This document shows positions 1 through 44,961 of a stretch of 44,961 nt of DNA, in pieces. The notes under the pieces are model-generated. The model ran no database searches. It worked only from the letters and a program-made list of their open reading frames with translations, and had not been told where the DNA came from. Source of the stretch: Dehalococcoidia bacterium (GTDB lineage Bacteria; Chloroflexota; Dehalococcoidia; CAUJGQ01). Where the stretch lies: assembly GCA_038325665.1 (NCBI GenBank), contig JBBQJF010000003.1, positions 1-44,961 of the forward strand, in the 5' to 3' direction. The position numbers and the translations under genes are program-made. Each line of letters starts with the position of its first letter. The stretch's first letter is position 1.

Positions 1-668
1 TCGCTGGCGAGGATGTCCGCGTCGGTCAGGACCGGCCATGCCGTCATGAGCTGGTGGCGCACCTCGGCGGCGTGGATGGCGGCACGGGGGGGACCATAGA
101 TCGCGTCAAGGTCGCCGGCGTCCTCACCGGCCAGCCGCCCATCCGGGAGATGCATCAGGGTCACGACGGCCCGCACACCCTCAACGCCCGCCGCCCGCTC
201 GACAATGCGGCGCGCCGTGTGCTCATCCGGCACCGAACCGCGGACCCGCACCACGCCGTCCGCCGCATCAATGTTGATCGCACCGGTGGGCAGCCCGGGC
301 TCACGTCCCAGCGCGGTCTCGACCCGATGCTTCACGAACTCGTGCTCATCCGGCGCCGCCGGCATCCGGTGCCACGGGGCCGCATGTGCAACGGCATGCA
401 CCACGCCTCGTGCCGGGCCAGCCACCAGACGCGGCACGCGGGCGATCGCGCGAGCGCCGGCGTATGAGTAGCGGCGTACCTTATCCCGGACGAGTGCCCG
501 ACGCCGACGCCCTCCCTGAGGGTCAAGCAAGATGGCCGCGCCCGCTCCGACGGCCGCGCTGATCACCAGCGCCCGTCCACGCGGCCGCGACCGGCCGCTG
601 ATCAGGGCAGCCCGCGCGCGGGCGCCTCGGCTGGTCCCGCGTCGCTTGTCACAGGTTGCAGATGACAT
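1..668 (-). CDS. BON domain protein with N-terminal membrane anchor/YtxH-like segment and probable CsbD-like C-terminus (3' end outside window)
   Basis: Not in ORF track (no stop in window). Translated by hand from ATG 668, RBS GAGGAGG upstream: MSSATCDKRRG...AAVGAGAAILLDPQGGRRRRALVRDK...VKHRVETALGREPGLPTGAINIDAADGVVRVRGSVPDEHTARRIVERAAGVEGVRAVV (BON) ...WPVLTDADILAS. Confidence 0.8.
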   Translation of the reverse strand, partial: MSSATCDKRRGTSRGARARAALISGRSRPRGRALVISAAVGAGAAILLDPQGGRRRRALVRDKVRRYSYAGARAIARVPRLVAGPARGVVHAVAHAAPWHRMPAAPDEHEFVKHRVETALGREPGLPTGAINIDAADGVVRVRGSVPDEHTARRIVERAAGVEGVRAVVTLMHLPDGRLAGEDAGDLDAIYGPPRAAIHAAEVRHQLMTAWPVLTDADILAS

Positions 669-709
669 CCGGCATCCTCCTCGCCACGTGAGAATAGTAG
701 ACCAGCGGC

Positions 710-745
710 ATTGTGCCCCGCGGCTGCGGTGCTGTCTGTCGGGCA
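710..745 (-). promoter_or_regulatory. Island promoter motif copy 1 (TGCCCGACAGAC-N18-CACAAT), upstream of BON gene
   Basis: Perfect TRCCYGACAGAC at 745-734; -10-like CACAAT at 715-710; partial inverted partner TGCCTGACAAC at 771-781, 25 bp away. Confidence 0.7.
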
Positions 746-928
746 TTCTCCCCCATCTCGTCGCGGCTGATGCCTGACAACGCGGCGCCGGTGGCGCGAA
801 CCGGCGGGCACGCGAAACCAGGAACTCAGGCGCTCGCCCGCCCTCCACCGACGATTCACGATCCCGTGCAGTAGCACGCGCCGGCGGCCGTTTGGTAGAG
901 GGCACTTCCCCGCCGATTTGTCTCTCGA

Positions 929-965
929 TACCCGACAGACAGGAACGCTCACTGGGGCCGATTAT
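929..965 (+). promoter_or_regulatory. Island promoter motif copy 2 (TACCCGACAGAC-N19-GATTAT)
   Basis: Perfect 12-mer at 929-940, oriented toward the DDN gene. Confidence 0.55.
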
Positions 966-1181
966 CAGCCATGAGGAGTGCAGGCCGCTGCTCGCGTTGA
1001 TTGCCCCAGCAAGGGCGAAACGGAAACTGCACCAATTGGCCGGCCGGTGCTGTGCCACCCACCGGTGGTCTAGCGTCCTCGCAAGCGCCGTGGTCACGAT
1101 CGCGGGTGAGGGTGTGGCTACGGAGCGGAGGCTGATACCGCGTTGACTGATTGCGTAGCGTGATTGACGGAGGTGTATGCC

Positions 1182-1898
1182 ATGGGGACGACGACACGAC
1201 AACCGCACCGGAGTGGCCCGGCCCGCCGCTCTCGATCGATGTTGGACCCATTATGGCTTCTCAACCACCTTGCCAATCCGGTCGTGCGACTGGTCCTGCG
1301 TTCGCCGTTCCACGGCCTGCTGAGCAGCGCCGTGATGCTCCTGACCTACCACGGCCGGCGGAGCGGGCGAAGCTATACCATGCCTGTTCAGTACGCGCGC
1401 GACGGACACGCCATCTACGTTTTGCCCGGCTGGCCCGCGCGCAAGACCTGGTGGCGGAACCTGCGCGGCGGCGCGCCGGTCGAATTGCGGGTGAGAGGGA
1501 GGGTCGTGGCCGGGACGGCGGAAGTGCTTGCGGGACGCGACGACGCGGCGGCACTCGCGATCGGCCTGACCCGTTTCCTGCAGCGTTTCCCGCGCGCGGC
1601 CCGGGCGAGTCAAGTGCACATCTCAGCGGACGGCGATCCAAACCCGGCCGAGGTTCAGGCCGCGGCCGCGGCATCGGTCATGGTGCGCATCTCGGTGAGC
1701 GCTCCGTCCGGCTGCCCCACCGCTGCGCGTCACACTGCCCCACAACGCCAGCAGGACTTACCCGACAGACGGGCGACTACCGGAACGCCATCATACCTGT
1801 GCCGGCAATCGGCGAGTATTTCGGCCGCTCGACGCCACGGTGAGGTGATTCGATGTTTGCGCGCGCAACCCTGCTCGAAATCGACACCGTCCGGATGA
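1182..1898 (+). CDS. Nitroreductase family deazaflavin (F420H2)-dependent oxidoreductase (DDN/FDOR-A)
   Basis: LLTYHGRRSGRSYTMPVQY and WWRNLRGGAPVELRVRG motifs; ATG 1182 has GGAGG RBS; the last ~65 aa look like non-conserved read-through across the next promoter. Confidence 0.85.
   Translation: MGTTTRQPHRSGPARRSRSMLDPLWLLNHLANPVVRLVLRSPFHGLLSSAVMLLTYHGRRSGRSYTMPVQYARDGHAIYVLPGWPARKTWWRNLRGGAPVELRVRGRVVAGTAEVLAGRDDAAALAIGLTRFLQRFPRAARASQVHISADGDPNPAEVQAAAAASVMVRISVSAPSGCPTAARHTAPQRQQDLPDRRATTGTPSYLCRQSASISAARRHGEVIRCLRAQPCSKSTPSG
1759..1794 (+). promoter_or_regulatory. Island promoter motif copy 3 (TACCCGACAGAC-N18-CATCAT)
   Basis: Perfect 12-mer, upstream of the 1853 ORF / ABC permease / P-type ATPase run. 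Confidence 0.65.
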
Positions 1899-2169
1899 AC
1901 CTGAACACCGCATTGGAGCGTGTCACGGAGCGTGTCCTGCCCGCGCTGCGCACGCGGCCAGGGTATCAGGGGGTGTCCGCGCGAAGACGCCCGCCGGCAA
2001 CGGGCTGCTGCTCACCCTATGGGAGCGCGAGGCGGCGGCGGAAGCTGGGGTGACGAGCGGCTATTACGACGAGCAGGTGTCTGAATTCTTGATGTTCCTG
2101 CGCGAGCCGTCGAGCCGCGACCACTACGAGGTCGCCTTCAGTGAAGTGCCGGCATCAACGCCGGTGTGA
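1853..2169 (+). pseudogene. Frameshifted ABM-like (dimeric alpha/beta barrel) small protein
   Basis: MFARATLLEIDTVRMNLNTALERVTERVLPALRTRPGYQGV continues coherently in another frame after ~1980 as KTPAGNGLLLTLWEREAAAEAGVTSGYYDEQVSEFLMFLREPSSRDHYEVAFSEVPASTPV*; GAGGTG RBS. Confidence 0.7.
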
Positions 2170-2249
2170 CACGGGCTGCGCAACTTATGTCGTGTCGAGC
2201 ACCGGCATACCGGCCATCATTCGGTGCCCAGCACACCGAGGAGGGCGCC

Positions 2250-5200
2250 ATGGACAAGCTATTCGGCATCTCGATGACCTCCATCATGTGGGTATTGCTG
2301 GCCCTGTTCGCGGCGTGCATCGCGATGGTGCTATCGATCTGGGTCACCAACCGCGTTATGTTCCGCCTGGGGCTGCGCAATGTTGTCCGTCGCCGCACCC
2401 ATACCGGGCTGGTGGTGGTGGGGCTGATGCTCGCCACTCTGATCATCACCGCCGCCTTCGCCACCGGCGACTCACTCGACTACTCAATCACCAAGATCGC
2501 CTACGACAACCTCCAGCGGACCGACCTGAGTCTGCATCACTTCCGCCCCACGGGCGGCGGGGAGAGCACGGCGGCTGTCCCGGAGAGTGGCTACGCGACC
2601 GAAACCATAATCCCAGCGCTGCGGCGGGCCTTCACGGATGACCCCGACATCGAAGGGTTCATTCCGCTCCTTTTCGAGGTCGCCCCAGCGCTCAACCCCC
2701 GCACGAAGCTGATCGAACCCGCGGCGATGCTCGCCGGAGTCGATCCGGCATCGCTCGACCACTTCGGTGGGTTGCGCGTCGTGGGCGGCGGGCGCGCCGA
2801 CCTCGCCGCGCTTGACGAGGCGACCGTCTACGTCAACCGGCGGGCGGCGGACAGGTTCGAGGCCCGGCGCGGCGACACGATCACCGTCTACGTACGGGGG
2901 ACCGCGCACGACTTCCGCGTCGCCGGCATCGTCGAAGACGAGCGGGCGAGCGGTGCGCTCGAATTTGGAACTTCGATCTCGTTGCCCGGCATCGTCCTGC
3001 CGCTGCCGGTGCTGCAGGAATTGGTAGGGCGGCCCGGCCAGATCTCGACCATCAACGTCGTGCTTTTCGGCGACGCGCGCAGCTCCATGATCCGCTCGGA
3101 CCCGGCCGCGGCACGGTTGGAGGAGTTCAGCCGAGAGGACCAAACGAAGGCAGCGTTCGGCCTGGAGGGGATCGCCTTCCAGGTGGAGAAGAATAAGCAG
3201 GACGCCGTGAAGGGCGCCGAACAGGCCGGCAATGCCTTCACGACCATCTTCATCCTAATGGGGCTGTTCTCGATCGCGGCGGGTGTGCTGCTGATCTTCA
3301 TGATCTTCGTGATGCTCGCCGCCGAGCGCCAAACGGAGATGGGCATTGCCCGCGCCGTCGGGGCCAAACGTGCGCACCTCGTGGAGATGTTCGTCTCCGA
3401 GGGTATGGTCTACGACATCATCGCTGGTGCGGCGGGCGCCGTGCTCGGCGTCGCGGCCGCGTTCTGGTTGATCGTCGGCGGCGCCCGCGTCGTGATCGGT
3501 GAGGAATTCGATTTCTTCGCGCCGCACGTCAGCGTCCGCTCGCTGGTCGTCAGCTACTGCCTCGGCGTCGTGCTGACCTTCCTCACGGTGGTGATCTCGT
3601 CGATGCGAGTCAGCCGACTGAACATCGTGGCGGCGATGCGCGGCCTGGATGAAGGGCGGCGCCGGCGCGAGCACCGGCAGCGGACCCACTGGCGCTGGGT
3701 GCTCGCGGGCGTCCCGGCGCTGGTGATCCCGCCGCTGGGGCTGTACTGGCTGCTGCGTAAAGGCTTCCGCCTGCCGTGGGCGTGGATCATCGGCCCCGTC
3801 GGCATCGCCCTCGGCGGAGCACTACTGGCCATAGGCAAGGTGACGGCACAGTCGTTTCCCTTCACTCTGGGCATGTCGCTCTTGCCGTTCTCGGCTGCCG
3901 CGCTGGCCGGCTACTACGGGGCACCCAGCCGCATCACGTGGACGACCGTCGGACTGCTGCTGGCGATCTTCTGGCTGGCGCCGACTGACCTGCATGACCG
4001 GCTGTTCGGCAAGCTGACGGGCGGCATGGAGATGTTCGTGCTGTCCGGCATTATGATCGTCGCCGCATTCACACTGGTGATCGTCTTCAACGCGCGACTG
4101 CTCAACGCGCTCACGGAACGGATCGGCGATACGAGCGCCGCGTACCGTGTGCCGCTGACGCTGCTCGGTGGAGCACTGTTGGCGATCGCCATTGCCTTCG
4201 TGGCCGGCGACCGGGCGGGCGGGCTGGGTCAGCTCTTCTACCTGCTCGCCGGGTTGCTCGTGCTGGCCGCGGCGCTCGCCCTCGCTGCCGTGCGCGTACC
4301 CAGCCTGGCGCCCGCATTGAAGATGGGCGTCGCTTACCCACTCGCCAACCGCTTCCGTACGGGCATGACGATCGCCATGTTCTCGCTAATCGTCTTCAGC
4401 CTGATCGTGATGAGTATCATCAACGCCAGCTTCCTCCAGCTCTTCGCCGGCGACGAATCGACGGGCGGATGGGACATCAGCGTGACCACCGCCCGCACCA
4501 ACCCGGTGCCGGATGTGCGCGTCGCCCTGGCAGAGGAGGGCTCGTTTGACGTCTCTCAAATCATTGCCCAGGGTCGGATGACGCGATTCGACAGCGACAA
4601 CCACGAGGTGCGCCAGGCCGGCAGCGACCGTGAGTGGCAGAAATACTCGGTTCGCGCCGGCGATGGCGCCTTCTGGTCGGGCAACGCGGCGAAGTTCGAT
4701 GGGCGCGCCGCCGGATACGACAGTGATCGGGCGGTCTTTGACGCCGTCGGTGCCACGCCTGGCCTAGCGGTGATTGACTCATTCCCGATGCAGTCGCAGC
4801 AGGGATTCGGGGCCGGCGGCTGGCATGTCAGCGGTGTTGCGATCAAGGACAGCGTGTTCGAGCCGTTCGAGGTGGAGTTTCGCGACCTATCCACCGGCCG
4901 CACCGCAAGGGTGACGGTGGTCGGTGTATTCTCCGCCAAAATCCCGACAACAATGATCGTAGGCGTGTACACGAACGAGCAGACGTTCCGGGCGGTGTAC
5001 GGCACGCCGGAGTACGACGACACGCTGCTGCGCCTCGCTCCCGGCGTGGACGGCGACAAGGCCGCGAAGGCGATCAAGGCCGCGCTCGTGACGAGAGGTG
5101 TACAGGCAAGCTCGATCCAAAAAATGGTCGACGATGTGCTGGCGCAGTCGCGCGGCATCATGCGCATCTTTCAGGTCTTCATGGGGCTGGGACTGCTGGT

Positions 5201-5558
5201 GGGGATCGCGGCGCTGGGCGTGGTCGCCTTTCGCTCGGTGGTTGAGCGGCGGCAGCAGATCGGCATGCTGCGCGCGATCGGCTACCAGCGCGGCACGGTA
5301 GCGTTGAGTTTCCTCTTGGAGTCAAGCTTCATCGCTTCGATGGGTATCCTCTCGGGTGTGGTGGGCGCGGCCATCCTGTCGTACAACCTGATCAATTCCA
5401 ATTACTTCACCACAACTTCGGGTCTGACCTTCTACATCCCCTGGACGGAGGTGATAGCCTTCGCGGTGATCGCCTATGGATCTGCGCTGCTGATGACCTG
5501 GTGGCCCAGCCGCCGCGCGGCGAGGGTACCTATCGCCGAGGCGCTGCGGTATGAGTAA
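2250..5558 (+). CDS. FtsX/MacB-like ABC transporter permease (duplicated FtsX domains)
   Basis: Two FtsX signatures (AERQTEMGIARAVGA; VERRQQIGMLRAIGY), C-terminal PSRRAARVPIAEALRYE; ATG 2250 with GAGGAGG RBS. Confidence 0.92.
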   Translation: MDKLFGISMTSIMWVLLALFAACIAMVLSIWVTNRVMFRLGLRNVVRRRTHTGLVVVGLMLATLIITAAFATGDSLDYSITKIAYDNLQRTDLSLHHFRPTGGGESTAAVPESGYATETIIPALRRAFTDDPDIEGFIPLLFEVAPALNPRTKLIEPAAMLAGVDPASLDHFGGLRVVGGGRADLAALDEATVYVNRRAADRFEARRGDTITVYVRGTAHDFRVAGIVEDERASGALEFGTSISLPGIVLPLPVLQELVGRPGQISTINVVLFGDARSSMIRSDPAAARLEEFSREDQTKAAFGLEGIAFQVEKNKQDAVKGAEQAGNAFTTIFILMGLFSIAAGVLLIFMIFVMLAAERQTEMGIARAVGAKRAHLVEMFVSEGMVYDIIAGAAGAVLGVAAAFWLIVGGARVVIGEEFDFFAPHVSVRSLVVSYCLGVVLTFLTVVISSMRVSRLNIVAAMRGLDEGRRRREHRQRTHWRWVLAGVPALVIPPLGLYWLLRKGFRLPWAWIIGPVGIALGGALLAIGKVTAQSFPFTLGMSLLPFSAAALAGYYGAPSRITWTTVGLLLAIFWLAPTDLHDRLFGKLTGGMEMFVLSGIMIVAAFTLVIVFNARLLNALTERIGDTSAAYRVPLTLLGGALLAIAIAFVAGDRAGGLGQLFYLLAGLLVLAAALALAAVRVPSLAPALKMGVAYPLANRFRTGMTIAMFSLIVFSLIVMSIINASFLQLFAGDESTGGWDISVTTARTNPVPDVRVALAEEGSFDVSQIIAQGRMTRFDSDNHEVRQAGSDREWQKYSVRAGDGAFWSGNAAKFDGRAAGYDSDRAVFDAVGATPGLAVIDSFPMQSQQGFGAGGWHVSGVAIKDSVFEPFEVEFRDLSTGRTARVTVVGVFSAKIPTTMIVGVYTNEQTFRAVYGTPEYDDTLLRLAPGVDGDKAAKAIKAALVTRGVQASSIQKMVDDVLAQSRGIMRIFQVFMGLGLLVGIAALGVVAFRSVVERRQQIGMLRAIGYQRGTVALSFLLESSFIASMGILSGVVGAAILSYNLINSNYFTTTSGLTFYIPWTEVIAFAVIAYGSALLMTWWPSRRAARVPIAEALRYE

Positions 5559-5678
5559 CCCAGCTCGTCAGAACCGGGGCCATGCGGCGGCAACCCCGGC
5601 AAGGGTCGAAGAGGCGCGCTCCAGTTGTCTCGGCCTCTCCGACCGACTACCCGAGGGCCGAGCGCCGAGGAGGTCTGT

Positions 5679-8315
5679 GTGAGCGACCGGTCGCCGCATC
5701 TGGGAGCGCCGCCGACGGTGACCCAGCTCGCCGCGCTTACTCCCGAACAGAGGCTGGCGGCGCTCCACTCAAGGCCCGAAGGACTACGCGCGAGTGAAGC
5801 GCGGGCTCGGCTGGCGGCCTATGGCCCCAATGAACCCGTGCGCGAGCACAGGCGCCGTCCGCTGCTTACCTTCGTAGCGAACTTCACGCACACACTCGCG
5901 CTGCTCCTGTGGTTCGCGGCGGGTCTCGCGCTCGCGGCCGGCATCGCGGAGCTGGCGGTGGCGATCTGCGCCGTCGTCCTAGTGAACGGCGTTTTCGCCT
6001 TTCTGCAGGAGTACCGCGCCGAACAGCTGGTGAGCGGTCTCATGCGCCGCGTCGCGATTCAAACCGCTGTCCGGCGCGAGGGGCGCGAGATGCAGTTGGC
6101 GGCGCATGATCTGGTCCCTGGCGACATCGTCCTGCTGCGGGCGGGCGATGTCGTACCCGCCGATTGCGCCCTGCTTGCCACCAACGGCTTCACTCTCGAT
6201 CTGTCGATGCTCACCGGCGAGAGCACTCCCGTGGAGCGGGAGCCCGCGGCCGTGCGAGTGACCGGCGGTGCGATCGCACTGCTCGATCTAACCTGCATCG
6301 CGCCGGGCGGCGCGGCCGTGGCCACCGGCTCCGGCGAAGGCGTGGTGTGCGCCACCGGCCCGGATAGCACCCTTGGATCGATTTCAGCGCTGGTCGAGGG
6401 GGTGCACCGCGGCCGATCCATGTTGGAACGCCAGGTAGCGGATCTGTCGCGCATTACTGCCGCCGCGGCGGTGCTTGCCGGTGCGATCACGCTGGCATTG
6501 GCGACACTGAGCACTGAGACCAGCTTCTCAACGGCACTGACCTTCGCCACGGGGGTGATCGTGGCGCTCGTGCCGGAGGGACTGCTGCCAACGCTCAGCG
6601 TGTCGCTCGCCATCGGCGCGCGGCGCATGGCGGCGCGCGGCGCGGCGGTTCGGCGCCTTTCCGCCGTGGAGATTGTCGGCTCCGTGACGGTGATCTGCAC
6701 CGATAAGACCGGCACGCTCACCGAAAACTCTCTCACGGTGCTCGGCTTCGAGCCGGCCGATGCAACGCCATCGCTACATCGCCGAGCGCTACTCGCGGCC
6801 GCACTGTGCAACGATGCCCGCCGATCCGATGCCGGCTGGGAAGGTGATCCGCTCGACGTGGCGCTGGCGAGATGGGCGGAGGGGGAAGGATGCGCGCCCG
6901 ACTCATTGCGCGACGATCACCCACGGTTCGCGGAGCTTCCCTTCGATGCGCACCGCCGCTTCATGTCGGTCACATGCGATGTAGACGGCGACCGAACCGA
7001 CCTCATCAAGGGGGCGCCCGAGGCAGTACTGGCGCTTGCCGGCCTCGGGGAAGCGCCGCCGGCGGTTGCGACGGCGTTGACCGAGGGCACGGCGCGGGGT
7101 GAACGGCCGATTCTGCTGGCAGCCGGGGCGACCGGTACGCCGCCGCGACTACTCGGGCTGGTACGATTGCACGACCCGCCGCGAGCGGGGGTGCCCGAAG
7201 CGGTCGCCGCCTGCCGCCAGGCCGGGGTGCGGGTTGTGATGCTGACCGGCGACCATCCCGCCACGGCACGAGCACTGGCGCGCATGGTCGGGTTGGGGGA
7301 CGACCGCCTGCCGGTCATCGAAGGCCGGGAGCTGGACACGCTCGGCAATGTGGAACTGCTGGCCTTGCTCGGTAAAGACGCGGTCTTCGCGCGCATCGAC
7401 CCAGGACAGAAGCTGCGGATCGTGTCGCTCCTGCGGCGCGCCGGCGAGGTCGTGGTCGTCACCGGCGACGGCATCAACGACGCGCCTGCCCTGCGCGCCG
7501 CCGACGTGGGTGTGGCGATGGGGCGGCGCGGCACCGAGGTGGCCAAGCAGGCGGCGGATATCGTGCTCGCCGACGATAACTTCGCGACCATTGTGGCTGC
7601 CATCGAGGAGGGCCGATCGATTAAAGCGAACATCCGGCGTTTCATCAGTTACGTGTTCACCAGCAACGTGGCGGAACTGGCGCCGTTCCTCGTGTACATC
7701 TTCCTACCCGTACCCCTACCACTGGCGATCATGCAGGTACTGGCGATCGACCTCGGCACCGATCTTCTGCCCGCCCTGGCGCTCGGCGTCGAGCCGCCAT
7801 CAGCCGGCACGATGCAGGCTCCGCCCGAGCCGCCGGGCAGGCCGCTGCTCACGCGCGCCCTCGGCTTCAAGACGTTCTTCTTCTTCGGGCTGATCGAATC
7901 GGCCCTCGGGTTGATCGCGTTCTTCGCCGTCTATCTGGTCGATGGCTGGCGACCGTTCGCGTCGCTTGCGCCCCACGCGTCGGTGGCGCGTGACGCGACG
8001 ACGCTGACCTTCGTGGGCATCGTCGCGGGGCAGATTGGCTGCCTGTTCGCTCAACGCGACGGCCCGCGTCGACGGATGCTCTCGCTCCGCGCCAACCGCT
8101 GGATCGGCTGGGGGCTGGCATTCGAGCTATGGTTGACGCTCACACTGGTGTATGTGCCGGGCCTCAACCGGCTGTTCTCGATGGTCGCGGTCGCGCCGGT
8201 CTGGCTGCTGGTGATGCCGGTCGGGGCCGCGATCGTCATCGGGTTGGAGGCAGCCCGCCGTCGCCTTTCCTCGACAGCCGGCCCCCATGCTGCCGTCAAG
8301 AACAGCGGAAACTGA
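5679..8315 (+). CDS. Cation-transporting P-type ATPase (type II, CtpF/PacL-like)
   Basis: LTGES, VPEGL, DKTGTLT, KGAPE, MLTGD, TGDGINDAPAL motifs; GTG 5679 with GAGGAGG RBS. Confidence 0.95.
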   Translation: MSDRSPHLGAPPTVTQLAALTPEQRLAALHSRPEGLRASEARARLAAYGPNEPVREHRRRPLLTFVANFTHTLALLLWFAAGLALAAGIAELAVAICAVVLVNGVFAFLQEYRAEQLVSGLMRRVAIQTAVRREGREMQLAAHDLVPGDIVLLRAGDVVPADCALLATNGFTLDLSMLTGESTPVEREPAAVRVTGGAIALLDLTCIAPGGAAVATGSGEGVVCATGPDSTLGSISALVEGVHRGRSMLERQVADLSRITAAAAVLAGAITLALATLSTETSFSTALTFATGVIVALVPEGLLPTLSVSLAIGARRMAARGAAVRRLSAVEIVGSVTVICTDKTGTLTENSLTVLGFEPADATPSLHRRALLAAALCNDARRSDAGWEGDPLDVALARWAEGEGCAPDSLRDDHPRFAELPFDAHRRFMSVTCDVDGDRTDLIKGAPEAVLALAGLGEAPPAVATALTEGTARGERPILLAAGATGTPPRLLGLVRLHDPPRAGVPEAVAACRQAGVRVVMLTGDHPATARALARMVGLGDDRLPVIEGRELDTLGNVELLALLGKDAVFARIDPGQKLRIVSLLRRAGEVVVVTGDGINDAPALRAADVGVAMGRRGTEVAKQAADIVLADDNFATIVAAIEEGRSIKANIRRFISYVFTSNVAELAPFLVYIFLPVPLPLAIMQVLAIDLGTDLLPALALGVEPPSAGTMQAPPEPPGRPLLTRALGFKTFFFFGLIESALGLIAFFAVYLVDGWRPFASLAPHASVARDATTLTFVGIVAGQIGCLFAQRDGPRRRMLSLRANRWIGWGLAFELWLTLTLVYVPGLNRLFSMVAVAPVWLLVMPVGAAIVIGLEAARRRLSSTAGPHAAVKNSGN

Positions 8316-8333
8316 CACCGAGTCGATCCAGAT

Positions 8334-9329
8334 TCATGTCCGGGTGTTGGGAATTAGCACGGCGGCGCCACGCACACGACCCTCACGCAGCCTGCTCAGC
8401 GCCTCGTTCGCCTCCCCCAGCGGGAAGACCTCGACCGCCGTCCGCACCGGAACCTTCGGAGCCAGCGCCAGGAACTCCTCGCCATCCCGCCGCGTGAGGT
8501 TCGCCACCGATCGGACCGTGCGCTCGCCCCAGAGGATATCGTAGGGAAATGCCGGGATATCGCTCATATGGATGCCCGCGCAAACCACCGTGCCACCCTT
8601 CGCGACTGCCCGGAGTGCGGCCGGGACGAGCGCCCCGACCGGGGCGAAGAGGATAGCGGCGTCCAGCGGTTCCAGCGGCTGCTGGTCTGACGGGCCTGCC
8701 CATTCCGCGCCCAACTCGCGGGCGAAGAGCCGCGCGTCCACATCACCCGGCCGTGTAAACGCGAAGATGCGGCGCCCCTGGTGACGGGCAATCTGCACCA
8801 CGATATGCGCGGCCGCCCCGAATCCGTAAATGCCGAGCCGTTCGGCGTCGCCCGCGGCCACCAGCGAGCGGTAGCCGATCAGCCCGGCACAGAGCAGCGG
8901 CGCGGCCTCGACGTCGCCGAACGACGCGGGGACAGCGAAGCAGAATCGCTCGTCGGCGAGCGCGTAGTCCGCGTACCCCCCGTCGAGCTGATACCCGGTG
9001 AATCGCGCCTGATCGCAAAGGTTTTCGCGGCCGCTGACACAGTAGTGGCAGATGCCACATGTCCACCCAAGCCAGGGCACGCCCACCCGATCGCCGGTGG
9101 CAAAGCGGTCCGCGCCGTGAGCGCGGCCGGCCACGACCCCCACGATCTCGTGGCCGAGCACCAGCGGCAGTTTCGGGTACGGCAGGTCGCCATCGACAAC
9201 GTGCAGGTCGGTGCGGCACACACCACACGCGCCCACTCGGATCAGCACCTGACCGGCGCCTGGCTCGGGCGCCGGCACATCGGCGGCACGGAGGGGGCGG
9301 CGCGCATCATCGAGCAGCATGGCCTTCAT
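8334..9329 (-). CDS. Zinc-dependent alcohol dehydrogenase family protein
   Basis: CGVCRTDLH, GHEIVG, CGICHYCVSGRENLC, GIYGFGAAA; CATACT 6 nt before ATG and no RBS suggest a leaderless transcript. Confidence 0.95.
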   Translation of the reverse strand: MKAMLLDDARRPLRAADVPAPEPGAGQVLIRVGACGVCRTDLHVVDGDLPYPKLPLVLGHEIVGVVAGRAHGADRFATGDRVGVPWLGWTCGICHYCVSGRENLCDQARFTGYQLDGGYADYALADERFCFAVPASFGDVEAAPLLCAGLIGYRSLVAAGDAERLGIYGFGAAAHIVVQIARHQGRRIFAFTRPGDVDARLFARELGAEWAGPSDQQPLEPLDAAILFAPVGALVPAALRAVAKGGTVVCAGIHMSDIPAFPYDILWGERTVRSVANLTRRDGEEFLALAPKVPVRTAVEVFPLGEANEALSRLREGRVRGAAVLIPNTRT

Positions 9330-9406
9330 GCCGACAGTATGCAGCGGTGCGCCGGTCGGGGCGAGGCTGTGTGTCCGTGCAATCCCCTACGCCAATCGTC
9401 CAACTC

Positions 9407-9442
9407 TACCTGACAGACAACGGGAACGCCGCGGCAGAAGCT
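9407..9442 (+). promoter_or_regulatory. Island promoter motif copy 4 (TACCTGACAGAC-N18-GAAGCT)
   Basis: Perfect 12-mer upstream of the USP gene at 9485. Confidence 0.7.
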
Positions 9443-9484
9443 GGTGGCAGAAGGCCGCACGACGGCCTGACCGAGAGGTGACGC

Positions 9485-9961
9485 ATGTTTAGCAGGATTC
9501 TCGTGCCGCTCGATGGTTCGACATTTGCCGAGCGCGTATTACCGACCGTGGAGCGACTGGCCGCGTCGACCAATGCCGAGGTAGCGCTGGTGCGGGTGGT
9601 GGATCTGGTTGCACCCGGCGGCCGTGAGCCGGGCGTCGTGAGCTACCTGGACGAGCATCGTATCAAGACGGCTCAGGATTACATCGTAGAGGCGGCGGCG
9701 TCCCTGAAGCTCGGGCGACCGGTGCCGGCTGAAGCCTACCTGGCCGATGACATCGCCTGTGGGATCCTGGCCCGCGCGGCGGACTGGGGGGCAGACGTTA
9801 TCGTGATGACGTCGCACGGCGAGTCGTGGCCGGCAACTACCCTGCTCGGCAGTGTGGCGGGGCATCTGACCCGTGACGCTAACTGCCCGCTGCTGGTGAT
9901 CGGTCCGCATACAGACGTGGAAACCACGAGCCAGGACAACAAGCAGGTGGCCCACCGTTGA
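9485..9961 (+). CDS. Universal stress protein (single domain)
   Basis: ILVPLDGS...ADVIVMTSHG...LGSVA...CPLLVI. Confidence 0.92.
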   Translation: MFSRILVPLDGSTFAERVLPTVERLAASTNAEVALVRVVDLVAPGGREPGVVSYLDEHRIKTAQDYIVEAAASLKLGRPVPAEAYLADDIACGILARAADWGADVIVMTSHGESWPATTLLGSVAGHLTRDANCPLLVIGPHTDVETTSQDNKQVAHR

Positions 9962-10151
9962 CTCGGATCGTGGCACGGTCATTCCTTGCCCGATCCGCCA
10001 CAGAGCGGGCATTCTCGACCACACTGGTTCGTTGAGGTTGGCCCCGGGTACGGGGGTACAGTTGGGGATTGGGGGCGGTGTCGGCTCGAGCAACCGCGCC
10101 GCCCCGGATGGCCATCGAGTCCCCTTTGATCGTTATGTCGGCGGGTGTTGT

Positions 10152-10352
10152 TCAAGACGCCTTTCGCCGGCCGCTTAAGGCGCCTAGCAGCGGGGAACCG
10201 GCTCCGATCAGGAAGCCAAAGTCGTACCAGTTTCCACTTCTGGTCATGTTGTACACGGGGAAACCAGACCACTGTCCAAATACATGGGCGATCAGGACGA
10301 CCCACGCGGAAAGGCCGTTCCACACGCCCCACAAGAGATCCTGCCACCACAT
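10152..10352 (-). CDS. Small hypothetical membrane protein
   Basis: MWWQDLLWGVWNGLSAWVVLIAHVFG...VYNMTRSGNWYDFGFLIGAG; Trp-rich and protein-like, GGAG RBS before ATG 10352. Confidence 0.7.
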   Translation of the reverse strand: MWWQDLLWGVWNGLSAWVVLIAHVFGQWSGFPVYNMTRSGNWYDFGFLIGAGSPLLGALSGRRKAS

Positions 10353-10469
10353 ATCGCGACTCCATTCCTCGTCCACCGCCTGCCGCCGTCACTGCCGCGA
10401 AGCCACCGACAGCCACCAGCGCCGCGCGGGCACGGACGCTCCACATCTGTACACCCCTTCCAACAACAA

Positions 10470-11222
10470 TCACATTGCCGCCGGCCGGCCACTCGTCTCG
10501 CGTTCACGACCCAGCCGGAAGAGTACGAAGCCGATCGCGATGAACCAGGCGAACAGAAGCAGACCGTACACGATATAGCCCAGGCCCAGAATGGGTCTGA
10601 ACGCCTCACTCACAGTGCCCAGCGCACCGGTAACGATGCCCAGATAGACAACACCCCTGGAGAAGACCCCCTTCAGCATGACCAGCGAGACGATCAGGAT
10701 GCCAATCGGTTCCAAGATGCCGACCGCCGTCGGGATCGCGTTCTGCGCGATAAACCCCTCGGCCGCCGCCGCGAAGGCGGCGCGTCCCGCGTCGGAGGTG
10801 GCGGCCATGTAGTGATCGCTGAGGTACACGAGCGCCGGCGCGCCGCCGCCGGTGGCCGGATAGACCAGCGTAAGCGCCCAAGAGGCGATGCCGAGGACGG
10901 CCCCGATAGCGGCGTAGCTCGTGTTTAGGTGCTTGAGCGCCGGGTAGAGCGCCAGGAAGACGACCATGAGCAGGACGCTGGGGGCCAGCCACAGCACCTG
11001 TTCCAGAATGTAGACCGACCGATGCGCGGCAATGTATTCGAGGGTCGCGACCCCACCCGATGCCGGCGCCTCCGGCACGGTGAAAGTCACCACGGTCGCG
11101 ATGACATAGCAGACGGTCGCGAGCAGCGCAGATACGCCTCCCGCCCGGTAGAGATCGCTCCATGACGGATCCGGGCTGGTCGCGGCCGCTCCCGGTGGCG
11201 TCGAAACACGCACGTTCTTCAT
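10470..11222 (-). CDS. Multi-pass membrane protein, DUF4386-like
   Basis: About 6 TM helices; VFLALYPALKHLN pattern typical of DUF4386; start uncertain (11222 or 11255). Confidence 0.75.
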   Translation of the reverse strand: MKNVRVSTPPGAAATSPDPSWSDLYRAGGVSALLATVCYVIATVVTFTVPEAPASGGVATLEYIAAHRSVYILEQVLWLAPSVLLMVVFLALYPALKHLNTSYAAIGAVLGIASWALTLVYPATGGGAPALVYLSDHYMAATSDAGRAAFAAAAEGFIAQNAIPTAVGILEPIGILIVSLVMLKGVFSRGVVYLGIVTGALGTVSEAFRPILGLGYIVYGLLLFAWFIAIGFVLFRLGRERETSGRPAAM

Positions 11223-11287
11223 ACTCACAGCCTCATTCCCCGCGTCCGTGCTCACATGGGTCCTAGCCCAGGGCGCCTGGAAATGTC

Positions 11288-11393
11288 ACCGCACTGGTGA
11301 AGAGGTCCAGGCCAGTCACCGCACTCGCGCTTTATCTGCGCGATGCCCTCCGCGCCCGACCGCACTGGTGAAGAGGTCCAGACCAGTCACCGC
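11288..11393. repeat. 35-bp direct repeat pair separated by a 36-bp spacer
   Basis: ACCGCACTGGTGAAGAGGTCCAG(G/A)CCAGTCACCGC at 11288-11322 and 11359-11393, one mismatch. Confidence 0.9.
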
Positions 11394-11589
11394 GCCGATG
11401 ACGCCTTCTCCGGCCAACACATGACCCTGCCCATCCCAGAAATGGTGAGCGGATACCGCGACAACGGCGCCATCCTATCTCACCCGCCTCCCGAGGCTGC
11501 CGCGCGAGGCGCCTCTCCGCGAGTTGCTATTGTCCTTCCGGAAAGGTGCTCTGAGAAGGCTCGCACACGATGCGCGGTGTTCGGCCCGG

Positions 11590-11943
11590 TCATCGGCGTA
11601 CCGTGACCGGACTGGCAGTCGCGAGGGGCAATTCGTCGGGATGCATATACACCGGACAGCCCCACCCCCGCGCCAGATCGAGGGCTGAACCCGCGTGATC
11701 GGGATGGTCGTGCGTCAGTAGGATCGACGCCGGAGCCGTGTCCGCCCCAAACATCATCGCCGCGGTCTGTCGGATAGACCGGTCGCAACCCGTCGATGCG
11801 GCATCGATCAACACCCACGACGATCCGGCCTGCACGAAATACACGTTGGACCGGGTGAACCCGTTCCCGACCTCCATGGACGACACGCCCGGAGCGATCT
11901 CGCGGAACAGGCCCGCGCCGGTATTCTTTTGTTCGCCTGCCAT
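11590..11943 (-). pseudogene. Truncated MBL-fold metallo-hydrolase
   Basis: SNVYFV, WVLIDAA, LLTHDHPDHAGSA, PVYMHPDE present; stops at 117 aa without the C-terminal HTPGH/GD motifs; AGGAG RBS. Confidence 0.75.
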
Positions 11944-12136
11944 CACGTTATCTCCTGGAAGTGACGGAGAAGAGACGGACCGCCGCGAGCCGGTGTATGA
12001 GCGGTGGCCGTCACGCTTCGGCATCCTGCCGCGCCGCTGGACAGCGACCTGGCGCTCGTGGATTGGCACCCGTACGCTCGGCTCACGCGCGCTCCGGCGA
12101 TAATGGGCTTCACGGCCTGGTCAAACACGCGCGCTC

Positions 12137-12628
12137 CTACCCCGACACAACCGGATCAGGTATCAGCCGAATCAGCGGGATCCTTCGACTGGTACGCTTC
12201 GGGTAGCTCGCATAGGTGGGATCGACCTGCAGCACACATGGCCAGAACGCGGCTGCCTCCTCGACCGACAGCTCTTCGGCCCGCACCCGAAGCGTTCGAT
12301 CCATGACCTCGACCCGTGCGCGTGGGTCGGCCGTCAGGTTAAGGTACCACGCGGGCGGCGACGGTAACCCGCTGTTGGCGGCCACGACAATCATGTGGTC
12401 GCCGTCAGGGAAGAATTGCAGCGGAACCGTGCGCTCACGCCCGGACCTACGGCCGCGGGTGGTGAGGAGCAGCACCTGCCGGCCCAACCACCCGGTGATC
12501 CGGCCGCGCGTCAGGCGGTACAGACGCGCCGTGAGTCCGATCGATCGCGTGTCCGCCTCGTGTTCCACGCGCGTCTTGATCCGTTCCATCAAGGGCAACG
12601 GCCGAGTGCCGCGGTCGGTGTCGGTCAT
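12137..12628 (-). CDS. Nitroreductase family deazaflavin-dependent oxidoreductase (DDN)
   Basis: LLLTTRGRRSGRERTVPL, VAANSG..PAWYLNL.ADP, Y..Y...TSRRIPLIRL. Confidence 0.9.
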   Translation of the reverse strand: MTDTDRGTRPLPLMERIKTRVEHEADTRSIGLTARLYRLTRGRITGWLGRQVLLLTTRGRRSGRERTVPLQFFPDGDHMIVVAANSGLPSPPAWYLNLTADPRARVEVMDRTLRVRAEELSVEEAAAFWPCVLQVDPTYASYPKRTSRRIPLIRLIPDPVVSG

Positions 12629-12732
12629 CGTCGTACTCCCTCGCTCGCGCCGGAAGGCGCGGATTGCCGCGCCGGCGTCATCAAGTGCCGGGTAGCCGAG
12701 ATCGGCCGCGAGCGGTCTCGGTGGGATTTCGC

Positions 12733-13470
12733 TCACGAGGGCAATCGCGTGGTATCAGCCGGCCACCGGCTGTCGTACGCGAATCCCGTCACCAGCGCCA
12801 GGATCAGGAACCCGAACACGGACGCGATCAACGCGTACAGCAGCGCCGAGGGAACCGCGTTCACACCGAAGACGTACGCGATAAGCACCGATCCGGGAAG
12901 CAGCAACAGCCAGGCGACCACGTCGATGCCGAACGCCCATGGCCACAGCGCGGCGAGAACACGCCGGGTACCACCGGAACGCTCGGTTCGCGCCGACGCC
13001 AACAACGCGTTGGTCCTGATCGCGGCGATACCGAGCACAATTCCGACGAGCGGCGGCCCGAACCCTCCCCCGAACAGGAGCATGACGATGGACAGCAAGA
13101 TCATGACCAGCCCACCATGCCGCCGCCGCGCGAACAGAATTGCCCACGCGAGGAACACCAGCGACGAGAGGATGGCGAGGATGCCGGTCGCCAGGAGATT
13201 GGGAACCACCGTCATGGCCGGTTCGCCGCCCAAGACCTGAAATGCCTCCACATCGGGCCAGGAGGTGAACGCGATCGCGGCAGGGGCCACGTTCCCTTGG
13301 AGAACTTCCCCGATACCGTGCTCGATGCCGCCCAACGCCGCCACCGTGGCGATCGTCGAGATGGTGAGTGTCATCGCGCTCTTGACACGCCGCCTGGTAC
13401 TACGTCCATCCGCGGCCGGCGCGTCGGGAGATAAGGGTCGGTGCGTGGTGGGTGAGATTGGTATCGTCAT
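12733..13470 (-). CDS. Hypothetical multi-pass membrane protein
   Basis: Hydrophobic helices, GIEHGIGEVLQGN and EPAMTVVPN motifs; GGAG RBS before ATG 13470. Confidence 0.75.
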   Translation of the reverse strand: MTIPISPTTHRPLSPDAPAADGRSTRRRVKSAMTLTISTIATVAALGGIEHGIGEVLQGNVAPAAIAFTSWPDVEAFQVLGGEPAMTVVPNLLATGILAILSSLVFLAWAILFARRRHGGLVMILLSIVMLLFGGGFGPPLVGIVLGIAAIRTNALLASARTERSGGTRRVLAALWPWAFGIDVVAWLLLLPGSVLIAYVFGVNAVPSALLYALIASVFGFLILALVTGFAYDSRWPADTTRLPS

Positions 13471-13562
13471 GACACTCCACCTCGGTTGACGAACGTGGGG
13501 ACCGATGATGTGGCGCGACGCGATCACGCCGTTGTCGGTCAGATACCTTCGCTCCAGCCCGC

Positions 13563-14105
13563 TCAGCGTCCGCCTGGCGGTAACGCGGCCAGATCCCGCG
13601 CGATGGCGTCGCACCAGGTATCGATCTCCTGCCAGTCGCGGAAGTCACCCTCGGGCAGCAGGGCGCGACCGGCGGGCAAGGCTCTGATCAGCCGGTCACG
13701 CACGCCGAGCGTGCCCGGGTCCAGCGCGCCGAAGAACACCCGGTGCTCCCTGGGGAGGATCGCCTCCTGGAGTTCGGCGATCTCCTTGGGTTCGGCCGCG
13801 GCGCGCACGTCATTGCCCCGCGCGTCGAGGGCTTCCGTGCCGAGCGGGCCGCTACTGAACAGCCATACCGGCCGGCCCGTGAGAAGCGTGTGGTGTCGCC
13901 GCACGAACTCGGTCGCTTCTGTCTGCCAGTGTCCGAGGTAGGTGGCGCTGCCGATCACGAAGGCGTCATAGGCGGCCAGATCGCCCACGGAGCTGACCGG
14001 CCGCGCCTCCGCCGCGTGTCCGGCCGGCTCCAGACGCAGGGCAATGCGCTCCGCGATGGCGCGCGTGCTGCCGTGCTTGCTCGCATATGCGACGAGGATC
14101 TTCAT
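13563..14105 (-). CDS. Flavodoxin domain protein (Flavodoxin_5/HemG-like)
   Basis: MKILVAYASKHGSTRAIA, IGSATY, WLFSSGP, GDFRDW; AGGAGG RBS. Confidence 0.9.
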   Translation of the reverse strand: MKILVAYASKHGSTRAIAERIALRLEPAGHAAEARPVSSVGDLAAYDAFVIGSATYLGHWQTEATEFVRRHHTLLTGRPVWLFSSGPLGTEALDARGNDVRAAAEPKEIAELQEAILPREHRVFFGALDPGTLGVRDRLIRALPAGRALLPEGDFRDWQEIDTWCDAIARDLAALPPGGR

Positions 14106-14172
14106 GGCGTGCCTCCTGTCGTTGCTCGGATCAACGCGTCCACTGACCACTACCCACACGTCCGCTGCACGG

Positions 14173-15135
14173 TCATACGCCGCGGGCAGCAGCACGCCCG
14201 CCGGCCGCGGCGTGTCGCATCAGCGCCAGTGGCGCGACACAGACCGCGCTGAAGCCGAGGAGCGCGACGACGGTGGCGACATCAATCGCCGATGAGGTGA
14301 GGACGGCATGCAGCGCCATATTGGCCACGAGCGCGAGGGGTGTCAGGCCGAACTGAAGCAGCAGCCCCGCACCGGTCACGTAGCCCAGCGGGCGACGCCG
14401 CCACAGCAGCACACCGCCGACGAGCACCGCCGGGATTTCCACCGCCAGATCAGCGATCCACACGGAGCGCCCGACCGGGTCGTTCGGCGCGTTTCCCGCG
14501 AGCGCGGTAGCGATCGCGCCGCCGCCGTCCTGCCCAATCGTCAGCACGGCAAGGCCCACGAGGATGCCGCCGGCAATCCGCGCCGGCGCCGCGCCGCCAA
14601 GCCGCTGCCGCACCTCTTTGCCATCAATGCGCGCCACGACGCCGATGGTCGTGTAGGCGCTCAGCGCGACAAGGACGACGTACGCCAGGAACATCCCGCT
14701 GAAGGGCGCGCCGATTAGGTAGATCGCGTACGTGTACACCACGTAGAACAGGACACCCGGCCACATGAGCAGCCCGATCAGCGAGCCGCGGCGGGCCAGC
14801 CACACCGCACCGAGCAGGAGGGGCACTGCCACGACGAGGTTGAACACGTCATGCCCCAGAAATTCAGGCACGAGCAGCCCTGCCGTGGCCTTGGTCACGC
14901 CCACCGCGACATCCGTCTCAACGCCGTACGCACGTTCGGACCCCACCGCCATGGCAGCGATGGAGACACCGACCATGAGAGCGGCAATAAAAAGTGAGGC
15001 CGCGTACGCGAGCGTGAGGCCGCCGGTGAGTGGCAGACGGACAAGCGATTCGGCGGTTCTGGACATCCGTGCGGTGGACACGCGCCCGCTCGTCAGGACG
15101 CCGAATTGTTGGAATTCGGTGGTCCTGAGATTCAT
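14173..15135 (-). CDS. Hypothetical multi-pass membrane protein
   Basis: About 8 TM segments; AGGAGG RBS before ATG 15135. Confidence 0.75.
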   Translation of the reverse strand: MNLRTTEFQQFGVLTSGRVSTARMSRTAESLVRLPLTGGLTLAYAASLFIAALMVGVSIAAMAVGSERAYGVETDVAVGVTKATAGLLVPEFLGHDVFNLVVAVPLLLGAVWLARRGSLIGLLMWPGVLFYVVYTYAIYLIGAPFSGMFLAYVVLVALSAYTTIGVVARIDGKEVRQRLGGAAPARIAGGILVGLAVLTIGQDGGGAIATALAGNAPNDPVGRSVWIADLAVEIPAVLVGGVLLWRRRPLGYVTGAGLLLQFGLTPLALVANMALHAVLTSSAIDVATVVALLGFSAVCVAPLALMRHAAAGGRAAARGV

Positions 15136-15174
15136 GGGAGAACCTCCTGACGGCCCGTCGTCGCCATTGATCAC

Positions 15175-16131
15175 TCAGTGACTCGGGACGCGGTCCCGCG
15201 TGTCGGCGGCCGCGTCCCGATCGGCGGCCGCGACGGCCGGCGGACGAATGAGCAAAACCGGCGCCCCGGCGCGCACCATCCGGTCGGCCACACTGCCCAG
15301 AACCAGCCGGCGCAGGCCACCCCATCCATGGGTCGTCATGACCGTGAGATCCATCCCATCGTTCCGCGCCAGATCCACCAACATCTCCGCGGGCGATCCT
15401 CGCAGAACGATTCGCTCGAACCGGGTGCCGCGCGGCATCCGACCTTGTACCTCTTCGAGGTACGCCTCGGCAGCGGCGGCGGCATCCTCGTCGAACCGGC
15501 CGATGTCTGGAAGATAGCCGTACGGCGCGATGCGAGCGGCGACCCACGGCTCGACCCGCGCCAGCGTCAGGCTCGCGCCCAAGGCTTGGGCGAGCGCGGC
15601 GGCAGGGGCGAGCGCCCCCTCGGCCAGGGCTGACCCATCGAGCGGCACCATCAGCCGTCGCAACGTCAGCGCTCCCTCGGTGGGTACGGCGTCAGGTCGG
15701 ACCAGCAGCGTCGGGTTGGCCGCGAGGCGCATCACCTTATCCGCCACGCTGCCGATCAGCAGCCGGTCCAGGCCGCCACGGCCGTGGGTCGCCATCACGA
15801 TCATCGCGGATTCGTGTTCGCCGGCGGCCACCGCGACGATCACGCTGACCGGGTCACCCTCCTCGACGGTGATGGAGACGGACGCGCCCCGGTCGCGCAC
15901 GCCGGCCGCCGTCACGTTTAGATACTGCTCAATGATCTCGCGACGTCGCTGCTCCAGGTGTGGCGCCACATCCGCCGGGACTCCAAGCAGCCCGGTCGAC
16001 ACGCGCTCGGCGACACCCAGCAGCCGGATCGATGCGCCGGTCGCCCGCGCGATCGCCTCCGCGTACGGCAGCACCGCCTCCGCGGCGGGTGAACAGTCCA
16101 AAGGTACGAGAATTGTTGACACCATCATCAC
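15175..16131 (-). CDS. Universal stress protein (tandem two-domain)
   Basis: Two USP repeats: ILVPLDCS...MATHGRGG..IGSVADKV and LMVPLDGS...MTTHGWGG..LGSVADRM. Confidence 0.93.
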   Translation of the reverse strand: MMMVSTILVPLDCSPAAEAVLPYAEAIARATGASIRLLGVAERVSTGLLGVPADVAPHLEQRRREIIEQYLNVTAAGVRDRGASVSITVEEGDPVSVIVAVAAGEHESAMIVMATHGRGGLDRLLIGSVADKVMRLAANPTLLVRPDAVPTEGALTLRRLMVPLDGSALAEGALAPAAALAQALGASLTLARVEPWVAARIAPYGYLPDIGRFDEDAAAAAEAYLEEVQGRMPRGTRFERIVLRGSPAEMLVDLARNDGMDLTVMTTHGWGGLRRLVLGSVADRMVRAGAPVLLIRPPAVAAADRDAAADTRDRVPSH

Positions 16132-16192
16132 GCGACTCCTCCCCGCCGGTGCGGCCCCGGGCCGCGAACAAGGCGCTCAGCTTGTCGCTCTC

Positions 16193-16228
16193 AGTCTTGG
16201 ATATGTGGCTGCCGTTGTCTGTCAGGCA
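16193..16228 (-). promoter_or_regulatory. Island promoter motif copy 5 (TGCCTGACAGAC-N18-AAGACT)
   Basis: Perfect 12-mer at 16228-16217, upstream of the USP-led minus-strand gene run. Confidence 0.7.
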
Positions 16229-16512
16229 AGTACACCATACGGCCGCGGGGCAACGCCCCAAGCAGCCGGCAGCCCAAATCTCCGGGCGGCGCCTGACTTT
16301 GTTGCCCGCGACGTGACGACGGGCGGCAGCGTGCCGAACAGCCCGCGTGGGCCGCGCCGCACACGCGCGCCGGCGTCCACATGCATACCGGGGCGGCGCG
16401 GTTCAGTGATCGACCGGGGGAGTCGCGCCGGAGGCGGTCGGGCGCTATCACGGAGTGCGCGGTCACCGGCGGGGAGCCGCTGCGCCAGGGGGCGCGATTT
16501 CAGTTATGCTAT

Positions 16513-16560
16513 CAAGGCGCGGACGCGAGTCACGACCAAGGCGCGGACGCGAGTCACGAC
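16513..16560. repeat. Perfect 24-bp tandem duplication
   Basis: CAAGGCGCGGACGCGAGTCACGAC x2, just after a -10-like TATGCT (16505-16510). Confidence 0.9.
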
Positions 16561-16743
16561 CGCACACGCGCGGCCGCGGTCGTCGCGCCCGCGGGAAGAC
16601 CGGTCACTCTCCGCGTTCCTCGACCCCGGCCGCGACGGCGGCGGCGCACGGTCGCACGTACGCCCAGACGGATGACGGTGCGGCCGTGTGCGCGTTGCAC
16701 CACGCGGACGGATACGCGGACATGAATCGCGAGGCAGGTCGCG

Positions 16744-18309
16744 ATGAGCACGGTTGATCCCGATGCGAGCACCGATACGCATTTCCGCGGTTTGCTGGAG
16801 ACGGCGCCCGACGCGGTGGTGATCACCGACGAGGATGGACGCATCATGCTCGTCAACGGCCAGACGGAGCGGATGTTCGGCTACAGCCGCGACGAATTGC
16901 TCGGACGCTCGGTCGATGTGCTGCTCCCGGAACGGTTCCAAGGGACGCATTCCGGCCATCGCCAGGGCTACGCTGCCAACCCCCATACCCGGCCGATGGG
17001 TATAGGGCTGGACTTGTACGCCCGGCGACGGGATGGCGTCGAGGTTCCCGTCGAGATCAGCCTCAGTCCGATGCGCGAGGGCGACCGGCTGTTCGTCACC
17101 AGCATCATCCGTGACATTACCCTACGCCGGCAGACAGAAGGCGCGCTCAAGCAGGCGCGGGCGGAGGCCGAGGCCGCCAACCGCGCCAAGAGTGAGTTCC
17201 TCTCGCGGATGAGTCATGAGCTTCGCACCCCACTGAACGCGATCCTCGGATTCGGCCAGCTCCTCGAGTTGGACTTGACTGAACCCACGCAGCGCAAGCA
17301 CGTCGAGCGCATTCTCAAGGGTGGGCGCCACCTACTCGACTTGATAAACGAGGTGCTGGACATCGCCCGAATCGAGACCGGTCAGCTGCAGCTCTCGCGC
17401 GAGCCGGTGCGAATGAGCGATGCGCTGCGTGAGGCGCTCGACCTTGTTCGACCGATGGCGGCCGAGCGCGCCATCCAGCTCGGCACGGATGCGCTGGACA
17501 TCTGCGACCAGCATGTGATGGCCGACCGGCAGCGACTGACCCAAGTGCTGCTCAATCTCGTCGCCAACGCGGTCAAGTACAATCGCCCCGGCGGTACGGT
17601 CACCGTCTCCTGCGCGGCGGCGCCGGGGGGGCGGCTACGGATGGAGATCCGCGACACCGGACCCGGCATCCCGGCGGAGCGGCAATCACGACTATTCGCG
17701 CCGTTCGACCGGCTAGGCGCGGAGACGAGCGGTATCGAGGGCACCGGCCTGGGGCTGGCCCTTTCAAAGGGATTGACGGAGGCGATGGGCGGCGCCATCG
17801 GCGTCGAGAGCCGCGCCGGGGAGGGTAGCGCCTTCTGGGTCGAGCTGGACGCCGCAGAGCGTCGCACGGCTCCGGACGCGGGATTGCCCGGCGGATTGAG
17901 GCGGCCCCAGGAAACGGCCGGGGACAACGCCAGCCACACGATCCTGTATATCGAGGACAACCTCTCCAATTTGGAGCTGATCGAGGGCATCCTCGCCCGC
18001 TGGCCCGGTACCAACTTGCTCGCGGCGATGCAGGGGCGGCTGGGAATCGAGCTGGCGCGCAAGCATCGCCCCGACCTGATCTTGCTCGACCTACATCTGC
18101 CGGACGTGTCGGGCAGCGAGGTACTCGCCGTACTGCGCGATGACCCGGTGACACGGGCGATACCGGTCGTGATGATCACCGCCGACGCCACTCCGGGCCA
18201 GAGGGAGCGGCTGCTGGAGGCCGGCGCCCACAGCTATCTCACCAAGCCGCTCGACATCTCCCGGTTCCTCACCGTCGTGCGCGAGGCGCTGGAAGGAGGA
18301 GAGCGGTAG
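16744..18309 (+). CDS. PAS-domain hybrid sensor histidine kinase (PAS-HisKA-HATPase-REC)
   Basis: PAS (FGYSRDELLG..HTRPMG), SRMSHELRTPLN, NAVKYN, DTGPGI, GTGLGL, C-terminal REC (ILYIEDN, ILLDLHLP, YLTKP); no TM. Confidence 0.95.
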   Translation: MSTVDPDASTDTHFRGLLETAPDAVVITDEDGRIMLVNGQTERMFGYSRDELLGRSVDVLLPERFQGTHSGHRQGYAANPHTRPMGIGLDLYARRRDGVEVPVEISLSPMREGDRLFVTSIIRDITLRRQTEGALKQARAEAEAANRAKSEFLSRMSHELRTPLNAILGFGQLLELDLTEPTQRKHVERILKGGRHLLDLINEVLDIARIETGQLQLSREPVRMSDALREALDLVRPMAAERAIQLGTDALDICDQHVMADRQRLTQVLLNLVANAVKYNRPGGTVTVSCAAAPGGRLRMEIRDTGPGIPAERQSRLFAPFDRLGAETSGIEGTGLGLALSKGLTEAMGGAIGVESRAGEGSAFWVELDAAERRTAPDAGLPGGLRRPQETAGDNASHTILYIEDNLSNLELIEGILARWPGTNLLAAMQGRLGIELARKHRPDLILLDLHLPDVSGSEVLAVLRDDPVTRAIPVVMITADATPGQRERLLEAGAHSYLTKPLDISRFLTVVREALEGGER

Positions 18310-18312
18310 ACG

Positions 18313-19485
18313 ATGGACATGAAGGCGCTGCACACGGCCCGCCTCCTGCTGGTGGACGACGAGGAGGTCAACGTCGAGTTGCTGGAACACATCCTCGCGC
18401 GGGCCGGATACACCGATATCGTGCGCACCACCGACCCGCGGCGTGTTCTGCCCCTGTTCCAGGCCCATTCGCCCGACCTAATCGTGCTCGATCTGTTCAT
18501 GCCGCACATGGACGGGTTCGCGGTAATGGCGCAACTCGCACCGCACATCCCCGAGGAGGACTATCTGCCGATCTTGGTGCTGACCGCCGATGTCACCCGC
18601 CAGGCGCGCGAGGGGGCGCTGTCGGCGGGGGCACGCGATTTCCTGACCAAGCCGTTTGACCAAGTCGAGCTGCTCCAGCGCATCACGAATCTGCTGCAGA
18701 CTCGGTTCCTCTACCGCCAGCTCCAGCAGCAGAACCAGGCGCTGGAACGTGTCTACCAGGAGGCGCGCGCCGCCCTGACGATGCGCGATGCGTCGTTATC
18801 GACGATCTCGCACGACCTTGGTCAGCCGCTGGCCGCGATTCGGGTGGCGGCGCGGGTGATGCGGAAGCAGGCAGGAGGGGTGGTGACGGCAGAGGCGACC
18901 GGCGAGCGGGCGGGACTCGTGGCCGGCATCAATGATGCGGTGACACGAATGTGGGCGATGCTGGGCGAGTTGCACGACCTCTCGCGCCTCCAGGCGGGTC
19001 GATCGCTCGACCTGGTTCTGCACCCGACAGACCTGGTCGCGCTCGTGCGCCGCGAGGCAGCCGAGCACGCCCCGGGGGCGACACACCATCACTTGACGGT
19101 CGAGGCCGCTGAACCCGAACTGGTTGGCGAATGGGACGAGCCACGGCTAGCGCGCGTGGTTTCTAACCTGCTCACCAACGCGATCATGTACAGCCCCGAC
19201 GGCGGCGACATCGCGATCGGCGTGACGCGCGAGCGGGGTAACGGAACACGGGCAGATCACGCCGTGCTCGTCGTCCGCGATCAGGGTGTGGGCATTCCGG
19301 CAGCCGACCTACCGCGGGTGTTCGAGTCATTCCACCGCGGCGCGAACGTGGCGGGGCGATTCGCGGGCGCCGGCATCGGGCTGGCGGGCGCGCGGCAGAT
19401 CGTGGAGCAGCACGGCGGCGCGATCACGATCACCAGCGAAGAAAGGGTGGGCACGACCGTCACGGTGCGATTGCCGCTGGAGTGA
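18313..19485 (+). CDS. Response regulator-histidine kinase hybrid (REC-HisKA-HATPase)
   Basis: LLVDDE, VLDLFMPHMDG, FLTKP; SHDLGQPL, NLLTNA, DQGVGI, GAGIGL. Confidence 0.93.
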   Translation: MDMKALHTARLLLVDDEEVNVELLEHILARAGYTDIVRTTDPRRVLPLFQAHSPDLIVLDLFMPHMDGFAVMAQLAPHIPEEDYLPILVLTADVTRQAREGALSAGARDFLTKPFDQVELLQRITNLLQTRFLYRQLQQQNQALERVYQEARAALTMRDASLSTISHDLGQPLAAIRVAARVMRKQAGGVVTAEATGERAGLVAGINDAVTRMWAMLGELHDLSRLQAGRSLDLVLHPTDLVALVRREAAEHAPGATHHHLTVEAAEPELVGEWDEPRLARVVSNLLTNAIMYSPDGGDIAIGVTRERGNGTRADHAVLVVRDQGVGIPAADLPRVFESFHRGANVAGRFAGAGIGLAGARQIVEQHGGAITITSEERVGTTVTVRLPLE

Positions 19486-19510
19486 CCGTGACCCACCAAC
19501 CACCCCGCGC

Positions 19511-20089
19511 TCAAAGCCGGGCCCGATCCCACCAGGCGCCCAGAGGCAACCGCAGGGCGACGACATCATGGTCCGGGCCGCGCGGCGCCTCGGCGTGCAG
19601 TGCGTGCTGACGGAACGGGATGGCGCCGACGAACGCCGCCGCCGCGGCCGCATCGTCCTGCGCGCCCTTGATGAACTCGAACGTTACCTGCTCGAGTTCC
19701 GCGTTATAGGCAGTGACGGTCAGCTCGCGGATCAAGATCGAACCGAGGCCGCGCCCGCGATACTCCGCGTCGACCACCACGCGAACCTCACCCTCCTCGC
19801 CTCCCGCGGGCGTGTGATAGCGGGTGAGGGTGGCGTCGGCGACGACGCGATCGCCGGCGAGGGCCAGCAGCGGCAGCGTTCGGTCGTAGTCGAGTCCCTC
19901 GGCCCACGCGCGGATCACCCCGGGAGCGGTGACATCATGACGGAGAAAGGCGCGGTCCCCGTCCGGTACGCGCTGAAAGAAGGCGAGCAGCGCATCGGCA
20001 TCGGCCGCAGTCATTGGGCGGAGCGTCACCGACGTATGGTCGCGGAGTCGCACGGTCTTGGGGTAGCCAGCGATTCGGTGAGCGGTCAT
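19511..20089 (-). CDS. GNAT family N-acetyltransferase
   Basis: YPKTVRLRD..VTLRPM...VVDAEYRGRGLGSIL acetyl-CoA motif A. Confidence 0.88.
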   Translation of the reverse strand: MTAHRIAGYPKTVRLRDHTSVTLRPMTAADADALLAFFQRVPDGDRAFLRHDVTAPGVIRAWAEGLDYDRTLPLLALAGDRVVADATLTRYHTPAGGEEGEVRVVVDAEYRGRGLGSILIRELTVTAYNAELEQVTFEFIKGAQDDAAAAAAFVGAIPFRQHALHAEAPRGPDHDVVALRLPLGAWWDRARL

Positions 20090-20158
20090 TGCGAAGCCTC
20101 CCGGCGGTCCGCGCGCTGCCCATCCCGTCTGGAGGGGGGCGCGACTGTCTCTGCGTCC

Positions 20159-20194
20159 AGCGTTGCATATTGCCGCGCGATTGTCTGCCGGGCA
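20159..20194 (-). promoter_or_regulatory. Island promoter motif copy 6 (TGCCCGGCAGAC-N18-AACGCT)
   Basis: One-mismatch 12-mer at 20194-20183, upstream of the GNAT gene. Confidence 0.6.
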
Positions 20195-20272
20195 ATCCTC
20201 CGCACGGATGGGTCACTGCCCGCCGGTCGACGGTCATCAACCGGCGGGCAGTATGTACCACGGCTGGTCCCG

Positions 20273-21190
20273 TTACCCGGATGCCCGCGGGACCGCTGGC
20301 CGGATGAGCAAGGTGGGTACACCGGCGCGCACCACCCGGTCGGCGGTACTGCCGAGCACGAGCCGGGCGATGCCCCCACGACCGTGGGTGGTCATCACGA
20401 TCAAGTCCATCCGCTCGTGGTGGGCAAAATCGACCAGCGTCGATGCAGGCCGTCCGCGGAGAACGACCGAGTTAACGGTCACGCCCTCGGGAAGTCGCCG
20501 GACGACGCCATCGAGATACTGCCGCGCGGCCGCGGCCGCCTCATCCTCCATCGCGACGTACTCGGGCATACTCCCAAGCGGCGCCATTCCCTCGGTACGC
20601 CAGGGCTCGACCCGGATCAGGGTCAGCGCGGCCCCCAGCACGCCCGCGAGCGCGACTGCCGGTTCCAGCGCCGCCTCTGCCAGCTCCGACCCGTCGAGCG
20701 GCGCCATCATGTGTTGCACCGACGCCGCTCGCCGTGGGCCGCCGGCGTACGACGGCCGCACCAGGAGCACCGGCTTGCCGCTCAGCCGCATCACCTTGTC
20801 GGCAACGCGCCCGATCATCCACCGGCCCACACCTCCGACCCCATGCGTCGTCATCGCGATTATCCCGACCGCCGGGTCGTCCCCGGCAACCAGGATCTCC
20901 TCCAGCGGGTCGCCGGTGACCACGGATTCCGACGCGGTGATGCCGCGCTCGCCCAGCCCGGTGGCGACCATGAGGAGATGGCCTTCCAGGTGTTGACGTT
21001 GCTCGTGTTCGATTGCCCCGGCCACCCGCTCCGACCGGTCGGTGAGGCCGCGCGGTTCGCGTTCGACGATCGCGAGCAGGCGCATTTCAGCCCCGCTACC
21101 GGCCGCGATCGCCTCCGCGTATGGGAGCGCCGCGGCCGACGCCTCCGAACCATCCAGCGGGACCAGGAGCGCTGTCAGCTTCATCGTCAT
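20273..21190 (-). CDS. Universal stress protein (tandem two-domain)
   Basis: Two USP repeats (LLVPLDGS; MAPLDGS..MTTHGRGG..LGSTADRV). Confidence 0.93.
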   Translation of the reverse strand: MTMKLTALLVPLDGSEASAAALPYAEAIAAGSGAEMRLLAIVEREPRGLTDRSERVAGAIEHEQRQHLEGHLLMVATGLGERGITASESVVTGDPLEEILVAGDDPAVGIIAMTTHGVGGVGRWMIGRVADKVMRLSGKPVLLVRPSYAGGPRRAASVQHMMAPLDGSELAEAALEPAVALAGVLGAALTLIRVEPWRTEGMAPLGSMPEYVAMEDEAAAAARQYLDGVVRRLPEGVTVNSVVLRGRPASTLVDFAHHERMDLIVMTTHGRGGIARLVLGSTADRVVRAGVPTLLIRPAVPRASG

Positions 21191-21256
21191 GATGATGTCC
21201 TCATGTGTTCCATGGTGCGCGCGAGCACTCCCCGCCGGTCAATCTCATCACGTCGT

Positions 21257-22429
21257 TCACGCGGGCGCTTCCGTCTGGGCCGGTAGCCGGGGACGCGGCG
21301 GCGTCTCGCGGAAGATGAATCGCGGGCACGCGCGACCGGGCCACGCTTGGTCGTGCTGCTCGGGCCGTTGCAGGACGCAACCGGTGGTATCCCAGAACAC
21401 GCAATTGACGCACGCGTGCAGGTGGACGCGGCAGCGGGGACAGCGCTCATCGCCGGTAACGGCGAGCAGGATGAGCCGGCCACAGGCCGCACAATGCGGC
21501 GCGCGCTGTTCGACCGGCGGCTGCTCGGCCGTCTCGGACTCACCGGCGTCAGGGGCGGGCCGCAGCAACAGCACGGGCACGCCGGACCGCACCAGCCGGT
21601 CGGCGGTGCTGCCCAGCACGAACCGGCGCACGCCGCCGCGACCATGGGTGGTCATCACGATCAGGTCTATCTGTTCGTCACGGGCGACATCGGCCAGGGC
21701 GACGCCCGCCGGTCCGCGCACCACCTCGATTTCCACCGGGAGGCCGGCCGCAAGTTGACCCCGCGCCGTCTCCAAATACATCCGTGCGGCTTCGGCCACA
21801 TCCTGGTTGACCCGCGTCGTGTCGACGGCGTACGGCTCACCCATGACCACCGGGCTGATCCACGGTTCCGCCCGCACGAGCGTGACCGCTGTCCCAAGAG
21901 TGGCGGCCAACTCGGCCGCCACCGGCAGCGCCGCTTCGGCGAGCGCGGAGCCATCCAGGGGAACCATAACCCGACGGAACGCCGGCTCGGCGCGATCGAG
22001 TGACGCGGTGTCCGTGGGGTGGATGAGAAGCGTGGGCCGTGTGGCCGTGCGCATCACCTTATCGGCGACGCTGCCCAAAAACCAGCGGTCGAGTCCGGCG
22101 CGGGCGTGGGTTGCCATCACGATCATCGCCCCCGGATCCTCATCGGCGACGGCGACAATCTCGTCCGCCGCGTATCCAGTGAGCAGGCTGGTCGCCACGG
22201 AGAAACCGGCCGCGATCAGTCGGTCCGCCGTGACGGTCAGATGTGCCAGGAGCAATTGACGGCGGGTTGTTTCGAGTTCCAGCCCAAACGTCTCCCCCGG
22301 CGTGGACTCGACCACGGCCACCAGATGGAGCATCGCGCCGGTCGTCCGTGCGAACACCTCGGCGTACGGGAGAACCGCGTCCGCGACCGGTGAGCCATCG
22401 AGCGGAATCACTAACGTCCGTGGGTTCAT
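21257..22429 (-). CDS. Tandem USP protein with C-terminal 8-Cys metal-binding domain
   Basis: Two USP repeats, then CAAC..CPRC..CVNC..C..C; ATG 22429 with GAGGAG RBS. Confidence 0.9.
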   Translation of the reverse strand: MNPRTLVIPLDGSPVADAVLPYAEVFARTTGAMLHLVAVVESTPGETFGLELETTRRQLLLAHLTVTADRLIAAGFSVATSLLTGYAADEIVAVADEDPGAMIVMATHARAGLDRWFLGSVADKVMRTATRPTLLIHPTDTASLDRAEPAFRRVMVPLDGSALAEAALPVAAELAATLGTAVTLVRAEPWISPVVMGEPYAVDTTRVNQDVAEAARMYLETARGQLAAGLPVEIEVVRGPAGVALADVARDEQIDLIVMTTHGRGGVRRFVLGSTADRLVRSGVPVLLLRPAPDAGESETAEQPPVEQRAPHCAACGRLILLAVTGDERCPRCRVHLHACVNCVFWDTTGCVLQRPEQHDQAWPGRACPRFIFRETPPRPRLPAQTEAPA

Positions 22430-22504
22430 GGCGTCTCCTCCTGTTCGTGACCCGCTCATTTGGCGTTCCATCATGACTCTGTCAATGGCCACCTGCCCGC
22501 GGGG

Positions 22505-23527
22505 TCATGGCTCGAGTAGAACTTCGCGCACCGGGCGACGGGGGGTGGCCGGTGGTTCCGGGCCGTAGCCGAGTCGCAGCACCAGTTGCGGCAGGTCCGG
22601 GCCGCCCACGATTCGCCGCAACCGTGCGCGCAACGACGGAATCTCGACCGGCTGGTTGAGGAACGACGCCCACACCTCCTCCGCCCGCGCACGCAGCAGC
22701 ACACGCGCCAGCGCCTGGCCGGCCCGCAACCAGTCTTCCGGGGTGTCCGTCTCGGTTTCGAGCACCGCGAGCACCGGCGACCCCTCGGCGAGTTGCCGGT
22801 CCTTGGCCGCGGCGCCATCGCCCATATCAAAGGTCCGGATCACGAGCGGGGCGACGCCGAGCGCCCACCCTCCCAGCCCGTCATGACGGCGCCGGGGATG
22901 GATCCACGCGGCAAGCTCGCGCCGGAAGCGCACATCGCCCCATTGCTCGCGGTCGCCCTCCGCGATCAGGTCGGCAACGGCGTGGCGGCGCTCCTGGCCG
23001 TGGATGATGTGCAGCCACGTCCCCTCGGCATGGGCGGCGGCCTGGAGCGCGGCCAGCACCGCCTCGGGCACGGGCCGGTCCTCGAACGCCGCCCGGTTGG
23101 TGCGCCGTAGCGGGATCGCGCGCACCAACATCTCTTCTTCTCCCGTGACGGCCGCCGGTTCCGCCAGTTCGACACGCGCCAGCAGGTCAGGGTCGGCCGG
23201 ATTGGGGAAGGAGGTTACCACCGGCGTGTGGCCGGCATGTCGGAGCGCCAGACGCAGGTGCAGCAGCGCCGCACCACAACTGATGGTTAACTCGCGGTCC
23301 TCCGGGTCGACCACCGGCAGTGCGCGGGTGCGATCGGCGTACAGCTCGACCGCCTCAGCGTCGAGTTTGAACAACCACGGCTGGGTATTGTGCGACGACG
23401 GCGCCCGCACGGCCTGCTGCACCGCGGCGAGGAACGCGGCGGTCATGGCCGGGGCCGCGCTGACGCCGAGCGCCTCCTGACCAGAATGACCATGTCCCAT
23501 GTCTGCTGGGACGGTTGCTCGCGTCAT
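22505..23527 (-). CDS. Acg family FMN-binding nitroreductase
   Basis: RAPSSHNTQPW, VDPEDRELTISCGAAL, RRTNR, WLRAGQAL, PQLVLRLGYG..TPRRP. Confidence 0.92.
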   Translation of the reverse strand: MTRATVPADMGHGHSGQEALGVSAAPAMTAAFLAAVQQAVRAPSSHNTQPWLFKLDAEAVELYADRTRALPVVDPEDRELTISCGAALLHLRLALRHAGHTPVVTSFPNPADPDLLARVELAEPAAVTGEEEMLVRAIPLRRTNRAAFEDRPVPEAVLAALQAAAHAEGTWLHIIHGQERRHAVADLIAEGDREQWGDVRFRRELAAWIHPRRRHDGLGGWALGVAPLVIRTFDMGDGAAAKDRQLAEGSPVLAVLETETDTPEDWLRAGQALARVLLRARAEEVWASFLNQPVEIPSLRARLRRIVGGPDLPQLVLRLGYGPEPPATPRRPVREVLLEP

Positions 23528-23645
23528 GGCAGGCCTCCTGCTCGTGGGTCGATCACGACCGCGAGAATTAGACGGCGCGGGCTGGCCTCAGCGCGGAGGC
23601 ACACGGCCCGGACCGTCATCGCCTGGGCTGTCTCCCGCGATGGGA

Positions 23646-23918
23646 TCACGACGCTGGCTTGTCATCGTCGTCCGCCCGTTCGACCTCAATGGTGCAGTCC
23701 GTGAGGACGGCGGCCAGCGCACCGACCACGGCCAGCATCGGGGCGAGCACCGCGCCGACGACGCCGATGGTCAGCGGGAATTCCACGATGGTGTGCTCGC
23801 CCTTCTTCACCACGATGCGGCGGACGTTACCCTCGTGTACGAGCTGCTCGAACCGCTCGCGCAATCCTTCTGCCTTGACCTCGATGGTTTCCTTGGTGCT
23901 CTGCGCTTGCATGTCCAT
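23646..23918 (-). CDS. DUF4342 domain protein
   Basis: LVHEGNVRRIVVKK...EFPLTIGVVGAVLAP...CTIEVER; GGAG RBS at ATG 23918. Confidence 0.88.
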   Translation of the reverse strand: MDMQAQSTKETIEVKAEGLRERFEQLVHEGNVRRIVVKKGEHTIVEFPLTIGVVGAVLAPMLAVVGALAAVLTDCTIEVERADDDDKPAS

Positions 23919-23994
23919 GCTCCTTCCGCGGATGATCCCTGCCGGCCACGCGCTCACGCCCCGGGCGAAGTCGCAACCCGACCGGTCTGCATAC

Positions 23995-24091
23995 ATCGTG
24001 GGCGGCTCGTCGCGGGCCGTCTGTCGGGTAGCCTCGGACAATCGTGACCAGATGTTACCCGACAGACACGGTCACGCCTCTATTGCAGGGT
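23995..24091. promoter_or_regulatory. Divergent promoter pair: island motif copies 7 and 8 as a perfect inverted repeat
   Basis: GTCTGTCGGGTA (24019-24030)-N25-TACCCGACAGAC (24056-24067); each is followed at 18 bp by a -10-like hexamer (CACGAT leftward, CAGGGT rightward). Confidence 0.8.
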
Positions 24092-24166
24092 GAGAGCGTC
24101 TGAAGCCGCGGCGCGGCCTCCGCCATCACACGGCCTCGCGCACCACGATAGAAATGAGGAATAGCG

Positions 24167-25264
24167 ATGAAAGCGCCGAACACGGCATCCGACTGGGCGG
24201 TCGTCGGGAGAAACGTGACCCGGCCGCGCGTCGCGCTGGCGGTCCTCGCGGTCCTGCTCGCCCTCTACGCCGTGGCAATTCACCCCTGGTTCATCAACTG
24301 GGGCGCCACCGAGCGGGAGCGGCAGATGGCCTTACCCGGTGACGAACTGAACGCTGATCCACGATGGCAGACCACCCGCGCGGTCACGATTAACGCCTCC
24401 ACCGGCGAGGTGTGGGCGTGGCTGATTCAGCACGGCCAAGACCGCGCCGGTTTCTACAGCTACACCTGGCTGGAGAACCTTACCGGCGCCGACATCCACA
24501 ACACCGATCAGATCCGGCCGGAGTGGCAGGGACGCGCGGTTGGTGACGCCATCCCGATGGCCCGCCCCGACCTGCTCGGCGGCCGAATGGGCGAGACAAG
24601 CGTGGTCCGCGTGGCCGCCATCGAACCAGGGCGAGCACTGGTTGTCACCGGGCAAGGCGCCGACACGGGAGCATGGATCCTGGCCCCGATCGACGCGCGC
24701 ACAACGAGGTTGATCGTACGCGAGCGCAACGGAGAGGCCGGAGTAGGTTCCGTGGCACGAGTCACCGGCTCGGTGATCCGCTCGCAAACATGGGATCCGA
24801 CGCACTTCGTCATGCAGCACGGCATGCTTGTCGGCCTCAAGGCGCGGGCGGAGGGCGACCCGAATCCACCAACGGCTGTCGGTCTGGCGTCCCGCGCCGG
24901 GTGGCTGACGGCGGGTGTCGCGCTGTTGGGTTTGTTCCTCCGCCGCCGCCGCTTCGGGCCGTGGCTAGTGCTGCCCGTCGTTGCCGCAACCCCGGCGATG
25001 CTCACCACCGGCGATATGGACGCCGCGCTGGCCGGGTTCCTCGCGGCCGGCATCACAACGCTGGGGGCGGTTGCCTTTGGCTGGCGCTGGTGGCCGCCCT
25101 TCGCGCTGATCGCGGCCGCCGTCCTGCTCGTGCTGCTGCTGTCACCAGACGCGTATGTCGCATTCGGCCTGCTTTTCGATGCGCTACTCGTGGGCGCGGC
25201 CGGTTGGATGGCGACACGAACGCTCCGGACGAGTGCCGCACGCCCACTACGAACTGCTTTGTAA
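24167..25264 (+). CDS. SRPBCC-like domain membrane protein
   Basis: WGAT..E..MALPGDEL, TRAVTINA..EVWAWLIQ.GQDRAGFYSYTWLEN, HFVMQ..ML.GLKARAE, plus C-terminal TM helices. Confidence 0.8.
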   Translation: MKAPNTASDWAVVGRNVTRPRVALAVLAVLLALYAVAIHPWFINWGATERERQMALPGDELNADPRWQTTRAVTINASTGEVWAWLIQHGQDRAGFYSYTWLENLTGADIHNTDQIRPEWQGRAVGDAIPMARPDLLGGRMGETSVVRVAAIEPGRALVVTGQGADTGAWILAPIDARTTRLIVRERNGEAGVGSVARVTGSVIRSQTWDPTHFVMQHGMLVGLKARAEGDPNPPTAVGLASRAGWLTAGVALLGLFLRRRRFGPWLVLPVVAATPAMLTTGDMDAALAGFLAAGITTLGAVAFGWRWWPPFALIAAAVLLVLLLSPDAYVAFGLLFDALLVGAAGWMATRTLRTSAARPLRTAL

Positions 25265-25278
25265 TGTGGAGGAGAACC

Positions 25279-26187
25279 ATGATGCCCCCTACGCTTACTA
25301 TCCAACCTGAACAGAACGAGACGGACGTACCCGTGGCGACCGAGCGCGGGCAGTCTACTCCCGCGTCCTCGACCGCGGCGCGGAGTGGAGCGCTCGCCGC
25401 GGCGCGCACCGGTGGCGTGGTGCTCGGCGGCTCAGCCCTCCTGAATTTGTTGCTCGCTGGTGGAGCCGTGGCCACCGCGCTCGGTCCGCTGGCGCGTCCC
25501 GGTGGCCACGGTCCGGCCCGTGCCTTCCGCCGCCTGGCCGGCGCCGGCGCGGCGGCGGCCTGGGCCTATGTCCTCGGCGTGCGCCCGTGGCACCTGCGTT
25601 GGGGCGCGGTCGACGCGGAGCTTGACCGCGCTCTACCGGGCGACGCGTTGGTTCCGCACGCCGTCTGGCGCTCCACACGCGCGGTGACGATCGACGCGCC
25701 GGCGGCGGCGGTGTGGCCGTGGCTGGTGCAATTCGGCCAGGGGCGGGCCGGATTCTACAGCTACGACTGGCTGGAGAACCTCGCCGGTCTCGACGTCCAC
25801 AGCGCCGACCGAATCGTGCCCGAACTACAGACGCTCGCGGTCGGTGACTTCATCCCGGCAGGTCCCGGCGGGGCCGAGGCCGGCAGCGGCTGGACGGTGG
25901 TCGAGATCGAGGCGGGCCGTGCGCTGATCCTGCGTGTCGGAGCGCCGTCCCAAGCGTTCAGGCCCGCGACGGACGTGCCCTTCGCGGCAACCTGGGTGTT
26001 CGTCGTCGAGCCGGTGAACGAGAGCACATCGCGGTTGGTCGTCCGCTGGCGGGGTACCAGCCATCCCACCGCGATCGTTGCGGCGGCGATGGTTATGACC
26101 GAGCTGCCCCACTTCGTCATGGAGCGCAAGATGCTGCTCGGCATCAAGCAGCGCGCCGAGGGGGTCTGCCAGGCCGGCGGCGCGTGA
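25279..26187 (+). CDS. SRPBCC-like protein (paralog of upstream gene)
   Basis: [57 protein letters not shown]; GGAGGAG RBS before ATG 25279. Confidence 0.82.
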
Positions 26188-26298
26188 TGAGCCGCGAACA
26201 TCCTCATCGTCCCACCGCTCGTCGGGTTGGCCGGTACGGAAAACTCGGAACCGGAATGTAATAGGGAAGACCTTAAAGGTAGGCCGTGGAAGTAACGC

Positions 26299-26592
26299 AT
26301 GACTGCATCCGCGACCAAGCCACCCCCCACGAGCCTGTCCTACAAAGACAGGGCAGCGCTTTCCCTAAAGCGCGAGGGCAACAGGTGGCTCAGACGAGCC
26401 GGCACCGGTCTGTACCGGCTCACGCACGGCCGCCTCGCTCCCGGCAGCCGGGATGTCTTGCTGCTCACGCCACGCGGCCGGGAGTTAGGCCGGGAGCATA
26501 CCGTCATCCTTCAAGGCTTCCGCGATGGCAAGACCATGGTGGCCGTGGCAGCCAACAGGGGCCGATCGTCCGATCCGGACTGGTTTCGGAAC
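26299..26592 (+). pseudogene. Truncated DDN/F420 nitroreductase
   Basis: LYRLTHGRL..DVLLLTPRGRELGREHTVILQGF..VAANRGRSSDPDWFRN, similar to the 12628 gene; similarity ends abruptly at the RBS of the next gene. Confidence 0.75.
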
Positions 26593-26605
26593 AGGGGGCA
26601 TCGCC

Positions 26606-27334
26606 GTGAACCTGACTACTCGGGAATCCTCCGGCACGAGCGCGGTTCGGCTTGGATTCTGGACCGCGACCTTGACCGCGGGTTGCGCCACGGCAGCGCT
26701 GGCGCTCGGGGTCGCGACTCCCCCGCGATCCGGGCCGAATTGCCGCGACGGCTGCATCCCCTATCCCTATACCGACGGCGCCGCGTTCGTCCCGAGGGAT
26801 TACCTGTGGATGTATCCGGCCTTCCTCATGGCCGCGGTGTTCGTGGCGCTCGTGCTCTGTATCCACCACCGCGCACGGGGCGATCAACAGGTATGGAGCG
26901 GGATCGGGTTGTGCTTCGCCGCGATCGCCGCGGCGGTGCTGACCACGGGCTACTTCATCCAGCTCGCGGTGATGCAGCCGAGCCTGCTGAAGGGGGAGAC
27001 GGAGGGACTGACGCTCTTCTCGCAGTACAACCCGCACGGGGTCTTCATCGCGCTCGAAGACCTCGGGTACCTGATGGTGGGCGTCGCGCTCCTCTTTACC
27101 GGCGTGGCGCTGGTGGGGTCAGGGGCGGTTGAGCGCGCGGTGCGCTGGCTGTTCATCGTGGGCGGTCTCGCGGCGATTGGCGCGCTCATCGGTCTGTCTC
27201 TGATTTACGGGCAGGATTTAGAGTACAGGTACGAGGTTATCGTGATCGGCATCGACTGGACGGCATTGATTGTCGGGGGTGTGCTGTTGAGCATCCTGTT
27301 CCGGCGAGCCGGGCATGATGCACCCCACCGCTGA
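26606..27334 (+). CDS. Hypothetical multi-pass membrane protein
   Basis: About 6 TM helices, C...CIPYPY and FSQYNPHGVFIALEDLGY motifs; GTG 26606 after AGGGGG. Confidence 0.78.
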   Translation: MNLTTRESSGTSAVRLGFWTATLTAGCATAALALGVATPPRSGPNCRDGCIPYPYTDGAAFVPRDYLWMYPAFLMAAVFVALVLCIHHRARGDQQVWSGIGLCFAAIAAAVLTTGYFIQLAVMQPSLLKGETEGLTLFSQYNPHGVFIALEDLGYLMVGVALLFTGVALVGSGAVERAVRWLFIVGGLAAIGALIGLSLIYGQDLEYRYEVIVIGIDWTALIVGGVLLSILFRRAGHDAPHR

Positions 27335-27432
27335 CGGCAGCGCGCATCCCTGGGCAAGTGGCCTCGGCGTGCGTAACAGCCGATCCCGCCACGCGCGACA
27401 CCCCACATCAACGCACGGAAAAGCAGGTAGCT

Positions 27433-27468
27433 TGCCTGACAGACGGGGCCGCCCGGGGGTGGCACACT
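27433..27468 (+). promoter_or_regulatory. Island promoter motif copy 9 (TGCCTGACAGAC-N18-CACACT)
   Basis: Perfect 12-mer upstream of the CPBP gene. Confidence 0.7.
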
Positions 27469-27519
27469 ACCGCCGGATGCGTGTTGGAGCACCCATACTA
27501 CCGCGACAACGGTGTGGTT

Positions 27520-28419
27520 ATGACAGCCATTACCATACGTCCGAGGGAAAGTCCTGAAACCACCCGGCAAGGCATGAATTTCGGGTCGCTCGGCCCATTC
27601 CTCGCGATTGCCTTCGGGCTGGGATGGGGGATCATCGCACTCTTAATCCTGTTCACGGATCAGATCGAGGCGATCTTCGGCGAAGTGGGTTATACGAACC
27701 CCGTGTTCATACTCGCCGTGTATTCACCGGGCATCGCCGGTGTGTTCCTGGTCTGGCGCCACCATGGCATCACGGGTCTGGGCAGCTACCTCCGGCGCGT
27801 CACGCTGTGGCGAATGCCGGCCGCGTGGTGGGTGTTGCTCGTAGTCGGCATGCCCGCCGTCTTCTACCTGGGCGCGACCATCAAGGGCACGATCACGGAC
27901 CCGTTCCCGTTCTCCCCCTGGTACGACATTCTGCCGGCGCTGGTAGCCGGGCTGTTGATCGGACCCGTTGAAGAGTTGGGCTGGCGCGGCGTGGCCCTGC
28001 CGCTGCTGCAACGCCGGTTCCCGCCGCTGTGGGCGGGCTTGATCCTGGGCGTGATCTGGGGCGTATGGCACGCGCCGGCGTTCCTGCTGAGTGGCACCCC
28101 GCAGAGTGCCTGGTCGTTCGGCCCGTACTTCATCGGCGTCCTGGCGATCACCGTCATCCTGACACCGATGTTCAACACCGCCCGGGGCAGCATCCTGATC
28201 GCGGCCCTATTCCACTTTCAGATGAACGGTCCCGCGTGGCCGGACGCTCAGCCCTGGGACAACCTCGTGTTCGCCATCGTCGCCGTGGTCATCGTGCTGT
28301 TCAACCTTCGGTCGATGCTGACCCGCGAGGGGGCCGTGACCGAGGTACTCATGACCGCGGAAGAAGGCAACCCCGACGACGCCGGCGCAATGGCACTGGC
28401 GCCCACGTACGGCAGATAA
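27520..28419 (+). CDS. CPBP family intramembrane glutamic endopeptidase (CAAX/Abi)
   Basis: EELGWRG, WGVWH, AALFH...N motifs. Confidence 0.9.
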   Translation: MTAITIRPRESPETTRQGMNFGSLGPFLAIAFGLGWGIIALLILFTDQIEAIFGEVGYTNPVFILAVYSPGIAGVFLVWRHHGITGLGSYLRRVTLWRMPAAWWVLLVVGMPAVFYLGATIKGTITDPFPFSPWYDILPALVAGLLIGPVEELGWRGVALPLLQRRFPPLWAGLILGVIWGVWHAPAFLLSGTPQSAWSFGPYFIGVLAITVILTPMFNTARGSILIAALFHFQMNGPAWPDAQPWDNLVFAIVAVVIVLFNLRSMLTREGAVTEVLMTAEEGNPDDAGAMALAPTYGR

Positions 28420-28431
28420 GGAGTCCATGTC

Positions 28432-29370
28432 ATGACGACCAAACAACGCGTCCCATTGTCACCAACCCCGCGAACCGCGTCCGGCGGCACGCCATCCCGG
28501 ACGCGGCGACGTGACCGCGGTCGCCGCTGGCGGGTGGCGGCAGGCGTTGCCGGCGGCGTGCTGATCGCCGCGACCGCGGCGGTGCTGATCGCGCGGTTCA
28601 CCTTCCAGCGCCAGATTTCACGCGAGGTCACGGCGCTGTTCGCGGCGCGTGCGGACGGGCCGGGGGCCGCCGTCACCGAGGCAGAGATCGCGAACCTCCC
28701 GGAACCGGTGCAACGCTGGCTGCGCGCGTCCGGTGTCGTGGGCAGGGAGCGACCCACCACGGTGCGGCTCACGTACACGGGCGAGTTCCGGCTGGGAGAG
28801 GACAAGGGTTGGATGCCGTTCGACTCGGAAACCTACTACACCACCGACCCGCCGGCCCTGCTGTGGACAGTCACGATGCGGATGTTCCCGCTCGTGTCGA
28901 TCACCGGCCGTGACCGCTACGCGCGGGGCGAGGGCAGCATCCACATGCGAGTCCTCTCGCTCGTTCCCGTGGCGAACAAGAGCGGCGGCGGGCTGAACCA
29001 AGGCTCCCTCCTTCGGTATCTCGGTGAGACGATCTGGTTCCCGAGTGGAACGCTCAGCCCGTACATCACCTGGGAGTCGATTGACGCGAACTCTGCCCGC
29101 GCGACGATGACGTACCAGGGCGTGAGCGGGTCACTCACCTTCTTCTTTGATGCCGAGGGCCGCGTCATTCGACAGGAGGCCGCCGGCCGCAACAACGACG
29201 CCACGGGCAGGCCAGAGCGCTGGTCGATCCCCATCACCGCTTATGGGGTGTTCGACGGGGTACTTGTGCCGGCCGAGGGCGAAGCTGTCTGGAACTACGC
29301 CACGGGGGATTTCAGCTACATTCGCATGCGCATCACCGACATCGAGTACAACCGGCCCGAGCAATACTGA
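28432..29370 (+). CDS. DUF6544/DUF6920-like protein with N-terminal TM anchor
   Basis: LPEPVQRWL, GRDRY..GEGS, LNQGSLLRYLGETIWFP, ITWESID; AAGGAG RBS. Confidence 0.8.
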   Translation: MTTKQRVPLSPTPRTASGGTPSRTRRRDRGRRWRVAAGVAGGVLIAATAAVLIARFTFQRQISREVTALFAARADGPGAAVTEAEIANLPEPVQRWLRASGVVGRERPTTVRLTYTGEFRLGEDKGWMPFDSETYYTTDPPALLWTVTMRMFPLVSITGRDRYARGEGSIHMRVLSLVPVANKSGGGLNQGSLLRYLGETIWFPSGTLSPYITWESIDANSARATMTYQGVSGSLTFFFDAEGRVIRQEAAGRNNDATGRPERWSIPITAYGVFDGVLVPAEGEAVWNYATGDFSYIRMRITDIEYNRPEQY

Positions 29371-29436
29371 CGGCCGGCGTGCTACCCGGGTGAACGGGCA
29401 CGGGGCAACCGCCTCGATGCCAAAAGGAGAACGACC

Positions 29437-29916
29437 ATGAAAGCGCTCGTGATTTACGACTCCAAGTTCGGCCACACGGAACAGATCGCGCGGGCGGTCG
29501 GCGACACGCTCGCGCAAGAGTTCACCGTTACGGTCGTCTCCGCCGCCGAGGCAGCGCCGCTGCCGCCGGAGATTGATCTGCTGGTCATCGGCGGGCCAAC
29601 GCACGCCCATGGCGCGAGTGAGCCCATGGACGCTCTGCTCGACACCCTCGGACAGGGCGCGCTCGTCGGTGTGGCGGCCGCGGCCTTCGACACCCGCTTC
29701 CAAATGCCGCGCTGGCTCTCCGGCTCGGCCGCCAGGGTGATCACCAAGCACTTGCTTCAGGCGGGCTGCACGATGGTCCTGCCACCGGAGAGCTTCTTCG
29801 TGGAGCGCACGGACGACGCGGCGCTGCTGCCGGGCGAGTTGGAGCGGGCGTCCACTTGGGCGCGGGCCGTGCTGGCGGCCACCCCGCGACCGGTCGCCGG
29901 CCGGCCGAACCGTTGA
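29437..29916 (+). CDS. Flavodoxin family protein
   Basis: MKALVIYDSKFGHTEQIA, IGGPTH, AAAFDTR, PESFFV..GELERA. Confidence 0.9.
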   Translation: MKALVIYDSKFGHTEQIARAVGDTLAQEFTVTVVSAAEAAPLPPEIDLLVIGGPTHAHGASEPMDALLDTLGQGALVGVAAAAFDTRFQMPRWLSGSAARVITKHLLQAGCTMVLPPESFFVERTDDAALLPGELERASTWARAVLAATPRPVAGRPNR

Positions 29917-30186
29917 GAAACGCTTGAGGGCGGCGCATCACCACAGCGGACGCGGCCGGTCCCGGCATGAGGTAGCCCTCCACCTGCTGACTCCGCATCT
30001 CAGCAACAAGACATCGCGACGCCGCGGGGCATCGCCTCATTCCAACGCGCATCCCGCCCGTTGAACACCGGCGGCTGGACCGGCGGCCTCCGACGCTGCT
30101 CCACCACCGGTCTCATCCCAATATGCCGTTGTGCGCGGCCGGCCGGCGCATCTGTCTGAGGTTGCCCCACAACGCTTGTCTCTTCC

Positions 30187-30221
30187 TGCCTGACAGCGGA
30201 TCCGCGCCGGGCCATGAAGAT
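30187..30221 (+). promoter_or_regulatory. Island promoter motif copy 10 (TGCCTGACAGCG-N17-GAAGAT), upstream of nirK
   Basis: 10/12 match; partial inverted half (ATCTGTC...) at 30150-30161, 25 bp upstream. Confidence 0.55.
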
Positions 30222-30297
30222 GTTGGCATATCGCGACAGGATCGTATCGACAACCAACATCGTTCCGATGAACGCCGCGCTGCCAGGAGGGACTGTC

Positions 30298-31713
30298 ATG
30301 GCTATCGCAACCCGCCAAACTGCTCCGCACCAGGGCGCCCGCCGCCCGGCCGGCTGGACCGTTCTCGCGGTGCTCGGCATCCTCGCGCTGGTCTGGGCTA
30401 CCCTCGCTGTCCAGGCCGCGATCATGGGCGAGCGCCAGGACAGCCGCAACGCCGAGGTCCAGAAACAGATCTCGGCGATCACGACGGCCGCGCCGGCGAA
30501 GGCCGCGGCGCTGCCGGTCGAGGTCTCCGATCAGGCGAAGGCTCAGCCATTCGACGCCACGCTGGCGCCGGCCTCTACGGCGCCGGTCAAGGACATCACT
30601 CTTACGGCCACGGACAGGACCGTGGTCGGCATCGCCAAGGATGTCAACTTCCGGGGCTGGAGCTTCGGCGATACCGTGCCGGGGCGCCCAGTTCATGTCC
30701 GCCAGGGAGACACAATCAACTTTACCCTGGTCAACAACGGCGCTATGGGCCACGGCATGGACTTCCACGCCGCCTCAATCGACCCCGGCGCCAATTTCAA
30801 GGTCGTGCTGCCGGGTCAGTCGTTCAGCTTTAGCTGGAAGGCCGAGAGCCCCGGCGTGTTCATGTTCCATTGCAGCGCCGGTCCCGTACTTGAGCACATC
30901 GCGAACGGCATGTACGGCGCCATCATCGTCGACCCATCCACGCCGCTGCCGCCGGCGCGCGAGTACGCGCTCGTACAGTCCGAGTTCTACGTCGGGAAGA
31001 AGGGCGAGGCCTACACCGGCGATATGGACAAGATGCTGGCGGGTACGCCAGACTACGCGGTGTTCAACGGCATGGTCAATCAGTACCGTGAACACCCGCT
31101 CACCGCCAACCCGGGCGAGCCGATCCGGCTGTACGTGGTCAACGCCGGCCCCAACCAAACCAGCGCCTTCCACGTCATCGGCACAGTCTTCAGCGCGGTG
31201 TACCCGGACGGTAACCTGGCGAACAAACTCACCGGTGTCTCCACGTTCAATATCGCTCCCGGCGGCGCCGCCATGTTCGAGCTGACCATCCCGGCGGCGG
31301 GCACCTATCCGTTCGTCACGCACTCCTTCGCCGATGCGTCCAAGGGTGCGGTCGGCGTGATTCAGGTTGGTACACCGGCCGTGGCCGCGACCGACGTGCA
31401 CGACATGAGCGGCCGGACGGCCGTGGCCGCGACGAAACTGGACGTGACGGCGACAGACAACAAGTTCAACCAGGTCCAGATCACCGCCAAGGTCGGCGAG
31501 CCGACCACCATCACCCTTGCCAATAAGGGCAGCGCCCTACACAACCTGCGCGTGCAGGGGTTGGCGGGCACGGATGGCAAGGACGTGCAGACGGCACTGA
31601 TCGGCGGCGGCCAAACCGCGAGCGTCACGTTCACGCCGGACAAGGCCGGAACCTACAAGTTCGTGTGCGACGTGCACCCAGTGGAGATGGTTGGGACGCT
31701 GACCGTCAAGTAG
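30298..31713 (+). CDS. nirK: Copper-containing nitrite reductase, membrane-anchored, with extra C-terminal cupredoxin domain
   Basis: HGMDFHAA (T1 His, catalytic Asp, T2 His), FHCSAGPVLEHIANGM, SAFHVIG (catalytic His), YPFVTHS; C-terminal HNL...CDVHPVEM type-1 Cu site; AGGAGG RBS at 30298. Confidence 0.88.
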   Translation: MAIATRQTAPHQGARRPAGWTVLAVLGILALVWATLAVQAAIMGERQDSRNAEVQKQISAITTAAPAKAAALPVEVSDQAKAQPFDATLAPASTAPVKDITLTATDRTVVGIAKDVNFRGWSFGDTVPGRPVHVRQGDTINFTLVNNGAMGHGMDFHAASIDPGANFKVVLPGQSFSFSWKAESPGVFMFHCSAGPVLEHIANGMYGAIIVDPSTPLPPAREYALVQSEFYVGKKGEAYTGDMDKMLAGTPDYAVFNGMVNQYREHPLTANPGEPIRLYVVNAGPNQTSAFHVIGTVFSAVYPDGNLANKLTGVSTFNIAPGGAAMFELTIPAAGTYPFVTHSFADASKGAVGVIQVGTPAVAATDVHDMSGRTAVAATKLDVTATDNKFNQVQITAKVGEPTTITLANKGSALHNLRVQGLAGTDGKDVQTALIGGGQTASVTFTPDKAGTYKFVCDVHPVEMVGTLTVK

Positions 31714-32011
31714 CGGCGACCACTCTGACATGCACGGGGTGCGCCCGCGCATCGCGGCACATCCCGGACTATTATCGCGCGACGGCAGGCGGCTAGAACG
31801 GGGTCGCCTGCCGTCGCGCCGTGACGTCCACCCGAGTCCGTGCAGGCGGTTTTCGTCGCACCTACGGCAGACCGCTACGCCGGCGGGTATCGTCCCGCGT
31901 CCATGCGGACGCTGCCCCACAAACACCGGCCGGCCGCCATGCGACGCTCGGCCTGGATGTGACCGCCTCACACGCGACCGTGGAGCCGATAGCGCGAAAG
32001 GTGTCTATGGC

Positions 32012-32533
32012 ATGGCAGGTGTATCGACATCTCACACTTCTCAGGGACCGCGCGGAAGGAGCGACGCCAAACCCCTTCGACCAACCCCGATGCAACCGAA
32101 CGTACCGGCGCAGGCGGGCCGCATCATCGTGGCACTCTACTTCATGGTCATGGCCCTCGGCGTCAATGGCCTCTACCTCCTGCGTCACCCTGAGGCGTAC
32201 GACGCCATCGCCGATCTCGCGGTTTTGGCCCCCTACCAGTGGCTGCTACGCGAGGTCATCCGGCCGCTGGCTACCCCATTCACGCTGCTGCTGATTGCCT
32301 TCGAGCTGGCGGTAGCGCTGCTCGTCCTAAGCAAGGGCGTGGCGGTGAGGCTCGGGCTGATCGCCGGCATCGTCTTTCAGCTCGCCGTCATCCCCGGTGT
32401 GGCCGCGTACGGGCTGGTGAACCTGCCGGTGGTCGCCGCGCAAGCGCTGCTGTTGCGGACGACCTTCGACCGCTCGGTGATCGATCTCGTCCGCGATGGC
32501 TCGCACCGTGATGGAGCGCACCAGCGCGCCTAG
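32012..32533 (+). CDS. Hypothetical membrane protein (DoxX-like)
   Basis: About 4 hydrophobic helices, LLIAFELAVALLVL; start uncertain (32012 or 32090). Confidence 0.65.
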   Translation: MAGVSTSHTSQGPRGRSDAKPLRPTPMQPNVPAQAGRIIVALYFMVMALGVNGLYLLRHPEAYDAIADLAVLAPYQWLLREVIRPLATPFTLLLIAFELAVALLVLSKGVAVRLGLIAGIVFQLAVIPGVAAYGLVNLPVVAAQALLLRTTFDRSVIDLVRDGSHRDGAHQRA

Positions 32534-32568
32534 CCGGACGGGTGTCGCCCCACACCGATCGAGGAGGA

Positions 32569-32604
32569 TGCCCGCTACAGAAACCGGCCGGTCCGCACCA
32601 CGAT
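32569..32604 (+). promoter_or_regulatory. Degenerate island promoter motif copy 11 (TGCCCGctacag-N18-CACGAT)
   Basis: Only the 5' half matches, but the spacing to the -10-like hexamer is identical. Confidence 0.4.
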
Positions 32605-32688
32605 GGTATCGGAAGCCGGATGTCGTGCGGTTCGTAATCGAATGAACGAGCACGCCGGGGGGTTAGGTGTTCTCAAGGGAGGATTGCT

Positions 32689-33612
32689 ATGTTTAAACGC
32701 ATGATCATCCTACTCGTCATCGTCCTGGGGCTGGCGCCCGCGGCGGTGCTTGCCCAGAGCGCCACCAGTGGGGAGCCGTACGACACGTTGATCCGCGTCA
32801 ATGGCCCCGTCCACGTTCGCGCGGGCGAAACCGCCCAGGGCGTGATCGTCATCAGCGATAACGCCGTGATCGACGGCACGGTCGACTTTCTCGTGGTCAT
32901 CGACGGCAACGCCACCATCACCGGGACGGTCGAACGTCAGGTCTACGTCGTCAACGGCGCCGTCACCCTCACGGAGAGCGCGCGGGTCGGGGAGCAAGTC
33001 CTGCTGTACAAGTCCGAAGCGATCGAAGAGCCGGGCGCGACCGTCGTGGGCGGCGTCCACCAGGAATGGGGTGGCTTCAATGTTGGTCGCGGCGTCTTCT
33101 TCGGCTTCTGGCTGAGCATGACCGTCGCCGTCGCGGCGGCGGGGCTGCTGTTCGCGGCCTTCGGCGCACGCCAGTTGCGCGGCGCCGCCACCGCGTTCAC
33201 CGGCCAGGTTGGACCGACGCTGCTGACGGCGCTGATCATCTTCATCGCCGTGCCGGCGGTCGCGGTACTCGTGATGGTCACGGGGATCGGCATCCCGCTA
33301 GGGCTGGGCATCTTGTTCTTCCTGCTGCCGGCGCTGTGGTTCCTCGGCTACCTGGTAGCCGGGGCCGCGGTGGGCACGGCCATCTTCAAGACGCGCGCTG
33401 CAGCGGTTGAGCATCCTTACCTGCCGGTGCTGTTGGGGCTGCTCATCTTCCAGGTGATCGCTCTCGTCCCGTTCATCGGCGGGACGGTCGCCTTCGTCGC
33501 CGGCCTCGTTGGCGCCGGAGCGCTGGGCTACCGGACGTGGGCCGCGTTCCGTGGCACGACCACCGGTCAGACGGCCACGACCGCGACACCCACGCCGATG
33601 TCGCCGGCGTAG
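32689..33612 (+). CDS. Membrane protein with exported bactofilin-like beta-helix domain
   Basis: Signal peptide (..AVLA-QS), repeated V-x-I/V-x-G-N/A-x-I-x-G-T-V strands, about 5 C-terminal TM helices; GGAGG RBS. Confidence 0.8.
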   Translation: MFKRMIILLVIVLGLAPAAVLAQSATSGEPYDTLIRVNGPVHVRAGETAQGVIVISDNAVIDGTVDFLVVIDGNATITGTVERQVYVVNGAVTLTESARVGEQVLLYKSEAIEEPGATVVGGVHQEWGGFNVGRGVFFGFWLSMTVAVAAAGLLFAAFGARQLRGAATAFTGQVGPTLLTALIIFIAVPAVAVLVMVTGIGIPLGLGILFFLLPALWFLGYLVAGAAVGTAIFKTRAAAVEHPYLPVLLGLLIFQVIALVPFIGGTVAFVAGLVGAGALGYRTWAAFRGTTTGQTATTATPTPMSPA

Positions 33613-33627
33613 CCCGCGCGTCCATCG

Positions 33628-33674
33628 GTCGAGTCGCCCGAGTTCACTCTCAGAACGGACTCGGGCGGCCCGAC
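33628..33674 (+). other. Intergenic 18-bp stem-loop
   Basis: GTCGAGTCGCCCGAGTTC pairs with GGACTCGGGCGGCCCGAC (1 mismatch, 2 G-U); no U-tract. Confidence 0.6.
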
Positions 33675-33707
33675 TCGCTCACGACTCGCCACAGACGGGG
33701 GGTCATC

Positions 33708-36185
33708 ATGACCAAGCACACATCAACGCTCAGGGCGCCACCAACAATCGTCGCACCGTGGCGGCAGCTCAGCTCCGCCACGGTGGCGCGTGCAACACTC
33801 GTCATCGCGCTGATCGCGGCAGTCTGGGTCGCGACGCTGCCGATGACGCGCACTCCCGATGTCGTGCCCGCCACGGCTTCCGCCACGTTGTTCTCGGGCG
33901 AGCGGGCGATGGCGCACCTGCGCGTCGTGGCGGCCGAGCCGCACCCGTTGGCCTCACCAGAGCACGCGAACGTCGTGGACTATATCACCGGCCGGCTTGC
34001 CGCGCTGGGCATCGACACCGACGTTCAGACGACCATCGCCGTCAGGCCCGATTACGAGGGCGCGGACGGTTTCGTCAATGCCGCACGCTTGCAGAACATC
34101 GTCGCGCGTATTCCTGGCGCGAACAGTACCGGTGCGGTGCTGCTCGCCAGCCACTATGACTCGATGCCCACATCGAACAACGCCGCCGATGGCGGCATCG
34201 GCGTCGCGGCGGTGCTGGAAACGGCCCGCGCCCTACGCGCCGGACCGCCGCTCGCGAACGACATCATCCTGTTCTTCGGCGACGGCGACGCCACCATGAC
34301 ACTCGGGGAGAGGGCCTTCCAGCAACATCCGTGGTTCAAGGACATCCGCCTCGGCTTCGAGCTGGAGGCGGCGCCCAAGGGCGCGAGCGCGATCGCCTTC
34401 GCCGGGCAGGGCAGCCCGGATCGCACCGGACCCATCGTCCCCTACCTCGAGTCGGACAACGGCTGGTACCTACGCGAGGCACTCAAGGTCGTGCCCCATC
34501 CATTCGTGATGATGGCGCTGAACGACTTCCCCATCCACGCGTCGTCGCTATTTTCCATCATGATCGACACCGATATCGCGGGTGTCGGGTTCGTCCAGTT
34601 CGGGGGCGGCGAGGCCTACCACACGCTGCTTGATAATCCCGACCGGATCCATCCGGCCAGTATCCAGCAGAGCGGCGACTACTTCCTCGCGCTGGCCCGC
34701 CACTTCGGCGACATGCGCATCGACGAACAGCGCACCGCGCCGCAACTGATCGCCTTCAGCGTCTGGCCCGGCGTCGTGGTCCACTACCCCGCGACGTGGG
34801 CGGCGCCCATCGCGGGGCTGCTCGTGCTGCTCTTCGGCGCGGTCCTCGCGGCCGGCATCCGGCGCCGGCGGCTGGCGGCCGGCGGTATGCTGACCGGCCT
34901 CGGCCTGTTCATCGCGAGCCTGATTGCCGTGCTGCTCGTGACGGCGCTGGCATGGGTGCTGGCCAGCGCGCTTAATCCCGTCTATCGGGTACACATGACC
35001 CGCGGCTATTACGGGCTGGACTGGCGCTTGGCCTCATTCGTGGCGCTGACGGTCGCGACGGCAGCAACGCTCTACCTGGGCGCGCGGCGAGTCATCCCAG
35101 CGGCGCGCCACGATCAGAGCGTCTCGGGGGGAGCGCTCATTCTGCCCGTGTTGCTGGCCGCCGTCAGCAGCCTGGCGCTACCGACGCCGAGCTATCTGCT
35201 CGTGTGGCCAGCCTTCGCCGGGGTGCTTTTGCTCGGTGGGAACGTGATCTTCCCGGCGCGGGCCGCGCGGCCATGGATGCGCGCGGGCACGCTGACGGCG
35301 ACCGCCCTCGTACCACTGGTGCTATTCACGCCCGTGCTCTACGCCCTGTTCCCGGCGCTGGCGCCGCTCGGCGCTGGCATGCCGGTCTCGCCGGCGGTCG
35401 CGGTATTCGCCGTTGTGGCGCTGCTGCTAGGTGTGCTCGTACCGCATCTCCAATTCCTGGGTGGTGAACGGCGCTGGACCGTACCTGCCGGATTCGCGGC
35501 GCTGGCAGTGGTATTCCTGGCGGGCGAGCTGGTCAACAGCCGGTTCAGCGCTGACCAGCCGCGGCCGAATCAGATCCAATACACGTTGGATGCCGGCAGC
35601 GGCCAAGCTGTTTGGCAAAGCACCGCGACCGAGCCGGACGGCTGGACGGAGCAGTTCTTCGCCGGGGGCTATGCCAAGGGGAAGGATGTCTTCTCACCCG
35701 CGTACTACTTCGACCAGGAGTTCGGTGTGATCCGGTCGCCTGCCCCCGCGCTCGACCTACCCGCGCCGCGACTGACGGTGCTGGAGGACACGATAGCAGA
35801 CGGCCTGCGCACACTGCGCCTTCGCCTAAGTTCGCCGCGAGGTGCGTACGCCGCGCACATGGACCTGCAATTGCCCGGAGACCTCATCGCCGCGACACTC
35901 TCGGGACAGTCGGTGGTGGTCGCCACCGGCCCGACGAACGACAACTACGTCATCCCGGCCGGGACACGGCGCTTTCCGCTGATGGTGCACAACCTGCCGG
36001 TGGAAGGGCTGGAGATCATACTCGTGGTGCGCGCCACCGGCCGGATCGGCGTCGCACTGCAAGACTTCTCGAACGGGCTGCCGGATGTCCCCGGCATGAC
36101 AATCACGCCGCGTCCGCCCGCGTATATGCCGGCCCCGTACGACTTCCGCGACCCGACCGTCGTGCGTACGGCGTTCGAGCTGTAG
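33708..36185 (+). CDS. M28 family membrane peptidase (ERMP1/Pff1-like) with atypical active site
   Basis: FSGERAMAHL, NIVARIPG, SHYDS, AAD, YHT..D, multi-TM region; the canonical DGEE reads DGDA. Confidence 0.85.
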   Translation: MTKHTSTLRAPPTIVAPWRQLSSATVARATLVIALIAAVWVATLPMTRTPDVVPATASATLFSGERAMAHLRVVAAEPHPLASPEHANVVDYITGRLAALGIDTDVQTTIAVRPDYEGADGFVNAARLQNIVARIPGANSTGAVLLASHYDSMPTSNNAADGGIGVAAVLETARALRAGPPLANDIILFFGDGDATMTLGERAFQQHPWFKDIRLGFELEAAPKGASAIAFAGQGSPDRTGPIVPYLESDNGWYLREALKVVPHPFVMMALNDFPIHASSLFSIMIDTDIAGVGFVQFGGGEAYHTLLDNPDRIHPASIQQSGDYFLALARHFGDMRIDEQRTAPQLIAFSVWPGVVVHYPATWAAPIAGLLVLLFGAVLAAGIRRRRLAAGGMLTGLGLFIASLIAVLLVTALAWVLASALNPVYRVHMTRGYYGLDWRLASFVALTVATAATLYLGARRVIPAARHDQSVSGGALILPVLLAAVSSLALPTPSYLLVWPAFAGVLLLGGNVIFPARAARPWMRAGTLTATALVPLVLFTPVLYALFPALAPLGAGMPVSPAVAVFAVVALLLGVLVPHLQFLGGERRWTVPAGFAALAVVFLAGELVNSRFSADQPRPNQIQYTLDAGSGQAVWQSTATEPDGWTEQFFAGGYAKGKDVFSPAYYFDQEFGVIRSPAPALDLPAPRLTVLEDTIADGLRTLRLRLSSPRGAYAAHMDLQLPGDLIAATLSGQSVVVATGPTNDNYVIPAGTRRFPLMVHNLPVEGLEIILVVRATGRIGVALQDFSNGLPDVPGMTITPRPPAYMPAPYDFRDPTVVRTAFEL

Positions 36186-36289
36186 CAGGCCGGATAGGTG
36201 ATCGCGCGGCACTCCCATGTCGAGTGACTGGTTCGGTGGATGGCGAGCGCCCGGCTCGCCATCCACCTTTCGTCCGAGGGAGGCCATCA

Positions 36290-37665
36290 ATGAAGCTCAT
36301 CGCAAGGCTGCTCGGTTGCTTCACCGCGGGCATGGCGGGACTATTCTTCGTCCGCATCACGTCGCCCCGTGCATCAATCCTGACCGCCCCGAAGCTGCTC
36401 GCCGCAGCGTTGTCTCGATATCTCATCGTGGCAAGCAGTGGCGCCGTCGTTCTCGGACTGGTCGTGCGGTCACGGCTCGCGGTTCTCACCGGAGTGGTTG
36501 GGGCGCTGGCGGCGACCCGCTACGTCCACCGCGTGACGGCCCCGCACGACGGATTCGCGCGAGCCTTCGGTCGGAATTGGGAGCGCGACCTATCACCAGA
36601 CCTCGCGCAACGGATGTTGCCCACCCGCGGAGGGTGGCGGCTGCCGTCAGTGCCGGACCCGCGCTGGGAGCGCGACGTACCATTTTGGACAATCCCCGGA
36701 ACCGACCGCCGCCTGCTCTGTGATCTCTGGCGGCCACCAGCCGTGGCGCCCCCACCGGCGTGGCGTTCATCTACCTACATGGCGGCGGCTGGCATTACCT
36801 CGACAAGGACTTCGGCACACGTCCCTGGTTCCGCCACCTCGCCGCGCAGGGGCATGTCGTGATGGATGTCGCCTATCGCCTCTGCCCCGAGGTCGATCTC
36901 GCTGGCATGGTAGGCGATGTGAAACGGGCGATCGCCTGGATGAAGTGCAATGCTGCCCGCCTTGGCGTCGACCCCGAACGGGTTGTGATCGCCGGCGGCT
37001 CGGGTGGCGGTCACCTTGCCCTGCTTGCCGCGTACACCCCGGGCCTGCCGGCATTGACCCCGGACGAACTCACGGGCGCTAACACCGGGGTGCGCGCGGT
37101 GGCGTCCTTTTACGGCACGGACGTGCGGGCCTACTATCATCACGCCGGTCGGGTGCAGGCGCGCGGCGCGCTCACACGGGTGAGTGACGATGAGGATGAG
37201 AACCGCTTCGCCAATCTGACAACCTGGATGACGCGCAAGGTGCTGCGCGCACCGCTCGGAAAGACATTCACGCACGACGAAATGATGCGGAACCTGATGG
37301 GTGGTTCTCCGGACGAGGCGCCGGCCACTTACGATCTCGCCTCACCGTTCACGTATGCCGGTCCGACCTGTCCACCGACCCTGCTGCTGCACGGGGAGCA
37401 CGACTGCTACATGCCGGTGGAATCTGCCCGGGATCTGGTGCGGCGGTTGACCGCCGCGGGCGTCCCGGCGCTGTGCGTCGAGTTTCCACAAACCGAGCAC
37501 GCCTTTGATGTGGCGTTGGGGCCGCTGTCCCAGCACTCACCGCCGGCTCGCGCGGCGATGTATGACGTCGACCGCTTCCTCGCGCTGATGGCGGTGCTAC
37601 CCGCCAACGCCGGACGCACCAGGCGAGCGGCTGAACCCCTGCACACCGGCCGAGCGCGTCGGTGA
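36290..37665 (+). pseudogene. Frameshifted membrane-anchored alpha/beta hydrolase (HSL/BD-FAE-like esterase)
   Basis: MKLIARLL...ERDVPFWTIPGTDRRLLCDLWRPP (GGAGG RBS, ATG 36290) joins AFIYLHGGGW..GGSGGG..LLLHGEHD..EHAFD in another frame at ~36750 (C5 run); may be a sequencing error. Confidence 0.8.
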
Positions 37666-37819
37666 CCCGACCGTCGTGCGTATCGCGGGCGACCTCGCCG
37701 CCAGAGTGTGCGACGTGCAAGTGGCGCCGTCCGACAGATACCTGACAATCCCACCTGATCACACGGCTCGTCCGCCGCGACCGACCGGCGGATGTTTACC
37801 CGCTCACACGGGAGAACAC

Positions 37820-38010
37820 CAAGGGGTAGCACGACGTGAAACGTGCTGCCACGTCCGGGAATGCTCTCGGTCCAGATGCGGTCGCCATGCCCCTCGACCA
37901 TCCCCCGGCAGATGAACGACCCGAGGGCGTTACCCCAAGAATTTTCGATCTCAACGTTCGTGCCGCGATGGAAACAGGTCGACAATATGCGGCAAATCGA
38001 CTGCCGCGAC
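37820..38010 (-). pseudogene. Degenerate histidine kinase HATPase_c C-terminal remnant
   Basis: DLPHIVDLF in one frame joins FHRGTNV...GNALGSFICRGMVEGHGDRIWTESIPGRGSTFHVVLPL in another; G2 box decayed, no N-terminus. Confidence 0.7.
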
Positions 38011-38148
38011 GAAGGACAGAACATAGACCAGCGATAGCCACGCCGGCAATGAGGGCGGCACGGCAGGCAGGCCGATCACCGCGGGCGCTAGACCGATCTC
38101 GGCCGCGCGCATCACCCAACACGTATCCTCCACACGGGAGGTCGGACG

Positions 38149-38457
38149 TTACGCCGGCTCGGCGCGCTCATACCAGGCGCCACGGCGATGAAGGAGGGTG
38201 AGCAGCCGCCCGTCGGCCAGTTCCACATGAAGCCGGCGACCGTCAAGGGTCAGTGCCATCGAGCGCGGATCGGGCGCGGGCGGCTCGTGCACGGCCACCA
38301 CGCGCAGTCGCCGTCCGTCGTACGTCACCCACCGCGGTGTCCCGGCCGGATAGGCCGCGACCGGGATCGGGTGCGCCCGCGGCGCCGCGCCACGGAAGGT
38401 TACTGACGCGGGGGACGGCGTATCCGCGACAGCGCGAACCGGTGCTGCAGTAACCAT
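38149..38457 (-). CDS. Small SOS-associated protein, DUF6504-like
   Basis: P.PV....GTPRWVTYDGRRLRVVAV...HVELADGRLLTLLHRRGAWY resembles the domain found at the end of, or next to, ImuB-type Y-polymerases; GAGGAGG RBS. Confidence 0.7.
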   Translation of the reverse strand: MVTAAPVRAVADTPSPASVTFRGAAPRAHPIPVAAYPAGTPRWVTYDGRRLRVVAVHEPPAPDPRSMALTLDGRRLHVELADGRLLTLLHRRGAWYERAEPA

Positions 38458-38518
38458 TGTACCCTCCTCGCCCGTCCCCGGTCGCACGTCCACCGCGCTC
38501 AACCACGTCAGGCATCAC

Positions 38519-38563
38519 AGAACTCTTGTTCTCTTATATAGAACACTCGTTCGGAGCTGTCAA
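38519..38563 (-). promoter_or_regulatory. Sigma70-type promoter overlapped by two LexA (SOS) boxes
   Basis: TTGACA(38563-38558)-N17-TATATA(38540-38535); AGAAC-TCTT-GTTCT at 38519-38532 and GAAC-ACTC-GTTC at 38541-38552. Confidence 0.85.
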
Positions 38564-38621
38564 GAGGCCGCCGCGGATCGGAGTTCCCGCGCGGCGCAAA
38601 AAACTCCTCCGCGAATGACAT

Positions 38622-38680
38622 CCAGACGTTGACGGCTCTATAGAACATATATTCTACTCAGTCACGAGGTCAACGTCTGG
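38622..38680 (+). promoter_or_regulatory. Rightward promoter region with LexA-like box inside a 12-bp inverted repeat
   Basis: TTGACG at 38629; TAGAAC-ATAT-ATTCTA at 38641-38656; arms CCAGACGTTGAC (38622-38633) and GTCAACGTCTGG (38669-38680). Confidence 0.7.
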
Positions 38681-38690
38681 GAGGAGGTCG

Positions 38691-38990
38691 ATGGAGAGCA
38701 CACCACTGTGGGAGGCCGTCATCGCGGCCGAGGCGGCAGTGACCACGGTTTGCGCCGCGCTGACCGCCGGGTTCTTTTTCAACACGCATCGCCAGGCGGT
38801 CAGCCCCGGCCGGCGCGCGGCGGCGCTCGCCCTGGTTCTAAGCGCGGCCGGCGCGGCCGCACAGATGGCGCTCGCCGCCGGGTGGCGGACGGCGTCGCCG
38901 GTCGTCGCCGGGGCGGGTCTCACCACCTGCGTCGGTCAAGCGCTGATAGCGCTGCTGGTGTTGCGACAGATCGGCAGAGGGCAGCAATAG
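38691..38990 (+). CDS. Small 3-TM hypothetical membrane protein
   Basis: GGAGGAGG RBS; three hydrophobic segments. Confidence 0.7.
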   Translation: MESTPLWEAVIAAEAAVTTVCAALTAGFFFNTHRQAVSPGRRAAALALVLSAAGAAAQMALAAGWRTASPVVAGAGLTTCVGQALIALLVLRQIGRGQQ

Positions 38991-39153
38991 GGGGGCGCCC
39001 CCGTGCAAGACACGCGGCGCCTCCCCCCACACGCAACACCCATCACCTGTTGCAAGGGAGTCGCTCATGCCCCTTCAGGGCGCCACCGGCCCATGAAAAC
39101 CGGCGGCGTCCTCATCACCCAACACCCAACACCCGCTTTCAAGGGAGGGCGAC

Positions 39154-39315
39154 ATGGTCGGGCTTCATGGGGCGATACGTCGCCGTGATTGGGATCTGAC
39201 GGCACTGTATCTGGCGCTGGCGGTGGTCCGGTCGGCGGCGCGGCTGCCCGAGGGCGCGGCCGCCGACCTGCTCGATCTGCTCGACAGCCGCCACCACGAA
39301 AGGCCGCGACGATGA
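39154..39315 (+). CDS. Small hypothetical protein (53 aa), coupled to the next gene
   Basis: Below ORF-track cutoff: MVGLHGAIRRRDWDLTALYLALAVVRSAARLPEGAAADLLDLLDSRHHERPRR*; GGAGG RBS; ATGA overlap with 39312. Confidence 0.7.
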   Translation: MVGLHGAIRRRDWDLTALYLALAVVRSAARLPEGAAADLLDLLDSRHHERPRR

Positions 39316-39647
39316 ACACATCGCGCAATCGCCAGCGGCGGCGCACGACGGCCCGTAATTTCTACCGCGGCGTGCTCGACGCCGCCGAGCAGGAACACCT
39401 TGAATCGGCGGCGGCCGCGGAAGGGTTGGACGACGAGGTCGCGCTGCTACGCGTGTTGCTGCGCCGCGAGATCGAGACGCACCCCGAGAATCTCCGTCTC
39501 GTGCTCCAGGGCATGACGCTGCTCGTGCGCGCCGTCGCCATACGCTACCGCCTCGCCCCTGCCGATCAGGACGCACTGCAGGCGCGGATCGTGGACGCGG
39601 TACAGGAGATTACCGAGACGGTAAGAAGGGGGGTCGAGCGTGGCTGA
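39312..39647 (+). CDS. Putative terminase small subunit-like helical protein
   Basis: Basic N-terminus, NFY...EGLDDEVALLRV helical pattern, small size, upstream of TerL. Confidence 0.55.
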   Translation: MNTSRNRQRRRTTARNFYRGVLDAAEQEHLESAAAAEGLDDEVALLRVLLRREIETHPENLRLVLQGMTLLVRAVAIRYRLAPADQDALQARIVDAVQEITETVRRGVERG

Positions 39648-39891
39648 CCATTGGCCCGAATCGCGATCGCGCACCCGACCCACCGCGATCGAGCGCGCCC
39701 TTGCCCGCCTCGTCGAGGCCGAGCGCCGCGCGGCGGCCGGCCGGGCGGAAGAGACAGCACGAGCCCTCAGTGATGAGCGGTTGCGTCGGATGGAACAGGA
39801 CCTGATCGAACTGCGCGGCCGGATCAATGGATTGATCTTTCTGGTCGCCGGCACGGTCATCACCCAGATTATCGTGCGGCTGCTCGCGTAA
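39640..39891 (+). CDS. Coiled-coil protein with C-terminal TM helix (holin/XhlA-like)
   Basis: ERLRRMEQDLIELRGRINGLIFLVAGTVITQIIVRLLA; overlaps the previous stop. Confidence 0.6.
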   Translation: MADHWPESRSRTRPTAIERALARLVEAERRAAAGRAEETARALSDERLRRMEQDLIELRGRINGLIFLVAGTVITQIIVRLLA

Positions 39892-39913
39892 CGCGCCGTC
39901 GAGGTTGACAACC

Positions 39914-41437
39914 ATGGGCCGCTTCCCTCAATTGCACCAGTACCAGGCGCTCGCTGTCGATGCGATCCAGCAGAGCGTGCGCCACGGCGATGGCCGCTCC
40001 TTTTCGGTGATGGTCAGCCGTCAGGGCGGCAAGAACGAGATGTCGGCGCAGCTCGAACTGCTCCTGCTCCTCGGCAACCTGGACCGCGAGGCGGATAGCG
40101 TGAAGTGCGCGCCAACATTTCACCCCCAGGGACGTGTCAGCCTGCGCCGGCTGTGGTCACGCGTCCAAGCGATCGGTATGGGAGCGCTGACCGGGCTGGA
40201 AAGCGGCAACACCATCCGCTGCGGGCGGGCACGTCAGTTCTTCCTCTCCGCCGAACCCGGCGCGAACGTGGTGGGCCACACGGTCCATCACTTACTCGAA
40301 GCCGATGAGGCGCAGGACATCGACGCCGATAAGTTCGACAAGGATTTCCGGCCGATGGCCGCCACTACCAACGCGACCACGGTCTACTATGGCACCGCCT
40401 GGACGGAGACGGACATGCTCGCCGAGGTGCGCCGCCGCCACCTGGAGATGGAGCGCCGCGACGGTGTGCGCCGCCACTTCGAGTTCGACTGGGAGACGGT
40501 CGCCCGCCACAATCCCGCGTACCGCTCGTTTGTCGACGCGGAGCGCGCCCGCCTGGGCGAGGATCACCCGCTGTTCATCACTCAGTATCTTCTGCGGCCC
40601 CTGACCGGCGGCGGCCGTCTACTCACCGCCGCCCACCGAGAATTACTCCGCGGAACCCACCCGCGCATCAGCGCCCCGCGCGACGCCGGGAACGGATCGG
40701 TGGGAGAGCCGGTGCTCGGCTACGTCGCCGGACTTGATGTTGGCGGCGAGGCGTTTGGTCCGGGCGATGCCCTCGGCGCTCACGCGGCGACCGTTGGGCG
40801 CGAGCGGGTGCGCTCCCACGACCGCACCGTGCTGACAATCGCCCGCCTGCTGGCGCCGCCGGCCGCGTCGTCCGTCCAGGAGCCGGTGATCGAGGTGGTC
40901 GAGCACGCGGCCTGGCAAGGCGCGTCACACGCCGACCTCGCGGGCGGACTGGTGCGACTGCTGCGCGAGATATGGCGGGTGCGCCGCGTGGTGATCGACG
41001 CCACCGGCATCGGCGAGGGACTCGCGGCCACCTTGGCCGCTGCCCGCCACGGCGGCGCCGTCTCTCGTGAATTGCCTACCGATGGAATGGGATTCACCGG
41101 CGGATTGAGCGCCGCTCCTCGCCGTGCCGCCGTCGGTTCGCTCGATGTGGTGCGGCTGCGACTGACCGAGGAACGCAAATCCGCGCTCGGCTATGGATTG
41201 CTCGCGGCGATCAACGGCGGCCGGCTACGTATCTACCGGCAGGACGGCTCGCCGGAGTACCGCGCTCTCTGGCATGAGATCGAGATGGCGCGGGCCGAGT
41301 ACCGGTCGAATCGCCGCCTCGCCTGGTTCGTCGACCCATCGGACGGTCACGACGACCACCTGATGAGCCTCGCTCTGGTGGTGGAGGCGGCGCGCGACCT
41401 ACGGTCCCGAACAGCGCGAGGACGGAACGGGGAATAG
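39914..41437 (+). CDS. Phage terminase large subunit-like protein
   Basis: LHQYQ (adenine-binding Q), SRQGGKNE (Walker A), LLEADEAQD (Walker B), YGTA (motif III); RNase H-like nuclease AGLDVGG, VIDATGIGE, GHDDHLMSLAL. Confidence 0.85.
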   Translation: MGRFPQLHQYQALAVDAIQQSVRHGDGRSFSVMVSRQGGKNEMSAQLELLLLLGNLDREADSVKCAPTFHPQGRVSLRRLWSRVQAIGMGALTGLESGNTIRCGRARQFFLSAEPGANVVGHTVHHLLEADEAQDIDADKFDKDFRPMAATTNATTVYYGTAWTETDMLAEVRRRHLEMERRDGVRRHFEFDWETVARHNPAYRSFVDAERARLGEDHPLFITQYLLRPLTGGGRLLTAAHRELLRGTHPRISAPRDAGNGSVGEPVLGYVAGLDVGGEAFGPGDALGAHAATVGRERVRSHDRTVLTIARLLAPPAASSVQEPVIEVVEHAAWQGASHADLAGGLVRLLREIWRVRRVVIDATGIGEGLAATLAAARHGGAVSRELPTDGMGFTGGLSAAPRRAAVGSLDVVRLRLTEERKSALGYGLLAAINGGRLRIYRQDGSPEYRALWHEIEMARAEYRSNRRLAWFVDPSDGHDDHLMSLALVVEAARDLRSRTARGRNGE

Positions 41438-41512
41438 GTCACGGGTCATGGGTCATAGGTCATGGGAGACGGGTCAGGGGTCACGGGTCATAGGAGATGA
41501 GGTATGGGAAAC
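41436..41512 (+). repeat. Degenerate heptamer tandem repeat (RGGTCAY-type, 11 units)
   Basis: aggtcac gggtcat gggtcat aggtcat gggagac gggtcag gggtcac gggtcat aggagat gaggtat gggaaac. Confidence 0.85.
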
Positions 41513-41554
41513 GGGTGTGACGCCGCGTGTGGTAGTCGCGGGAGGGGGTTGGTC

Positions 41555-41845
41555 ATGGGGGTCAAGGCACACCGCCACCAGCGCAAGCCCTGGGCCGATC
41601 GTCTCCCGGAGTTCACACACTACCGGGACGACGGCTGTGCAGTACACTCCGCCTGCCTAACGTGCCCGCTGCCCAGTTGTGTCTACGACGACCCGCGTCA
41701 AGGACGAGGCGCTGCTATCCGCCTACGCGACGCCGAGATTATGCAGCGCTTTCATGAGGGATGGAGTCCCGCGCGGCTGGCCAAGCACTTCGGCATCCAT
41801 CCCCGCAGTATCTTCCGCGTCCTGCGTCGCGCCCGCGAATCGTGA
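41555..41845 (+). CDS. Cys4 metal-binding + helix-turn-helix putative transcription regulator
   Basis: YRDDGCAVHSACLTCPLPSCVYDD, then RDAEIMQRFHEGWSPARLAKHFGIHPRSIFRVL (Mor-like HTH); GGAGG RBS. Confidence 0.78.
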   Translation: MGVKAHRHQRKPWADRLPEFTHYRDDGCAVHSACLTCPLPSCVYDDPRQGRGAAIRLRDAEIMQRFHEGWSPARLAKHFGIHPRSIFRVLRRARES

Positions 41846-42006
41846 CGGGCGGCCCTGACCATACCACGCTCATCTGACCCACGAGCATGTGTCGACCGGT
41901 GCGCGCCGGAGCGGCCAACCTCTCCCCCAACCCCACGGCACGACCGCGCGGGGCGGGAGTCGTTGACCGTGTGCCCCGCGGCGGACCCTCCCCGGCGGGT
42001 GGCCGC

Positions 42007-42798
42007 CTACGTGCCCGCGAGCGGCGGCGGCGCGGACGGTGTGGCCGCGCCGCCGGTGGCGCGGACGACGATCACGGAGATGTTGTCGTGACCGCCGCGG
42101 GCAAGGGCGAGATCCACCAAGTTCTGAGCTGCCTGGTCCGCCGTATCGGTGACGGCGATCGCCTGGGCGAGATCACCGTCGCCGGCCGGCCCCCACAGTC
42201 CATCCGAGCACAGCAGGATCACATCGCCGGGGGCGAGCGGCAGCTCGCGCACCTCCGGCTCGGCGTCAGGCTCGGCGCCGAGCGCGCGGGTGAGCACGTT
42301 ACGGTATGGATGGTGGCGGGCCTCGTCCTCGCTCAGCCGCCCCTGGTCCATCCGCTCTTGTACCCATGAATGGTCGTTGGTCAGATGAAGCACCTGCGTG
42401 CCCCGGAACAGATACACGCGGGCATCACCCAGCCAGCCGACCGCGGCGCGGTCGCCGATCACCGCCACCGCCACAGCGGCAGCGCCCATACCTTGGCGGC
42501 CACCGTCGTGGGCGGCGGCGAGAATCGCGTCGTTGGCGGCGACCAATGCATCATGCAGCTTCGCCGCGGCGCCATTCCAGTCAGCCTGGAAGTACGTGCG
42601 CTGCACGGTTTCGAGCGTGATTTCGGCCGCGACATCGCCGGCCGCGTGGCCACCCATGCCGTCAGCAACCACGAATAGGTAGCCGCGCTCCGCGAGCAGC
42701 GGCGCCTCTTCCGGCACGAACGCGCCGCAGCGGTCCTCGTTGCGTTCGCGCACGTTACCGCGGTCCAGGAGCAAAGAGTAGTCTAGGAGCAATTCCAC
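42007..42798 (-). CDS. PP2C-family Ser/Thr protein phosphatase (Stp1/PrpC-like)
   Basis: RERNED, VVADGMGGH, GDARVY, DHS, RNVLTRALG, LCSDGL, GGHDNIS. Confidence 0.95.
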   Translation of the reverse strand: MELLLDYSLLLDRGNVRERNEDRCGAFVPEEAPLLAERGYLFVVADGMGGHAAGDVAAEITLETVQRTYFQADWNGAAAKLHDALVAANDAILAAAHDGGRQGMGAAAVAVAVIGDRAAVGWLGDARVYLFRGTQVLHLTNDHSWVQERMDQGRLSEDEARHHPYRNVLTRALGAEPDAEPEVRELPLAPGDVILLCSDGLWGPAGDGDLAQAIAVTDTADQAAQNLVDLALARGGHDNISVIVVRATGGAATPSAPPPLAGT

Positions 42799-43078
42799 CA
42801 GGCCTCCGCGGGAGAGTCAGCATCAGGCGATAGGCGCGGGCACGGGGCAGCTTGGCAGGCCGCGGGTCACTTGCTCTCAAGCATACACCGCGAGGTGCAT
42901 GAACCATAGTCGGTCATCGCGAACGCAAACGTAAACCGGCCACCCGTTCGACACAATGGCAGGGGGCTGACAGATCCCTGACACACCCGACGCTGCTGTT
43001 TGACGATCATCGGGCTTGCCCGTACCTTAAGTGCGGTCAACGCTGCCCGCGCTGCCGCGCGTGGTCACGGGATGGACA

Positions 43079-43729
43079 ATGGCAGATCCGATCCAAATGC
43101 TGATCGTGCGAGACTCGGCCGGTAGCGAGCGCATCATACCGCTCGACCGCGATGTGATCACCGTGGGCCGCGACCTTACATGCACGATCCGTCTTGATAG
43201 CCTGTACGTCTCGCGTCAACACGCCCGCATCGAAGTGCGCGAAACTGGCGCGGCGCTGATCGACCTGGGCAGCCGCAACGGTTCAGCGGTCAATGGCCGC
43301 CGGGTCGAGGGTGTGATCGAGTTGAATGCCGGCGATGTTGTCTCGATCGGCGACGCGACGATCGAATGCCTGTCCGAATCACCCGCTGACGGCGCCACGC
43401 GGACGTTTATCATCGAGCGACCCGAATCGGCCGCGGCCCCCGATGTCTTGCGGGTCGAAGGGCAGACACATGAAGTGTGGGTCGGCCCGGCTCAGCTTGA
43501 GCGACGCTTGTCAGCGCAGGAATTTGAGTTGGTGCGCTACCTGTACGACAACCGCGACCGGGTGTGCCAGCGCCAGGAACTGGGCGACGCCATCTGGGGG
43601 ACCGGCAACTGGGACCCGAACATGTTGCACCGGTTGGTCCACCGCCTCAAGGAGAAACTCGAACCAAGCCCCGAACGCACCCGCTACGTTCAGACGGTGC
43701 CGTGGGTCGGCTACCGCCTGACACCCTGA
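43079..43729 (+). CDS. FHA domain + OmpR-type winged-helix transcription regulator
   Basis: VGR..VSRQHA..DLGSRNG (FHA); LSAQEFEL..IWG..VHRLKEKLE..YVQTVPWVGYRL (Trans_reg_C). Confidence 0.92.
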   Translation: MADPIQMLIVRDSAGSERIIPLDRDVITVGRDLTCTIRLDSLYVSRQHARIEVRETGAALIDLGSRNGSAVNGRRVEGVIELNAGDVVSIGDATIECLSESPADGATRTFIIERPESAAAPDVLRVEGQTHEVWVGPAQLERRLSAQEFELVRYLYDNRDRVCQRQELGDAIWGTGNWDPNMLHRLVHRLKEKLEPSPERTRYVQTVPWVGYRLTP

Positions 43730-43864
43730 GCATACCCGCCACCGACCGATGCCCGCGCGAGAATCGTCGAGCGGCGCGCGTCACGTGTGCGAGCCAGTCT
43801 GGCAGGCGCCGGCGGGTGGAAGGGAAGCCGGCGGGGATAAGATATCTAGAAGGAGTACCGCACG

Positions 43865-44335
43865 ATGAAGGTTGAAGCGAAGCTCAAGGAGATGGGGCTG
43901 GAACTACCGCCCCAACCGAAACCGATGGGTACGTACGTGTCCGCGGTCCAGACTGGCAACCTCGTATTCGTCTCCGGTCACGGCCCGCGCGGCATAATCA
44001 CGCCAAAGTATCGCGGCAAGGTGGGACGCGACCTCACCACCGAGGAGGGCGCGCTGGTGGCGCGCGAGGTGATGCTGCATTGCCTGACCTCACTCAAGAC
44101 GCTGCTGGGTGATCTCGACCGCGTTCAGCGGGTGGTAAAGCTGCTAGGCATGGTCAATTGCACCGAGGACTTCTACGAGCAGCCGCGCGTGATCAACGGC
44201 GCCTCCGATCTGCTCGTCGAGCTGTACGGCGAGGCCGGCCGCCACGCCCGCTCCGCCGTGGGCATGCAGTCGCTGCCCGGTTCGGCCGAGGGCAGCATCG
44301 CCGTCGAGATCGAGATGATTGTCGAAGTGAATTGA
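43865..44335 (+). CDS. RidA/YjgF family protein
   Basis: YVSAVQTGNLVFVSGHGP, INGASDLL, GRHARSAVG, VEIEMIVE; AAGGAG RBS. Confidence 0.93.
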   Translation: MKVEAKLKEMGLELPPQPKPMGTYVSAVQTGNLVFVSGHGPRGIITPKYRGKVGRDLTTEEGALVAREVMLHCLTSLKTLLGDLDRVQRVVKLLGMVNCTEDFYEQPRVINGASDLLVELYGEAGRHARSAVGMQSLPGSAEGSIAVEIEMIVEVN

Positions 44336-44430
44336 GGCGGAACGGGGCGGCGATACATCGAGAATGACGACAGGAGTGCTTGGATATCGACGAGTCGATT
44401 CATCGCCCATCCCTCCGCCGAGGACATCTC

Positions 44431-44913
44431 ATGACCCACTGTCGCCCCCGCCCGCAGGCCACCGGCGAGACCTCGATCACGGGCCCTCCTCCGGCCGGCC
44501 ACCGGTCGCGACCGGGAGGCTTCCGGCCGCGCGAGTCGCCCGCGCGTCAACCGCGACCGCTGCGGGAGGAACCGCCGGATGCACAGAAGTTGCTGGTGAT
44601 TATTGTCGCCGACGCCGATGCCGACGGGTTGGTACGCGCGCTGGTGCAGCGCGGACATGCCGCCACCAAGATCGGCAGCACTGGCGGTTTCCTGCGGCGC
44701 GGCAACACGACGCTGCTGTGCGGTGTGCCCGCCTCCGGGGTGGACGAAGTGCTGACAATGATCCGAACGCTATGCCCGGCCCGCACCGAGCTGCTCACGC
44801 TCGGCACACTGCCGCTGGCTGGCGAGGGCGCCTTCATCACCGAACCGGTCGAGGTGCGCGCCGGCGGCGCCGTCGTGTTCGTGCTCAACGTCGAGCGGTT
44901 CGAGCGTGTGTGA
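44431..44913 (+). CDS. Cyclic-di-AMP receptor (DarA/PstA/YaaQ, PII-like)
   Basis: TKIGSTGGFLRRGNTTLLCGV and GGAVVFVLNVERF; start uncertain. Confidence 0.88.
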   Translation: MTHCRPRPQATGETSITGPPPAGHRSRPGGFRPRESPARQPRPLREEPPDAQKLLVIIVADADADGLVRALVQRGHAATKIGSTGGFLRRGNTTLLCGVPASGVDEVLTMIRTLCPARTELLTLGTLPLAGEGAFITEPVEVRAGGAVVFVLNVERFERV

Positions 44914-44961
44914 ACGTCGCCAGCCGCGTGGCTGCCGGCGCCCGCGCCACGTCTGGCATGT

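What the first reader, a model, noticed from the sequence alone, without database searches (positions are those of the whole stretch)
710..32604. Unannotated regulon signature: TRCCYGACAGAC-N18-nAnnnT ahead of most island transcription units
Seen: eight perfect copies of TRCCYGACAGAC (734-, 929+, 1759+, 9407+, 16217-, 24019-, 24056+, 27433+) and three variants (20183-, 30187+, 32569+). Every copy points toward a downstream gene start. In 9 of 11 an nAnnnT hexamer follows at exactly 18 bp (CACAAT, CATCAT, GAAGCT, AAGACT, AACGCT, CACGAT, CAGGGT, CACACT, CACGAT); the other two are at 17 and 19 bp. I saw no full copy beyond 38 kb. Inference: the 12-mer occupies the -35 position. It is either a class II activator site (TACC resembles NarL-family half-sites) or the recognition element of an alternative sigma factor. 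It would link BON, USPs, acg, GNAT, ABC/ATPase, SRPBCC, CPBP and nirK into one regulon. It also corrects ORF-track starts (24041, 27358 and 30214 lie in or upstream of promoters).
Basis: partly seen in the sequence, partly recalled or inferred. Interest (0 to 1): 0.8.

Follow-up and report, generated by a model that had tools for sequence, protein, structure and literature searches.

The report
Shared promoter motif of a stress regulon
A 12-base DNA word sits at a fixed distance upstream of about 25-30 stress, respiration and dormancy-type genes in this uncultured bacterium and its relatives, most likely as the docking site of one two-component activator protein that switches them on together.

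Summary
TRCCYGACAGAC occurs 8 times in the window (0.01 expected) and 18 times in the 5.5-Mb genome, against 1 for the reversed control. An nAnnnT -10-like hexamer follows at exactly 18 bp in 13 of 18 exact sites and 12 of 71 one-mismatch sites, against 0 of 1 and 1 of 74 for the control. The composite signature occurs at least twice in 10 of 301 genomes of the class, mostly in the window's own family.

Best reading: these are housekeeping-sigma-type promoters with a weak -35 and a weak -10, activated by a class II factor bound at about -42 to -31. Many have a second, weaker site about 23 bp upstream, and some form divergent pairs. The likeliest factor is a NarL/FixJ-family response regulator with the invariant helix KTVDTYRQRIMEKL, encoded with a GAF-HisKA_3 kinase. 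This pair lies directly beside, or is driven by, motif promoters in 10 loci of 4 families.

Gene content (USPs, Acg, P-type ATPase, BON, NirK-like oxidases) and promoter geometry parallel the mycobacterial DosR regulon. The DNA word differs and no WhiB was found. Transcription starts, binding and the inducing signal are untested.

The parts
734..745 (-). Exact 12-mer TGCCCGACAGAC. The -10-like CACAAT is at 710-715 and the predicted start is near 703. It drives a BON/YtxH-domain gene (start 668, runs off the window start). An orphan inverted 9-mer TGTCAGGCA lies 25 nt upstream.
929..940 (+). Exact 12-mer TACCCGACAGAC. The -10-like GATTAT is at 19 bp (960-965). CCCCGC lies 15 nt upstream. The first ORF is an F420H2 quinone-reductase-like gene (1182-1898) after a long leader of about 211 nt.
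1759..1770 (+). Exact 12-mer with CATCAT at 1789-1794. It lies in the 3' end of the preceding ORF. It drives a small ORF (1853-2053), an FtsX-type permease (2166-5558) and a P2-type cation ATPase (5625-8315).
9407..9418 (+). Exact 12-mer with GAAGCT at 9437-9442. It drives a single-domain universal stress protein (9485-9961).
16217..16228 (-). Exact 12-mer with AAGACT at 16193-16198. It drives a tandem-USP gene (15175-16131). Membrane-protein ORFs and an F420H2 quinone reductase (12137-12736) follow on the same strand.
20183..20194 (-). One-mismatch copy TGCCCGGCAGAC with AACGCT at 20159-20164. It drives a GNAT acetyltransferase (19511-20089).
24019..24067 (.). Divergent promoter pair: 24019-24030 (-) and 24056-24067 (+), 25 bp apart.
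- The minus promoter (CACGAT at 23995-24000) drives DUF4342 (23646-23912), an Acg-family nitroreductase (22505-23527) and two tandem-USP genes (21257-22492, 20273-21190).
- The plus promoter (CAGGGT at 24086-24091) drives an unknown membrane protein (24167-25264).
27433..27444 (+). Exact 12-mer with CACACT at 27463-27468. It drives a CPBP/Rce1-like protease (27520-28419), DUF6544 (28432-29370) and a flavodoxin-like gene (29437-29916).
30187..30198 (+). Two-mismatch copy TGCCTGACAGCG with GAAGAT at 17 bp (30216-30221). CCCCAC lies 16 nt upstream. It drives a NirK-like multicopper oxidase with a C-terminal cupredoxin (30298-31713), then an unknown ORF (31730-32533).
32569..32604 (+). Doubtful, degenerate site. 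The 12-mer has 4 mismatches, but CCCCAC lies 15 nt upstream and CACGAT sits at 18 bp (32599-32604). It precedes an unknown membrane protein (32689-33612) and an M28 peptidase (33537-36185).
16744..19485 (+). Two sensor kinases inside the island, neither with a DNA-binding domain: PAS-HisKA-HATPase-REC (16744-18309) and REC-HisKA-HATPase (18313-19485). In relative G005 their homologues (62% and 52% identity) lie on the same contig as the candidate regulator operon. They are possible extra inputs and are not shown to be linked.

Best explanation
The 12-mer is the promoter-proximal, high-affinity binding site of a transcription activator. It overlaps the -35 region of about 25-30 promoters read by the housekeeping-type sigma factor.

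Geometry (inferred from sequence statistics): the -10 hexamer nAnnnT lies 18 bp after the word, and the start site is about 7 nt further on, at a pyrimidine-purine step. The word therefore covers about -42 to -31. Its last bases plus the next one (CAGACR) lie where a -35 hexamer would be at the genome's usual 17-bp spacing. They match the genome's own TTGACn -35 word only at G, A and C. The -10 lacks the usual first T. Such promoters should be weak on their own.

The first nine bases (TRCCYGACA) behave as the protein-binding unit. Inverted copies (TGTCRGGYA) and degenerate direct copies (tgCCCCAC) recur 22-25 and 14-16 nt upstream. This gives a second site centred about 23 bp further up, and shared sites in divergent promoter pairs.

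The most likely protein is a NarL/FixJ-family response regulator with recognition helix KTVDTYRQRIMEKL. It is encoded with a GAF-HisKA_3 histidine kinase, and in this genome with a hemerythrin-domain protein. This operon itself sits behind a motif-type promoter, so it would be autoregulated.

Proposed mechanism (inferred): on a redox, oxygen or NO-type signal, the phosphorylated regulator binds the two sites cooperatively and recruits RNA polymerase. This switches on USPs, an Acg nitroreductase, BON proteins, a cation ATPase, NirK-like copper oxidases, flavoproteins and membrane proteins.

Shown here: the motif, its spacing and orientation, its conservation, and its co-occurrence with the regulator. 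Inferred: binding, activation, start sites and signal.
For: 1. Non-random and promoter-linked.
- 8 exact copies against 0.01 expected; 18 against 1 for the reversed control.
- nAnnnT at exactly 18 bp in 13 of 18 exact and 12 of 71 one-mismatch sites, against 0 of 1 and 1 of 74 for the control.
- 17 of 18 exact sites have a same-strand ORF start within 250 nt.
- In 92 exact sites from 9 genomes, A at +32 in 63, T at +36 in 65, Y at 42 in 61 and R at 43 in 69.

2. Conservation. The composite word plus N18 plus nAnnnT occurs at least twice in 10 of 301 class genomes (13, 14, 15, 4, 4, 5, 2, 5, 3, 2). Six further genomes hold a single hit each. The reversed control gave 6 single hits in all 301.

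3. Housekeeping-type geometry. The genome shows a clear TTGACn-N17-TAnnnT peak: 109 at 17 and 76 at 18, against 13-37 at other spacings.

4. Multi-site architecture.
- Upstream inverted 9-mers cluster at -33 to -31: 23 sites with up to 2 mismatches.
- Direct degenerate copies cluster at -22/-21: 16 sites.
- 9 of 21 upstream inverted copies lack the GTC extension, and most lack an opposite -10, so they are not promoters themselves.
- In G000, 13 of 29 promoters have CCCCNC with a 14-16 nt gap and 12 of 29 have an inverted copy with a 22-25 nt gap.

5. Regulator link.
- On G000 contig C38 the genes run hemerythrin, GAF-HisKA_3 kinase, REC-GerE regulator. A motif promoter follows the regulator's stop directly, and a variant word with TACGAT at 18 bp stands in front of the operon.
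- 10 regulator loci were examined: G000 C38, G005 C43 and C197, G002 C21 and C16, G001 C312, G004 C15, G017 C153, G109 C17, G126 C66. A motif site lies just downstream of the regulator gene in 8 of them (convergent in G002 C21 and G001 C312). A motif stands in front of the operon in 6: G000 C38, G005 C43 and C197, G002 C16, G001 C312, G004 C15.
- All these regulators share the helix KTVDTYRQRIMEKL at 61-82% overall identity.
- The nearest paralogue group (KTVETYRRRAMEKL) has no motif-like site in 4 of 4 loci.
- G109 and G126 were picked only for having the motif, and both proved to hold the regulator beside it. Two congeners of G109 without the motif gave no regulator hit.

6. No sigma-factor gene lies within 10 kb of an exact site.

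7. Parallel with a solved system. DosR boxes are tandem, in helical phase at -42.5 and -63.5, and serve divergent promoters (PMC3177182, passages read). The DosR box is centred at -43.5 over a suboptimal -35 and contacts sigma region 4 and the alpha subunit (PMC13486717, abstract and passages read).
Against: - No start site, expression or binding data exist. No RNA run holds the locus.
- Three motif-positive genomes (G003, G006, G033) gave no regulator of the KTVDTYRQRIMEKL type. In G033 the motif instead precedes a kinase-regulator operon whose helix differs (STVETHRARIMEKL). In G003 different LuxR-type proteins lie nearby.
- Two genomes have the regulator but no exact motif. G017 has one-mismatch variants beside it. 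G174 has nothing adjacent.
- One G017 locus (C165) has no credible site nearby.
- Adjacency could mean the two-component system is a member of the regulon rather than its master.
- The word is asymmetric. The proposed weak left half (TGKC at -9 to -6) carries only about 1 bit.
- The 23-bp centre spacing is not an integral number of helical turns.
- Kin genomes are not independent. The association rests on roughly three or four lineages.
Confidence: 0.55

Rival explanations
1. The word is a class II activator site, but the activator is a different protein. It could be another LuxR-type or a so far unrecognised DNA-binding protein. The NarL-type two-component system would then be only one of the regulated operons.
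For: - G003, G006 and G033 carry good motif promoters (5 of 7, 2 of 3 and 5 of 6 with a -10 at 18 bp) but gave no regulator of the KTVDTYRQRIMEKL type.
- In G003, a PAS-LuxR one-component protein and two other LuxR-type genes lie within 5 kb of sites.
- Dense islands make adjacency easy.
Against: - No other DNA-binding protein recurs beside the motif.
- The unknown island proteins in the window are multi-pass membrane proteins.
- The same syntenic block of kinase, regulator and motif about 55 bp after the stop recurs in four families.
- The regulator and the motif are gained or lost together within genus g85.
Confidence: 0.2
2. The word is the -35 element of an alternative sigma factor, and nAnnnT is its -10 element. 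No activator is needed.
For: - The word is asymmetric and nearly invariant.
- It has one orientation and a rigid 18-bp distance to the -10.
- The -10 lacks the first T that the genome's canonical promoters have.
Against: - Twelve conserved bases are more than a sigma region 4 usually reads (general knowledge, recalled).
- Orphan inverted copies and degenerate direct copies upstream have no role in a pure sigma model.
- None of 16 sigma genes in G000, nor 76 in five relatives, lies within 10 kb of an exact site. There is therefore no autoregulated sigma gene of the usual ECF kind.
- The A(-11)/T(-7) type of -10 is that of housekeeping-like sigmas.
Confidence: 0.15
3. The word is an operator for a repressor that blocks the -35 region until a signal releases it.
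For: It overlaps the -35 position. Many redox and NO sensors are repressors (general knowledge, recalled).
Against: - Operators need no fixed register with the -10, yet here 18 bp holds in about 70% of 92 sites.
- The underlying -35 (CAGACR) and -10 (no first T) are poor compared with the genome's own canonical promoters. Release of a repressor would therefore leave a weak promoter.
Confidence: 0.07

Closest known systems
DosR/DevR dormancy regulon of Mycobacterium tuberculosis (DosS/DosT-DosR)
   Same: - The regulator is a NarL-family response regulator paired with a GAF plus HisKA_3 kinase, and the operon is itself in the regulon (PMC3177182 passages).
- The regulon is rich in universal stress proteins, an Acg-family nitroreductase (NF047509 above its cut-off) and a CtpF-like P2-type ATPase. 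CtpF (Rv1997) and Rv0571c stand in the paper's Table 1 of DevR-regulon promoters; that Rv0571c resembles the phosphoribosyltransferase found here is recalled.
- It has two or more tandem sites, with the proximal one centred near -43 over a weak -35, and shared sites in divergent promoters (PMC3177182 and PMC13486717, passages).
- Six USPs belong to the DosR regulon (PMC2914252, abstract in the search listing).
   Different: - The DNA word is unrelated. DosR reads GGGACT in each half of a palindrome (PMC3177182), and GGGAC-N4-GTCCC is not enriched in the window (32 found against 49 expected).
- By an alignment recalled from memory and not computed here, the two residues after KTV in the recognition helix are D-T rather than the base-contacting pair of DosR.
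- The kinase has one detected GAF domain and is preceded by a hemerythrin-domain protein.
- The host has no WhiB and so is probably not an actinobacterium.
- The site is strongly asymmetric.
- DevR is only the fourth-best solved relative (E 4e-36), after three VraR-named entries.
NarL/NarP nitrate-nitrite regulons of enterobacteria
   Same: The regulator family is the same (REC plus GerE; NarL model E 7e-44, below its cut-off). From memory, NarL heptamers begin TAC-C, like the TACC/TGCC start of this word. They also work singly or in varied arrangements.
   Different: The rest of the word differs. The kinase here has no NarX-type sensor module. The targets are stress and dormancy-type genes, not nitrate respiration operons. 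No equivalog model is reached.
Class II CRP/FNR-type activation (site centred near -41.5 overlapping the -35)
   Same: The position of the site relative to the -10 is fixed, and it replaces a good -35.
   Different: The protein family differs. The word is not a symmetric inverted repeat, and TGTC-N11-GACA is wider than a CRP/FNR site (recalled).

Membership tests
Sigma-70-type promoter with a class II activator site | Site at a fixed distance from a -10 element with A at -11 and T at -7 | tested here: met
   13 of 18 exact sites have it at exactly 18 bp, against 0 of 1 for the control. In 92 sites, A occurs in 63 and T in 65.
Sigma-70-type promoter with a class II activator site | Poor -35 hexamer at the organism's normal spacer length | tested here: met
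   The genome's own promoters peak at TTGACn-N17-TAnnnT. Word positions 8-13 are CAGACR at a 17-bp spacing.
Sigma-70-type promoter with a class II activator site | Transcription start about 7 nt after the -10, dependent on the activator | not testable with these tools
   No RNA run holds the locus. Only a Y/R preference at positions 42/43 is seen.
DosR/DevR regulon | Dev box: palindrome with GGGACT in each half | tested here: not met
   GGGAC-N4-GTCCC with up to 2 mismatches gave 32 hits against 49 expected and no exact copy. The 12-mer has no such half-site.
DosR/DevR regulon | NarL-family regulator with a GAF-HisKA_3 kinase, autoregulated | tested here: met
   Pfam domains. A motif or variant stands in front of the operon in G000, G005 (twice), G002, G001 and G004.
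DosR/DevR regulon | At least two adjacent sites, the proximal one near -43 | tested here: inconclusive
   A second element is present in about 20 of 29 G000 promoters at about 23 bp. Positions relative to the start site are inferred, not mapped.
DosR/DevR regulon | Induction by hypoxia, NO or CO | not testable with these tools
   No expression data.
Alternative (ECF-type) sigma promoter | Sigma gene preceded by its own promoter motif, or encoded in the regulon | tested here: not met
   None of 16 sigma genes in G000 nor 76 in five relatives lies within 10 kb of an exact site.
Alternative (ECF-type) sigma promoter | Conserved -35 word at rigid spacing from a conserved -10 | tested here: met
   The -10 is of the A/T housekeeping type, however.
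NarL/FixJ response regulators (the candidate protein) | Receiver domain plus C-terminal GerE/LuxR helix-turn-helix | tested here: met
   PF00072 at 8e-29 and PF00196 at 4e-22. The best solved relatives are VraR, DevR, DesR and NarL. No NCBIfam equivalog cut-off is reached.

The most novel reading that the evidence does not exclude
An uncultured, non-actinobacterial lineage has assembled a DosR-like dormancy or hypoxia regulon. It includes USPs, Acg, a CtpF-like ATPase and a GAF-kinase/NarL-type regulator, with class II tandem sites near -43 and -66. It runs on a regulator with a new DNA specificity. The recognition word fuses an activator half-site with the remnant of a -35 hexamer. The whole module (regulator plus word) moves between families as an island.
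Probability: 0.45. Interest if true: 0.55.

Novelty: new member of a known kind. Interest (0 to 1): 0.42.

Why it matters
- It gives a testable regulatory map for an uncultured soil or sediment lineage: about 25-30 promoters per genome, predicted start sites and corrected gene starts.
- It links many proteins of unknown function (DUF4342, DUF6544, DUF998 and several membrane proteins) to one stress response.
- If the regulator assignment holds, it is a natural example of a DosR-like programme rebuilt with a different DNA code. That helps in working out how NarL-family recognition helices specify their sites.
- The word itself is a simple marker for finding the regulon in metagenomes.

Tried and rejected
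- Expression and start sites: one search for sequencing runs found no RNA holder.
- Naming the organism: a genome-contig scan with the Acg protein returned 80 loci from many phyla at 42-60% identity and none from the window's own lineage. The only clue is that no WhiB was found in a 92%-complete genome.
- Literature: full-text searches for four 9-10-base pieces of the word gave only primers and unrelated eukaryotic elements among the 15 of 826 papers listed. A search for DosR plus Chloroflexi plus regulon plus USP listed only actinobacterial work among 10 of 119. Supplementary files were not consulted.
- Two-mismatch copies carry no signal: 32 of 1210 against 36 of 1215 with a -10.
- MerR-type reading (YGACA as a -35 with a 21-bp spacer): rejected, because the spacer holds no conserved dyad.
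- Paralogue regulator group (KTVETYRRRAMEKL): no motif-like site in 4 loci.
- Conservation of targets: only 19 of 75 relatives' sites have a first gene similar to a G000 regulon protein. Membership is fluid. Pfam on 20 more targets gave copper and redox proteins such as PCYCGC, DUF305, COX2, cupredoxin, flavin reductase and CofD.
- G007's three exact copies lack a -10 and are taken as chance.

Full report
**1. The observation**

Shuffles give a mean of 0.01, and none of 100 reaches eight.

Allowing mismatches adds 20183- (one) and 30187+ (two). It does keep the two flanking elements described below.

The nine hexamers quoted at exactly 18 bp are correct. 929 has GATTAT at 19 bp and 30187 has GAAGAT at 17 bp. 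Three other one-mismatch hits (11765-, 19021+, 34980-) have no -10 and look like chance.

All 11 sites point at a same-strand ORF that starts 35-211 nt after the predicted start site. Ten of the 11 have a Shine-Dalgarno-like sequence. Starts 24041, 27358 and 30214 of the longest-ORF track lie upstream of or inside the promoters. Better starts are 23912, 27520 and 30298.

**2. Beyond the window**

The window is contig C3 of a 5.51-Mb, 633-contig assembly with 66.6% G+C. The genome has 18 exact copies against one of the reversed, non-complemented control.

| Sites in G000 | Motif: nAnnnT at exactly 18 bp | Reversed control |
|---|---|---|
| Exact | 13 of 18 | 0 of 1 |
| One mismatch | 12 of 71 | 1 of 74 |
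| Two mismatches | 32 of 1210 | 36 of 1215 |

The word therefore tolerates at most about one change, and the regulon has roughly 25-30 promoters. A weight matrix gives a clean gap: 25 sites score 25 bits or more, and the rest score 23 or less.

Seventeen of the 18 exact copies have a same-strand ORF start within 250 nt. The exception, C62:15464, lies antisense inside a gene and has no -10. That is not what is seen, so the finding passes.

**3. Conservation**

In 40 relatives, all seven genomes of the same family hold 3-22 exact copies against 0-4 for the control. One genome of another family (G033) holds six.

In 301 genomes of the class, the composite (word, N18, nAnnnT) occurs at least twice in ten genomes:
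- G000 13, G002 14, G005 15
- G001 4, G004 4, G003 5, G006 2
- G033 5, G109 3, G126 2

Six other genomes hold single hits, the same number as the reversed control gives in all 301. G007's three bare copies lack a -10 and are taken as chance.

In G005, homologues of the window's genes lie on the contig that holds the candidate regulator. These include the two hybrid kinases, USPs, GNAT, flavodoxin and two unknowns.

**4. Anatomy**

In 92 exact sites from nine genomes, the only strongly conserved columns outside the word are:
- A at +32 (63 of 92) and T at +36 (65 of 92);
- a purine at +13;
- a pyrimidine/purine step at +42/+43 (61 and 69 of 92).

I read +43 as the start site, which puts the word at -42 to -31.

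The genome also has ordinary promoters. TTGACn-N17-TAnnnT peaks at 109 for a 17-bp spacer and 76 for 18, against 13-37 at other spacers. At a 17-bp spacing, the -35 slot of the motif promoters is word positions 8-13, CAGACR. This shares only G-A-C, and sometimes the final A, with the genome's own TTGACn -35 word. The first T of the -10 is not conserved either. These are weak housekeeping-type promoters.

Upstream there is more structure.
- Inverted 9-mers (TGTCRGGYA, the complement of word positions 1-9) cluster at -33 to -31: 23 sites with up to two mismatches.
- Direct degenerate copies cluster at -22/-21 (16 sites), often as tgCCCCAC.
- Positions -9 to -6 show a weak TGKC.
- Of 21 good upstream inverted copies, 12 are the partner promoter of a divergent pair. 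Nine lack the GTC extension, and most of those lack any -10 on the other strand.
- In G000, 13 of 29 promoters have CCCCNC with a 14-16-nt gap, and 12 of 29 have an inverted copy with a 22-25-nt gap.

The nine-base unit therefore behaves as a protein-binding half-site. The last three bases (GAC) are specific to promoters.

**5. What the promoters drive**

In the window:
- a BON/YtxH protein;
- an F420H2 quinone-reductase-like protein;
- an FtsX permease and a P2-type cation ATPase;
- a single USP and three tandem USPs;
- a GNAT acetyltransferase;
- DUF4342 with an Acg-family nitroreductase (NF047509, 348 bits against a cut-off of 199);
- a CPBP protease, DUF6544 and a flavodoxin;
- a NirK-like copper oxidase;
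- several multi-pass membrane proteins.

Elsewhere in G000: a three-BON protein, an ABC ATPase, an acyl-CoA-synthetase-type enzyme, DoxX, a second multicopper oxidase, a phosphoribosyltransferase, a PNPOx-like flavoprotein, PspC, SHOCT, DUF998, an M28 peptidase and another USP.

Membership is only partly conserved. Nineteen of 75 sites in relatives precede a homologue of a G000 target. Others precede copper and redox proteins.

**6. Who reads the word**

The window encodes two sensor kinases but no DNA-binding regulator in the island. An FHA-OmpR-type protein lies outside it, at 43031-43729.

On contig C38 the minus strand reads as follows: unknown ORF, hemerythrin-domain protein, GAF-HisKA_3-HATPase kinase, REC-GerE regulator. 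Directly after the stop comes a motif promoter for a multicopper oxidase, then another for DoxX. In front of the operon stands TGCCCGACACGA with TACGAT at exactly 18 bp.

Regulators of 61-82% identity lie beside the motif in ten loci in all (G000 C38, G005 C43 and C197, G002 C21 and C16, G001 C312, G004 C15, G017 C153, G109 C17, G126 C66).
- A motif site lies just downstream of the regulator gene in eight of the ten. It is convergent in G002 C21 and G001 C312. In G000, G109 and G126 it stands about 55 bp after the stop.
- A motif stands in front of the operon in six: G000 C38, G005 C43 and C197, G002 C16, G001 C312 and G004 C15.
- All of these regulators carry KTVDTYRQRIMEKL in the recognition-helix region.
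- One further locus, G017 C165, has no credible site.
- The nearest paralogue group (KTVETYRRRAMEKL) has no motif-like site in four loci.

As a forward test, G109 and G126 were chosen only because one search showed the motif there. Both proved to hold the regulator next to it. Two congeners of G109 without the motif gave no hit.

Class-wide, the DNA-binding domain is found at E 1e-24 or better in 8 of 301 genomes. Six of these are among the ten motif-positive genomes, and G126 is a seventh by the full-length search.

Exceptions are real:
- G003, G006 and G033 have the motif without this regulator.
- In G033 the motif precedes a kinase-regulator operon with a different helix.
- In G003 other LuxR-type genes lie nearby.
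- G017 has only one-mismatch variants.
- G174 has the domain but nothing adjacent.

No sigma-factor gene lies within 10 kb of an exact site: 16 genes were checked in G000 and 76 in five relatives.

**7. Mechanism and comparison**

The best-supported reading is class II activation by a NarL-family regulator bound at a strong proximal site and a weaker distal site. This is the DosR architecture.
- Dev boxes are tandem, in phase at -42.5 and -63.5, and serve divergent promoters (PMC3177182, passages).
- The DosR box is centred at -43.5 over a suboptimal -35 and touches sigma region 4 and the alpha subunit (PMC13486717, abstract and passages).

Gene content is also DosR-like. This is nevertheless not a DosR regulon by sequence.
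- The DosR half-site GGGACT is absent and not enriched.
- DevR is only the fourth-best solved relative, after three VraR-named entries.
- No NCBIfam equivalog is reached.
- The genome has no WhiB.

The alternative-sigma, repressor and other-activator readings remain open at lower odds.

**8. Limits**

- There are no expression, start-site or binding data.
- Gene calls are my own crude GC3-based calls.
- Related genomes are not independent.
- Supplements of the two DosR papers were not seen. They hold the site maps that would allow a finer comparison of spacings.

Noticed in passing
window 16513-16560: A perfect 24-bp tandem direct repeat (two copies) lies about 190 bp upstream of the hybrid kinase gene (16744), just after a TATGCT hexamer. 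It may be a separate regulatory site for the kinase operon, which has no motif copy of its own.
   Followed up: no
window 39905-41437: This ORF has a terminase RNaseH-like domain (PF17289, E 6e-6). It lies just beyond the last motif promoters, among short unassigned ORFs. This may be a prophage remnant marking the edge of the island.
   Followed up: no
window 42007-43729: A PP2C phosphatase (minus strand) is divergent from an FHA plus OmpR-type winged-helix protein of EmbR-like architecture. This is a Ser/Thr-phosphorylation signalling pair with no link to the motif.
   Followed up: no
window 3-668: Two long ORFs overlap on opposite strands. The plus-strand one (3-467) has high GC3 but no family. 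The minus-strand one carries BON and YtxH domains and sits behind the 734 promoter, so the minus-strand gene is the real one.
   Followed up: partly
L081 (G000 contig C11) 3871-5700: Two motif promoters converge (3871+, 5689-). The minus one drives a 388-aa membrane protein gene of unusually low G+C for this genome, which may be recently acquired. The plus one has no clear ORF.
   Followed up: partly
G014 (another family of the class), many contigs: The variant TGCCGGACAGAC (G at position 5) occurs at least ten times among the one-mismatch hits. Total one-mismatch counts there are not above the control. It may be a sister regulon with a slightly different word. The same variant heads a good promoter in G000 (C11:13186) and lies beside the regulator in G017.
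   Followed up: no
L139 and L141 (G003 contigs C31 and C59): Two nearly identical promoter regions (word, spacer and -10 almost base for base) precede paralogous unknown proteins of about 230 aa. A LuxR-type gene lies within 5 kb of each (a PAS-LuxR protein at C31; the C59 gene shown only as a GerE-domain hit). This is a duplicated module.
   Followed up: partly
whole genome G000: No WhiB-family hit in a 92%-complete assembly, although F420-dependent enzymes and an Acg protein are present. The nearest Acg homologues (42-60% identity) are scattered over many phyla, which suggests wide horizontal spread of Acg.
   Followed up: partly

What the first reader, a model, noticed from the sequence alone, without database searches (positions are those of the whole stretch)
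38149..41845. LexA-controlled stand-alone terminase module: candidate domesticated DNA-packaging (GTA-like) system
Seen: downstream of SOS boxes lies a co-oriented, partly translationally coupled run of a 3-TM protein, a 53-aa ORF, a TerS-like protein, a holin-like protein, TerL with ATPase and nuclease motifs intact, and a Cys4-HTH regulator. It is followed directly by host signalling genes. There is no integrase, att site, phage repressor, replication, portal, capsid or tail gene, and the composition looks host-like. No frameshifts were seen, unlike the adjacent island. Established: prophage terL normally abuts the portal gene and is controlled by phage regulators; gene transfer agents are host-regulated and can be split over several loci. 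Inference: a host-domesticated, DNA-damage-inducible packaging or DNA-processing module whose structural genes lie elsewhere, or a terminase repurposed without a capsid.
Basis: partly seen in the sequence, partly recalled or inferred. Interest (0 to 1): 0.9.

Follow-up and report, generated by a model that had tools for sequence, protein, structure and literature searches.

The report
SOS-controlled phage packaging operon, split from capsid genes
This is the DNA-packaging (terminase) operon of an old phage-derived capsid system that this bacterial family has inherited vertically, scattered over several chromosomal sites that each carry a DNA-damage (LexA) switch, which makes it a candidate gene-transfer-agent-like system rather than an ordinary dying prophage.

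Summary
Three LexA-type boxes lie upstream of a co-oriented run: tm99, s53, a TerS-position protein, a tail-anchored 83-aa protein, TerL and a Cys4-HTH protein. Host signalling genes follow directly. TerL is a genuine large terminase by fold.

The module is not stand-alone. The same genome holds an intact portal and a scaffold-capsid-adaptor operon on other contigs. Each has host-like flanks and its own SOS box. The box type is validated upstream of recA, lexA, a dnaE2-like gene and a Y-family polymerase.

Within the bacterial family, 8 of 8 genomes carry TerL and portal. The TerL and RpoB trees have the same topology, flanks are syntenic within the genus, and dN/dS is 0.13-0.28. More distant relatives are contiguous phage-type clusters, many with an integrase.

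Best reading, at about 0.5: a vertically inherited, LexA-repressed, multi-locus phage-derived packaging and capsid system, GTA-like.

Against it: no tail genes were found in this genus, the portal is broken in two relatives, and no expression or particle data exist.

The parts
38149..38502 (-). Divergent small gene 'div117' of unknown function. The longest ORF is 117 aa; the assembly's own gene call is 102 aa.
   Evidence: ORF. No Pfam, PHROG or PADLOC hit. 29 homologues, all called hypothetical; several lie on the same contigs as TerL homologues, judged by equal contig lengths. It lies next to the cassette in G001 and G002.
38520..38552 (.). Two perfect LexA-type boxes (GAACN4GTTC) at 38520-38531 and 38541-38552.
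   Evidence: The same motif lies upstream of recA, lexA, a dnaE2-like gene and an IMS-family polymerase in this genome.
38643..38654 (.). Third LexA-like box with one mismatch (GAACATATATTC), 37 nt upstream of the tm99 start. A TTGACG hexamer lies 8 nt upstream of it.
   Evidence: The promoter scan found only one minus-strand promoter-like site, at 38673-38644, and it overlaps this box.
38691..38990 (+). tm99: a 99-aa protein with three moderately hydrophobic segments. It is lineage-specific.
   Evidence: A homologue was found only in G005. No family hit.
39154..39315 (+). s53: a 53-aa ORF whose stop overlaps the next start (ATGA).
   Evidence: Homologues lie upstream of the TerS-position gene in G032, G017, G026 and G005.
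39312..39647 (+). TerS-position protein of 111 aa, with a basic N-terminus and helical structure. Assigned as small terminase by position only.
   Evidence: It lies directly upstream of TerL in 51 of 55 related loci. Alignment A3. AlphaFold model with pLDDT 72, all-helical. No PDB match at E<=0.001.
39640..39891 (+). h83: an 83-aa protein with a coiled-coil-like N-terminus and a single C-terminal hydrophobic anchor.
   Evidence: Conserved between the TerS-position gene and TerL in relatives. No family hit.
39905..41437 (+). Large terminase (TerL), 510 aa, with an ATPase domain and an RNase H-like nuclease domain.
   Evidence: Pfam Terminase_6C at 6e-6. phrog_7579. Of the 20 Foldseek PDB hits at E<=0.001, 18 are listed and all 18 are large terminases; HK97 scores 5.5e-11 and the G20c nuclease has TMt 0.71. 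The motif columns are invariant in 25 of 25 aligned sequences.
41504..41845 (+). Cys4 (C-x5-C-x2-C-x4-C) plus HTH protein. It resembles a Mor/late-activator type regulator, or it may be a DNA-recognition subunit.
   Evidence: Pfam HTH_23 at 8.5e-7, with weak Mor and Terminase_5 hits. phrog_836 'late transcriptional activator' at 1.6e-4. All four Cys columns are Cys in each of the 22 aligned rows. In relatives it lies between TerL and the portal.
42007..44335 (.). Host flank: PP2C phosphatase (42007-42798, -), FHA/OmpR-type regulator (43031-43729, +) and a RidA-like gene (43865-44335, +). This marks the end of the phage-derived segment.
   Evidence: Pfam. The same three genes follow the cassette in same-genus genome G001, at 60-72% identity.

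Best explanation
The window carries the packaging-enzyme operon of a phage-derived head system: tm99, s53, the TerS-position protein, h83, TerL and Cys4-HTH. A small divergent gene sits beside it. The bacterial family containing this genome has inherited the system vertically. The system descends from a family of small (about 16-18 kb) temperate podovirus-like elements. In this family it has lost its integrase and is dispersed over at least three chromosomal loci:
1. the terminase cassette;
2. the portal;
3. the scaffold-capsid-adaptor operon.
Each locus sits behind its own LexA operator.

Proposed mechanism (inferred, not shown). LexA represses all three loci. DNA damage leads to RecA-stimulated LexA cleavage and co-induction. 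Scaffold, capsid and portal build procapsids, and the terminase fills them with DNA. The loci are separated by host genes, so the particle cannot carry its own full gene set. Any packaged DNA would therefore be mostly chromosomal, which is the defining behaviour of a gene transfer agent. In this genus the particles would lack tails unless tail genes exist in a form I could not recognise.

Shown here: the gene identities, the dispersal with host flanks, the SOS boxes, vertical inheritance and purifying selection. Inferred: LexA binding, induction, particle assembly and the nature of the packaged DNA.
For: Gene identity
- TerL fold and motifs.

Structural genes elsewhere in G000
- An intact 530-aa portal on C443 (PHROG portal 1.6e-28).
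- Scaffold, a 296-aa major head protein (phrog_212, 1.4e-70), a 162-aa ORF and an adaptor on C369+C594.
- C594 and C369 overlap by 28 nt with one mismatch.
- The flanks are host-like: an alpha/beta hydrolase and a CMD-family gene around the capsid operon.

SOS boxes
- Perfect AT-rich boxes lie 102 nt upstream of the portal (C443:833) and just upstream of the scaffold gene (C369:2862).
- The same motif precedes recA, lexA, a PHP/PolIII-alpha (dnaE2-like) gene and an IMS polymerase.
- Upstream of the cassette, the box is perfect in 5 of 8 family genomes and has one mismatch in 3 of 8.
- Upstream of the portal it is perfect and AT-rich in 5 of 8.
- Upstream of the scaffold it is perfect in G000, G002 and G005 and has one mismatch in G003.

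Distribution in the family
- TerL in 8 of 8 genomes, portal in 8 of 8, capsid in 7 of 8.

Vertical inheritance
- The TerL tree and the RpoB tree have the same topology within the family.
- Patristic distances correlate at rho 0.85 over 28 pairs.
- The order div117-cassette-PP2C-FHA-RidA is syntenic between G000 and G001.
- The capsid operon ends at the same CMD gene in G000 and G001.

Selection (NG86 dN/dS)
- TerL 0.16-0.28, capsid 0.18-0.27, portal 0.13-0.27.
- These values are at or below those of the flanking host genes, 0.30-0.35.

No sign of an autonomous element
- No integrase profile hit on C3 or in 37 kb around the G004 loci.
- Host genes (GDT1, a cadherin-like protein, MauE/thioredoxin) separate the cassette from the portal in G004.
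- No other terminase family (PF03354, PF03237) and no HK97 capsid family (PF05065) was found in G000.
Against: - No tail-type genes (c5 BNR-like protein, c7, c10-c12, lectin) were found in G000 with profiles. The c5 profile (alignment A2) was found in 0 of 4 genomes of genera g1 and g4, against 4 of 4 in g2 and g3. The adaptor is followed directly by a convergent host gene. No lysis genes were identified.
- The portal is broken in two relatives. In G001, residues 1-238 and 221-508 lie about 30.6 kb apart. In G005, residues 1-60 remain beside the Cys4-HTH gene and residues 56-507 lie on another contig.
- In G000 a toxin-antitoxin-like pair (UPF0175/DUF3368) and a duplicated portal 3' fragment follow the portal.
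- The genome is a metagenome bin of 633 contigs, 91.7% complete with 6.3% contamination. Portal and capsid lie on 4-5-kb contigs, so their linkage and their membership of the same strain are not proven.
- Outside the family, TerL does not track RpoB significantly (rho 0.28; 244 of 2000 permutations reach it).
- 27 integrase-family ORFs lie in 26 of the 55 related loci clustered, so mobility is the ancestral state.
- dS is near saturation for most pairs.
- No RNA data exist.
Confidence: 0.5

Rival explanations
1. Dispersed remnants of an old prophage that no longer make particles. A LexA-controlled late operon may have been a feature of the ancestral phage lineage. Single genes stay intact through some other benefit, for example interference with packaging by related phages, or simply by slow decay.
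For: The portal is broken in G001 and G005. Tail genes were not found in genera g1 and g4. A TA-like pair and duplicated portal 3' fragments sit at the G000 portal locus. TerL is frameshifted in G013. Relatives elsewhere are contiguous phage-type clusters, and 27 integrase-family ORFs lie in 26 of the 55 loci clustered. LexA-like boxes, partly degenerate, also precede the cassette in distant chromosomal copies.
Against: All three loci keep intact ORFs in G000. dN/dS is 0.13-0.28, at or below the neighbouring host genes, at dS of about 0.7-1.2. Topology is identical to RpoB across four genera. SOS boxes are retained at each separated operon after rearrangement. No PADLOC defence family was hit.
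Confidence: 0.3
2. Terminase repurposed without a capsid: an SOS-induced ATPase-nuclease, with its small partners, that processes DNA in the cell independently of portal and capsid.
For: TerL remains intact in G001 and G005 although their portals are broken. In the closed genome G027, four diverged copies of TerS-position gene plus TerL (about 78-83% nt identity over about 2.2 kb) exist, and only one has Cys4-HTH and portal beside it. G010 has TerL without a detectable TerS-position gene or portal nearby.
Against: Portal and capsid co-occur in the family: portal in 8 of 8 and capsid in 7 of 8 genomes. In the three pairs compared they are as constrained as TerL, and they carry the same operator type. 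No precedent is known to me (recall), and no defence-family hit was found.
Confidence: 0.1
3. Satellite-like, capsid-forming element (cf-PICI-like) that makes its own heads and borrows the tails of a helper phage.
For: The gene content in this genus is head-only: TerS-position gene, TerL, portal, scaffold, capsid and adaptor, with no tail genes. That matches the repertoire described for cf-PICIs (abstract of 10.1101/2025.02.11.637232, seen in the listing; details recalled).
Against: There is no integrase, replication or excision module. The genes are dispersed among host genes, so the element cannot be packaged as a unit. No other terminase or HK97 capsid family that might mark a helper prophage was found in G000.
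Confidence: 0.07
4. Part of an intact, inducible prophage whose remaining genes are merely on unassembled or neighbouring contigs.
For: The assembly is fragmented into 633 contigs, and the phage-like genes sit on short contigs.
Against: Host genes directly flank the cassette on both sides within one 45-kb contig, and they flank the capsid operon on both sides. The same flanks occur in G001. No integrase lies nearby.
Confidence: 0.03

Closest known systems
Gene transfer agents of the RcGTA type (Rhodobacter capsulatus, Caulobacter)
   Same: Both are phage-derived head genes inherited vertically. Both are encoded at several loci, so the particle cannot carry its own gene set, and both are under host regulation with a link to DNA damage and repair. 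Sources, from the search listings: abstracts of PMC5026251, PMC5721377 and PMC9632790. The involvement of LexA in RcGTA control is recalled.
   Different: The lineage is different: Chloroflexota-type relatives, a podovirus-like ancestor with an SPP1-type portal, a phrog_212 capsid and an SU10-type adaptor. SOS boxes lie directly at each structural operon instead of a CtrA/GafA cascade. No tail genes were found in this genus. Packaging of host DNA has not been shown.
Small temperate podovirus-like elements in IMG/VR that carry the same TerL family
   Same: The order is the same: TerS-position gene, TerL, (Cys4-HTH), portal, scaffold, capsid, adaptor. TerL identity is 40-54%.
   Different: Those elements are contiguous. 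A tyrosine-integrase-family ORF lies in 26 of the 55 loci clustered, and many carry the c5 and lectin tail-type genes, some an HNH gene. A LexA-like box with at most one mismatch lies upstream of the TerS-position gene in only 13 of 50 loci scanned, and most of those 13 are chromosomal copies. The window's system has none of the mobility genes and is split among host genes.
Capsid-forming PICIs (cf-PICIs)
   Same: A head-only morphogenesis set with its own terminase and no tail genes (family description from the abstract in the listing and from recall).
   Different: cf-PICIs are contiguous, excisable islands with integrase and replication genes. Here there is no integrase, and the loci are dispersed and vertically inherited.
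SOS-inducible defective prophages such as PBSX (recalled, not searched)
   Same: Damage-inducible, non-propagating phage-like particle genes kept by the host.
   Different: PBSX is one contiguous cluster with tail and lysis genes and its own repressor. Here the operons are separated, LexA boxes sit directly at the structural operons, and no tail genes were found.

Membership tests
Large terminase (TerL) | N-terminal ASCE ATPase with Walker A and Walker B motifs | tested here: met
   R39-Q40-x-G42-K43-N44 and L130-L131-E132-x-D134-E135 are invariant in 25 of 25 aligned sequences, the window's included. Reading these as Walker A and B is by recall. The ATPase part of the model has low confidence, but it still matches the P74-26 and T4 ATPase domains.
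Large terminase (TerL) | C-terminal RNase H-like nuclease domain | tested here: met
   Pfam Terminase_6C at 6.1e-6, above its cut-off. pLDDT is about 85-94 over much of the nuclease domain (blocks 311-380, 411-460 and 481-500; lower at 381-410 and 461-480), and the model matches the G20c nuclease with TMt 0.71. D278, D365 and D483-D484 are invariant.
Large terminase (TerL) | Overall fold like solved large terminases | tested here: met
   20 Foldseek PDB hits have E<=0.001; the 18 listed are all large terminases or their domains, with HK97 best at 5.5e-11. A sequence profile against PDB found nothing at E<=0.01.
Small terminase (TerS) | Recognisable TerS family or fold (oligomeric DNA-binding subunit) | tested here: inconclusive
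   No Pfam, PHROG or PADLOC hit. The helical model (pLDDT 72) has no PDB match at E<=0.001. The only support is its position directly upstream of TerL in 51 of 55 loci.
Holin | Small membrane protein of a lysis cassette, with an adjacent endolysin | tested here: not met
   h83 has a single C-terminal hydrophobic segment. It lies between the TerS-position gene and TerL and is conserved there. No lysis gene is nearby.
LexA (SOS) regulon member | Operator of the organism's own LexA type in the promoter region | tested here: met
   GAACN4GTTC in AT-rich context precedes lexA, recA, a dnaE2-like gene and an IMS polymerase in G000. The same motif precedes the cassette, the portal and the scaffold-capsid operon.
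LexA (SOS) regulon member | LexA binding and induction by DNA damage | not testable with these tools
   No RNA run holds the stretch. No binding data exist.
Gene transfer agent | Phage-derived structural genes that cannot transmit themselves (no integrase or replication genes; loci dispersed beyond one capsid load) | tested here: inconclusive
   No integrase lies near the loci, and host genes flank each locus. True distances between the loci in G000 are unknown because the assembly is fragmented.
Gene transfer agent | Vertical inheritance with purifying selection in a host clade | tested here: met
   Met within the family only: identical TerL and RpoB topology, synteny, and dN/dS of 0.13-0.28. 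Not met across the class.
Gene transfer agent | Complete particle gene set, including delivery (tail) and release (lysis) functions | tested here: not met
   No tail-type profiles hit G000, and the c5 profile hit no genome of genera g1 or g4. No lysis genes were identified. The G000 assembly is 91.7% complete, so absence is not proven.
Gene transfer agent | Particles that package random host DNA and transfer it | not testable with these tools
   Needs culture, induction, electron microscopy and sequencing of protected DNA.
Intact temperate prophage | One contiguous element with integrase, att sites, lysogeny and replication modules, and a portal next to TerL | tested here: not met
   Host genes follow the Cys4-HTH gene directly. 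There is no integrase profile hit on the contig. Portal and capsid lie on other contigs with host flanks.
cf-PICI satellite | Excisable island with integrase and replication genes plus head genes | tested here: not met
   Head-only gene content is met. Integrase and contiguity are not.

The most novel reading that the evidence does not exclude
A previously undescribed class of gene-transfer-agent-like system in Chloroflexota. It would be a domesticated small podovirus whose terminase, portal and capsid operons are scattered in the chromosome, each wired directly to LexA. DNA damage would then trigger packaging of chromosomal DNA into capsids, tailless in this genus, for release to kin. That would tie a GTA-type system directly to the SOS response.
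Probability: 0.3. Interest if true: 0.85.

Novelty: new variant of a known kind. Interest (0 to 1): 0.7.

Why it matters
Gene transfer agents are known from very few lineages, and their regulation is mostly indirect. A vertically inherited phage head system in Chloroflexota would extend the phenomenon to a new phylum. It would also extend it to a new viral ancestor. Every dispersed operon here carries its own SOS operator, which gives a simple, testable regulatory logic: DNA damage leads to packaging. It would also offer a case in which the steps of domestication can be compared between genera of one family: loss of the integrase, scattering of the operons, retention of the operators, and loss of the tail. 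Full-text searches found no paper describing such a system. The searches were 'gene transfer agent' + Chloroflexi; LexA + terminase + portal + SOS box + domesticated; Dehalococcoides + LexA + SOS box; and LexA + Chloroflexi + binding motif + regulon. I read only listings and the starts of abstracts, and supplements were not available.

Tried and rejected
Dead ends and negatives
- Cultured-phage records (INPHARED, tblastn) gave only remote hits: 36% identity over 42% of TerL in Bacillus phage vB_BboS-125 and 26% in BCD7. Four records in all, representing two phages.
- A single-protein scan of IMG/VR found nothing. The alignment-based scan did find relatives.
- A TerL profile against PDB sequences gave 0 hits.
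- The fold search with the TerS-position protein gave 0 hits at E<=0.001.
- PADLOC gave 0 hits for all 7 cassette proteins.
- The look-up of sequencing runs listed no RNA holder.
- The promoter scan gave one minus-strand site and no plus-strand site, so promoter positions stay open.
- NCBIfam was never searched. The only attempt failed on a coordinate slip and I did not repeat it.
- Supplementary files of papers were not opened. They could hold prophage or GTA surveys that bear on novelty.

Considered and rejected
- Active prophage: rejected on the host flanks.
- Holin identity of h83: rejected.
- An ancient class-wide host gene: rejected, because the Mantel test outside the family was not significant.

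Rows left out
- G013 TerL (frameshifted) was left out of the TerL tree.
- G017 has no RpoB match, so it is absent from the RpoB tree.
- For the distance comparison, one copy each of G027 (copy c) and G008 (copy a) was used.
- Only the 41 IMG/VR loci of at least 10 kb, out of the 80 kept, were clustered.
- Gene calls in related loci come from my own GC3-based caller and are approximate.

Full report
**What is in the window**

The window is the whole of contig C3 of a 633-contig metagenome-type assembly of 5.51 Mb, 91.7% complete with 6.3% contamination.

- a 188-nt intergenic region;
- then, on the plus strand, tm99, s53, a 111-aa protein, h83, TerL and a 113-aa Cys4-HTH protein.

s53 and the 111-aa protein overlap as ATGA. 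The 111-aa protein and h83 overlap by 8 nt. TerL starts 13 nt after h83.

The intergenic region holds two perfect GAACN4GTTC boxes (38520, 38541) and one box with a single mismatch (38643). Downstream come a PP2C phosphatase on the other strand, an FHA/OmpR-type regulator and a RidA-like gene. Base composition is flat across the region.

**Gene identities**

TerL scores above the Pfam cut-off for the terminase RNase H-like domain and matches a PHROG large-terminase family. An AlphaFold model was built on 25 homologues. Its nuclease part is confident and its ATPase part is weak. Of its 20 Foldseek PDB hits at E<=0.001, the 18 listed are all large terminases or their domains. The Walker-type and acidic nuclease columns are invariant in the alignment.

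The Cys4-HTH protein has an HTH_23 domain, with weak Mor-type and late-activator hits. All four cysteine columns are Cys in each of the 22 aligned rows.

The 111-aa protein is called TerS-like only because it precedes TerL in 51 of 55 related loci. Its helical model matches no solved structure.

h83 has one C-terminal hydrophobic anchor and is conserved between the TerS-position gene and TerL. It does not look like a holin.

The divergent gene has 29 homologues, all hypothetical. Several lie on contigs that also carry TerL homologues, judged by equal contig lengths.

**The boxes are this organism's SOS operators**

The genome has 122 perfect boxes. Of these, 29 lie in AT-rich context, and about 13 of the 29 are intergenic by my gene calls. 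Among the intergenic ones are boxes upstream of lexA itself, recA, a PHP/PolIII-alpha (dnaE2-like) gene and an IMS-family polymerase.

That Chloroflexi-type LexA uses the Gram-positive-type box is something I recall from the literature. My paper searches did not retrieve it.

**The module is not alone**

In 6 of 10 distant related loci an SPP1-type portal gene directly follows the Cys4-HTH gene. In one of them (G032) a scaffold, a phrog_212 major head protein, an SU10-type adaptor and a 656-aa protein follow.

In the window's own genome the homologues exist but lie elsewhere.

*Portal locus, contig C443.* The portal is intact at 530 aa. A perfect box lies 102 nt upstream. The portal is followed by a UPF0175/DUF3368 pair and a duplicated portal 3' fragment.

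*Capsid locus, contigs C369 and C594.* It holds a scaffold, a 296-aa capsid, a 162-aa ORF and an adaptor. The two contigs overlap by 28 nt with one mismatch. A perfect box lies just upstream of the scaffold gene. The flanks are host-like: an alpha/beta hydrolase and a CMD-family gene.

Sources for both loci.

No second terminase (PF03354, PF03237) and no HK97-type capsid family (PF05065) was found in the assembly.

**Vertical inheritance in the family**

TerL relatives occur in 31 of 41 class-level genomes searched, and in 19 of 26 high-quality ones. They are mostly single-copy, but G027 has four full copies and G008 three. In the window's family, 8 of 8 genomes have TerL, 8 of 8 a portal and 7 of 8 the capsid (not found in G007).

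The TerL tree has 33 rows, with G013 left out because its gene is frameshifted. The RpoB tree has 25 rows. The two trees give the same topology for the eight family genomes. Patristic distances correlate at rho 0.85 within the family. Outside it the correlation is only 0.28, and 244 of 2000 permutations reach that value.

G000 and G001 share the order div117-cassette-PP2C-FHA-RidA. They also share the host gene that ends the capsid operon. Genera g2 and g3 share other flanks of the cassette.

dN/dS (NG86) is 0.16-0.28 for TerL, 0.18-0.27 for the capsid and 0.13-0.27 for the portal. The three flanking host genes give 0.30-0.35. dS is near saturation for most pairs, so the ratios are rough.

**The operators travel with the pieces**

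- *Cassette.* Perfect boxes precede it in G000, G001, G002, G003 and G006. One-mismatch boxes precede it in G004, G007 and G005.
- *Portal.* Perfect AT-rich boxes precede it in G000, G001, G004, G007 and G006.
- *Scaffold-capsid operon.* Where it is separate it has its own box: G000, G002 and G005 perfect, G003 with one mismatch.
- *G004.* The cassette and the portal-to-tail module are divergent and are separated by 5 kb of host-type genes: GDT1, a cadherin-like protein and MauE/thioredoxin. No integrase profile hit lies in the 37 kb examined.

**Where it came from**

An alignment-based scan of IMG/VR found 248 viral contigs with TerL relatives at 40-54% identity. I clustered 55 loci: 41 viral loci of at least 10 kb and 14 genomic loci.

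Their common order is integrase, small genes, TerS-position gene, TerL, (Cys4-HTH), portal, scaffold, capsid, adaptor, small genes, the c5 protein of about 614 aa, and a lectin-domain protein. Two contigs of 17-18 kb carry c5 at both ends, which suggests genomes of about that size.

LexA-like boxes upstream of the TerS-position gene are uncommon in this set. They occur in 13 of 50 loci at one mismatch or fewer, and most of those are chromosomal copies. Cultured phages offer only remote relatives.

The ancestor was therefore a small mobile temperate phage. The family's version has lost mobility.

**What speaks against a working particle system**

- Profiles of the tail-type genes hit nothing in G000.
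- The c5 protein was found in only 4 of 8 family genomes, those of genera g2 and g3.
- In g1 and g4 the adaptor is the last gene before convergent host genes.
- No lysis genes were recognised.
- The portal is split in G001 (residues 1-238 and 221-508, about 30.6 kb apart). In G005, residues 1-60 lie beside the Cys4-HTH gene and the rest lies on another contig.
- In G027, three of four copies of the TerS-position gene plus TerL stand without a portal. This keeps open a capsid-independent role.
- No RNA run holds the locus.
- The portal and capsid contigs of G000 are short, and the bin is not clean. Their closest relatives are nevertheless the same-genus genomes, at 74-90% identity.

**Verdict**

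The supported points are that the module is host-retained, carries SOS boxes, and has its structural genes elsewhere.

The most likely reading (about 0.5) is a vertically inherited, LexA-repressed, multi-locus phage-derived packaging and capsid system of the GTA kind.

The rivals are:
- dispersed prophage remnants kept for another reason (about 0.3);
- a repurposed terminase (about 0.1);
- a tail-borrowing satellite-like system (about 0.07);
- an intact prophage (about 0.03).

Noticed in passing
G000:C443 3469-3603 (L034) and G000:C441 3594-3776 (L045); G001:C166 2479-3207 and 33798-34490 (L050, L051): The 3' end of the portal gene seems to be an insertion hotspot. G000 has the full portal plus two extra copies of its last 45-61 codons, one of them after an inserted UPF0175/DUF3368 pair. 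In G001 the portal is split by about 30.6 kb, and the two halves overlap by 18 residues.
   Followed up: partly
G027:C1, loci L013-L016 (about 9.2-11.9 kb in each locus): One closed genome has four diverged copies of the TerS-position gene plus TerL, at 78-83% nt identity over about 2.2 kb. Only one copy has Cys4-HTH and portal beside it. The 160-280 nt upstream of them is more conserved (88%) than the coding part and contains a TTGACT-N18-TATATT promoter-like site abutting a degenerate LexA half-site.
   Followed up: partly
G000:C29:22156, G000:C505:2933, G000:C145:11135, G000:C409 2132-2458: Further AT-rich SOS-type boxes lie upstream of a XerC/D-like tyrosine recombinase and of an HTH_23 protein. 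Two paralogues of the Cys4-HTH protein lie on other contigs, and one of them has a box at its start.
   Followed up: partly
G000:C7:13545 (L094 about 2046): This box has flanks almost identical to those of the portal's box (ATAAGAAC....GTTCTGAT). It lies upstream of a 143-aa ORF with no Pfam or PHROG hit, about 3.5 kb from lexA. It could be a further member of the system or of the SOS regulon.
   Followed up: partly
IMG/VR loci L158 and L181: These contigs of 17-18 kb carry the c5 gene at both ends. That suggests circularly permuted or complete genomes of about 16-17 kb for the mobile relatives, which have an integrase and no obvious replication module.
   Followed up: no
G013:C1:1938280-1939642 (L083): TerL of this relative is spread over three reading frames, so it is probably a pseudogene. 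This shows that decay does occur in some lineages.
   Followed up: no
window 37407-38024 (-): The ORF next to the divergent gene ends in a sequence that looks like the C-terminal ATPase part of a histidine kinase. Its N-terminal two thirds are arginine-rich and look out of frame. It may be a frameshifted kinase gene. This was seen only in the translation and was not searched.
   Followed up: no
alignment A2 (c5 proteins; e.g. L022:18130-19998, L194:3716-5839): The consensus of the c5 tail-type protein (about 590-720 aa in the aligned set) contains motifs of the form S-x-D-x-G-x-T-W. I recall these as BNR/Asp-box repeats of beta-propeller glycosidases. No Pfam or PHROG family was hit.
   Followed up: no
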